Below, piece by piece: positions 1 through 21,306 of a stretch of 21,306 nt of DNA (within the stretch, counting starts at the first letter, position 1; the number at the start of each line of letters is the position of its first letter). This DNA comes from a virus. The stretch is from positions 1 through 21,306 of IMG/VR virus record IMGVR_UViG_3300045988_052980; one strand, 5' to 3'. The translations under genes were made by a program, and so were the position numbers. The notes beneath the pieces were generated by a model. The model had not been told where the DNA came from. It searched no databases and saw only the letters and a list, made by a program, of their open reading frames with translations.

Positions 1-124
1 CTTTTGCAGTAGTTTCATATTGTATATTATTATCAAAAGCATATACATTTACAGGCATAAATAAGCCTAAACATAATACAAACGCAATGACGATTGAATA
101 TCGTCTTTTTTTATTGTTCAACAT
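1..124 (-). CDS. Partial CDS (first 41 codons): secreted or membrane-anchored protein, cargo gene downstream of the repressor
   Basis: Not in the ORF track (cut by the window edge). Minus-strand ATG at 124-122 with an AAGGAA SD 7 nt upstream. Reads MLNNKKRRYSIVIAFVLCLGLFMPVNVYAFDNNIQYETTAK: basic n-region, hydrophobic core, VYA-F cleavage-like site. The start overlaps the repressor stop by 14 nt. Confidence 0.5.
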   Translation of the reverse strand, partial: MLNNKKRRYSIVIAFVLCLGLFMPVNVYAFDNNIQYETTAK

Positions 125-485
125 TGTCTAATTCCTTAATGATTCCATAAATGAAATCTAATAACCTTTCCTTCGTTTCTTCACTTGATTTTAGATAAGC
201 CTTTATAAGTGGCTTTTGGTTTGGATTGATTTGGTATTCTTCTATGAGTTCGTCAATAGTGTTATCCGGTACATCCAAGAACATATCTCCAATTCCTTCA
301 GTAAGCCAAAAATAATCGGCATTAAATGTTCTACAGATGTTTTTAAGAATGTAATCATTCATATTTCTAACGCCACTTTCATAGCTTGCAACAGAATTTC
401 TAGAAACACCAATTCTTGAGCCAAACTCTGTTTGAGTTAAATTTAATGCATTCCTTAACTCTTTTACTCTTTCTCCTGTAGTCAA
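111..485 (-). CDS. XRE/lambda-cI-type HTH repressor (lysogeny maintenance candidate)
   Basis: Track ORF of 124 aa. N-terminal ERVKELRNALNLTQTEFGSRIGVSRNSVASYESGVRN is a classic XRE HTH. Transcribed divergently from the + strand early operon. Confidence 0.8.
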   Translation of the reverse strand: MTTGERVKELRNALNLTQTEFGSRIGVSRNSVASYESGVRNMNDYILKNICRTFNADYFWLTEGIGDMFLDVPDNTIDELIEEYQINPNQKPLIKAYLKSSEETKERLLDFIYGIIKELDNVEQ

Positions 486-525
486 AAAAAATAACCTCCT
501 TTATTTCATTTTATCATTAAAAATA

Positions 526-569
526 TAAATGTACACAAAAATTACAATTTATGCTTGTAAATGTACACA
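526..569. promoter_or_regulatory. Two direct copies of TAAATGTACACA (526-537 and 558-569), candidate repressor operators
   Basis: Exact 12-bp repeat, 32 bp centre to centre, in the 155-bp divergent intergenic region. Each copy contains the palindrome TGTACA. The second copy lies in the spacer of the candidate rightward promoter. Confidence 0.35.
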
Positions 570-583
570 GTGTGTTGTATACT
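555..583 (+). promoter_or_regulatory. Candidate sigma-A early rightward promoter TTGTAA-17 nt-TATACT
   Basis: -35 TTGTAA at 555-560 and -10 TATACT at 578-583 with a 17-nt spacer. It sits upstream of the first + strand gene. Sequence match only. Confidence 0.35.
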
Positions 584-640
584 ATACACGTAAGTTACAA
601 AACAACACAAAACAACACAAAAAAATGGAGGACACAAGAA

Positions 641-907
641 ATGACAAACGAAGAAATTATCCAAAACACAAAGAAAACATTAGGAATGGGAGAATTTGAA
701 CCATTGCACACTTTCCAAAAATGGAAAGAAATGGGATTCAAAGTTAAGAAAGGTGAGCATGCAGTAACTTGTACAAAGTTATGGAAACCTAAAGCAAATA
801 AATACACAGACACAAACGGAGAAGAAAAAGTTGAAAACAATTTCTTCTTAGCAAAAGCTTACTTATTCAAGTTTAATCAAGTTGAAAGAATAGCTACTAC
901 AAATTAG
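641..907 (+). CDS. First early gene: small protein with a weak ArdC-N/DUF1738-like (ssDNA-binding, antirestriction-type) motif
   Basis: ATG 641 lies 9 nt after GGAGG (627-631), so the track start at 551 was rejected. FQKWKEMGFKVKKGEHAV and FFLAKAYLFKFNQVE resemble the WLTFKQA..GG.VRKGEKG and VFN..Q blocks of ArdC N-domains, from memory. The function is tentative. Confidence 0.45.
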   Translation: MTNEEIIQNTKKTLGMGEFEPLHTFQKWKEMGFKVKKGEHAVTCTKLWKPKANKYTDTNGEEKVENNFFLAKAYLFKFNQVERIATTN

Positions 908-990
908 TCGAAATAAGCCGAAAGGCTTATCTGCTAGAGATGACCTACTAGCACTGATGATGACAGGTCAAAAAGAAAGATGGTGAAACA

Positions 991-1119
991 ATACTAGACA
1001 AGAGAATTTTTGAAGCCTTAGGCGAGCTACAAAAGAAAGGCTATGAGCTTTCAGAGTTTCATCAAGGATATATCGCTTGTATCTTAGATGAATCGAAAAG
1101 AGGTGAGAAAAATGACTAG
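991..1119 (+). CDS. Possible 42-codon ORF with protein-like sequence but no canonical start (ATA at 991)
   Basis: The frame is open from 965 to TAG 1117-1119 and reads (I)LDKRIFEALGELQKKGYELSEFHQGYIACILDESKRGEKND. There is no in-frame ATG/GTG/TTG. ATA 991 lies 4 nt after GGTGA (982-986). Its end overlaps the next gene's start. Confidence 0.25.
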   Translation: MLDKRIFEALGELQKKGYELSEFHQGYIACILDESKRGEKND

Positions 1120-1291
1120 AACATATTTCGTAACCTTCGACGTAACTGCAAATGTTACGTTCGAAGTTGAAGCACATGATGAAGTTGAAGCAAAAGAAAT
1201 TGCTAATCGATTAAATGTTAGAGATTTACAAGAGGTAAACGAAATTAATACTTGTGAATCTAGAATGGAGGTGTACGCAAGTGATTATTGA
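1112..1291 (+). CDS. Hypothetical small acidic protein
   Basis: ATG 1112 lies 5 nt after AGGTGA (1101-1106), inside track ORF 1088..1291. Confidence 0.6.
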   Translation: MTRTYFVTFDVTANVTFEVEAHDEVEAKEIANRLNVRDLQEVNEINTCESRMEVYASDY

Positions 1292-1535
1292 TTACAAATC
1301 ATATTTAAATAAAGACGATTTGGTAAAGGTGTTTGATATGAGCAAATATTCAAAAGAACACCAAAGACACCAATCAAGCAAGATTATGAAAGCAGTAAAA
1401 GAGTTTTATAAAGAAGAAACAGGTACTGCTTGGGAAGATACATTTGTATATAGAAATGTTAATCAGAATGTAATTCCGACAGAATATTTCTTGAAGTGTT
1501 GCCCCGAAGCCAGAAAATCATTTAGAAGGAGCTAG
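1281..1535 (+). CDS. Hypothetical protein
   Basis: GTG 1281 lies 7 nt after GGAGGTG (1267-1273) and overlaps the upstream stop (GTGATTATTGA). Part of track ORF 1254..1535. Confidence 0.55.
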   Translation: MIIDYKSYLNKDDLVKVFDMSKYSKEHQRHQSSKIMKAVKEFYKEETGTAWEDTFVYRNVNQNVIPTEYFLKCCPEARKSFRRS

Positions 1536-1537
1536 TT

Positions 1538-1768
1538 ATGCAAGATATAAGAATGAATGCAATACAGGAGGATGAGATGGAGTTAAGCATTTATCCATTT
1601 AATCCAAAACGAATACATTTAAGCAAAGAAGAAAAAGAGATACGCAGAGAAATGGCGTATCAAAAAAGAATCACGACAGGAATTAACATTATGTTATTCG
1701 CAACAATCGTGATTCTACTTATTTCAATAGCTTGTTTAGGTAAGTCGTATGCAATGTTATTTCTATAA
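1538..1768 (+). CDS. Small membrane protein (one C-terminal TM helix)
   Basis: AAGGAG SD. C-terminal INIMLFATIVILLISIACL hydrophobic segment. Confidence 0.6.
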   Translation: MQDIRMNAIQEDEMELSIYPFNPKRIHLSKEEKEIRREMAYQKRITTGINIMLFATIVILLISIACLGKSYAMLFL

Positions 1769-1865
1769 AAAAGAGGTGCGTACTCGACAAAGCACGCACA
1801 CACAAGAAATGACGTTCTTAAATAAGAACACATACATTATAGCAGATTAAAAGGAGAAACGGAAG

Positions 1866-2507
1866 ATGGAAGAAAAGAAATCAGTATTTCAAACACTGAA
1901 TGAAATCAATGTGAATGACAAAGTAGAAAAAAAGAACAATCTTAGCTATTTGTCATGGGCATGGGCATGGGGAGAAGTTAAAAAGAAATATCCAAATGCT
2001 CAATATAAGATTTATGAGCGTGAATCAGAATACGGTCCTATTAATTATTTTACAGACGGTTGCACTGCTTGGGTTAAAACAAGTGTAATCATTGAGGGAT
2101 TAGAACACATTGAAGAATTACCTGTAATGGATTACAAGAACAAATCAATCACACTTTATAAATTGACATCATTTGATGTGAATAAAGCGATTCAAAGAAG
2201 CTTAACAAAAGCAATCGCTCGTCATGGTTTGGGCTTATATATTTATGCCGGCGAAGATTTACCGGAAGAAGATAAGAAAAATGAACTAGAGCCAAAAGAA
2301 GAAACGGTTAAGAAGTTTATAGCAATGCAAACGGAAATGAATGAATTAGGAATTGACTTTAGAGAACAATATTCAGATTGGGTTCTAAATCATTCACAAT
2401 GTGAATCACAAGATTTACAGAAGTTAAACGAACCTCAGTTGCAATCCACAATTAAAGCTTATGGAACATTAATTAAAGGATATAAAGAAAAGATTGCGAG
2501 GGCATAG
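1866..2507 (+). CDS. Rad52-superfamily single-strand annealing protein, Sak3/DUF1071-like
   Basis: NLSYLSWAWAWGEVKKKYP, TAWVKT and QRSLTKAIARHGLGLYIYAGEDLPE are the signature blocks of the DUF1071/Sak3 phage recombinase family. Confidence 0.85.
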   Translation: MEEKKSVFQTLNEINVNDKVEKKNNLSYLSWAWAWGEVKKKYPNAQYKIYERESEYGPINYFTDGCTAWVKTSVIIEGLEHIEELPVMDYKNKSITLYKLTSFDVNKAIQRSLTKAIARHGLGLYIYAGEDLPEEDKKNELEPKEETVKKFIAMQTEMNELGIDFREQYSDWVLNHSQCESQDLQKLNEPQLQSTIKAYGTLIKGYKEKIARA

Positions 2508-2545
2508 AAATAAAGAAAAGAGATAAATCAATACTTCAAAGTGAT

Positions 2546-2803
2546 ATGTCTAAATGCTATGTATGTGGTTCAATATTGAATTTACATACACATGAAATAT
2601 ATTTCGGTACTGCTAATAGAAAGAAATCAATTGAGCATGGTTGCTATGTAAAATTGTGTGCAAAGCACCATAACATGAGCGGTGAAGGAGTACATTTTAA
2701 TCACAAATTAGACATGAAACTAAAAAAGGAATGCCAACAGGCATTTGAGAAAGCACACACAAGAAATGAATTTATGAAGATATTTCATAAGAACTATTTA
2801 TAG
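2546..2803 (+). CDS. Cys/His-rich putative zinc-binding phage protein
   Basis: CYVCG...HTHEIYFG...LCAKHHN...GVHFN pattern, recurrent in small Firmicute phage proteins. Function unknown. Confidence 0.55.
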   Translation: MSKCYVCGSILNLHTHEIYFGTANRKKSIEHGCYVKLCAKHHNMSGEGVHFNHKLDMKLKKECQQAFEKAHTRNEFMKIFHKNYL

Positions 2804-2812
2804 GAGGTAAAT

Positions 2813-3043
2813 ATGTTTTCATACAATGTTATTAATAACCAAGAATCATATCCTAGAGAAATCTATTATTCACAAGCTAAAAGGATTGAAGCATTAGAAA
2901 ACTACATCATGGATGAAAACTTTAATCCGTACCAAGACTCTTGGACGGATGTTAAGAAAATGGAAGAATTGGGAATTACAGAAGAGCAAAAAAGGTTGTT
3001 CAGACTTCAAAAGTTCGAAGAAATGGAGCGCATTCCATTTTGA
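2813..3043 (+). CDS. Hypothetical protein
   Basis: ATG preceded by TAGGAGGTAAAT. Track ORF. Confidence 0.6.
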   Translation: MFSYNVINNQESYPREIYYSQAKRIEALENYIMDENFNPYQDSWTDVKKMEELGITEEQKRLFRLQKFEEMERIPF

Positions 3044-3579
3044 AAACGAAGTTAATCGGTAATTTCGTTAGAAAAGCTAGGAACGAAGATGGAAACCTAG
3101 AAATAACCTTTGAATTGACTGAACCAATATACGAAGCATACGCTCAGAACCTCGTAAAAGGGGAATATAGTGTAGTTATAGATTCAATAAGGTATTTACG
3201 TACAAATGAACAAAATCGCCTTATGTGGCATTTAATTAGTGAAATATGTAAGGACGATAATGCCGTTTCAAATGACACATGGGATATGTATTGCGAATTT
3301 CTGAAAATGTCAAAAGCATGGTATACATATGTTTCCGTTGTTAAAGAAGGTTATGACGAATTGTGTAGAGCGCATGGAGTTAGAGCAGTACAAGCATTAG
3401 GTACAGAAATAAGAAATAATGGAAAGGAATTTGTGAATTGTAGAGTATTTCTAGGTAGCTCACAAATGGACACAAAGCAAATGGGAGTATTAATTGATTG
3501 CATATTAGATTATGCAGAACAATTAGGAATCAGTACTCAATATTATTTAGATAAAGGAATAAAGGGGGAAGAAAAATAA
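3040..3579 (+). CDS. ninB: NinB/Orf-like recombination mediator
   Basis: RTNEQNRLMWHLISEICKD parallels lambda Orf RSLDQNRKLWACLGDVS. GSSQMDTKQMGVLIDCILDYAEQLGI parallels STSRMRVGEFAELLELIQAFGTEHGV. The TTG start overlaps the upstream TGA. Confidence 0.6.
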   Translation: MKTKLIGNFVRKARNEDGNLEITFELTEPIYEAYAQNLVKGEYSVVIDSIRYLRTNEQNRLMWHLISEICKDDNAVSNDTWDMYCEFLKMSKAWYTYVSVVKEGYDELCRAHGVRAVQALGTEIRNNGKEFVNCRVFLGSSQMDTKQMGVLIDCILDYAEQLGISTQYYLDKGIKGEEK

Positions 3580-3944
3580 AATTTGTAATTAAAGGAAAGC
3601 TTGATGGATTGAATGAATATATTAATGCTTGCAGAACGAATCGTTACAAAGGAGCAGAAATGAAGAAAAAGAATGAGCGTCTTGTAATGGCTTATATCTT
3701 ACAGGCAGTAAATTTTGGCGAGGTTTACGAAGTTAAGGACTACCCAATTAAATTAAATATTAATTGGTATGAGCCAAATAACAAAAGAGATATAGACAAT
3801 ATCACATTCGCTACTAAATTCATTCAAGATTCATTAGTTAGAACAGGAATTTTAGAGGATGATTCAAGAAAATACATTAATCAAGTGAATCATTCAGTAT
3901 TTACAGATAAGGAGAATCCAAGGATAGAGGTAGAGATTTTATGA
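3576..3944 (+). CDS. rusA: RusA-family Holliday junction resolvase, apparent ATA start
   Basis: NKRDIDNITFATKFIQDSLVRTGILEDDS and PRIEVEIL are RusA-like. The family-typical N-terminus KFVIKGKLDGLNEYINACRTNRYKGAEMKKK lies upstream of the track start (TTG 3609). The frame opens at 3555, and its only start-like codon is ATA 3576, 6 nt after GGGGGA (3564-3569). That ATA overlaps the upstream stop as ATAA. Confidence 0.75.
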   Translation: MKFVIKGKLDGLNEYINACRTNRYKGAEMKKKNERLVMAYILQAVNFGEVYEVKDYPIKLNINWYEPNNKRDIDNITFATKFIQDSLVRTGILEDDSRKYINQVNHSVFTDKENPRIEVEIL

Positions 3945-4291
3945 GAGAGCAAGAAATGGCAGTGAATGTAGCAAAGCAAATTTATTTTGATGAATTCAAC
4001 TTGTTTTATCAAATTGCAGAAAGAAGCATAGGAGATACAAATTCAAAGGATGTATTTAATGAAGCGTGTACAGTTCATGATATTACAGAGGAATTCATGT
4101 ATAGATTAAATGATTGTAATAGTTACACAAAAGAAGGATTAAACCAAGAAAGAATAATTGCAATCTATAAAGCATTACATAAAATTGACGGATATTTTAG
4201 TGATGAAAGAATCAAATGCTATATAGAATACACCGACAAAATCATTGATGAAATCCTAAAGCAAGTCGCAGTGCTTGGTGGAGGTGATTAG
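3941..4291 (+). CDS. Hypothetical protein
   Basis: ATGA start/stop overlap with rusA. Track ORF. Confidence 0.6.
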   Translation: MREQEMAVNVAKQIYFDEFNLFYQIAERSIGDTNSKDVFNEACTVHDITEEFMYRLNDCNSYTKEGLNQERIIAIYKALHKIDGYFSDERIKCYIEYTDKIIDEILKQVAVLGGGD

Positions 4292-4292
4292 A

Positions 4293-5024
4293 ATAGCAGA
4301 ACTAAAGAAAAGCCTACAAAGTGGGTATACACACGTTAATAATGAGATATTTCACGATAGAGAATTATCCTATAAAGCAAAAGGCTTGTTTTGCCAAATG
4401 TTAAGCCTTCCGGATAATTGGGATTTTAAGGAAAACAGTATTAAAGCACTAGCTACAGATGGAATATCAAGCGTTCGTTCCGGTTTAAAAGAACTAATGA
4501 ATAAAGGATATTTAATTCGTGAACCTATTAGAGAAGGTAATTTAATTGTTGATTGGCAATATACATTAATAGACAGTCCTCGGAATTTAGAAAATCTAAA
4601 AATAGAAAATCTAAAATTAGAAAATCTAAAATTAGAAAATCTAAACCCTATTAAATTAAATAATAATTCAACTAAAAATGAATTAAATAAAAATAATATT
4701 AATGTATGTACGCACAAACACAAATACGGAGAATATCAACACGTTCTATTAACAGATAAAGAACACACACACCTATTAGATTTATATGGAAACTCATTAT
4801 ATGAGCATATAAAGATTTTGGATGAGTACATTGAAACAAGTGGAAAGAAATACAAGAACCATTCACTAGTGATTCAAAAGTGGGTTCATGATGAATGGAT
4901 GAAAAGAAATAAAGATAATCCTATCACACTTGATTCAAAGTTTTATGTACAAGAAAGCAATCAATCGTATGCAGATGTACAGAAAGAAATGGAACGAGTT
5001 AGAAGGGAAATATTAAGAGCATAA
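4293..5024 (+). CDS. Replication initiator / replisome organizer (N-terminal wHTH, DnaD-like C-terminal part)
   Basis: GYTHVNNEIFHDRELSYKAKGLFCQMLSLPDNWDF...LKELMNKGYL is the typical phage replication-protein wHTH. It is followed by an iteron-encoding linker, then YGEYQHVLLTDKEH...KYKNHSLVIQKW. Start is ambiguous: ATA 4293 is 5 nt after GGTGGAGGTGA (4277-4287), whereas TTG 4275, GTG 4278 and GTG 4284 sit inside or before that SD. Confidence 0.7.
   Translation: MAELKKSLQSGYTHVNNEIFHDRELSYKAKGLFCQMLSLPDNWDFKENSIKALATDGISSVRSGLKELMNKGYLIREPIREGNLIVDWQYTLIDSPRNLENLKIENLKLENLKLENLNPIKLNNNSTKNELNKNNINVCTHKHKYGEYQHVLLTDKEHTHLLDLYGNSLYEHIKILDEYIETSGKKYKNHSLVIQKWVHDEWMKRNKDNPITLDSKFYVQESNQSYADVQKEMERVRREILRA
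4587..4646 (+). repeat. Four tandem 15-bp iterons (TTAGAAAATCTAAAA consensus), candidate phage origin
   Basis: Units at 4587-4601, 4602-4616, 4617-4631 and 4632-4646 each differ from the consensus by at most 1 nt. They encode (L/I)ENLK x4 in the linker of the initiator. An almost pure A+T tract follows at 4647-4710. Confidence 0.8.
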
Positions 5025-5038
5025 GAGGGTGTGAATAA

Positions 5039-6010
5039 ATGGAAAAAATACAGATTTTAGAGCTATTTGGAGGTATCGGTTCTCCAAGATGTGCGTTAAG
5101 AAATATTGGAGTTCCCGTTAAAGCTATCGATTATGTAGAAATAGATGAAAAAGCAGTTCGTTCTTATAACGCAATGTTTGAAGATGAATTAGCGTATAAA
5201 ACTCAATCTGTAGTAGGTTGGAATTTAAGACCAGACATTTTGATACATGGAAGTCCATGCCAAGATTTCTCGATTGCAGGGAAACAAAAAGGAGCGGATG
5301 AAGGCTCTGAAACTCGTAGTTCATTGATGTGGGAAACAATTCACATCATTCAACAAATGGGAGTATGGAAGCCTAGATATGTAATTTGGGAAAACGTGAA
5401 AAACGTATTGTCAAAGCACATGATTCATAACTTCAATCGTTATTTGAAAGAAATGGAAAAAATGGGATATACAAATTCGTTTGAAATATTAAATGCAAGA
5501 GAATTTGGATTACCGCAAAACAGAAATAGAGTGTTCACAGTCTCAATTTTAGGAAATGAATATTTTGAATTTGATGATTTAATCAGAACAAAAGAAAAGA
5601 ATATCAACGATTTTTTAGAAAAAACATTTGAAGATAAATACGTAGTTCGACAAAAAAGTATGTTAAAAAAAATTGAATCTAAAGATAGCAGTTTTAAAGT
5701 GAAAGTGATTAAAGATTATTGCGATACGATAACGTGCAAACAAGTACGCAGTCCAAACGCAGGTGTAATTAGATTAGATGATGGAAGATACAGATATTTG
5801 ACGGAACGTGAGTGTTGGAGATTACAAGGATATACAGATGAGGATTTTGACAATGCAGCAAGAGTAAATCCTGGGAAAGAGGGGTGCATGAACAGTGCAT
5901 TGTACAAGCAAGCAGGGAATTCAATTCCTGTACCAATATTTGAAAGTATATTCAGAAAAATAATACTGAATCAAACAGATTCAAGTAACAAGGAAAACAG
6001 ATTGTTTTAA
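5039..6010 (+). CDS. DNA (cytosine-5)-methyltransferase, orphan
   Basis: Motif I ELFGGIGS, motif IV GSPCQDFS, motif VI ENV, motif VIII QNRNRVF, motif X AGNSIPVP. No restriction endonuclease gene is adjacent. Confidence 0.9.
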   Translation: MEKIQILELFGGIGSPRCALRNIGVPVKAIDYVEIDEKAVRSYNAMFEDELAYKTQSVVGWNLRPDILIHGSPCQDFSIAGKQKGADEGSETRSSLMWETIHIIQQMGVWKPRYVIWENVKNVLSKHMIHNFNRYLKEMEKMGYTNSFEILNAREFGLPQNRNRVFTVSILGNEYFEFDDLIRTKEKNINDFLEKTFEDKYVVRQKSMLKKIESKDSSFKVKVIKDYCDTITCKQVRSPNAGVIRLDDGRYRYLTERECWRLQGYTDEDFDNAARVNPGKEGCMNSALYKQAGNSIPVPIFESIFRKIILNQTDSSNKENRLF

Positions 6011-6024
6011 AGGAGGAAAAAACC

Positions 6025-6471
6025 ATGGCAAAATATTTATTTAAGTCAAATATATTCGCTCAATTATCAGAAATCGTAGAAGCTAATTCAGAAAAAGAAG
6101 TTTGGGATAAGATTAGAAATCAAAAATCTTTTGAAATTAAGCAAGAAGATTTAAACGTTTATCCAGCATCAATTGAGATTAGAAAAATCAAAGAAAAAAA
6201 GGAGAAAAACAACATGGAATTAAAAGAAACAGTGGAGTTAATGAACTCTGAGGATTACAAAGAAAGATTTGTAGCAGAATATCACCAAGTAAAAATCAGA
6301 TATGAGAAATTGAAGAATTTCTGCAACAAAATTGAAGTTGAAGAAATGTTAGGCAAAGAAGTAACAAAACATGATTGCCCGCTTGAACTATTAAGAGAAC
6401 AACAAAAATACATGGGATTATATTTATCAATCCTCGAAAAAAGAGCATTGATTGAAAATGTTGAATTATAA
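6025..6471 (+). CDS. Hypothetical protein. The C-terminal half resembles the small helical phage family often labelled crAss001_48-related
   Basis: Strong SD AAGGAGG. An internal SD plus ATG at 6214 is in the same frame. The family call is from memory of ...LREQQKYMGLYLSILEKR-type sequences. Confidence 0.5.
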   Translation: MAKYLFKSNIFAQLSEIVEANSEKEVWDKIRNQKSFEIKQEDLNVYPASIEIRKIKEKKEKNNMELKETVELMNSEDYKERFVAEYHQVKIRYEKLKNFCNKIEVEEMLGKEVTKHDCPLELLREQQKYMGLYLSILEKRALIENVEL

Positions 6472-6483
6472 AAGGAGAAACAA

Positions 6484-6999
6484 ATGACAATTAAAGATAT
6501 TGAATTAATCAGAAAAATGTTAAAGAAACAAGCTAAACTAGATGAAGCTATCATGAAAGAATACGGATTATACACGATTTATGAAGAGAAGTTGAGCTTC
6601 GCAATCCTAGATGAAGTAGGCGAGCTAACTCATGAACTAAAAGGGAATTGGTGCTATTGGAAGAAAACGCAACCTCCTGTTGATGGAGAAAAGGTGTTAG
6701 GTGAATTAGTTGATATTTGGCATTTTGTATTAAGTTGGCAAAACAACTTTAATGGTGGTGAAGAAGGATTGCTAACGGATGATGAAATAATGGAAAAAGT
6801 TGACGATAATCGGTGGTCAATCGAAGAATATGGAAAAGGTATTGTTATAAAATTAGCGGATTTATCATATTCTCCGTTGTGGAAAGTAGAACCATTAATC
6901 GCAATTACAGAGTACTTAGGATTCACTATTGAGCAAGTATACAAAGCTTATTGCGGAAAGAATAAAATCAACTATCAAAGACTAGAAAGTGGGTACTAG
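6484..6999 (+). CDS. Dimeric (all-alpha) dUTPase / MazG-like NTP pyrophosphohydrolase
   Basis: AILDEVGELTHELKGNWCYWKK....VLGELVDIWHFVLSW matches the dimeric dUTPase pattern (ElgE...KyW....eE.vD..HF). Confidence 0.6.
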   Translation: MTIKDIELIRKMLKKQAKLDEAIMKEYGLYTIYEEKLSFAILDEVGELTHELKGNWCYWKKTQPPVDGEKVLGELVDIWHFVLSWQNNFNGGEEGLLTDDEIMEKVDDNRWSIEEYGKGIVIKLADLSYSPLWKVEPLIAITEYLGFTIEQVYKAYCGKNKINYQRLESGY

Positions 7000-7001
7000 G
7001 C

Positions 7002-7241
7002 ATGTGGATTAGAAGCCAAGATGGAAAAATTTTAATGGATTGCGACTTTTTCGCAGTTGAAGAACACGGCGTTAAATATGCAGTGATTACATTAAGTGGC
7101 AAAAGTGGTATAAGCGTTAATTTAGGTACATATACTACTGAATATAAAGCTTTAGCAGTTTTAAACGATATTCAAGAATGGTACGAATGTTCATACGGTG
7201 AAACATTCCAAATGCCACAAGATGAGGATGTGGAAGTATGA
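7002..7241 (+). CDS. Hypothetical protein
   Basis: Track ORF in the operon frame series. Confidence 0.55.
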   Translation: MWIRSQDGKILMDCDFFAVEEHGVKYAVITLSGKSGISVNLGTYTTEYKALAVLNDIQEWYECSYGETFQMPQDEDVEV

Positions 7242-7522
7242 CGTTTGATGAATTCAAAGAAATTAGAAAAAAATACAATCTTTTAATAACATTCAATGAC
7301 AATATTGAAGCTATGTCAAAAGAGAAATACGAAGAACTTATAAATAACTTAATTGAATCAATTAAAGACCTTTACAATGATGATTCAAAAAAAGAACAAG
7401 AAAAAATTGAAAAAGAGCTAAGAAAAAAGCAAAACGCAAGTTTGAGAAAGCTTAAAAGAATGGTACAAAACAAAAAAGAAACTGATGAATTTGTTAAAAA
7501 GCTAAAGGAGCAAGAACAATGA
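7238..7522 (+). CDS. Hypothetical charged/coiled-coil protein
   Basis: ATGA overlap with the upstream gene. Lys/Glu-rich. Confidence 0.55.
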   Translation: MTFDEFKEIRKKYNLLITFNDNIEAMSKEKYEELINNLIESIKDLYNDDSKKEQEKIEKELRKKQNASLRKLKRMVQNKKETDEFVKKLKEQEQ

Positions 7523-7779
7523 TTAAAACAAGGATTGAAGAAGGACTTGATTCTTTAATTGAAATGTACACTATAGAAATTGAAGATGACACAGAATGTC
7601 TAAAAAAGTATAAAGATGAGTTGGAGAATGTTTTAAAAGAATCTGAATGCTTATCAGAAGTTGATAATAGCAGAATATGTAGTTTGCACAAAATTGTAGA
7701 AAGAAAGGCAACCCAAATCGTTTTGAAGAAAGAATTTTTACTCAATTTAAATTGTATTAGAGAGGCAAACAATGATTAA
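7519..7779 (+). CDS. Hypothetical protein
   Basis: ATGA overlap. GGAGCAAG SD. Confidence 0.55.
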   Translation: MIKTRIEEGLDSLIEMYTIEIEDDTECLKKYKDELENVLKESECLSEVDNSRICSLHKIVERKATQIVLKKEFLLNLNCIREANND

Positions 7780-7981
7780 ATTTTGTCCTGATTTAACTTC
7801 AAAAGAAGAAGTTGTACCAATTACGATTGGCACAGGAACATTTACAAGACCAGTACTACATAAATGCTTACAAAATAAATGTGTAGCGTATAAGTTTGGC
7901 AAATGTTTAAAATACGATAATTGTACGGAATATTGCTTAGAAAAAGTTGATGAAAGGATAAAGAATAAAAATGACAGATAA
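7772..7981 (+). CDS. Hypothetical Cys-rich protein
   Basis: Seven Cys in 69 aa (CPD...HKCLQNKCVAYKFGKCLKYDNCTEYC). Overlapping start. Confidence 0.5.
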   Translation: MIKFCPDLTSKEEVVPITIGTGTFTRPVLHKCLQNKCVAYKFGKCLKYDNCTEYCLEKVDERIKNKNDR

Positions 7982-8270
7982 AGAATTGAAAAAAAGCTTA
8001 GAAAAGGAAAGAAAAAAGCAAAGAGAAGAGGCTATAAAAATAAATACTTTTATCAGATTAGATAAAAGCAATGCTTCTGAAATCGATAAACAAATTGAGC
8101 AAACTTATTTATCTTTGCAAAAGAATATTAAATTTGTCTGTACCAACAAAGACTTGATGAACAGTATGCTAGATGAATTAGACTACATTGTTTACGCATC
8201 AAAGCTATATGGTGGAAAGCATGTTATGGAAGAATTGGATAATCGTTACAAAAATAAATTAATGAGTTAA
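7971..8270 (+). CDS. Hypothetical protein
   Basis: Track ORF with an overlapping start. Confidence 0.5.
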   Translation: MTDKELKKSLEKERKKQREEAIKINTFIRLDKSNASEIDKQIEQTYLSLQKNIKFVCTNKDLMNSMLDELDYIVYASKLYGGKHVMEELDNRYKNKLMS

Positions 8271-8283
8271 AAGGAGAATGAAA

Positions 8284-8547
8284 ATGATTAGATTACAAAA
8301 TAATTATGCAATCACTTCTAACGGTGGTTCATTCGCCCTTGTAACGTTCGTAAAGGGTAAGGATAAAGAAGGGAATGAGATAGACGTACAAAAGCCTATC
8401 TCATACCATACAACGCTAGAATCGGCTTTACAGAGTTATTCTAACAATCGTATGGCAGATTTAGTTAGTAACTTTGATATGGATTTAAAGAATGTTAAGA
8501 AAGCTATAAATGAGCTTAAAGAGGAGTTAAAAGCGTATGACTGCTAG
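8284..8547 (+). CDS. Hypothetical protein
   Basis: AAGGAG at 8271-8276. ATG 8284 has a 7-nt spacer, while the track ATG 8278 has only 1 nt. Confidence 0.55.
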   Translation: MIRLQNNYAITSNGGSFALVTFVKGKDKEGNEIDVQKPISYHTTLESALQSYSNNRMADLVSNFDMDLKNVKKAINELKEELKAYDC

Positions 8548-8941
8548 AGAAATGTTTGAAAAGCTAGGATATACAAGAAATTTAGATTCAAAAAAATTAA
8601 TATATGCAAAAGAACTAAAAGGAATGTTTCGTTACCTTGAAATCACGTTTGATTTAACAGAAAAAGAAGTTGAATTGTATGATGACCATGAAGCCTATAC
8701 GATAAATAACGCTTTATTAAAAGCAATTCAACAACAATTAAAGGAACTTGGATGGCTAGAAGAAGAAACTTGTACAAATTTATCAGATTATAATTCAACG
8801 GATTTATTTAAATGTTCTAATTGTGGGATTGAATTAGGTGAGTATCGACAATTTGAAATTGATGAAGATTATGGAGATAGATATGGTCATCAATACAAAC
8901 CAAAGTATTGTCCAAATTGTGGAAGCAAGATTGTAGATTGA
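8537..8941 (+). CDS. Hypothetical protein with C-terminal zinc ribbon
   Basis: CSNCG...29 aa...CPNCG at the C-terminus. Confidence 0.55.
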   Translation: MTAREMFEKLGYTRNLDSKKLIYAKELKGMFRYLEITFDLTEKEVELYDDHEAYTINNALLKAIQQQLKELGWLEEETCTNLSDYNSTDLFKCSNCGIELGEYRQFEIDEDYGDRYGHQYKPKYCPNCGSKIVD

Positions 8942-8951
8942 GGTGGATTTA

Positions 8952-9476
8952 ATGACAACAAAACAAGAATATATAGATGCTTTAAACCGTATGGTAGAAG
9001 TATACGACAATCTTGATGGATGTATGAGTGCAATTAACATTTTTAATGAAGGCGTACATTTACTTGAGGGATTAGTAAATGAACATTTTGAAGAAAAAAC
9101 AGAAACTAATTACGAACATTACAAAGACGAAATTATAGAAGGATGGATGTTAGATTTAGCGTTAGTAGATGGAAAACTTAAACGATGCAGTCGTGTTGAC
9201 TGTGACGAGTGTGAATTTAATCCAGGCGCGAATAAAGAATGCAAACAAAGACTTATTGAATGGGTTAAAAAGCCATATGAAAAGCCAAAATATAAGCTAA
9301 CGCAATTTGAATATGATTTATTACAAAGCTATTCAGATATATACAGTTTTAATGCATTTAATTCTTTAAGCGGGATGAAGGAAAAAGGATATTTTAAAGG
9401 CATTGGTACAAGTATTCCAATTCGTGAAATCTTAGACAATTGCGAGGTAATTAGAAAAGAGGTAGAAAATGATTAA
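8952..9476 (+). CDS. Hypothetical protein
   Basis: ATG 8952 lies 5 nt after GAGGTGG (8940-8946). The track GTG 8943 lies inside that SD. Confidence 0.55.
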   Translation: MTTKQEYIDALNRMVEVYDNLDGCMSAINIFNEGVHLLEGLVNEHFEEKTETNYEHYKDEIIEGWMLDLALVDGKLKRCSRVDCDECEFNPGANKECKQRLIEWVKKPYEKPKYKLTQFEYDLLQSYSDIYSFNAFNSLSGMKEKGYFKGIGTSIPIREILDNCEVIRKEVEND

Positions 9477-9948
9477 TGTAGCAGTAATAGCAGGACATCT
9501 AACTAAAGATGTTGAATTATCAAAAACACAGAACGGAAATATCGTAGCAAAATTCACGGTAGCAGTAAATGGATACAATGATACTACAGATTTTATTAAT
9601 TGTGTAGCATGGAATAAATTAGCAGATATTGTGAATATGTATTGCAAGAAAGGCGATTTAGTTACGGTTGAAGGAAGAATCAGTGTTAGAAATTATGAGA
9701 ATCAACAAGGACAAAGAATTTATATCACTGAAGTGGTGGCTAGTAACGTGCAATTACCGCATAAAAACGTTTCTAATGGGCAAAATTTCAGTTCTAATGT
9801 AAATGCATATCAATATCCAAACCAAGCAAATAACAACGCTTACGGCGTTCAAAACACATATACACAACCTAGCTTAACACAACAAATCGCACAACAAGAA
9901 TATACTGAAAGCGGATTAAATATTGCTTCAGATGATTTACCGTTCTAG
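9469..9948 (+). CDS. ssb: Single-stranded DNA-binding protein
   Basis: OB-fold N-terminus (MINVAVIAGHLTKDVEL...FINCVAWNKLADIV...GDLVTVEGRI), an Asn/Gln-rich linker and the canonical acidic tail DDLPF. Confidence 0.9.
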   Translation: MINVAVIAGHLTKDVELSKTQNGNIVAKFTVAVNGYNDTTDFINCVAWNKLADIVNMYCKKGDLVTVEGRISVRNYENQQGQRIYITEVVASNVQLPHKNVSNGQNFSSNVNAYQYPNQANNNAYGVQNTYTQPSLTQQIAQQEYTESGLNIASDDLPF

Positions 9949-9967
9949 AGGGGGAATATTAATAGAA

Positions 9968-10156
9968 ATGAATTATGAAGAAAGGATTAAAGAGTTAATT
10001 TCTAAAAACAACAGATTAGGAAGGACGAATATTCAGTTAATTCAAAAGATTAAAGAAAAAGATGAAACAATACACAATCAAACTTTAGAATTGAGGCAAT
10101 TAAGAAATAAAGTTGGTGAATTAGAAGATAGATTGATGAGGATGTATGTATCATGA
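9968..10156 (+). CDS. Hypothetical coiled-coil protein
   Basis: ATG 9968 is 13 nt from GAGGGGG (9948-9954). An in-frame ATA at 9962 has the ideal 7-nt spacing. The track start at 9923 lies inside ssb. Confidence 0.5.
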   Translation: MNYEERIKELISKNNRLGRTNIQLIQKIKEKDETIHNQTLELRQLRNKVGELEDRLMRMYVS

Positions 10157-10479
10157 GCACATATGAAGATGTTAAAAGACACTTCTTGTGTGAATGTAAA
10201 AGCTACACTTATTATGAGCAGAGAATAGCAGAGCTACAAAGGGATGAAGCTATTTATCCTTTAAAAGCCGAGCTATTCTTAGCTCATGCAGATTACGCAA
10301 GAAGAATGAACTACGTAAAAGACAAATTAAGCCAACTTGATGATACAACTCGTACCATGATTGAGTATAGATATATAAAGGGATTCAGTGCAGAAAAAAC
10401 ATCTAATATTGTAGGTTATGCACGAGAAGAAATTCCACGAAAAATAAACAAGAATTTGAAGAAAGTGCTCACAATGTGA
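10153..10479 (+). CDS. Sigma-70 region-4-like / ArpU-type late transcription regulator candidate
   Basis: C-terminal TRTMIEYRYIKGFSAEKTSNIVGYAREEIPRKINKNLKK looks like a sigma r4 HTH. It is the last gene before the terminator and the packaging/structural genes. Confidence 0.55.
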   Translation: MSTYEDVKRHFLCECKSYTYYEQRIAELQRDEAIYPLKAELFLAHADYARRMNYVKDKLSQLDDTTRTMIEYRYIKGFSAEKTSNIVGYAREEIPRKINKNLKKVLTM

Positions 10480-10488
10480 GCATTTTTT
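10466..10488 (+). terminator. Rho-independent terminator ending the early/middle operon
   Basis: Stem TGCTCAC (10466-10472) / GTGAGCA (10476-10482), loop AAT, then TTTTTT (10483-10488). It overlaps the regulator's stop codon. Confidence 0.6.
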
Positions 10489-10505
10489 CATGTAATAATT
10501 ATTTT

Positions 10506-10581
10506 AGCAGGATAGAGCAGTAGTAGCTCACTAGTCTTATTAGCTAGAGGTCGAACGGTGCAAATCCTTCTCCTGCAACCA
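10506..10581 (+). tRNA. Atypical tRNA with anticodon UAU and an initiator-like acceptor and D arm, CCA encoded
   Basis: Hand fold: AGCAGGA-TA-GAGC-AGTAGTA-GCTC-A-CTAGT-CTTATTA-GCTAG-AGGTC-GAA(C)GG-TGCAAAT-CCTTC-TCCTGCA-A-CCA. Initiator-like: A1xA72 mismatch, G2:C71, C3:G70, A11:U24, A73. Deviations: U37, no GG in the D loop, G55 and a bulged C in the T stem. Confidence 0.6.
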
Positions 10582-10793
10582 TGTTTACAAAGTCTATTGG
10601 TTAGCATTATCTTTCTATTCATTTAAATTGGCGTATGTAATCCAATCCTTAAGATTTTCTTTAATAAATTCGTTTAAATATCCTTTTTCAATAGGAGGGT
10701 GATTGAGAAATGACTTGCTAGTGTTCCAAAAAAAGCAAATCGGATATTTAAATACCAACAGTTAACAGGCATGCCATTAGGCTTTTGTATATT

Positions 10794-10818
10794 ACCGAGC
10801 GTTTGTCTCGGTTCTTTT
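10794..10818 (+). terminator. Terminator-like hairpin in the leader of the late region
   Basis: ACCGAG (10794-10799) / CTCGGT (10807-10812), 7-nt loop, then TCTTTT. It lies 19 nt upstream of ATG 10837. Confidence 0.3.
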
Positions 10819-10836
10819 AATAATAAGGAGGAGAAT

Positions 10837-11088
10837 ATGGATTCAAGAAAATTTCATGATTTAGCAATCAATGCAGTATTGCAAGTAAACCAAAATATTG
10901 ATGTAAGTGAAATGTTCGTTGTATGGATGTGTAAGACGCTACAGAACAATAAAGCATTAATTGGTGTACATCATTCACCCAATTATTATGAGGTAACGTA
11001 TAACGGTGATAAAAAGGAATTATACGTGGATGAATACATCAAGAATACAAATACTTGTCTAAATGTAAATAACGCTCTATTAGCTTAA
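10837..11088 (+). CDS. Hypothetical conserved phage protein
   Basis: ATG 10837 follows AAGGAGGAG. The track start at 10771 has no SD. The YYEVTYNGDKKELYVDEY block recurs in Firmicute phages, from memory. Confidence 0.6.
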   Translation: MDSRKFHDLAINAVLQVNQNIDVSEMFVVWMCKTLQNNKALIGVHHSPNYYEVTYNGDKKELYVDEYIKNTNTCLNVNNALLA

Positions 11089-11102
11089 AAAAGGTGAATA
11101 AA

Positions 11103-11574
11103 ATGGAAATTATTAGATTGAAAATCAATAACATTACACCTTACGAAAAGAATGCAAAGATTCATACTGAAGCACAAATTGAACAAATTAAGAAATCTAT
11201 TCAAGAATTTGGTATGAATGACCCAATCGCAGTATTGGGGGGGGAACAATACCATAGTTGAAGGTCATGGTCGTTTAGAAGCCTTAAAGCAATTAGGCTA
11301 TACAGAAGTTGACTGTATCAGACTAGACCACCTAACAGATGAAGAAAGAAAAGCTTATACACTTGCTCACAACAAAATCAATATGAATACAGGATTCGAC
11401 TATATGTTATTAGATGAAGAATTAGACAGTATCGAAGATATTAATATGGGAGATTTTGGATTTGAAAGTATTGATGAAATTAATATGGATGAATATTTTG
11501 AAGATACCGAGCCAACAAAAAAAGAACCTAAAAAAATTCAGTGTCCACATTGTGGTGAATGGTTTGAACAATGA
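11103..11574 (+). CDS. ParB-like nuclease-domain protein (DpdB-like position), split by a +1 frame change in a G8 tract
   Basis: Frame A (ATG 11103) reads MEIIRLKINNITPYEKNAKIHTEAQIEQIKKSIQEFGMNDPIAVLGG and stops at 11259-11261. Frame B (track ORF 11218..11574) continues NNTIVEGHGRLEALKQLGYTEVDCIRLDHLTDEERKAYTLAHN. Together they form a complete ParB N-domain (DPI.V....IV.GHgRl.A). The junction is GGGGGGGG at 11237-11244. The stop overlaps the dpdA start (ATGA). Confidence 0.7.
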
Positions 11575-12329
11575 GAATGTTTCTAGCAGGAAGTATGGGG
11601 GGATTAACAAAATCGAAGTATAGTCAAGAAGAATTGTTTAAAGGTGCTTATATCTTACAATCGTTCTACTATGTGGACAAGTACGTTGAAAATGTAATAA
11701 TGCCAAACTGTAAAGATTTTATTTTAGATAGTGGGGCATTTACATTTATGCAAAATTCAAAAAAATCTGTAAATTGGGATGAATATGTTGAGAAATACGC
11801 AGAATTTGTAAAGAAACACAAAGTTAAGAAATACTTTGAATTAGATATTGATTCAATAGTTGGGTTAAAAGAAGTAGAACGATTAAGAGCAAAATTGGAA
11901 GCGTTGGTGGGGTGGCAATGTATTCCTGTATGGCACTTATGGAGAGGAATGGACTATTGGCATAAGATGTGCAAAGAATATTCATATGTAGCTATAGGTG
12001 GATTAGCAGATACAGATAAACATTCAAAGAGGATTAAAAAATTACATAATTGTTTCCCTATGTTAATTAATATAGCTCATAAAAATGGAGCAAAAGTTCA
12101 TGGGTTAGGTTACACATCATTAAAAGGAATAAAAAAATATCATTTTGATTCTGTTGATAGCACATCATGGTTAAGTGGAAATAGATTTGGAGCAGTTTAC
12201 AAATTTAATGGTGAAACGATAGTTAAGATAGATAAGCCAAAAAATAAAAGAGTAAAGACAAATATAGCAATGGAAAACAATTTTATGGAATGGAAAAAGT
12301 TCTCTCAATATGTAGAAAGGATGTATTAA
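11571..12329 (+). CDS. dpdA: DpdA-family 7-deazaguanine DNA transglycosylase (TGT-like)
   Basis: ILDSGAFTF corresponds to the TGT DSGGFQ block, and HGLG....HFDSVDSTSW to the second catalytic Asp block. Size (252 aa) and the adjacent queC fit phage DpdA. Confidence 0.8.
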   Translation: MRMFLAGSMGGLTKSKYSQEELFKGAYILQSFYYVDKYVENVIMPNCKDFILDSGAFTFMQNSKKSVNWDEYVEKYAEFVKKHKVKKYFELDIDSIVGLKEVERLRAKLEALVGWQCIPVWHLWRGMDYWHKMCKEYSYVAIGGLADTDKHSKRIKKLHNCFPMLINIAHKNGAKVHGLGYTSLKGIKKYHFDSVDSTSWLSGNRFGAVYKFNGETIVKIDKPKNKRVKTNIAMENNFMEWKKFSQYVERMY

Positions 12330-13162
12330 TGAATAAGGTAGTAAAATTAATATCCGGCGGTATTGATTCAACTATTATGGCTAATATGTACGAAGGATTA
12401 AATGTATATGTAGACTTTGGGCAAAATTATGTAAAAGAAGAATTGCAAGCTTTAAAAGAGTTAGGAATTAAATATGATTTAGTAAAGGTAAATAGCGTAT
12501 TTAAAGAAGATGATATATACATTAATGATAGAAACCTAGTATTAGCAAGTTTAGTTGCAATGATATATAATCCGGACATCATTATGATGGCAGGTACAAA
12601 GGATGACAATTGTGTAGATAAGACTAAAGAAGCATTTGAAAACATTAGCGATACTATTAGTCGATATTCAAATAAGGAAATAAAAGTTATATCACCTTTT
12701 TGGGATAAGACTAAAAGTGAAATTGTTGAACAATATGCAGATAAGGAAGAATTAAAAAAGACATTTTCATGCTATAACCCAATTAATGGGAAACCATGTA
12801 TGGATTGCCCTGCGTGTTTAAGAAAAACTATTGCACTAGTAACAAATGGAGTAGAAGTAAAAGAAAAGCTATCAAAAAGCATTTTAAAAAAATATCTTAA
12901 AAAGATACATACATATGATAAAGACAGAATTAGTAGATTCTTTTTCTACCTACAACAATATGAACAAATTAATGCAATTGATATTGACGGAGTATTATGT
13001 ATCTCAGAAGGACACGATTTTGAGAATAGTATTCCAATTTACGAGAATATAGAAAAAGTAAATAAATACGATGGAATTAATGTACTCTATACGTCAAGGT
13101 TAGAATCGGATAGAGAAGTGACTGAAAAATGGTTACAAAAGCACAACGTCAAATATGCTTAA
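12329..13162 (+). CDS. queC: QueC-like 7-cyano-7-deazaguanine (preQ0) synthase fused to a C-terminal HAD-phosphatase-like domain (HAD tail frame-disrupted)
   Basis: PP-loop SGGIDST, DFGQNY, NDRNLVLA, SPFWDKTKSEIV and Zn cluster SCYNPINGKPCMDCPACLRK are QueC-like. From about 12970: AIDIDGVL (HAD motif I) and NVLYTSR (motif II). Motifs III/IV (NKLPYTSLVDDRA) are encoded in the -1 frame at 13159-13221. The ATG at 12329 overlaps the dpdA stop. Confidence 0.75.
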   Translation: MNKVVKLISGGIDSTIMANMYEGLNVYVDFGQNYVKEELQALKELGIKYDLVKVNSVFKEDDIYINDRNLVLASLVAMIYNPDIIMMAGTKDDNCVDKTKEAFENISDTISRYSNKEIKVISPFWDKTKSEIVEQYADKEELKKTFSCYNPINGKPCMDCPACLRKTIALVTNGVEVKEKLSKSILKKYLKKIHTYDKDRISRFFFYLQQYEQINAIDIDGVLCISEGHDFENSIPIYENIEKVNKYDGINVLYTSRLESDREVTEKWLQKHNVKYA

Positions 13163-13231
13163 TAACAAATAAATTACCATATACAAGTTTAGTTGATGAC
13201 AGAGCAAAATTAACATTATAAAGGAGTAAAT

Positions 13232-13534
13232 ATGATTGAAAACAAAGAAAAAGTAAAATATATCGAAATGTATCCAAAGGCAAGATGTTTCTGCCCTATT
13301 GGTAAAGCATGGTACACCAATAAATTTAGAGTATCAGTATTTCCTAGAGATTGTTATTTCGACTATCTAGATGTAGAGAAATTTATTAAAGAAGAAATTG
13401 AAGGAAAAAGCTTAACAATTGAAGGAGCTTGCAAGAAACTATATAACTATTTGAAAAAAGATGTTGAAGATATTCAAGTAGAATCACACGTAAATGACGC
13501 AACGCATTTTCCTGTAAAGGTATTAATTGATTAA
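13232..13534 (+). CDS. Short QueF-like T-fold protein (nitrile reductase or QueF-L-type amidinotransferase)
   Basis: ARCFCPIGKAWYTNKFRVSVFPRDCYFDYLDVEKFI...TIEGACKKLYNYL aligns by eye with B. subtilis QueF [34 protein letters not shown]...FHEDCMNIIMNDL, with the Cys-Pro conserved. It is only 100 aa and lacks the N-terminal extension. Confidence 0.45.
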   Translation: MIENKEKVKYIEMYPKARCFCPIGKAWYTNKFRVSVFPRDCYFDYLDVEKFIKEEIEGKSLTIEGACKKLYNYLKKDVEDIQVESHVNDATHFPVKVLID

Positions 13535-13547
13535 GGAGGAAGTACTA

Positions 13548-14006
13548 ATAAAAAATCAAACAATTAAGACAATTTCAATGAATGCAATCGTATGTGCAAT
13601 GTATGTTGCATTATGTGTAGCATTAAATCCAATTAGCTTTGGAGCATTACAATTTAGAGTAGCAACTCTATTGTTACCGTTAGGGTTTCAAGATAAGAGA
13701 TTTGCAAATGGACTTATTTTAGGAGTAATCTTAGCAAACCTAACAAGTTCACTAGGATTAATTGATGTATTAGTTGGATTTACAATTCAATTTACAATGT
13801 ATTATTTATTCCCATATTATATTAAGAATAAATGGATTCATGGAATTGCTTATGCAGTATTAAGTGGAACATTAGTAGCATTAGAATTATTATCAGTATT
13901 ACACATTCCATTCTTATATTCATTTGTAACGGTTGGATTAAGCGGATTGATTTTATACGAAGTAGGAAATGTATTGTGTACAAGATTATTGAAATACATT
14001 GATTAA
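13548..14006 (+). CDS. queT: QueT-family membrane transporter (queuosine-precursor salvage), apparent ATA start
   Basis: NAIVCAMYVALCVALNPISFGALQFRVATLLLPL and ILANLTSSLGLIDVLVG match the QueT pattern, with about 5 TM segments. AAGGAGG (13533-13539) is followed after 8 nt by in-frame ATA 13548. The track TTG 13527 lies upstream of that SD. Confidence 0.7.
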   Translation: MKNQTIKTISMNAIVCAMYVALCVALNPISFGALQFRVATLLLPLGFQDKRFANGLILGVILANLTSSLGLIDVLVGFTIQFTMYYLFPYYIKNKWIHGIAYAVLSGTLVALELLSVLHIPFLYSFVTVGLSGLILYEVGNVLCTRLLKYID

Positions 14007-14021
14007 AGGAGTGATAGACAC

Positions 14022-14390
14022 ATGGCAAGCAAAAAGTTTATTAATCAAAAGCAATTTGAACAACTATGCCAAATTCAATGTACAAAAGAAGAAATCTGCT
14101 CTGTGTTAGATGTATCAGAAAAAACATTGAATAATTGGTGTAAAGATACATACGGAGAAACTTTCTCCCTAGTTTTCGGTAAAAAAAGACAAGGAGGGTG
14201 CGCAAGTCTTAGAGCAAAGCAGTGGAAACTAGCTTCTAAAAGCCCTGCTATGGCTATTTTCTTAGGTAAACAATTCTTAGGTCAAACGGATAAGGTAGAA
14301 ACACATTTTGACGCTTCAGAAGTAAATGCAATTAATAAAGCTATGATTACAGATGTAGCAAAAGAAAGAAGAATTGAAGACTTTGAATAA
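14022..14390 (+). CDS. terS: Terminase small subunit
   Basis: HTH-like TKEEICSVLDVSEKTLNNWCK and the AMAIFLGKQFLGQTD block typical of this TerS family. It lies directly upstream of TerL. Confidence 0.7.
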   Translation: MASKKFINQKQFEQLCQIQCTKEEICSVLDVSEKTLNNWCKDTYGETFSLVFGKKRQGGCASLRAKQWKLASKSPAMAIFLGKQFLGQTDKVETHFDASEVNAINKAMITDVAKERRIEDFE

Positions 14391-14408
14391 AAGAAAGGTG
14401 GTGGTTTG

Positions 14409-15739
14409 ATGAATAAGCCTGCACCTTTTAATCAAAAGCAGTTGGCTTACCTCAAGAAAACATTTGATTGTTGGTTGAATGTACTTGAGGGAGGTTAGGC
14501 AAGCGTGGAGGAAAGAACGTACTGAACACGTACGCATTCTGCGTTGCATTAGAAACACATCCGGATAAATTCCATTTGATAGCAGGAACGGATACATCAT
14601 CAGCACGTGTAAATATTGGAGATTGTAATGGATATGGTTTGCAGAACTATTTTGCTAATAGATTCAAAGTAGGAAAGTATGAAGGTAAAGACTGCTACTA
14701 CATCAACACAAAGGTTGGTGAAAAGGTTGTATTCTTTGCCGGTGGTGCTAAAAAAGGCTCAGAGAATGCGATACATGGTTATTCTTATGGAATGGCATAT
14801 GTAACAGAAGCAAACCTTTGTTGCATTGAGTTTCTACAAGAAGTGATGGATAGAACAATAGCTTCAAGCAATCGAAAGATATTTCATGATTTAAACCCCA
14901 AAGGAAAGAATCATTGGTATTATACTGATTTCTTGAAATATCATGAGGAGCAACAGAATAAAGATTCTACATATGGTTACAACTATGGGCATACCACCTT
15001 AGTTGATAATTATTCATTAAGTGATGAGCAGATAAGAACGGTCTTAAAATCATACGATAAGAATAGCGTTTATTACAAAAGAGATATAAAAGGACAAAGG
15101 GAAGAAGCCGAAGGACTTGTGTTCCCTTATTTTGCTAATGACTGCAAACCTTACCTATTTAAATATCAGAGTCTAAAAGAAAAGATGAAAGAACAAGGAA
15201 AAAGGTTCAGTCATTTAATCATAGGTGTTGACTTTGGAGACAATGGGTCAAAGTATTCATGGCATTTAACAGGGTTTACAAATGATTGGGATTATATGTG
15301 GGCACTTGATGAAGGAGACATGGCAAAATCTAATTCCATAGACGCAACAAAGTTCTGCAAAGCGTTTGTAAGGTTCTATAAGCGTTGTATTGAATGTTAC
15401 GGATATGTGGAATGGATATTTCCGGACAGTGCTTCTAATACATTAATTAACACGCTTAGAGCTTATTTCTACGCCGAAGGGCTAGACGGAAGTATAATTG
15501 CACCGGTCAAGAAGAATGAGCTAACCGACCGTCCCATAACGGTTGATAGCTTACTTGTTACAGGAAGATTGAAGATAGAAGAACATTGTAAGAACTTAAT
15601 AAACGCATTGAGCGAATTGGTATGGGATAAAAAAAAAGACATTCCAAAAGATGAGAACGTAAACAATATCAATGACGATTGGGATTCGTTCTGCTATACA
15701 TTTATAACCCATAGTGGATATATAGATTTAAGGAGGTAA
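14409..15739 (+). CDS. terL: Terminase large subunit, frame-disrupted at the Walker A region
   Basis: ATG 14409 (AAGGTGG SD) gives MNKPAPFNQKQLAYLKKTFDCWLNVLEGG, then TAG at 14496-14498. The rest (..GKRGGKNVLNTYAF...FHLIAGTD...VVFFAGGA...NPKGKNHWYY...IIGVDFGDNGS) is in another frame, open from 14489; the track ORF starts only at TTG 14576. Confidence 0.8.
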
Positions 15740-15742
15740 GAA

Positions 15743-17146
15743 ATAGAAACATCTAACACACGTAGACCGTGGTTTCAAAACTACCTTAACGAAAGAGGGT
15801 ATTTTGTAGATACAAACGCAATTGAAATCATTGAATTGTGTAACAAGTGGTATACGAATACAGAAACAGAATTTCATACGGCATACACATTAAATAACGA
15901 GGAATACACGCTAGACAAAACAGACTTTGCAAAGCGCTTGTGTGAGGATGACGCAAACCTAATTGAAATCTTAGATATAAACGCAACAGAGGACAGTGTT
16001 ACAAATGATATTATTTCAGACATTCTAACAAAGAACAGGTTTGATGTAATGTATAGGAAACAAGTTGAGCAAATGTCTGCAAACGGAACAGTAGGAGCTT
16101 ATGTAACTGTATCGAATGCCGAAATTTATGAAGATGGTTCATTTAGTGGAGGAGAAATCAGAATCAACTATTGTGATTCAATGAATATCCTCCCATTAAC
16201 TGTTATCAATGATGAAATTGTGGAAGTTGCTTTCGTTGGGGTAAATTACGAAAAACTAAAAAAAGTATATGTAATGGTCATGTTCTTAAAAGGACAAGAC
16301 GAAAGATATATTGCAGAAACACATTACTTTAAAGATACAGGCGAAGAAATAAAAGACCGTGCTCAGATTGTTCAATTAGATGTTGTAAAGCCGTTTGCAA
16401 TTATGAGAAACGCAAAGGTAAACAACTTACAAATGCAAGGTTACGGCTTGCCAAAAATTTGGAGCGCAATTGCTCCACTGAAAACAATTGATTTAACAAT
16501 GACAATGTGGAATCGTGATTTGTTGAAATCCGATAAAATCGTTCTTGTGAATGAAGCATTAATGCAGAAAGACGAGAATGGAAAGATTAAGATGAATCCA
16601 CAAATGAAAAAGATATTTGTTCAGTTAGGTAGAGATAAGCTTCCGGAAGAAAAAGCTTTATGGCAAGAATATAATCCAACAGTAAGAACGGCAGAAGTTG
16701 TTCAATCACTAGAAACTGCGTTAAGTATCTTATCTATGATGTTTGGATTTGGTACAAAGAAATATACGTTTGAAAGTGGAAGAATCGTAACGGCTACAGA
16801 ATATATCGGTGAGAATCAAGACGCAATGAAGGAAGTAAATTCACAACGTAAAGAATCTACTGCATATATTCAAGATATTATTCAAGCGATAGCGTACTTC
16901 TACGAATTAACACAAGGAAGAAAGCTTAATATCAATTCATTAGACATTGCAATTGATTATGACGATACGTATATCGAGGATAAGCAAAGCACGGCACAAG
17001 CGTTAAGGAATGACGCACTAACATTTGATATTCCAAGATTGAAAATCATGTACTTTATGAAGCAATACGGCTTTACTGAAGAAGAAGCTACTGAATTATT
17101 AAATGAAGAAATTCAAGATGATGGAGAGGAGGATGAAGAAGAATAG
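15743..17146 (+). CDS. Portal protein (SPP1 gp6-like), apparent ATA start
   Basis: About 467 aa directly after terL, with an acidic tail DDGEEDEEE. The frame opens at 15740. AGGAGG (15731-15736) is followed after 6 nt by ATA 15743. The first canonical start is TTG 15836, which has no SD. Confidence 0.75.
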   Translation: METSNTRRPWFQNYLNERGYFVDTNAIEIIELCNKWYTNTETEFHTAYTLNNEEYTLDKTDFAKRLCEDDANLIEILDINATEDSVTNDIISDILTKNRFDVMYRKQVEQMSANGTVGAYVTVSNAEIYEDGSFSGGEIRINYCDSMNILPLTVINDEIVEVAFVGVNYEKLKKVYVMVMFLKGQDERYIAETHYFKDTGEEIKDRAQIVQLDVVKPFAIMRNAKVNNLQMQGYGLPKIWSAIAPLKTIDLTMTMWNRDLLKSDKIVLVNEALMQKDENGKIKMNPQMKKIFVQLGRDKLPEEKALWQEYNPTVRTAEVVQSLETALSILSMMFGFGTKKYTFESGRIVTATEYIGENQDAMKEVNSQRKESTAYIQDIIQAIAYFYELTQGRKLNINSLDIAIDYDDTYIEDKQSTAQALRNDALTFDIPRLKIMYFMKQYGFTEEEATELLNEEIQDDGEEDEEE

Positions 17147-17778
17147 CAACTACATATTTTCCATTCGTCTCAAGAAATGGCGATAGATTAGTGTTATATG
17201 ACGCTTTCAGAAGATTATTCTCAAGCTATTTCACAAATGGTGTGTTCATAGACGATTCTAGTTCAGACCATTTAAGAGTTGAGAAAGCTCAAGGCTTAAC
17301 ATTAACAATTAAAGCAGGACGAGCAAATATTAATGGAGCGTTCTATTGGCAGAAAGATGACGAAACCATAACATTAGAAAAGAATAGCGCTACTAAAAAC
17401 TACAATATTATTCTTAGGTTAAATGATAATGACACATATAGAAACATTACCTTAGTAGCAAGTGATATTAACAGTGGAATTACAAGAAGTGATTCTATTT
17501 ACGATTTGGTATTAGCTACAGTTACGGTAACAGGTAATTCAAATGAAGTTAAAGGTTCAGATATTACAGATACAAGATTAGATTCAACACGTTGTGGAGC
17601 AGTTACAAGCGCAATTAAAAGCGTACAATCGTTGGATTTATTTACCCAAGTTACTGAGTTATTCAAAGAAATTAAGGCTCAGAATGAATCTGAAATGAAC
17701 GCAAATAGAACAGAGTTCAATGATTGGTTTGAAACTGTAAAAGATACGTTAGACGCAAATACGGCAGGGAAACATTGA
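17143..17778 (+). CDS. Fibre/baseplate-type structural protein (YFPF..GDR family), apparent ATA start, C-terminus frame-disrupted
   Basis: (M)ATTYFPFVSRNGDRLVLYDAFRRLFSSYFTNGVF...LTLTIKAGRANINGAFY matches the widespread Firmicute prophage structural family that begins M..YFPFdS..GDR.Y. The frame opens at 17137, and its only start-like codon is ATA 17143, overlapping the portal stop as ATAG. The track GTG 17191 would remove the conserved N-terminus. Confidence 0.6.
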   Translation: MATTYFPFVSRNGDRLVLYDAFRRLFSSYFTNGVFIDDSSSDHLRVEKAQGLTLTIKAGRANINGAFYWQKDDETITLEKNSATKNYNIILRLNDNDTYRNITLVASDINSGITRSDSIYDLVLATVTVTGNSNEVKGSDITDTRLDSTRCGAVTSAIKSVQSLDLFTQVTELFKEIKAQNESEMNANRTEFNDWFETVKDTLDANTAGKH

Positions 17779-17782
17779 AAAG

Positions 17783-17896
17783 ATGATTATGGAGAACCAT
17801 TTCACTACGATTCTATTAACAGGAAATGGAGAACTAGTAGATGAAAATGGTCATGAGATTTTAGCGGATTGGAAATATAAAGTCAAGGAGGAATAG
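17783..17896 (+). CDS. 37-codon ORF, probably the displaced C-terminus of the preceding gene
   Basis: MIMENHFTTILLTGNGELVDENGHEILADWKYKVKEE. This frame is open from 17753 and reads ..AGNIEKMIMEN.. if joined at GGGAAA (17767-17772). Confidence 0.3.
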   Translation: MIMENHFTTILLTGNGELVDENGHEILADWKYKVKEE

Positions 17897-17899
17897 AGA

Positions 17900-18808
17900 A
17901 TGGCAGGAAGACAAGTAACAGAATTAGACACATTGCCTAGCTTCACGGATACAAGTTTATTACCAGTACACAATGGAGCAGGATTAAAAAAAGGAACATT
18001 ATCGCAATTGGCAAACTATTTAGGAACTAAATTCAGTAATCCAAATTTATTGATTAATCCCGATTTTAAAATAAATCAGAGAGGAAAAGCAGAGTATACA
18101 AGTGATGGTACAGTAAGATATACGGTAGATAGATGGAGAAGTTTATCTTTAAATGTAAAGACTGATACAAACGGTATATTACTATCCGCAGACAGTCAGA
18201 ATGATGATGGCGGATTCATTGCACAGGAATTGGAAAAATCAATTGATTTAGAAACACTATTTACATTGAAAGTTGGTTCAGTAACCGGAAGTATTGTAGT
18301 TTCAGTTATGGATAGTGCGTCTAATGGAAACAATTTAAATATTACAACGAGTGGGATTTATTCTATAGGTTTAGCAAACCAAGCTAAAAAAGTAATTATA
18401 CAAGTTACAAAAGGAAGCTCTTGTAAGATTGAGTGGGCGAAATTAGAACAAGGCTCAATTGCTACTCCTTTTGTTGCTCCAAATCCGGCAGAAGAATTAG
18501 TGAAATGTGCGCGATTTTTACAAATGATACCGGAAATATACTTTATTCCGTACGCAAGTACGAGAACGGCGTTTATTAGTGATGGGAGATATTATCAAAG
18601 TACAGGTGGTTTATTCCCGGTAGAAATGCGCACGAATCCAACAGTCACGTATAGTAATATACATAAAGCCGATGATGAAGTGATTTCTGAAAAAGTTACA
18701 AGTGTTGATTCAAATAAACACGGAATTGGTCTTATCGTTATTTGTAATAATGCAGGATATTATACATTAAGAATGAAAAACATTGTTGCGGACGCAGAAA
18801 TTTACTAG
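17900..18808 (+). CDS. Tail-fibre / receptor-binding-like protein
   Basis: N-terminal VTELDTLPSFTDTSLLPVHNG..KKGTLSQLANYL followed by NLLINPDFKINQRG...YTVDRW, both typical of phage fibre proteins. Strong SD. Confidence 0.5.
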   Translation: MAGRQVTELDTLPSFTDTSLLPVHNGAGLKKGTLSQLANYLGTKFSNPNLLINPDFKINQRGKAEYTSDGTVRYTVDRWRSLSLNVKTDTNGILLSADSQNDDGGFIAQELEKSIDLETLFTLKVGSVTGSIVVSVMDSASNGNNLNITTSGIYSIGLANQAKKVIIQVTKGSSCKIEWAKLEQGSIATPFVAPNPAEELVKCARFLQMIPEIYFIPYASTRTAFISDGRYYQSTGGLFPVEMRTNPTVTYSNIHKADDEVISEKVTSVDSNKHGIGLIVICNNAGYYTLRMKNIVADAEIY

Positions 18809-18817
18809 GAGGAAGCT

Positions 18818-19162
18818 ATGAACGAACATAAAGTATACGTATCCTTACAAGATGGATACATCACATCTATTAATTCAGAAATCTTTTTATCACAAGAAGA
18901 AATGTCAACTATGACAGAAATTGACCATGGGAAAGGCGACAAATACGCACATGCACAAAGTCAATATCTAGAAAAAGAATTAGTTGATGAGCACGGTAGA
19001 TACAATTATAAATTTGCAGAAGGTAAAGTGATTGAGGTTGCAGAAGCAGAAAAGCCAACAATCGAAGAACCAAAAGCAGTACCAACGGAGCAAGAGAAGA
19101 TTAACGCACAATTAATGCTACAGATTGCACAGTTAAAAGCTCAAATGAATGGGGTGAAGTAG
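18818..19162 (+). CDS. XkdW-like protein (gene type that precedes xkdX in PBSX-like elements)
   Basis: ITSINSEIF...IDHGKGDKYAHAQSQYLEKELVDEHGRYNYKF pattern and its position before an XkdX-like gene. Called from memory. Confidence 0.4.
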   Translation: MNEHKVYVSLQDGYITSINSEIFLSQEEMSTMTEIDHGKGDKYAHAQSQYLEKELVDEHGRYNYKFAEGKVIEVAEAEKPTIEEPKAVPTEQEKINAQLMLQIAQLKAQMNGVK

Positions 19163-19163
19163 T

Positions 19164-19283
19164 ATGAGTTATGAATTAATCAAATCGTATTATGAATTAG
19201 GCTTATTTACAAAGAATGATTTAGAAATCTTTGCTTCTATTGGATGGATTACAGAAACTCAGAGAAAAGAATTAATTAAATAG
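19164..19283 (+). CDS. XkdX-family small phage protein (39 aa)
   Basis: Not in the ORF track. MSYELIKSYYELGLFTKNDLEIFASIGWITETQRKELIK fits the XkdX pattern (Y..g.yt..dl...V..g.IT.eey..I). Confidence 0.55.
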   Translation: MSYELIKSYYELGLFTKNDLEIFASIGWITETQRKELIK

Positions 19284-19299
19284 GCATTAAAAGCGTTTT

Positions 19300-19321
19300 A
19301 AAGGGCATTTAAGCCCTTTTT
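19300..19321 (+). terminator. Rho-independent terminator after the fibre cassette
   Basis: AAAGGGC (19300-19306) / GCCCTTT (19313-19319), 6-nt loop, followed by a run of T. Confidence 0.6.
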
Positions 19322-19339
19322 CTATATGGGGGTATATAA

Positions 19340-20521
19340 ATGTTAAGTGAAGAAGAACAAAGGGAACAAGAACGTGAAAAAAGGCAAGAGCAAAGAAAGA
19401 AAGAACGCCTACAAAAGCAGATTGAGAAAAGAAGAAATTTTGAAGAAAGAGAAAGAAAAAGTGTCAAGCGTGCTAGTGTATTTGAATTGGGAATGATGAT
19501 ATTCATTTCAAATAAAATTCGTGAAGTGCTAGAAAAAAGCACCGAAGAAAATGCGAAATTTAATGAGATATTAGCAAAATCACTAGTAGATTTGCGTAAA
19601 TTCACAAAAAAAGAATCAAAAAGCCTAAAAAAAGATGTAATTAAGGAATCAAAAAAGGATTTTGAAGAAAATAAGCAAGGAACACTTGATTTAATCAAAG
19701 AAGCAAGTGGGAAACCTATCAAAAATAAGCTCAAGATAGATTTATATATCAGTCCACAAAACGATACCTCAAAGCGTTGGAAGAAATATATCAAGACAAG
19801 TGCTAACACGTATGCAATCGGTAAAGATAAACTACCGGTATTCTTTACAAAGGTAGTTCAAGAAGAAGTTAAGAATGTAGTAGGTGGAAAATGTACAATT
19901 GATGATTCTTGTAGAAAAGCTATCTCAAAATTAGCATATAGTGGCGTAAAAATCGTGGAATATGATACAGGTGTTAAAAGAAATGTGGATGTATGGGTAA
20001 GGCAACAAATGCAGTACGCAGAAAAAGAATCATCACAAGAAATTAACAATAAATGTGCTAAAGATTTGGGCGTTACTGTATTCGAGTTTGACGCTCACGC
20101 AAATGCAAGACCAAGCCATAAGAAGTGGCAAGGCAAGCGATACGACACGCAAGGGAAATTATATCCTAGCTTGTATGAGTTAACGCATGGAGAAGAAAAA
20201 GATTATGGATGTAGACACTTTGCTCAACCTGTATGGGATATTGATATGCCTTACGCTTACACAAAAGAGCAGTTAAAGAATATTGATACAAAACCTTTCA
20301 CATTCCAAGGAAAAAAATATGAAGGATATGAAGCTAGGCAGTATCAAAGAGAACTAGAAAGAAACATTAGAGCATTAAAGAGGGAAGTAATCTTATTGGA
20401 CAATCAAGGATTAGGAAGTACAGAAGCAAAAATTAAGCTAAAACACGCAAATGCAACGTATAAAGCTTTCAGTTCTGAAATGGGAGACAGAGTTCACAAC
20501 GATAGGCTTAGAATTGGCTAA
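19340..20521 (+). CDS. Minor capsid / head morphogenesis protein (Mu F / SPP1 gp7-like)
   Basis: FEFDAHANARPSHKKWQGKRYD and YEGYEARQYQRELERNIRALKRE blocks are typical of this family. Highly charged N-terminus. GGGGGT SD. Confidence 0.7.
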   Translation: MLSEEEQREQEREKRQEQRKKERLQKQIEKRRNFEERERKSVKRASVFELGMMIFISNKIREVLEKSTEENAKFNEILAKSLVDLRKFTKKESKSLKKDVIKESKKDFEENKQGTLDLIKEASGKPIKNKLKIDLYISPQNDTSKRWKKYIKTSANTYAIGKDKLPVFFTKVVQEEVKNVVGGKCTIDDSCRKAISKLAYSGVKIVEYDTGVKRNVDVWVRQQMQYAEKESSQEINNKCAKDLGVTVFEFDAHANARPSHKKWQGKRYDTQGKLYPSLYELTHGEEKDYGCRHFAQPVWDIDMPYAYTKEQLKNIDTKPFTFQGKKYEGYEARQYQRELERNIRALKREVILLDNQGLGSTEAKIKLKHANATYKAFSSEMGDRVHNDRLRIG

Positions 20522-20616
20522 AACGCTCACATTGTGAGCTATTATTCAAGCTAAAATATAGTTAGCCAAAACCATACCGGAGAAGATTCGGTTTATAAAT
20601 AACTTTAGGAGGGCAA

Positions 20617-21201
20617 ATGAAAAACATTATTGAAATTTTAAAAGAATCAAACATTGAATTAACCAAAGAGCAAGAGGACTCAATTACAAAGCTAGTAAAT
20701 GACAACTATAAGACGATTGCAGAGTTCGACAAGCAAAAAGAAAAGCTATCTTTAGCAGAGAACAACGCAAAGGAAATTCAAACAAAGTTTGATGATTTCA
20801 AGAAAAGCTATGATGGAGTTGATGTAGAAGAATTGAAAAATAAAATCAATACATTGACGAATGATATTGACACTCAAAAGACAAACTACGAAGCTCAGAT
20901 TAGCAAAATGAATCTTGATTCTGTATTAAGCGCAAAAGCTAAAGAATACGGATGTAAAGATTTCGATTTAGCGAAATCACAATTCAACTATGATGATTTA
21001 CTAAATTCAAAAGACCAAACAAATGACATTGACAAAGCTTTTAAGACATTAAAAGAAAAAAAACCAATCTTATTTGAGGAAAATCAAAATGAACCTGTTG
21101 CCAAAGGAAATATCGTTGGAAACAGTGGGCAAGGAGATAACCCAAACGCCGAAGATTTATTATTACGACAAGTAATGGGTTTAACTACAGAAAAGAAATA
21201 A
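20617..21201 (+). CDS. Scaffolding protein (GP20-like)
   Basis: Coiled-coil, Lys/Glu-rich, with a ...AFKTLKEKKPILFEE block. It lies between the head morphogenesis and capsid genes. Confidence 0.7.
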   Translation: MKNIIEILKESNIELTKEQEDSITKLVNDNYKTIAEFDKQKEKLSLAENNAKEIQTKFDDFKKSYDGVDVEELKNKINTLTNDIDTQKTNYEAQISKMNLDSVLSAKAKEYGCKDFDLAKSQFNYDDLLNSKDQTNDIDKAFKTLKEKKPILFEENQNEPVAKGNIVGNSGQGDNPNAEDLLLRQVMGLTTEKK

Positions 21202-21215
21202 GGAGGATTTAATTA

Positions 21216-21306
21216 ATACCAAATGAAATTGCATTAGCTAAAACGTATGTCTCAAATTTGGATGAGGTATATAAGTTAGCTTCAGTAACAGGTGATTTAA
21301 ATGCAG
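21216..21306 (+). CDS. Partial CDS: probable major capsid protein N-terminus, apparent ATA start
   Basis: AAGGAGG (21200-21206) is followed after 9 nt by ATA 21216. Reads (M)PNEIALAKTYVSNLDEVYKLASVTGDLNA to the window end. The frame opens at 21213. The nearby ATG 21223 is out of frame and stops after 4 codons. Position after the scaffold gene and the LDEVYK..S.T block suggest a capsid protein. Confidence 0.5.
   Translation, partial: MPNEIALAKTYVSNLDEVYKLASVTGDLNA

Follow-up and report, generated by a model that had tools for sequence, protein, structure and literature searches.

We propose that a temperate siphovirus of a low-GC human-gut bacterium starts roughly one gene in five with AUA, and that an initiator tRNA with the anticodon UAU, encoded by the phage itself, reads these codons as genuine start codons; for this explanation as a whole we estimate a probability of about 0.7. 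Nine sites in the window, as we call the entire 21,306-nt stretch of viral DNA analyzed here, have a strong Shine–Dalgarno (SD) sequence followed by A-ATA and lack a usable canonical start. Eight of them were named in the original prediction, and their coordinates, SD motifs and spacers all proved correct on the sequence; its statement that the other genes of the window use ATG, GTG or TTG overlooks a ninth site, ATA 2510, which has the SD GAGGG and belongs to a gene matching phrog_7566. The arrangement has the appearance of a naturally occurring private start-codon system, of a kind not described before, and we found no natural precedent for such a system in the literature.

At the four strongest sites (3576, 15743, 17143 and 21216), inspection of the window’s ORFs found no canonical start codon in the interval from the upstream stop to ATA, and the predicted frames and next starts were confirmed. 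The RusA resolvase gene (3564..3944, plus strand, as are all features described here) has the SD GGGGGA at 3564–3569 and a 6-nt spacer before A-ATA 3576, which overlaps the upstream stop as ATAA; the frame opens at 3555 and the next canonical start is TTG 3609. Translated from ATA, its product aligns with phrog_1682 from residue 2, and the start column holds ATA in 21 of 21 copies. In the portal gene (15731..17146, ending with the stop TAG at 17144–17146), the SD AGGAGG (15731–15736) stands 6 nt before A-ATA 15743 in a frame that opens at 15740. The first canonical start there, TTG 15836, is codon 32, and the phrog_533 alignment begins at residue 25, seven residues upstream of it; all 66 related copies have ATA in the start column with A at −1. 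The head-fibre or receptor-binding-type gene (phrog_1220; 17127..17778) has the SD AGGAGG at 17127–17132 and A-ATA 17143, overlapping the portal stop as ATAG, with a frame open from 17137 and GTG 17191 as the next canonical start. Its N-terminus, IATTYFPFVS, is in register with MATTYFPFVS of the homologue P0044, distant homologues cover 97–100% of the query, and the gene-finder calls of close relatives are N-terminally truncated; the start column contains 66 ATA and one ATG, the latter in L065. A 20-nt deletion near 17768 cuts the window copy short; it is one of two apparent lesions in the window, the other being a split TerL. The major capsid gene, whose 5′ end (21200..21306) runs off the window, has the SD AAGGAGG (21200–21206) and a 9-nt spacer before A-ATA 21216; its frame opens at 21213, the next canonical start is TTG 21258, and ATA fills the start column in 49 of 49 related copies.

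The four sites that had been classed as ambiguous (4293, 13548, 9962 and 991) are now backed by conservation or by interchange with ATG. The replication initiator or DnaD-like gene (4277..5024) has the SD GGTGGAGGTGA at 4277–4287 and a 5-nt spacer before A-ATA 4293, with an SD ΔG of −15.5 at this ATA versus −0.6 at TTG 4275; ATA is present in 25 of 25 matching stretches with variable SDs, and PHROG alignments begin at residues 4–9. For the QueT transporter (13533..14006; SD AAGGAGG at 13533–13539, 8-nt spacer, A-ATA 13548), positions 3–138 of the Pfam QueT profile align to residues 11–146, and the start column is ATA in five relatives and ATG in two (e.g., L018). A small coiled-coil gene (9948..10156; SD GAGGGGG at 9948–9954, 7-nt spacer, A-ATA 9962) has ATA in 56 of 56 matched stretches, in which the spacer sequence is highly variable and its final base always A. 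The small ORF at 979..1119, with no canonical start at all, has the SD GGTGA at 982–986 (ΔG −14.1) before A-ATA 991 and ATA in seven of seven related copies; it is the weakest member of the set because the gene has no family match in Pfam and PHROG profile searches. At the ninth site, a small conserved gene (2498..2803; SD at 2498–2502, upstream stop TAG at 2505–2507, A-ATA 2510), the 97-residue product covers positions 2–96 of the 96-position phrog_7566 profile, the alternative ATG 2546 lacks an SD (ΔG −0.9), and in other relatives the orthologous gene begins with a TTG that lies two codons farther upstream. Three further codons, ATA 11254, 8040 and 8380, were flagged on SD score alone and were rejected as starts, being internal Ile codons.

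SD duplex energies range from −9 to −18 kcal/mol at the ATA sites versus −0.6 to −6.4 kcal/mol at the first canonical codon. For a test against chance we considered ORFs of at least 80 codons having a strong SD (duplex ΔG ≤ −9 kcal/mol) with no canonical start behind it, hereafter orphan-SD ORFs, and let each sense triplet serve as its own control. ATA occupied the SD-defined position in six of the seven such ORFs in the window, the seventh being the frameshifted terminase, and in 9/10, 6/7, 7/8 and 7/7 of those in relatives; in outgroup phages the counts were 0/2 and 0/1. ATA makes up 1.7% of codons, and at this frequency six or more in seven would be expected with a probability of about 10−8 to 6 × 10−7, so that this count, of a kind suggested along with the original prediction, lies far beyond chance. 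Alignment of homologues, also suggested then, found ATA conserved in the start column. Independent assemblies of gut metagenomes, more than 100 of them and from different studies, contain these codons, which are invariant in 25–66 copies per site while the spacers vary. Across six orthologous start columns, close relatives exchange ATA with ATG only; truly internal ATA codons are exchanged with ATC or GTA. Family profiles align from residues 2–11 for RusA, the head fibre, phrog_7566, QueT and the replication initiator, and the residues between ATA and the downstream canonical codon are conserved at the protein level. These patterns support ATA as the probable start codon of these genes.

ATA starts and the UAU tRNA also occur together in other phages. 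In L104, a diverged lineage whose portal has about 66% nucleotide identity, a tRNA with C1×A72 and the loop CUUAUUA accompanies five of five orphan-SD ORFs that start with A-ATA, and the capsid gene of this lineage likewise starts in this way. Relatives without the tRNA (L135, L080, L082 and the complete genome L136) have no ATA starts, and the L135 portal, 44% identical, starts at an SD-preceded ATG. Six other phage contigs carry an initiator-like UAU tRNA with A37, and no ATA starts are present in their available fragments. The ATA-start genes of relatives extend to small terminase, tail and tape-measure-region genes. Co-occurrence and conservation together support the central idea of the original prediction, that these ATA codons are start codons and that the phage tRNA is likely to decode them.

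This tRNA is a genuine, conserved molecule of initiator descent that accompanies ATA starts. Its gene (10506..10581; anticodon UAU, loop CUUAUUA with U37) was missed by ARAGORN and matches the Rfam tRNA family RF00005 with 48.8 bits (E = 7 × 10−8). The molecule has an A1·A72 mismatch, A11:U24, A73, G2:C71, C3:G70 and an encoded CCA. Its E. coli matches are annotated tRNA-Met genes only, at a median of four places per genome, and the best of them, at 78% identity, lies in a three-gene cluster between mltA and amiC, presumably the metZWV initiator genes. Thirteen variants were found in the first 71 sources and three new types in gut metagenomes; the anticodon stem covaries at three compensatory pairs, 99.6% of cells are paired and the loop CUUAUUA is invariant. 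Among the variants A11:U24 is invariant and position 1:72 is A·A, C·A (L104) or U-A, never G:C. Formyltransferase recognizes the lack of a strong 1:72 pair together with A11:U24 (PMC9976931), and the phage tRNA has both determinants. The Rfam match and the covariation corroborate it as a tRNA, the tRNA-Met matches and formyltransferase determinants corroborate the initiator-type features attributed to it earlier, and the tRNA is likely the decoder of the ATA starts.

Several features count against this reading or are atypical. Bacterial IleRS uses t6A37, and the main MetRS determinant lies at position 34 (PMC9976931); U37 removes the former and U34 the latter. The tRNA gene is preceded on its own strand by five early genes that start with ATA, and no promoter was identified for it. 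Initiators typically have three consecutive G:C pairs in the anticodon stem, a feature that matters for P-site selection of E. coli tRNA-fMet; the window tRNA (A29-U41, G30-C40, U31·G39) lacks them, and so do its variants, which have two G:C pairs and U31·G39. The window tRNA also has a T-stem with one extra, bulged nucleotide, the T-loop UGCAAAU, G55 and a D-loop without G18G19; because of the bulge, G55 and the missing G18G19, this type has an unusual elbow and may be defective in part. T-stem and D-loop positions are canonical in the L100 and L104 types.

The base preceding the start codon is complementary to the tRNA’s position 37. All nine window starts have A at −1 and four read ATAG, as had been pointed out without a link to U37. 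Among distinct contexts, A occupies −1 at 67 of 72 ATA starts and U at none, compared with 68 and 35 of 145 ATG starts, respectively; A is found in all of the approximately 25 ATA-start gene families and at 39% of internal ATA codons. U37 is invariant in the phage tRNA and highly unusual. Together, the invariant U37 and the A before ATA starts predict a four-base-pair A-AUA:UAU-U37 interaction. In E. coli, position 37 of tRNA-fMet pairs with the mRNA −1 base, and A37U or A37G shifts the preference to the complementary base (PMC10018350); A37 itself pairs with −1 U, according to Esposito et al. 2003, as cited in PMC10018350, and to what Hollerer and Jeschek 2023 (PMC10018350) report on this point. 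The phage case resembles this quadruplet pairing in that an initiator’s position 37 would contact the base 5′ of the start codon, just as A37U favours its complement at −1, and differs in that the U37–A(−1) pair, which we infer from covariation statistics, seems to be a fixed natural feature and goes together with a non-AUG codon.

We envisage that a bacterial tRNA-fMet became a dedicated phage initiator through an anticodon change from CAU to UAU. The retained features (no strong 1:72 pair, A11:U24, A73, G2:C71, C3:G70 and a templated CCA) would route it to initiation and away from elongation, and charging, formylation, IF2 binding and P-site placement are therefore expected. IleRS would most probably charge the tRNA with Ile, Met being the less likely amino acid. 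The host formyltransferase would formylate it, and with IF2 bound it would take up the 30S P site where an SD positions an AUA codon. There, pairing of U37 with −1 A would give a four-base interaction that compensates for an all-A:U codon–anticodon helix, and −1 A might direct the phage initiator to these sites in preference to the host one, whose A37 favours a −1 U. Speculatively, lytic genes could stay untranslated until the tRNA is made, or initiation could become independent of the host initiator pool. Initiators whose anticodon has been mutated are known to begin translation at the matching non-AUG codon, and the amino acid they bring changes too (PMC2268962, PMC11744186). Engineered E. 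coli tRNA-fMet mutants (anticodons CUA, GAC, AAC and the like) and orthogonal initiation systems (work of RajBhandary and Schulman; PMC2268962, PMC11744186, bioRxiv 2021.05.25.445580) share with the proposed system the initiator scaffold, an altered anticodon and the use of an SD; the amino acid follows the anticodon and the codon keeps its ordinary sense in elongation. They are laboratory constructs that retain the three G:C anticodon-stem pairs, whereas the phage system appears natural and virus-encoded, has dozens of co-evolved start sites, lacks that signature and combines a change at position 37 with one in the mRNA −1 base.

A different account, which we consider improbable without dismissing it, is that the ATA starts are real and are read by the host fMet-tRNA(CAU) as near-cognate codons with the help of strong SDs, the phage tRNA being unrelated to initiation and serving, for example, as an elongator-type tRNA-Ile(UAU) for internal AUA or as an anti-defence decoy. 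AUA is indeed frequent internally (107 codons, 24% of Ile), the SDs at the phage sites are strong, the tRNA lacks the three-G:C signature, and the A37-type UAU tRNAs of other phages have no associated ATA starts. In animal mitochondria AUA initiation is routine, by a tRNA-Met with f5C34. Bacterial AUA or AUU starts read by the normal initiator behind strong SDs include infC (E. coli, S. aureus) and, in S. aureus, ccpN and citZ (PMC13009471); host reading is conceivable because the AUA starts of S. aureus infC, ccpN and citZ, on extended SDs, reach 10–30% of AUG expression (PMC13009471). All these native cases use a CAU-anticodon tRNA, however, and the bacterial ones are a few attenuated regulatory genes, whereas the phage uses AUA for about 20% of its genes, including those of its most abundant virion proteins, for which attenuating starts would be odd, and has a dedicated UAU tRNA. 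The wild-type E. coli initiator reads AUA at only 0.1–1% of AUG efficiency, an A37 initiator should favour the −1 U that the ATA starts avoid, and the starts and the tRNA type are found together in two diverged lineages and are jointly absent from relatives. An elongator role also fits the tRNA poorly. As a class, elongators have base-paired acceptor ends, D-stems of the elongator type and A37, but the phage tRNA has the 1:72 mismatch, A11:U24, tRNA-Met matches and U37 in place of t6A37. With the tRNA-Ile(UAU) elongators of Mycoplasma mobile and lactic acid bacteria (cited in PMC9976931) it shares a UAU anticodon for AUA; those elongators show that a UAU tRNA can be charged by some bacterial IleRS enzymes.

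Termination–reinitiation, in which a ribosome that has completed the upstream gene begins again close by and needs no proper start codon, strikes us as very unlikely. Most ATA starts lie 0–14 nt from an upstream stop, those at 3576 and 17143 overlapping it, and experiments in E. coli have demonstrated reinitiation at codons other than AUG (PMC2268962). Yet that study still required an initiator tRNA matching the codon, the phage’s ATG genes are just as tightly spaced, ATA 991 sits 84 nt past the previous ORF, the capsid SD lies past the scaffold stop, and the constant ATA with −1 A and a matching tRNA would be left unexplained. We give almost no credence to base-call errors or inactivating ATG-to-ATA mutations, with proteins starting at a downstream TTG or GTG or not made, a notion to which the window’s two lesions lend some colour: recurrence of identical codons in the independent assemblies excludes the base-call errors considered earlier, and the downstream canonical codons lack SDs and their use would remove conserved family residues.

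Initiation by a phage-encoded UAU tRNA also bears comparison with the stop-codon recoding of Lak, crAss-like and other gut phages, which encode suppressor tRNAs. In both, an altered-anticodon tRNA would change the meaning of a codon in the phage’s own genes, possibly gating their expression; recoding acts on stop codons during elongation, whereas the system proposed here would act on the start codon and leaves ORFs intact under the standard code.

We propose, at odds slightly better than even (a probability of roughly 0.55), that this phage operates a natural orthogonal initiation channel, in which an initiator-type tRNA with anticodon UAU and U37, encoded at 10506–10581, reads the four-base sequence A-AUA behind Shine–Dalgarno (SD) sequences, and in which the resulting proteins start with formyl-isoleucine or isoleucine and not with formyl-methionine. 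Such start sites would be poorly read by the host initiator, and the replication and virion genes that carry them would depend on, or be boosted by, the phage tRNA.

ATA starts were assigned to nine of the ~41 genes in the window, at 991, 2510, 3576 (RusA), 4293 (replication initiator), 9962 (coiled-coil protein), 13548 (queT), 15743 (portal), 17143 (head fibre, phrog_1220) and 21216 (capsid), and, across the lineage, to ~25 gene families, with portal, capsid and tail genes among them. All coordinates of the original prediction, which had placed ATA codons at SD-defined start positions, were reproduced on recheck, and in its four strong cases (RusA, portal, head fibre and capsid) the interval from the upstream in-frame stop to the ATA contains no ATG, GTG or TTG. 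SD duplex energies were −11.1 at ATA vs −6.0 kcal/mol at TTG 3609 for RusA, −12.5 vs −1.6 kcal/mol at TTG 15836 for the portal, −18.4 vs −6.4 kcal/mol at GTG 17191 for the head fibre, and −11.1 vs +0.5 kcal/mol at TTG 21258 for the capsid. The residues upstream of the next canonical codons appear to be needed, because family profiles align there: the RusA alignment begins at residue 2 counted from ATA, that of phrog_1220 at residue 3, and that of the portal at residue 25, TTG 15836 being codon 32. The start at 2510 was missing from the original list; its 97-aa product matches positions 2–96 of the 96-position phrog_7566 profile, and the alternative ATG 2546 has no SD. The downstream canonical codons were rejected as true starts on SD energies, family profiles and homologue N-termini, and ATA 11254, 8040 and 8380 were discarded as start candidates because of a missing A at −1, interchange with ATC, or a good ATG close by.

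ATA is kept at the start column in related phages, as the original prediction would imply. Among the first 64 related loci, the start codon was ATA in every match for the portal (49/49), head fibre (48/48), capsid (36/36), coiled-coil gene (56/56) and replication initiator (25/25), with SD and spacer sequences that differ among relatives around the constant ATA. Gene-caller predictions of the head fibre in close relatives are N-terminally truncated (query coverage 84–92%), and its distant homologues cover 97–100% of the query; the N-terminus of one public prediction (P0044, 68% identical), MATTYFPFVS, is in exact register with IATTYFPFVS of the window, and the DNA behind it has ATG in the ATA column. 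A survey of the lineage found six orthologous start columns with either ATA or ATG among near-identical relatives: head fibre (66 ATA, 1 ATG), a tail gene (31 and 1), the AIEYLDKSG... gene (25 and 6), queT (5 and 2), the gene starting at ATG 17900 in the window (2 and 46) and small terminase (1 and 11). At start columns the sole partner of ATA is ATG, whereas internal ATA alternates with codons for Ile or Val, as seen for the internal codons flagged by the SD filter (11254, and 8355 in the relative L001), which exchange with ATC or GTA. In these alignments, the exchange pattern of start-column ATA is what a true start codon should show. In public protein predictions for relatives (P0001–P0087), portal, capsid and fibre begin at downstream TTG, GTG or ATG codons with the loss of 16 to more than 50 residues; structure or family building from predictions of this type rests on truncated N-termini.

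The frequency of SD-anchored ATA was compared with chance by letting every sense triplet serve as its own control in ORFs of at least 80 codons with a strong SD and no canonical start behind it (orphan-SD ORFs), in place of a permissive SD-plus-triplet count. ATA occupied the SD-defined position in 6 of the 7 such ORFs in the window and in 9/10, 6/7, 7/8 and 7/7 in the relatives L066, L068, L070 and L075, vs 0/2 and 0/1 in the outgroups L080 and L082. In all family members ATA was at least twice as common as the next triplet at these positions, and with ATA at 1.7% of internal codons, the chance probability of at least 6 in 7 is ~1e-8 to 6e-7. The single window ORF without ATA, 14489–15739, was rejected as a case of another start codon, being the body of the large terminase (TerL) after a frameshift, with its true start at ATG 14409.

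The tRNA gene was recovered by Rfam (10506–10578, 48.8 bits; 10506–10581 with A73 and the encoded CCA); ARAGORN called no tRNA in the window, probably owing to a degenerate elbow that includes an extra T-stem nucleotide. In Rfam-alignment numbering, the acceptor has an A1·A72 mismatch, G2:C71 and C3:G70, and the D-stem pairs G10 A11 G12 C13 with G22 C23 U24 C25, giving A11:U24. The anticodon stem is CUAGU/GCUAG and its loop C32 U33 U34 A35 U36 U37 A38, giving anticodon UAU and U37; the variable loop is AGGUC, the T-loop UGCAAAU, and the T-stem has one extra 5′ nucleotide. Among 71 sources we found 13 variants, in whose alignment 99.6% of cells are paired (36–57% in slid controls) and at three pairs of the anticodon stem both partners have changed in compensation (with U·G or C-G at 31:39); this near-complete pairing and compensation argue that the molecule is under selection as a folded tRNA. 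The D-stem GAGC/GCUC is constant in 13/13 variants and in three new types. In a metagenome scan, the CUUAUUA loop was kept in all tRNA types, including that of L100 and L109, with a regular T-arm (GGAGG-UUCAAUU-CCUUC) and a GG-containing D-loop, and that of L104, with a textbook C1×A72. In the window type, the extra T-stem 5′-strand nucleotide varies (C/U/A/G), G55 replaces U55 and the 7-nt D-loop lacks GG, a degeneracy that may affect IF3 or elbow contacts or may reflect relaxed constraint.

The UAU anticodon and the initiator-type acceptor and D-arm features of the original prediction held at position 1:72 and in the D-stem. The three consecutive anticodon-stem G:C pairs of initiators (29:41, 30:40, 31:39) are absent; these positions are A29-U41, G30-C40 and U31·G39 in the window, G29-C41, G30-C40 and U31·G39 in other variants, and include C31-G39 in one variant. 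Position 1:72 is never G:C, being A1·A72 in the window and most variants, C1×A72, as in most bacterial initiators, in L104 and a weak U1-A72 in the L075–L079 sublineage, and A11:U24 is of the initiator R11:Y24 kind, not the elongator Y11:R24. Absence of G:C at 1:72 is a determinant for formylation and against EF-Tu, and formyltransferase recognises a 1-72 mismatch together with R11:Y24 (PMC9976931); the phage tRNA sequence contains both elements. It further shares with tRNA-fMet an overall closeness, A73, G2:C71, C3:G70, AGGUC and the templated CCA, which among standard tRNA classes is most frequent in initiator genes (PMC5143459). Its anticodon is UAU, not CAU, in every copy. A search of all complete E. 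coli genomes retrieved, among tRNA genes, only annotated tRNA-Met, at a median of 4 places per genome with 78% identity over 99% of the query, and the best match, the one inspected, lies in a three-gene cluster between mltA and amiC. We take this cluster to be metZWV; a count of four places per genome would agree with four initiator genes (metZWV and metY). The phage tRNA is initiator-derived but not a tRNA-fMet. With elongator tRNA-Ile(UAU) it shares the anticodon (loop CUUAUUA) but not the EF-Tu-compatible paired 1:72 and Y11:R24, nor A37 (t6A37); U37, constant in the window lineage and L104, removes this strong determinant for bacterial IleRS (PMC9976931).

Five early ATA-start genes lie upstream of the tRNA. 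A plus-strand hairpin, TGCTCAC-AAT-GTGAGCA followed by TTTTTT, lies at 10466–10490, 16 nt upstream of the tRNA; our scan reported this stem on the minus strand only. The hairpin is a possible terminator of the early operon; the tRNA would then require a separate promoter, and a promoter scan around the tRNA found nothing above shuffled expectation. Just downstream, a minus-strand frame at 10590–10710 (peptide NFVNMVAGEGFAPFDLRLIR...) is conserved in 77 related stretches, which may represent DNA conservation of the tRNA flank or a small antisense gene.

The A noted initially before every ATA is specific to ATA starts in comparison with ATG starts and internal ATA. When the distinct start contexts of the window and ten relatives are taken together, position −1 is A in 67 of 72 ATA contexts and U in none, vs A in 68 and U in 35 of 145 ATG contexts; internal ATA codons are preceded by A in 42 of 107 cases. 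All ATA-start families have A at −1, and the five non-A contexts are consistent with internal false calls like 8380 and 11254. Nearly all tRNAs have a purine at position 37. In tRNA-fMet this position pairs with the −1 base of the mRNA, as Hollerer and Jeschek found with ~45,000 mRNA variants, and A37G and A37U mutants move the preference to the complementary −1 base (PMC10018350, which cites earlier chloroplast work by Esposito et al.). Together, U37 and the −1 A predict a four-base-pair A-AUA:UAU-U37 interaction, which we infer from the paired sequences of tRNA and start sites.

ATA starts and tRNA also occur together across phages, as had been anticipated. The tRNA is present in every relative whose locus reaches the tRNA region. 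In L104 (to which L091 is related), a diverged lineage whose portal is ~66% identical at the nucleotide level, whose locus is for the most part unalignable and whose tRNA is 76% identical, five of five orphan-SD ORFs start at A-ATA, including terminase-like, portal and capsid genes. Both features are absent from L135, whose portal is 44% identical and starts at GGAGGAGCUA-AUG, from L136, a complete 41.6-kb gut phage with no tRNA and no credible ATA-start sites, and from L080 and L082, which have no ATA starts. At four of the five L104 sites (3013, 4798, 7979 and 9946), ATA directly follows an in-frame TGA or TAA (e.g., GGTGATTGA-ATA), such that the start codon is the very first codon of the open frame and the stop codon supplies the −1 A as its final base, an arrangement not seen in the window lineage. 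Six unrelated IMG/VR phage contigs (L094–L099, GC 29–64%) encode tRNAs called tRNA-Ile(UAU) by ARAGORN, with the initiator-type D-stem that the search pattern required, weak or mismatched 1:72 (U-A, C·U, G·U) that it did not require, and normal A37 (loop CUUAUAA). ATA or U-ATA starts gave no signal in their 5–12 kb fragments, and we do not extend the ATA-start proposal to these phages; initiator-like UAU tRNAs may form a wider class, or these tRNAs may do something else.

Initiator tRNAs with altered anticodons start at the complementary codon and carry the amino acid set by the new anticodon (PMC2268962, PMC11744186). Because such initiators are established, we envisage that the phage tRNA would be charged, formylated and then taken up by IF2 and the 30S subunit where an SD positions A-AUA. 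Isoleucine would be the most plausible charge, since MetRS depends on C34. It would also be favoured because UAU tRNAs are substrates for IleRS in lactic acid bacteria (PMC9976931). For a temperate phage, we speculate that the lytic genes would be poorly translated unless the tRNA is present, or that the tRNA would confer independence from the host initiator pool.

The serious rival is that ordinary fMet-tRNA reads AUA on strong SDs. In S. aureus, infC, ccpN and citZ have AUA starts that work at 10–30% of AUG efficiency (PMC13009471), and such reading accounts for the ATA/ATG interchange. However, this leaves unexplained the initiator-derived UAU tRNA, its co-occurrence with ATA starts, the match of U37 to −1 A, the absence of −1 U and why major structural genes would be given a weak start; the host initiator is argued against because its A37 favours −1 U, never seen at ATA starts. 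Unlike infC-type attenuating starts, which are rare, occur in just a few genes of regulatory function or low expression and have no dedicated tRNA, those of the phage serve nine of ~41 genes and come with a matching tRNA. A mixed model, in which the host reads these codons at a basal level and the phage tRNA boosts this, is compatible with our proposal of a dedicated initiator. Termination-reinitiation was rejected, as it leaves the constant A-ATA triplet and the matching tRNA unexplained. In phage alternative-genetic-code systems in-frame stops are read by a suppressor tRNA, whereas the window has none of these features; stop-codon recoding was rejected, the genes being contiguous and intact under table 11 and the only tRNA having a sense anticodon. 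Base-call errors, an alternative raised in the original prediction, were dismissed on the constancy of ATA across related loci and the ATA/ATG exchange at start columns.

To our knowledge, all known cellular and organellar systems initiate with a CAU-anticodon tRNA, and non-AUG starts reflect near-cognate reading by that same tRNA. The literature searched, whose coverage is incomplete, yielded only engineered analogues and AUA starts of the near-cognate kind, and no account of start-codon reassignment in phages or of a natural initiator tRNA with an anticodon other than CAU; as far as this evidence goes, the system lacks a natural precedent. If true, it would be the first natural start-codon reassignment, with an initiator of another anticodon matched to its own start codons, and would join stop-codon recoding as viral privatisation of the genetic code. 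It would also offer a natural setting in which to test quadruplet recognition of start sites via position 37 and the −1 base, the prospect of isoleucine-initiated proteins in bacteria, and an evolved orthogonal initiator/start-site pair for synthetic biology. The system is directly testable because its components, anticodon-mutant initiators and 37/−1 pairing, have experimental precedent. Standard gene callers truncate or miss ~20% of genes in these common human-gut phages, and an ATA-start mode, switched on wherever this UAU/U37 tRNA (itself missed by ARAGORN) is detected, would have to be added to annotation pipelines.

The window phage (GC ~32%, nearly all genes on the plus strand) is a temperate siphovirus. 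A divergent minus-strand CI-type repressor (111–485) opens the window and is followed by Sak recombinase, NinB and RusA, then by a DnaD-like replication initiator, DNA methyltransferase, pyrophosphohydrolase, other early genes and the tRNA. Beyond a ParB-like gene and a DpdA/QueC/QueT 7-deazaguanine module lie small and large terminase, portal, head-fibre/receptor-binding-type protein, fibre C-terminal protein, minor head protein, scaffold and the first 30 codons of the capsid gene. Related contigs number more than 100, all of them metagenomic and, where the source is stated, from human gut or faeces. Megablast of the structural region against deposited phages gave no match, and at the protein level the matches were limited to uncultured phages from human faeces, at 44% or less, and to distant phages of Bacillota; neither nucleotide nor protein searches found a cultured relative, and genome-contig scans with the portal protein or the tRNA 5′ half matched no host genome.

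Two apparent lesions mark this copy. TerL is split: ATG 14409 opens MNKPAPFNQKQLAYL..., a TAG follows at 14496–14498, and the remainder lies in the −1 frame (14489–15739), with an SD-like junction, GAGGGAGGTTAGG, directly before the stop. The independent assembly L129 aligns gap-free here at 96.7% identity, and L100 and L109 differ by 5 nt; the split may reflect a genuine defect, variation within a sublineage or programmed frameshifting. The head-fibre gene (17143–17778) lacks 20 nt near 17768 relative to L012, L030, L109 and L129, causing a frameshift and early stop (211 aa vs 236–300 aa in relatives). Together, the deletion and the split TerL suggest that the window may represent a prophage in decay or an assembly error. 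Just downstream of the tRNA, the 7-deazaguanine/queuosine-type module at 11571–14006 comprises a DpdA-like transglycosylase (11571–12329), a QueC-like gene (12329–13162) and QueT (13548–14006); it is probably a DNA-modification system and varies among relatives, some of which (L070) have extra TAGT and radical-SAM genes.

Follow-up and report, generated by a model that had tools for sequence, protein, structure and literature searches.

What is a phage tRNA for when it reads the isoleucine codon AUA but is otherwise built like the tRNA that starts proteins? The question is raised by a locus in the IMG/VR virus record IMGVR_UViG_3300045988_052980, whose entire stretch of 21,306 nucleotides is here termed the window and supplies the numbering for all coordinates. 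The gene and its anticodon loop lie as follows:

10506..10581, + strand: initiator-type tRNA with anticodon UAU and an encoded CCA (Rfam RF00005, direct reading, conservation, covariation and classification)
10536..10542, + strand: anticodon loop C32-U33-U34-A35-U36-U37-A38 (direct reading and the RF00005 match)

This region encodes a genuine tRNA. The Rfam model RF00005 matches positions 10506-10578 of the plus strand over its full length with 48.8 bits (gathering score 29, E = 7e-8) and flags a single non-standard pair, 1x72; the minimum-free-energy fold is likewise a cloverleaf. Read directly, the acceptor stem opens with A1xA72 and continues with G2:C71, C3:G70, A4:U69, G5:C68, G6:C67 and A7:U66. 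The D stem GAGC/GCUC, which includes A11:U24, encloses the loop AGUAGUA; the anticodon stem is CUAGU/GCUAG, and the variable loop AGGUC, the T arm GAA(C)GG-UGCAAAU-CCUUC, A73 and the CCA complete the molecule. Every listed feature of the cloverleaf that the first-pass annotation had folded by hand is borne out by this reading and the RF00005 match. The anticodon, UAU, occupies 10538-10540 and complements AUA; U37 follows at 10541. ARAGORN made no tRNA call on the window, probably on account of the unusual elbow of this tRNA; in L089, a close relative whose elbow is normal, it reports a tRNA-Ile(tat). Hence, tRNA finders overlook this tRNA or call it an isoleucine tRNA.

An unpaired 1x72 position is the major determinant recognized by the methionyl-tRNA formyltransferase and also blocks the binding of EF-Tu. 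The window tRNA has such a position in its A1xA72, as well as the purine11:pyrimidine24 pair of initiators (A11:U24) and all of the minor formylation determinants G2:C71, C3:G70 and A73, with A4:U69 standing for G4:C69. The unpaired 1x72, G2:C71, C3:G70 and A73 are among the formyltransferase determinants given in PMC9976931, which also relays from Seong and RajBhandary (1987) that a base pair at 1:72 lets an initiator work as an elongator. The anticodon is UAU, as in the elongator tRNA-Ile(UAU), and not the CAU of initiators; the remainder of the elongator body, namely a paired 1:72, Y11:R24, a purine at 37 and profile similarity, is absent. For an overall classification, we used two phage reference sets, 106 initiator-type tRNA(CAU) genes and 103 elongator-type tRNA-Ile(UAU) genes. 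Profile log-odds, computed on the 43 positions left free by the search patterns, place the window tRNA at +28 bits toward the initiator class; in leave-one-out scoring the initiators average +32 bits and the elongators -42 bits (maximum -2.5), a gap of about 70 bits between the classes. Custom covariance models give 63.0 bits for the initiator and 51.3 bits for the elongator version, and the closest phage tRNAs in GenBank are all annotated as tRNA-Met. The profile and covariance checks thus group the window tRNA with the initiator type, and with neither the ordinary elongator tRNA-Ile nor the pseudogenes. Among viral contigs, initiator-type tRNAs with a GAU or AAU anticodon number zero, against about 45 contigs with UAU. 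Initiator-like tRNAs with a CAC anticodon occur in higher-GC phages (45-61%), which suggests that phages may retune the initiator anticodon more generally.

The first-pass annotation had also listed features that are not initiator-like: a single G:C pair in the anticodon stem, a D loop without GG, G55 and a bulged C in the T stem. They are all seen in the window tRNA, yet they prove less damaging than was assumed. At 29-31:39-41, where initiators have three G:C pairs, the window allele has only G30:C40, and another allele (UCGGU/GCCGA) has two G:C pairs plus U31-G39; among the 106 phage initiator-type tRNA(CAU) genes, all three pairs occur in just 26, and A1xA72 in 13. As for the elbow, G55 is found only alongside the loss of the D-loop GG, in three independent tRNA lineages, so that the two look like a compensated elbow pair rather than decay; in the close relatives L089 and L099 the D loop and T arm are fully canonical. 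Given the bulged T stem, G55 and the single G:C pair within 29-31:39-41, the tRNA could nevertheless behave abnormally in the P site and toward IF3.

The same features bear on the decaying tRNA that the first-pass annotation offered as an alternative, and more widely on the idea that the gene is a decaying pseudogene or the remnant of an integration site. The ARAGORN miss, the bulge, G55, the D loop lacking GG and U37 would all fit such a fate. However, the gene is kept in about 75 related human-gut contigs from independent assemblies and is present in 31/31 related loci that extend to its position. In one allele, both partners of three pairs in the anticodon stem have changed (C-G to U-A, U-A to C-G and A-U to G-C). 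Across the 24 distinct members of the wider tRNA class, 95.4% of the cells pair, compensatory changes occur at 15 of 21 pairs, and 0/500 shuffles match this level of covariation. Position 1:72 is unpaired in 18/24 members, and each of the remaining 20 pairs is formed in at least 96% of the sequences. No member departs from G2:C71 or C3:G70, and 23/24 have A73; these positions lay outside the search pattern used to collect the class. The T-stem bulge is the sole variable position of that stem, and the tRNA sits in the middle of the genome, distant from the integrase. The conservation, the compensatory changes and the covariation of G55 with the D loop argue that the tRNA is under selection, and we reject decay as scarcely credible.

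The immediate surroundings of the gene contain three further elements:

10153..10479, + strand: sigma-factor-like or ArpU-like regulator gene, directly 5' of the tRNA (weak PHROG matches)
10466..10488, + strand: terminator-like hairpin TGCTCAC-AAT-GTGAGCA followed by T6 (direct reading)
10491..10499, + strand: TGTAATAAT, possible extended -10, its end 7 nt 5' of tRNA position 1 (direct reading)

The product of the regulator gene has weak matches to PHROG families of transcriptional regulators and sigma factors; its equivalent in L104, a member of a divergent second lineage described below, matches phrog_1740 and has an ATA start of its own. The hairpin overlaps the stop codon of the regulator gene and lies closely 5' of the tRNA; a motif scan reported the palindrome at 10466..10488 on the minus strand. 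The TGTAATAAT motif is a possible extended -10 element; the consensus promoter scan, which requires a -35 hexamer too, did not report it. In the second lineage, a TATAAT occurs about 21 nt 5' of the tRNA. The order regulator, tRNA, packaging genes is common to the window and the second lineage.

The first-pass annotation had linked the tRNA to genes beginning with ATA. Such genes in the window include the following:

3576..3944, + strand: RusA-like resolvase, ATA at 3576-3578, Shine-Dalgarno AAAGGGGGA, A at -1 (homolog alignment, relatives)
4293..5024, + strand: replication-initiation or DnaD-like protein, ATA at 4293-4295, Shine-Dalgarno GGAGGTGA at spacing 5, A at -1 (PHROG)
13548..14006, + strand: QueT-like membrane protein, ATA at 13548-13550, Shine-Dalgarno AAGGAGG at spacing 8 (relatives, Pfam)
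15743..17146, + strand: portal, ATA at 15743-15745, Shine-Dalgarno AAGGAGGT at spacing 5 (PHROG portal family)
17143..17778, + strand: head protein, ATA at 17143-17145, Shine-Dalgarno GAGGAGG (PHROG head protein family)

In the RusA-like gene, alignment sets the ATA against the Met1 annotated for the Lactobacillus phage LL-Ku RusA (MKFVIEGRLDGLN vs IKFVIKGKLDGLN); the ATA is kept in relatives. The product of 4293..5024 matches a PHROG replication initiation protein. The QueT-like gene, whose Pfam match was obtained on a truncated gene call, has either ATA or ATG in relatives at exactly the same codon. The portal reading frame opens just one codon 5' of its ATA, at the terminase stop codon; the ATA is present in 37/37 related loci, and the N-terminus is co-linear with that of the ATG-started portal of MT837573.1. 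Public gene calls cut this protein to 436 aa with a TTG start, 31 residues short. The head protein too has ATA in 37/37 loci, and its PHROG match begins at residue 3. For the neighboring large terminase, a CTG start at 14522 was ruled out, the codon being CTC in relatives; that gene is interrupted and has its start at ATG 14409.

Two other accounts of the start-less frames were set aside. Reassignment of a stop codon (code 4 or 15) was ruled out by all three stops ending genes; the open frames lacking the usual starts begin instead at ATA behind Shine-Dalgarno sites. An artefact of sequencing or modification stemming from the 7-deazaguanine genes was ruled out by the independent assemblers and projects and by the prevalence of ATG starts; relatives without these modification genes retain the ATA starts.

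Across the phage group, ATA starts have a strong Shine-Dalgarno sequence at proper spacing and no canonical alternative. A census of 188 gene families yields ATG in 130, ATA in 33, a mixture of ATA and ATG in 5, GTG in 10, TTG in 8 and a mixture of ATG and GTG in 2. ATA is thus the second commonest start (33-38 of the 188 families, or about 20%), and gene callers mis-start roughly one-fifth of the genes in these phages. In the five mixed families, the Shine-Dalgarno site is shared, and ATA and ATG alternate at one and the same codon behind it. The second lineage (L067/L104) carries a C1xA72 tRNA(UAU) in the corresponding place of the genome, and within 10 kb six of its genes start with ATA, namely those for the sigma-like protein, the small terminase, the portal, the major head protein and two other head-region proteins; residue 2 of the L104 major head protein aligns with position 2 of the PHROG profile. 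This lineage shares distant portal homology and the anticodon arm with that of the window and may, therefore, not be fully independent. The Met1 alignment, the Shine-Dalgarno sites, the ATA/ATG polymorphism and the conservation bear out the linked claim, and on this comparative evidence ATA codons are confirmed to function as start codons.

We then asked how specific this habit is by means of a Shine-Dalgarno-advantage test, which replaced two earlier schemes for comparing ATA with decoys and controls (one too lax, the other too strict). In the tRNA-bearing group, 22 families of open reading frames with a strong Shine-Dalgarno sequence and no good canonical start have ATA, against 0-6 for each of 13 decoy codons. 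In low-GC phages with an elongator tRNA-Ile(UAU) or an initiator tRNA(CAU), the ATA counts (8 and 2 families, respectively) are within the decoy range. The phage with the closest portal relative in GenBank lacks a tRNA and starts its genes exclusively with ATG. No convincing ATA starts were seen around the initiator-like tRNA(UAU) genes of the A37 type (L048, L085, L086, L088, L091, L102, L121 and L122), whose neighborhoods are fragments. These controls bear on the view that the ATA starts have nothing to do with the tRNA, the former reflecting a host- or phage-wide habit of weak starts (compare the AUU of infC) and the latter being a relic or serving another role. Non-canonical starts may well have regulatory roles of their own, but the tRNA and ATA starts co-occur in all informative relatives and in the second lineage, an ATA excess is missing from the control phages and the tRNA-less portal relative, and the anticodon together with position 37 exactly complements the A-AUA start signal. 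Moreover, bacteria of very low GC content are reported to start almost solely with ATG. Such a coincidence is, in our estimate, highly improbable.

A different objection is that the tRNA could be an elongator tRNA-Ile(UAU) on an initiator scaffold that boosts the decoding of internal AUA, with the host fMet-tRNA serving the ATA starts inefficiently. Internal AUA amounts to 17 per 1000 codons, or 24% of the isoleucine codons of the phage, and with AUA this frequent an elongator role would be useful too; phages commonly carry elongator tRNA-Ile(UAU) genes (more than 120 contigs), and it is as tRNA-Ile that ARAGORN labels the relatives. The ordinary initiator uses AUA at a reduced level of about 7.5-15% in vivo and equally to AUG in one in-vitro system (PMC5499595), so that a special tRNA is not strictly required for ATA starts. 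Against this, diverged members of the class retain the 1x72 mismatch and A11:U24 with all other pairs maintained, A11:U24 having belonged to the search pattern for relatives and being thus informative for the window sequence alone. U37 stands in place of the A37 usual for elongators that read ANN codons, and the profile and covariance-model scores side with the initiator class. Furthermore, phages with a true elongator tRNA-Ile(UAU) show no excess of ATA starts, and ATA opens the genes for the major capsid and the portal, where strong expression is required. The elongator alternative of the first-pass annotation is, hence, disfavored and appears unlikely.

The base preceding the start codon provides a further distinction. 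It is an A in 34 of 38 ATA families vs 69 of 128 ATG families (Fisher p = 4.5e-5), and U37 of the window tRNA is complementary to it. In E. coli, complementarity between position 37 of tRNAfMet and the mRNA base at -1 raises initiation, with the A37U variant included (PMC10018350). Because this A marks ATA starts specifically and complements U37, the start sites appear to be co-adapted with the tRNA, as opposed to having passively drifted; this would be evidence, from natural covariation, that tRNA position 37 and mRNA position -1 form a fourth pair at initiation. The observation weighs on a further scenario, in which C34U and A37U arose for evading a nuclease or toxin that targets tRNA-fMet, AUG continued to be read through U-G wobble and the ATA starts drifted in. 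Phage tRNAs with changed anticodon loops that evade tRNA-targeting defenses are on record (PMC10264068), many phages carry initiator-type tRNA(CAU) genes, the same-codon ATA/ATG polymorphism suggests that the two codons are nearly interchangeable, and an A+T-rich genome (32% GC) favors G-to-A drift. The ATA-specific A at -1 and the fixation of ATA in 37/37 portal and head genes speak against it, and our analysis identified no defense system or nuclease. We regard this scenario as rather unlikely.

Taken together, the comparative evidence best fits the working hypothesis of the first-pass annotation, and a phage-encoded initiator tRNA that serves (A)AUA start codons is probably the right explanation. 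The tRNA is probably functional and derived from a bacterial-type initiator through changes of the anticodon from CAU to UAU and of position 37 from A to U. Its expression, charging, formylation, use in the P site and regulatory purpose are inferred; for formylation, IF2 binding and entry into the 30S P site, the matched ATA start sites lend indirect support. The tRNA would be transcribed from its own -10-like element or via read-through of the early operon. It would most likely be charged with isoleucine by IleRS, as the class I synthetases of this codon box read the anticodon, and less likely with methionine. The formyltransferase would then recognize the unpaired 1x72, G2:C71, C3:G70, A73 and A11:U24, EF-Tu would exclude the tRNA, and IF2 would bring it into the 30S P site. 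There, U34-A35-U36 would pair perfectly with AUA and U37 would add a fourth pair with the preceding A; against this four-base signal, the host-type initiator (C34-A35-U36-A37) has two mismatches. The host initiator makes poor use of AUA, and with the phage tRNA the codon would become an efficient start for about 20% of the phage gene families, including those for replication, the portal and head and, in relatives, the major capsid. That altered-anticodon engineered initiators start at complementary codons (bioRxiv 10.1101/2021.05.25.445580) speaks for the feasibility of such initiation. We put at about even the chances that this lineage of temperate gut phages possesses a private, partly orthogonal initiation channel, in which the phage tRNA reads A-AUA, its expression gates the translation of replication, packaging and capsid genes, and the proteins probably begin with formyl-isoleucine in place of formyl-methionine. 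This offers a testable model of lytic genes under translational gating, with non-methionine N-termini possible for phage proteins. As to the host, a search for the portal in species genomes gave no match, a search with the tRNA pattern returned only high-GC MAGs and a Roseobacter, and no similar tRNA was found in E. coli genomes.

A natural initiator tRNA that reads AUA is not described in the literature that we searched, and the known systems each share just a part of its features. With the bacterial tRNA-fMet, the window tRNA has in common the unpaired 1x72, G2:C71, C3:G70, A73, A11:U24 within GAGC/GCUC, the AGGUC variable loop, the GCAACCA 3' end and the anticodon loop pattern CU-NAU-NA. 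It differs in having UAU, U37 and AxA at 1x72 in place of CAU, A37 and CxA, in that the phage tRNA holds one or two of the three anticodon-stem G:C pairs, and, in the window allele, in the bulged T stem and the G55/A18-type elbow. Its best GenBank phage match (79%) is the tRNA-Met of Mycobacterium phage Phabba (NC_054714.1, 91296-91370), which has A1xC72, A11:U24, the anticodon stem CUAGC/GCUAG and the AGGUC variable loop. The phage initiator-type tRNA-Met(CAU) class as a whole often lacks the three G:C pairs and often has AxA at 1x72; unlike the window tRNA, it keeps CAU and A37. To our knowledge, this class has no link to unusual start codons. The elongator tRNA-Ile(UAU) of Mycoplasma mobile, lactic acid bacteria and phages shares the AUA-reading UAU, but has a Y11:R24 D stem (GCUC/GAGC) and usually a purine at 37, with 1:72 paired in 98/103 and C3:G70 in just 13/103.

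Mitochondria, whose genetic code is changed, also start at AUA; they rely on a single tRNA-Met, in which C34 is modified (in ascidians, the anticodon is UAU). In the phage, by contrast, AUA is frequent within genes and shows no sign of reassignment. In engineered initiators, such as the amber version and i-tRNA(AAC) (bioRxiv 10.1101/2021.05.25.445580), a change of anticodon redirects initiation and the amino acid follows the anticodon. Unlike these laboratory constructs, the window tRNA is natural, virus-borne and matched by dozens of recoded starts in the genome; if confirmed, it would give the orthogonal initiators of synthetic biology a precedent in nature. In crAss-like and Lak phages, suppressor tRNAs reassign stop codons during elongation. 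There, as here, a virus-encoded tRNA alters the meaning of a codon for viral genes; the difference is that in our phages a sense codon would gain a start function, with internal AUA staying isoleucine. If confirmed, the window tRNA would represent a natural expansion of the start codons by a virus-encoded initiator, the counterpart at initiation of the recoding of stop codons by phage suppressor tRNAs.

The window is a siphovirus-like genome segment of 32% GC with every gene on the + strand. A DNA-level similarity search of GenBank phages found none similar to it, and the best match to its portal is 44% identical. About 75 closely related contigs, assembled by different projects, come from human-gut metagenomes; a search for the host identified none. 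The gene order, with the tRNA at its center, is:

First in order, +: recombination/replication genes for a Sak-like annealing protein, RusA-like resolvase, replication initiator, DNA methylase, dUTPase and SSB
10153-10479, +: sigma/ArpU-like regulator, whose gene ends in a hairpin with a T6 run behind it; the tRNA is next
10506-10581, +: tRNA, read directly as AGCAGGA UA GAGC AGUAGUA GCUC A (5' part), CUAGU CUUAUUA GCUAG AGGUC (middle) and GAA(C)GG UGCAAAU CCUUC UCCUGCA A CCA (3' part)
10519-10525: its D loop
10538-10540, +: its anticodon, UAU, followed by U37 at 10541
10559-10565: its T loop
After the tRNA, +: DUF6275 gene, then ParB-like, DpdA-like, QueC-like and QueT-like genes
Last in order, +: small and large terminase, portal, head and scaffold

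The genes at 11218-14006, between the tRNA and the terminase genes, code for a ParB-like nuclease domain, a DpdA-like transglycosylase, and QueC-like and QueT-like proteins; they constitute a 7-deazaguanine DNA-modification cassette, which only some relatives carry.

The tRNA described in the first-pass annotation is confirmed, and all its structural details proved correct on direct reading, against the Rfam tRNA model and in the thermodynamic fold, which is the cloverleaf. The Rfam model scores 10506-10578 at 48.8 bits (gathering score 29) and flags a single non-standard position, the unpaired first and last acceptor bases (1x72). ARAGORN, a tool that the annotation had proposed, reported no tRNA over the window, probably on account of the unusual elbow, the contact between the D and T loops. 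Among 235 distinct tRNAs, every case of G55 comes with a D-loop change of GG to AG (UAG), in three independent phage lineages (the other such tRNAs lie at L336:2353-2424 and L130:791-863 on further contigs), which suggests a covarying A18/G55 pair replacing G18/psi55. In the near relatives L089 and L099, the acceptor stem, anticodon loop and 3' flank match those of the window tRNA, and both the D loop and the T arm are canonical. Hence, its two elbow "defects" appear to be compensated.

To place the tRNA, two comparator sets were drawn from viral contigs.

Features of elongator-type tRNA-Ile(UAU) (n=103) versus initiator-type tRNA(CAU) (n=106)
D stem: GCUC/GAGC versus GAGC/GCUC
1:72: paired in 98/103 versus mismatched in 81/106 (AxA in 13)
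G2:C71: 45/103 versus 98/106
C3:G70: 13/103 versus 92/106
All three anticodon-stem G:C pairs: 0/103 versus 26/106

A position-specific log-odds score over the 43 positions fixed by neither search pattern gave leave-one-out means of -42 bits for the elongator set and +32 bits for the initiator set, with 1 of 209 misplaced; on this scale, the window tRNA stands at +28 bits and every member of its class at +12 to +46. In the covariance-model comparison suggested by the annotation (70 sequences per set), it sides with the initiator model (63.0 bits) over the elongator Ile model (51.3 bits), despite an anticodon favoring the latter, and the tRNAs of L089 and of L104, from a second, divergent lineage, show the same preference. 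The nearest annotated phage tRNAs are all tRNA-Met, the best being that of phage Phabba, which is likewise initiator-like without the three G:C pairs. On this evidence, we place the window tRNA with the phage initiator-type tRNAs, from which it differs by C34U and A37U.

It is also under selection, being kept in 31/31 related loci long enough to reach its position. Its alleles differ in the bulged T-stem nucleotide, one T-loop base and, in one case, three anticodon-stem pairs altered on both strands (CUAGU/GCUAG to UCGGU/GCCGA); this last form more closely resembles the UCGGG/CCCGA stem of classical initiators. When viral, genome and metagenome collections were scanned for the GAGC/GCUC D stem, CUUAUNA loop and AGGUC only, 26 distinct, well-formed cloverleaves turned up, which fall into about 16 types. 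In an alignment of 24 of these, 95.4% of cells are paired and 15/21 pairs show compensatory change; 1:72 is unpaired in 18/24, with all other pairs maintained, neither G2:C71 nor C3:G70 varies, and 23/24 carry A73. These acceptor features, absent from the search pattern, correspond to the formyltransferase identity set, in which the 1x72 mismatch is the major determinant and A73, G2:C71, C3:G70 and R11:Y24 are minor ones (PMC9976931).

Five window genes have a strong, properly spaced Shine-Dalgarno site followed by ATA, and no usable canonical start:

3576, +: RusA-like resolvase
4293, +: replication initiator
13548, +: QueT-like protein
15743, +: portal, whose frame opens one codon upstream of the ATA
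17143, +: head protein

The ATA-start genes first reported from the sequence are real: besides their Shine-Dalgarno sites, the ATA is conserved in 37/37 related loci for both portal and head, that of RusA lines up with the residue annotated as Met1 in Lactobacillus phage LL-Ku (MKFVIEGRLDGLN versus IKFVIKGKLDGLN), and in five gene families ATA and ATG alternate at the identical codon behind an identical Shine-Dalgarno site. The 188 start families from 85 loci comprise ATG (130), ATA (33), GTG (10), TTG (8), mixed ATA/ATG (5) and mixed ATG/GTG (2). Public gene calls open at a TTG or GTG further downstream (window 15836 and 17191; loci L038-L047), which shortens the portal from 467 to 436 aa (called from a TTG) and RusA from 122 to 94-111 aa. 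The database proteins of these phages are therefore N-terminally truncated. G is the first base of the codon after ATA in about half of the contexts (e.g., 15746, 17146 and 4296), that codon often being GCN (Ala); with ATG starts the share is about one quarter. This mode of initiation may have a second-codon preference.

The tRNA and the ATA starts recur together in the divergent lineage L067/L104 (31-34% GC), where a C1xA72 tRNA(UAU) with an anticodon loop identical to the window's sits between the sigma-like and small terminase genes. Here, ATA with a strong Shine-Dalgarno site opens the genes for the sigma-like regulator, small terminase (IAKGKYKEW...), portal, and major head, small head-region and minor head proteins; residue 2 of the major head protein aligns to position 2 of its PHROG profile. 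These two lineages with ATA starts are independent only in part. When ORFs with a Shine-Dalgarno match of at least 6 nt before ATA, and at most 4 nt before the best canonical start, were counted against 13 decoy codons, the tRNA-bearing group yielded 22 families for ATA versus 0-6 for the decoys. Low-GC control phages gave 8 ATA families with elongator tRNA-Ile(UAU) and 2 with initiator tRNA(CAU), both inside the decoy range. Neither a tRNA nor any start other than ATG is present in the nearest GenBank relative of the portal.

The base at -1 is A in 34/38 ATA families versus 69/128 ATG families (p = 4.5e-5); the four ATA families lacking it look like false calls. U37 is confined to exactly the two ATA-start lineages, and in E. 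coli position 37 of tRNA-fMet pairs with mRNA -1, an A37U variant gaining at A -1 (PMC10018350). Hence, U34-A35-U36-U37 appears to read a four-base start signal, A-AUA, against which the host initiator would have two mismatches.

Initiator-like tRNAs(UAU) retaining A37 occur in L115/L121 (a 95.8 kb contig of 34% GC), L116 and L102/L124. Those of L121 and L116 have C1xA72 along with all three G:C pairs, and thus approximate a tRNA-fMet with C34U; no ATA starts are evident for the A37 forms in the contig fragments covered. Three further types from IMG/VR contigs of 45-61% GC (L366/L369, L367 and L370), which would usually be annotated as tRNA-Val, bear a CAC anticodon complementary to GUG starts, with the GAGC/GCUC D stem, 1x72 mismatch and AGGUC, and U37 in 2/3 types. 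They suggest that phages retune initiator anticodons more widely. With a GAU or AAU anticodon, viral contigs yielded no initiator-type tRNA.

A separate peculiarity is the interrupted large terminase gene (14409-15739). Near 14478-14495, most relatives read TTA GAA GGT GGC AAG CGT (LEGGKR) in a single frame, where the window has GGT[TA]GGC, creating a TAG stop and frame change, and L023 has GGT[TAA]GGT (relatives compared: L023, L118, L040; L025, L046, L110). In both, the stop comes after a Gly codon, with a matching Gly codon 5-6 nt further along, and the sequence upstream has turned Shine-Dalgarno-like (GAGGGAGGT). This junction is a candidate site of programmed recoding or of a short translational hop; if it is neither, the interrupted genes are defective copies.

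Taken together, tRNA class, ATA linkage, the decoy test and the -1 A support, at the sequence level, the proposal that the phage supplies an initiator pairing with AUA starts. Transcription of the tRNA may proceed from a TGTAATAAT element, the last base of which lies 7 nt before the tRNA and whose counterpart in L067 is TATAAT, or by read-through of the hairpin. MetRS needs C34 and formylation is largely amino-acid-independent (PMC9976931); according to references cited there, UAU is accepted by the IleRS of some bacteria. Internal AUA is still a common Ile codon in the phage, so there is no codon reassignment. With an ordinary initiator, AUA attains about 7.5-15% of AUG in vivo (PMC5499595), which makes a dedicated tRNA plausible for capsid-level expression, though not logically required. 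The full-text literature searched yielded no description of a natural phage initiator reading AUA; it does hold engineered initiators with altered anticodons and studies of AUA as a weak start. Initiator tRNAs and phage tRNAs are kinds already known, and the new biological consequence would be a virus-driven expansion of the start codons.

What the first reader, a model, noticed from the sequence alone, without database searches (positions are those of the whole stretch)
11103..14006. Compact 7-deazaguanine DNA-modification module that looks salvage-based: ParB-like + DpdA + QueC-HAD + short QueF-like + QueT
Five consecutive, translationally coupled genes sit between the late-region leader and terS: a ParB-like gene, dpdA (TGT-like DSGAFT and FDSVDS blocks), a queC-like gene (SGGIDST PP-loop, Cys4 cluster), a 100-aa QueF-like T-fold gene and a QueT-type membrane transporter.

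Established knowledge:
- DpdA-family enzymes exchange guanine in DNA for preQ0.
- QueC makes preQ0 from 7-carboxy-7-deazaguanine.
- QueF reduces preQ0 to preQ1.
- QueT is the predicted S-component for queuosine-precursor uptake.
- In the bacterial dpd system, DpdA needs the ParB-like ATPase DpdB.

Unusual points:
- No FolE, QueD or QueE is present in this window, so the pathway would start from host-made or imported intermediates.
- A virus-encoded precursor transporter implies the phage rewires host uptake to feed its own DNA modification.
- The ParB-like gene overlaps dpdA (ATGA) in the DpdB position but is much shorter than DpdB.
- The module lies immediately upstream of the packaging genes.

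I cannot tell from the sequence which base is finally installed (dPreQ0, dPreQ1 or an amidino derivative).
Basis: partly seen in the sequence, partly recalled or inferred. Interest (0 to 1): 0.7.

Follow-up and report, generated by a model that had tools for sequence, protein, structure and literature searches.

The report
Import-fed phage 7-deazaguanine DNA-modification cassette
A gut prophage-like element carries a compact gene set for replacing guanine in its DNA with a 7-deazaguanine base made from host-made or imported precursors, including an unannotated small enzyme family that most resembles archaeal archaeosine synthase; this copy is a partly decayed recombinant.

Summary
Window 11103-14006 encodes, in order:
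- a ParB-like protein;
- a phage-type DpdA;
- a QueC-like protein with a HAD-like tail;
- a 100-aa T-fold protein;
- a QueT transporter.

terS and terL follow directly.

No FolE, QueD or QueE was found in the window ORFs that were scanned. None is on record for the rest of the 30.2-kb public scaffold that contains the window.

- **Damaged copy.** ParB is frameshifted in a G8 run, QueC-HAD has a 4-nt deletion, and terL has a 5-nt insertion.
- **The 100-aa protein is not QueF.** It lacks the NADPH motif. It belongs to an unannotated family of about 194 clusters. Its best structural match is archaeal QueF-L (TM 0.85), with the catalytic Cys and the Glu conserved.
- **Conserved cassette.** Twenty-five diverged viral loci carry ParB, DpdA, usually QueC, the T-fold gene and a YhhQ-type transporter. 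QueT fills the transporter slot here.
- **Chimera.** The nearest relative has queD-queE-folE where this window has the T-fold gene.

Phage-encoded transporters are already known (Dp-1 QueT, CAjan YhhQ).

Verdict: a new variant of a known kind, of moderate interest. The base finally installed is unresolved; dG+ or dADG is the best guess.

The parts
11103..11261 (+). ParB-like gene, N-terminal fragment. It ends prematurely after a +1 frameshift in the G8 run at 11237-11244.
   Evidence: PHROG 620 E=2e-14. Intact 165-aa orthologues exist in L004, L006 and L007. The frameshift was located by DNA alignment.
11218..11574 (+). ParB-like gene, C-terminal fragment. It carries the EGHGRLEA (GxxRxxA-type) motif, an acidic linker and a C-terminal CPHC. 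Its stop overlaps the dpdA start (ATGA).
   Evidence: PHROG 620 E=4e-30. The intact orthologue hits the PADLOC MTase_II N-domain at 6.6e-28 and Pfam ParB_N at 2e-4, below the Pfam cut-off. A GHGR-type motif was found in 22 of 34 distinct homologues and a C-terminal CxxC in 32 of 34.
11571..12329 (+). dpdA: phage-type DNA guanine transglycosylase, 252 aa.
   Evidence: PHROG 887 E=7e-56. tblastn reaches 9g and Iggy DpdA at E=3e-8. PADLOC and NCBIfam DpdA give weak matches, residues 137-202 to model positions about 200-262. D53 (DSGAF) and D196 (FDSVDS) are invariant in a 28-sequence alignment.
12329..13162 (+). queC-like gene with a C-terminal HAD-like domain. The likely start is the ATG at 12329 (TAATG junction). 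The 3' end is truncated by a 4-nt deletion.
   Evidence: Pfam QueC E=2.6e-15. PADLOC QueC E=4.6e-19 on the intact L046 orthologue. PP-loop SGGIDS and a Cys4 cluster are present. HAD motif IDIDGV is present, with weak HMM hits TIGR01689 at 0.0024 and phrog_1238 at 4.7e-6. P0154 is the intact form, 311 aa and 98% identical.
13156..13221 (+). Out-of-frame remnant of the HAD-like C-terminus (LITNKLPYTSLVDDRAKLTL*).
   Evidence: tblastn of L011 and L046 QueC-HAD splits across two frames here. A 4-nt gap (TGAT) is seen against L046.
13232..13534 (+). 100-aa T-fold gene of an unannotated QueF-L-like family. Conserved residues are C21, G24, D44, Y45, E64 and H92.
   Evidence: About 194 representative clusters. 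Alignment A5. AF2 model at pLDDT 97.2. The top 13 Foldseek PDB hits are all QueF-L 5jyx/5k0p, TM 0.79-0.85. hmmsearch E=6.4e-4 and hhalign probability 92% to QueF-L, with Cys and Glu aligned.
13527..14006 (+). queT: ECF-type S-component for queuosine precursors. Possible starts are the TTG at 13527 or the ATG at 13578.
   Evidence: Pfam PF06177 E=3.9e-26, above the gathering score. 37% identical to Dp-1 gp6 QueT. Several hydrophobic segments.
14022..14390 (+). terS. Context: the cassette sits directly upstream of the packaging genes.
   Evidence: PHROG 309/606 terminase small subunit. The same order is seen in all relatives.
14409..15739 (+). terL. Context: disrupted by a 5-nt insertion at about 14493-14497 in the Walker A region.
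   Evidence: Intact 441-aa orthologues exist in L001, L003 and L004. Confirmed by DNA alignment and split tblastn.

Best explanation
This is a late-expressed phage cassette that modifies the phage's own DNA with a 7-deazaguanine after replication and before packaging.

**Proposed mechanism**
1. DpdA excises guanine at target sites and inserts preQ0. D53 would act as general acid/base and D196 as nucleophile.
2. The small ParB-like protein, which carries a GxxRxxA-type nucleotide-binding motif, probably assists DpdA. It would act in trans, much as ParB-type domains are fused to phage DNA methyltransferases and as DpdB serves bacterial DpdA.
3. The element has no FolE, QueD or QueE. The deazapurine must therefore come from the host's queuosine pathway or from outside.
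4. QueT plugs into the host ECF energising module and imports preQ0 or preQ1.
5. QueC can convert host-made or imported CDG or ADG to preQ0.
6. The 100-aa T-fold protein attacks the nitrile of preQ0 with Cys21 to form a thioimide, as QueF and QueF-L do. It has no NADPH motif, so it most likely resolves the thioimide with ammonia (giving dG+, archaeosine) or with water (giving dADG). By analogy with QueF-L this probably happens on preQ0 already in DNA.

**Status of this copy**
It is a recombinant. A dpdA/queC-HAD segment from a de novo cassette (ParB-DpdA-QueC-HAD-QueD-QueE-FolE-QueT) is joined, exactly at the start codon, to the T-fold/queT/terS/terL segment of a salvage cassette. It also carries frame-disrupting mutations in ParB, QueC-HAD and terL, so it probably belongs to a defective prophage.

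**Shown:** gene identities, fold, conserved residues, cassette conservation, mosaic origin, and absence of FolE/QueD/QueE from the scanned ORFs.
**Inferred:** substrates, order of reactions, the final base, the role of ParB, and expression timing.
For: **Component identities**
-.

**No de novo genes**
- Window ORFs scanned.
- Rest of the 30.2-kb scaffold, from precomputed Pfam.
- That scaffold is identical to the window over their shared region, apart from 20 nt.

**Cassette conservation**
- All 25 diverged IMG/VR loci with a T-fold homologue have it adjacent to a Vut_1/YhhQ transporter.
- DpdA lies upstream in 23 of 25; the other two are cut by contig ends.
- ParB lies upstream of DpdA in 20 of those 23.
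- Canonical QueC is present in 17. In L020 Pfam QueC gives 5e-56.
- None has QueD, QueE or FolE within about 6 kb.
- QueT in the window's lineage and Vut_1 in the others occupy the same slot. This is non-orthologous displacement.

**T-fold protein**
-.
- QueF-L chemistry: a Cys21 thioimide that ammonia turns over only on preQ0-tRNA (PMC5485725).

**Mosaic origin**
- L046 is 95.4% identical to window 11371-13235. Relatives of type A are about 90% identical from 13232 onward. The sequences diverge right after the shared RBS and ATG.

**Precedents**
- DpdB is a ParB-fold ATPase required by bacterial DpdA (PMC10164549).
- Phage DpdAs insert preQ0 or preQ1 after replication (PMC6884629, PMC10516641).
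Against: - No biochemical data exist for any member of this cassette.
- The QueF-L general acid Asp28 aligns with a Tyr (the WYT motif), and the His before the anchoring Glu is absent. The chemistry may therefore differ from QueF-L.
- Four related cassettes carry a class-I SAM methyltransferase in the QueC slot. That would fit an amine or amidine product that I cannot specify.
- QueT and QrtT proteins tested so far carry preQ1, q or Q (PMC11130926). If preQ1 is what enters, a nitrile-acting enzyme has no obvious substrate in the cassettes that lack QueC.
- In CAjan the phage transporter was dispensable (PMC7544227).
- The ParB-like gene matches no DpdB model. Characterised phage DpdAs such as Iggy and Dp-1 have no ParB neighbour.
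- In this copy ParB, the HAD tail and terL are broken, so the module may not work at all here.
- The host is unknown; both genome scans found nothing.
Confidence: 0.6

Rival explanations
1. The cassette installs dPreQ0 or dPreQ1, and the T-fold protein is not an amidinotransferase or hydratase acting on DNA. It could be a divergent nitrile reductase that binds a reductant differently, giving preQ1 as in phage Dp-1. Or it could be a non-catalytic binder or chaperone for the imported deazapurine.
For: - Dp-1, which has QueT and DpdA, carries dPreQ1 (PMC6884629).
- Proteins once predicted to be phage 'QueF-L' turned out to be QueF (PMC6884629, PMC10516641).
- QueT and QrtT transport preQ1 (PMC11130926).
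- Methyltransferase-containing cassette variants would suit an amine product.
- Asp28 and the His of QueF and QueF-L are not conserved.
Against: - The NADPH motif is absent from all 104 family members.
- The protein is 100 aa with a single T-fold module. Its best sequence and structure matches are to QueF-L, not QueF.
- A nearly invariant Cys at the thioimide position, an invariant Glu and an invariant His argue for catalysis.
- The gene usually follows QueC, the preQ0-forming step.
Confidence: 0.25
2. In this element the module is an inactive relic. The element is a defective prophage in which ParB, the HAD tail of QueC and terL are pseudogenes, and the orphan QueC is left over from a recombination that removed queD-queE-folE.
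For: - Frame disruptions are documented.
- They are also present in the public assemblies of the same sequence.
- They include a 4-nt deletion and a 5-nt insertion, which are not typical sequencing errors.
- Chimeric origin.
Against: - DpdA, the QueC domain, the T-fold gene and QueT are intact.
- A QueC-only design without QueD/E/FolE is common in related cassettes (17 canonical QueC plus the QueC-HAD loci L011 and L047-49), so orphan QueC is not in itself a sign of decay.
- The public contig has low coverage (2.3x k-mer), and the assemblies may all derive from one sample.
- The poly-G shift could be reversible.
Confidence: 0.35
3. The precursor comes mainly from the host's own de novo queuosine pathway (CDG or preQ0). 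The transporter is an auxiliary gene of minor importance, so the module depends on the host rather than on uptake.
For: - CAjan delta-yhhQ kept full modification (PMC7544227).
- L046 combines QueT with a full de novo set.
- Frequent QueC without QueD/E implies a CDG supply, most simply from the host.
Against: - A transporter gene is retained in every one of more than 35 cassettes, and two unrelated families fill the same slot. This indicates selection for uptake.
- Cassettes with no QueC at all (type A, L021, L024) need a ready-made base.
Confidence: 0.3
4. The TGT-like enzyme modifies tRNA, of the host or the phage, rather than DNA.
For: - Database names say 'queuine tRNA-ribosyltransferase'.
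- A tRNA gene lies 0.5 kb upstream.
Against: - The family groups with experimentally validated DNA-modifying DpdAs, 9g and Iggy.
- The neighbouring tRNA has anticodon UAU, not a GUN Q-target.
- The partner is a ParB-type domain of the kind found fused to phage DNA methyltransferases, and the cassette sits beside the packaging genes.
Confidence: 0.04

Closest known systems
Streptococcus phage Dp-1 queuosine-like cluster (gp1 QueF, QueC, QueD, QueE, FolE, gp6 QueT, gp7 DpdA); its DNA carries dPreQ1
   Same: - A Firmicute phage with a QueT gene directly beside DpdA.
- A QueC and a T-fold QueF-family gene lie in the same cluster (PMC6884629).
   Different: - Dp-1 has the complete de novo pathway and a true QueF with the [8 protein letters not shown] NADPH motif.
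- It has no ParB-like gene.
- Its cluster sits at the genome start, not beside terS.
- The window lacks FolE, QueD and QueE, and its T-fold protein is QueF-L-like.
Seuratvirus and Nonagvirus clusters (CAjan with dPreQ0; 9g with dG+ made by Gat-QueC)
   Same: - The DpdA is homologous (E=3e-8 to 9g).
- CAjan encodes a precursor transporter, YhhQ, inside its cluster (PMC7544227).
- 9g shows that dG+ is a natural phage DNA base.
   Different: - These phages are lytic and encode FolE, QueD, QueE and QueC.
- dG+ is made by Gat-QueC in 9g, or by ArcS in nt-1, not by a QueF-L-type protein.
- No ParB partner has been reported for them.
Bacterial Dpd modification module (DpdA, DpdB, DpdC)
   Same: - A TGT-family DNA transglycosylase is paired with a ParB-fold protein that carries a nucleotide-binding (D/E)GxxR-type motif.
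- A separate enzyme then converts DNA-bound preQ0, to dADG in the case of DpdC (PMC10164549).
   Different: - The ParB-like protein here is 165 aa. It lacks the SspE-like C-domain and hits no DpdB model.
- DpdA scores far below the bacterial DpdA cut-off, 20 bits against 200.
- The downstream enzyme is a T-fold protein, not DpdC.
- There is no restriction component.
Archaeal QueF-L (archaeosine synthase, PDB 5jyx/5k0p)
   Same: - About 100-110 aa with a single T-fold module; TM 0.85 and rmsd 1.9 A.
- The thioimide Cys and the substrate-anchoring Glu align.
- There is no NADPH motif.
   Different: - Only 17% identity.
- Asp28 and His62 of QueF-L are not conserved.
- The family has its own signature: N4, PDY, and H92 in DAxHxPV.
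- The context is phage DNA modification, not tRNA.
Fusobacterium phage phiFN37 (OR492271)
   Same: An isolated phage with ParB-like, DpdA, a hypothetical gene and a Vut_1 'queuosine precursor transporter' in a row, and no annotated de novo genes within 5 kb on either side.
   Different: - The gene between DpdA and the transporter is unrelated to the T-fold family.
- The transporter is YhhQ-type.
- The cassette is not beside the terminase genes.

Membership tests
Phage DpdA (DNA guanine transglycosylase, TGT superfamily) | Sequence homology to experimentally characterised phage DpdAs | tested here: met
   PHROG 887 E=7e-56. tblastn E=3e-8 to 9g and Iggy DpdA; 173 phage records in all.
Phage DpdA (DNA guanine transglycosylase, TGT superfamily) | Conserved catalytic aspartates: a general acid/base in a DSG motif and a nucleophile in an FDxxD/S motif | tested here: met
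   D53 (LDSGAF) and D196 (FDSVDS) are invariant in 28 sequences. The weak DpdA HMM alignment, window 137-202 to model positions about 200-262, places D196 near the Asp256 position of S. Montevideo DpdA (PMC10164549).
Phage DpdA (DNA guanine transglycosylase, TGT superfamily) | Guanine/7-deazaguanine exchange in DNA | not testable with these tools
   Needs an in vivo or in vitro assay.
Bacterial DpdA (NCBIfam NF041059 equivalog) | Score above the curated cut-off | tested here: not met
   20.3 bits against a cut-off of 200. No match to PDB TGT or DpdA sequences by phmmer or by profile.
QueC (7-cyano-7-deazaguanine synthase) | PP-loop SGGxDS and the C-terminal Zn-binding Cys cluster | tested here: met
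   LISGGIDST and C-x9-C-x2-C-x2-C are visible in the translation.
QueC (7-cyano-7-deazaguanine synthase) | Profile match above curated thresholds | tested here: inconclusive
   Pfam QueC scores 56.9 bits, above the gathering score of 22, but covers residues 76-184 only. NCBIfam TIGR00364 scores 42 bits against a cut-off of 150. This is a divergent QueC-HAD subfamily with 43 homologues, all carrying PF06508.
QueF (NADPH-dependent preQ0 reductase) | NADPH-binding motif E(S/L)K(S/A)hK(L/Y)(Y/F/W) | tested here: not met
   Found in 0 of 104 family members and 0 of 35 locus homologues. Present in Dp-1 QueF as ESKSLKLY.
QueF (NADPH-dependent preQ0 reductase) | Pfam PF14489 match | tested here: not met
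   No hit for the window protein. Only 6 of 104 relatives give weak hits, best 0.0024.
QueF-L (archaeosine synthase) | Unimodular T-fold of about 100-110 aa, superimposable on 5jyx/5k0p | tested here: met
   AF2 model at pLDDT 97.2. The top 13 Foldseek hits are all QueF-L, TM 0.79-0.85 by both normalisations, rmsd 1.7-2.0 A.
QueF-L (archaeosine synthase) | Catalytic Cys (Cys21) that forms the thioimide, and a Glu that anchors the base | tested here: met
   C21 is conserved in at least 90% of members and E64 is invariant. Both align with QueF-L Cys21 and Glu63.
QueF-L (archaeosine synthase) | Conserved Asp acting as general acid/base, 7 residues after the Cys (Asp28 by my count from the alignment) | tested here: not met
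   The aligned column is the Tyr of the WYT motif. The Asp two residues earlier is variable, and is Ala in the window protein.
QueF-L (archaeosine synthase) | Ammonia-dependent conversion of polymer-bound preQ0 to G+ | not testable with these tools
   Needs biochemistry.
QueT (ECF S-component for Q precursors) | Pfam PF06177 above the gathering score; a small multi-pass membrane protein | tested here: met
   92.5 bits against 33.7. Several hydrophobic 19-mers. 37% identical to Dp-1 QueT.
QueT (ECF S-component for Q precursors) | Works with a host EcfAA'T module; substrate is preQ0, preQ1 or q | not testable with these tools
   The host is unknown.
DpdB (ParB-fold ATPase partner of DpdA) | ParB/Srx-type N-domain with a nucleotide-binding (D/E)GxxR or GxxRxxA motif | tested here: met
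   EGHGRLEA is present. PHROG 620 E=4e-30. ParB_N E=2e-4 on the intact orthologue, below the Pfam gathering score.
DpdB (ParB-fold ATPase partner of DpdA) | DpdB-specific sequence and an SspE-like C-terminal helical domain (DpdB is a homodimer of 80-95 kDa) | tested here: not met
   The intact form is 165 aa with an acidic linker and a CxxC. There is no PADLOC DpdB hit. The best hit is the ParB-type N-domain of MTase_II at 6.6e-28.

The most novel reading that the evidence does not exclude
The roughly 100-aa T-fold family would be a phage-borne, DNA-acting counterpart of archaeal QueF-L. With a ParB-assisted DpdA and an imported or host-made nitrile base, it would form a minimal four-gene system (ParB, DpdA, T-fold, transporter). 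That system would install archaeosine (dG+), or a related amidine or amide, in phage DNA without any de novo deazapurine synthesis. This would be a third, independent route to dG+, after Gat-QueC and ArcS. It would also be the first phage DpdA clade that needs a ParB-type partner.
Probability: 0.3. Interest if true: 0.72.

Novelty: new variant of a known kind. Interest (0 to 1): 0.55.

Why it matters
7-Deazaguanine DNA modifications protect phage DNA from restriction enzymes and Cas9. The pathways described so far come mostly from lytic phages that encode the whole preQ0 pathway.

This cassette, seen in more than 35 loci from viral and gut metagenome collections, shows a cheaper design. The phage keeps only the transglycosylase, a ParB-type helper, a nitrile-modifying T-fold enzyme and a precursor transporter, and takes the base from the host or the environment.

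If the T-fold family acts as proposed:
- It adds a new enzyme family to DNA hypermodification.
- It links phage DNA protection to the availability of queuosine precursors in the gut.
- It gives a testable case of modular swapping: de novo genes against a T-fold gene, and QueT against YhhQ, at fixed gene junctions.

For this particular copy the significance is lower, because the element looks partly inactivated.

Tried and rejected
- **Megablast of the module against 50,697 phage records:** no match.
- **tblastn of the 100-aa protein against phages:** no match.
- **ARAGORN:** no tRNA. Rfam later found one.
- **First AF2 run with 5 sequences:** pLDDT 48, unusable. It was replaced by a run with 104 sequences.
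- **Genome-contig scans with DpdA and with terL to find a host:** none confirmed. The host remains unknown.
- **phmmer and a 28-sequence DpdA profile against PDB sequences:** no TGT or DpdA hit.
- **The search for related loci with the 104-sequence alignment:** It was repeated with 13 sequences.
- **phiFN37 hypothetical protein between DpdA and the transporter:** not a T-fold family member.
- **Weak Pfam DUF3109 (DpdM family) hit on window ORF 4275-5024:** rejected. E=0.005, below the cut-off, with no CxxxCxxCC motif; it looks like an HTH replication protein.
- **preQ1 riboswitch or any other Rfam family near the module:** none at E<=1.
- **Promoter-like sites:** no more than in shuffled sequence. 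Four terminator-like sites were found against 1.2 expected, none further interpreted.
- **MMBR 2024 review (PMC10966956):** not held.

Full report
**1. What is in the window**

The window is AT-rich (about 31% GC) and almost all genes are on the + strand. The layout is that of a temperate siphophage:
- a divergent repressor (111-485, minus strand);
- a Sak annealing protein, NinB and RusA;
- a C5-cytosine methyltransferase;
- dUTPase and SSB;
- a small protein with a weak sigma-70 region-4 match.

An intergenic region holding a tRNA follows. Then come DUF6275, the five genes of the finding, terS, terL, portal and head genes.

The window is essentially a public human-gut metagenome contig:
- It matches ENA ERZ1304817 NODE_1094, which is 21,326 bp at k-mer coverage 2.3.
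- It is also the first 21.3 kb of a 30,244-bp scaffold, ERZ28620863 scaffold_770.
- The only difference over the shared region examined is a 20-nt deletion at 17769/17770.

**2. Checking the five genes**

- **DpdA (11571-12329).** It scores E=7e-56 against PHROG 887. tblastn finds 173 phage records, including the characterised DpdAs of 9g and Iggy at E=3e-8. In an alignment of 28 homologues, D53 (DSGAF) and D196 (FDSVDS) are invariant. These match the acid/base and nucleophile roles described for bacterial DpdA (PMC10164549). The protein is far below the bacterial DpdA equivalog cut-off, and neither phmmer nor a profile reached PDB TGT or DpdA sequences.
- **QueT (13527-14006).** It is a clear PF06177 member, hydrophobic throughout, and 37% identical to Dp-1 gp6 QueT.
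- **QueC-like gene.** It has the PP-loop and the Cys4 cluster, and Pfam QueC above threshold on its C-terminal half. It belongs to a divergent QueC-HAD subfamily of 43 homologues. The HAD-like tail is supported by the DxDG motif and by weak HMM hits only.
- **ParB-like gene.** It is real (PHROG 620) but is split by a +1 frameshift in a G8 run.
- **100-aa ORF.** It hits nothing in Pfam, PHROGs, NCBIfam or PADLOC.

**3. The 100-aa protein**

A word-indexed search found only 4 relatives. An exhaustive profile search found 194 representative clusters of about 100-110 aa.

The family alignment shows:
- E64 and H92 invariant;
- N4, C21, G24, D44, Y45 and V95 conserved in at least 90% of members;
- recurring motifs CxCP(L/I)G..WYT, PDY, GKxLIIE and DAxHxPV.

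With this alignment AlphaFold gave a pLDDT 97.2 model with beta-beta-alpha-alpha-beta-beta T-fold topology.

Comparison with known proteins:
- The top 13 Foldseek PDB hits are all chains of archaeal QueF-L (5jyx/5k0p), with TM 0.79-0.85 by both normalisations. GTP cyclohydrolase I T-fold domains come next.
- The family profile hits QueF-L by sequence at E=6.4e-4.
- hhalign gives 92% probability to QueF-L, with the thioimide Cys and the anchoring Glu in register. It gives 15% to the genuine QueF of phage Dp-1.
- The QueF NADPH motif is absent from all 104 members, while Dp-1 QueF has ESKSLKLY.

The QueF-L general-acid Asp and the His that precedes the Glu are not conserved. I therefore describe the protein as QueF-L-like, not as a QueF-L orthologue.

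This bears on the literature. Hutinet et al. 2023 report that no phage QueF sequence aligned with QueF-L (PMC10516641). Earlier phage 'QueF-L' predictions proved to be QueF (PMC6884629).

**4. Comparative context**

Relatives of the same phage lineage share terS, terL and QueT at about 90% nucleotide identity. They carry ParB, DpdA', the T-fold gene and QueT, with no QueC (L001-L008).

Twenty-five more distant IMG/VR loci were found with the T-fold protein as query. Searches show one conserved cassette:
- one or two ParB-like genes;
- DpdA;
- a variable slot;
- the T-fold gene;
- a Vut_1/YhhQ transporter (PF02592, E between 1e-36 and 1e-51);
- in the loci read that far, an ORF of terL size, and a terL match in four of them.

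The variable slot holds canonical QueC in 17 loci, a SAM methyltransferase in 4, a dCMP deaminase in 1, and nothing in 2. In the last locus (L036) it holds two ORFs I did not characterise, with the transporter upstream of the T-fold gene.

None of these loci has QueD, QueE or FolE within about 6 kb, as judged by small HMMs I built.

The window's lineage has QueT exactly where the others have YhhQ. Two unrelated Q-precursor transporter families occupy one slot, which is good evidence that uptake is the selected function.

The isolated Fusobacterium phage phiFN37 has ParB, DpdA, a hypothetical gene and Vut_1. Its middle gene is unrelated to the T-fold family.

**5. The window's cassette is a chimera**

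The closest relative of the window's QueC-HAD is P0154, 98% identical and intact at 311 aa. It lies on contig L046 with this order: ParB, DpdA, QueC-HAD, QueD, QueE, FolE, QueT.

The identities divide the window cleanly:
- L046 is 95.4% identical to window 11371-13235, and 91.6% identical over QueT.
- The type-A relatives are about 90% identical to window 13232-17883. Over dpdA they are only about 73% identical.
- The window and L046 share the intergenic RBS and the ATG, and diverge immediately afterwards.

So in this element queD-queE-folE has been replaced by the T-fold gene at a gene boundary. Equivalently, dpdA and queC-HAD were imported into a type-A cassette.

This weakens the inference from QueT alone, because QueT also accompanies a full de novo pathway in L046 and in Dp-1. 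It does not weaken the observation that this element lacks the de novo genes. The remaining 9 kb of the 30.2-kb scaffold encodes only head, tail and holin functions.

**6. State of this copy**

Compared with intact relatives, the window has four frame disruptions:
- G8 in ParB, where G7 would be in frame;
- a 4-nt deletion in QueC-HAD;
- a 5-nt insertion in the terL Walker A region;
- a 20-nt deletion in a head gene.

The first three are also present in the public assemblies. Those assemblies may all derive from one low-coverage sample.

Two of these changes are multi-nucleotide indels, which are not typical sequencing errors. The element is therefore probably a decaying prophage.

DpdA, the QueC domain, the T-fold gene and QueT remain intact.

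**7. Mechanism**

The best-supported reading has four parts.

- **Base exchange.** DpdA exchanges guanine in phage DNA for preQ0. Phage DpdAs have been shown to insert preQ0, and some preQ1 (PMC6884629, PMC10516641).
- **The helper.** The ParB-like protein carries GHGRxxA and a C-terminal CxxC. Its nearest sequence match is the ParB-type N-domain of phage DNA methyltransferase fusions. It lies immediately beside DpdA in every locus whose DpdA is at least 39% identical to the window's and whose flank is present. It probably loads or activates DpdA on DNA, as DpdB does for bacterial DpdA (PMC10164549), although it is not a DpdB homologue by sequence.
- **Precursor supply.** This comes from the host pathway, from uptake, or both. 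QueT is an ECF S-component and needs the host's energising module (Rodionov et al. 2009, as cited in PMC5699537). QueC can convert CDG or ADG to preQ0.
- **The T-fold enzyme.** It most likely forms a Cys21 thioimide with the nitrile. Having no NADPH site, it would resolve the thioimide with ammonia (dG+) or water (dADG). QueF-L turns over only polymer-bound preQ0 (PMC5485725), so action on DNA is the more likely mode.

All four parts are inferences. The final base cannot be read from sequence.

**8. Comparison with what is known, and novelty**

Already known:
- DpdA;
- QueC;
- phage-encoded YhhQ and QueT;
- the idea that phages encoding only DpdA depend on the host or on uptake (PMC5699537, PMC6884629, PMC7544227).

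Not described in the literature I could search:
- the QueF-L-like T-fold family and its strict linkage to DpdA and a transporter;
- the constant ParB-like partner in this DpdA clade, which Iggy and Dp-1 lack;
- the modular swaps at fixed junctions.

I rate the finding a new variant of a known kind. Interest is moderate. It is lowered for this copy by its pseudogenised state, and raised by the breadth and regularity of the cassette family.

Noticed in passing
window 11237-11244; L001 about 8725; L008 about 5495: The ParB-like gene has a poly-G tract whose length breaks the frame in every sequence that has the tract. It is G8 in the window (+1) and G7 in L001 and L008 (-1). L004, L006 and L007 have an interrupted tract (GGGGTAAAAAC or GGGGAGAAAAA) and are in frame. 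This could be slipped-strand phase variation of the DpdA helper, or repeated inactivation.
   Followed up: partly
window about 14493-14497: terL carries a 5-nt insertion (GAGGGAGG-TTAGG-CAAGCG) inside the Walker A region (LEGGKRGGKN in relatives). The gene is split into a 29-codon piece and a piece with no start codon before the P-loop. The public contigs L050, L051 and L053 have the same insertion.
   Followed up: yes
window 17769/17770: The window lacks 20 nt that are present in the otherwise identical public contigs (NODE_1094 and scaffold_770). The deletion breaks the 241-aa head-protein gene. It is the only difference from those records over the shared region examined.
   Followed up: yes
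window 10506-10578 (+): Rfam calls a tRNA gene (48.8 bits, gathering score 29). It has anticodon UAU, an A1-A72 mismatch and an encoded CCA. ARAGORN did not report it. It lies in the intergenic region between the gene with the weak sigma-70 region-4 match and DUF6275.
   Followed up: partly
window 5039-6010 (+) and 551-907 (+): The same element also encodes a C5-cytosine DNA methyltransferase (Pfam 4e-55) and a protein with a weak match to the N-domain of the anti-restriction factor ArdC. It therefore carries, or carried, more than one anti-restriction function.
   Followed up: no
L001 9122-9290; L004 5972-6105: The 5' end of dpdA' in type-A relatives contains two or three tandem copies of a unit encoding MKAYLAESGGL, each beginning with ATG. 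The true start and the copy number vary between contigs.
   Followed up: no
L023 1963-2778; L026 4478-5332; L040 and L041 5181-5999; L018 4321-4827: In some cassettes the slot between DpdA and the T-fold gene holds something other than QueC. Four loci have a class-I SAM methyltransferase (Pfam Methyltransf_23/11), which is not the DUF3109 DpdM family. L018 has a dCMP/cytidine deaminase. This hints at further derivatives of the base.
   Followed up: partly
L028 4945-5253 and 5941-6306; L034 4467-4814 and 5517-5831; L035 and L039 upstream of DpdA: Some cassettes carry two paralogous T-fold genes flanking QueC. Others carry two tandem ParB-like genes.
   Followed up: no
proteins P0087 (5558 aa) and P0123 (397 aa): Two database proteins contain four separate matches to the T-fold family profile. 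They could be tandem-domain proteins or mis-called ORFs, for example from recoded stop codons.
   Followed up: no
window 13163-13231 and L046 1856-1895: The intergenic spacer with RBS (AAAGGAGTAAAT) and the start codon are identical upstream of two unrelated genes, the T-fold gene here and queD in L046. The recombination junction falls exactly at the ATG.
   Followed up: yes
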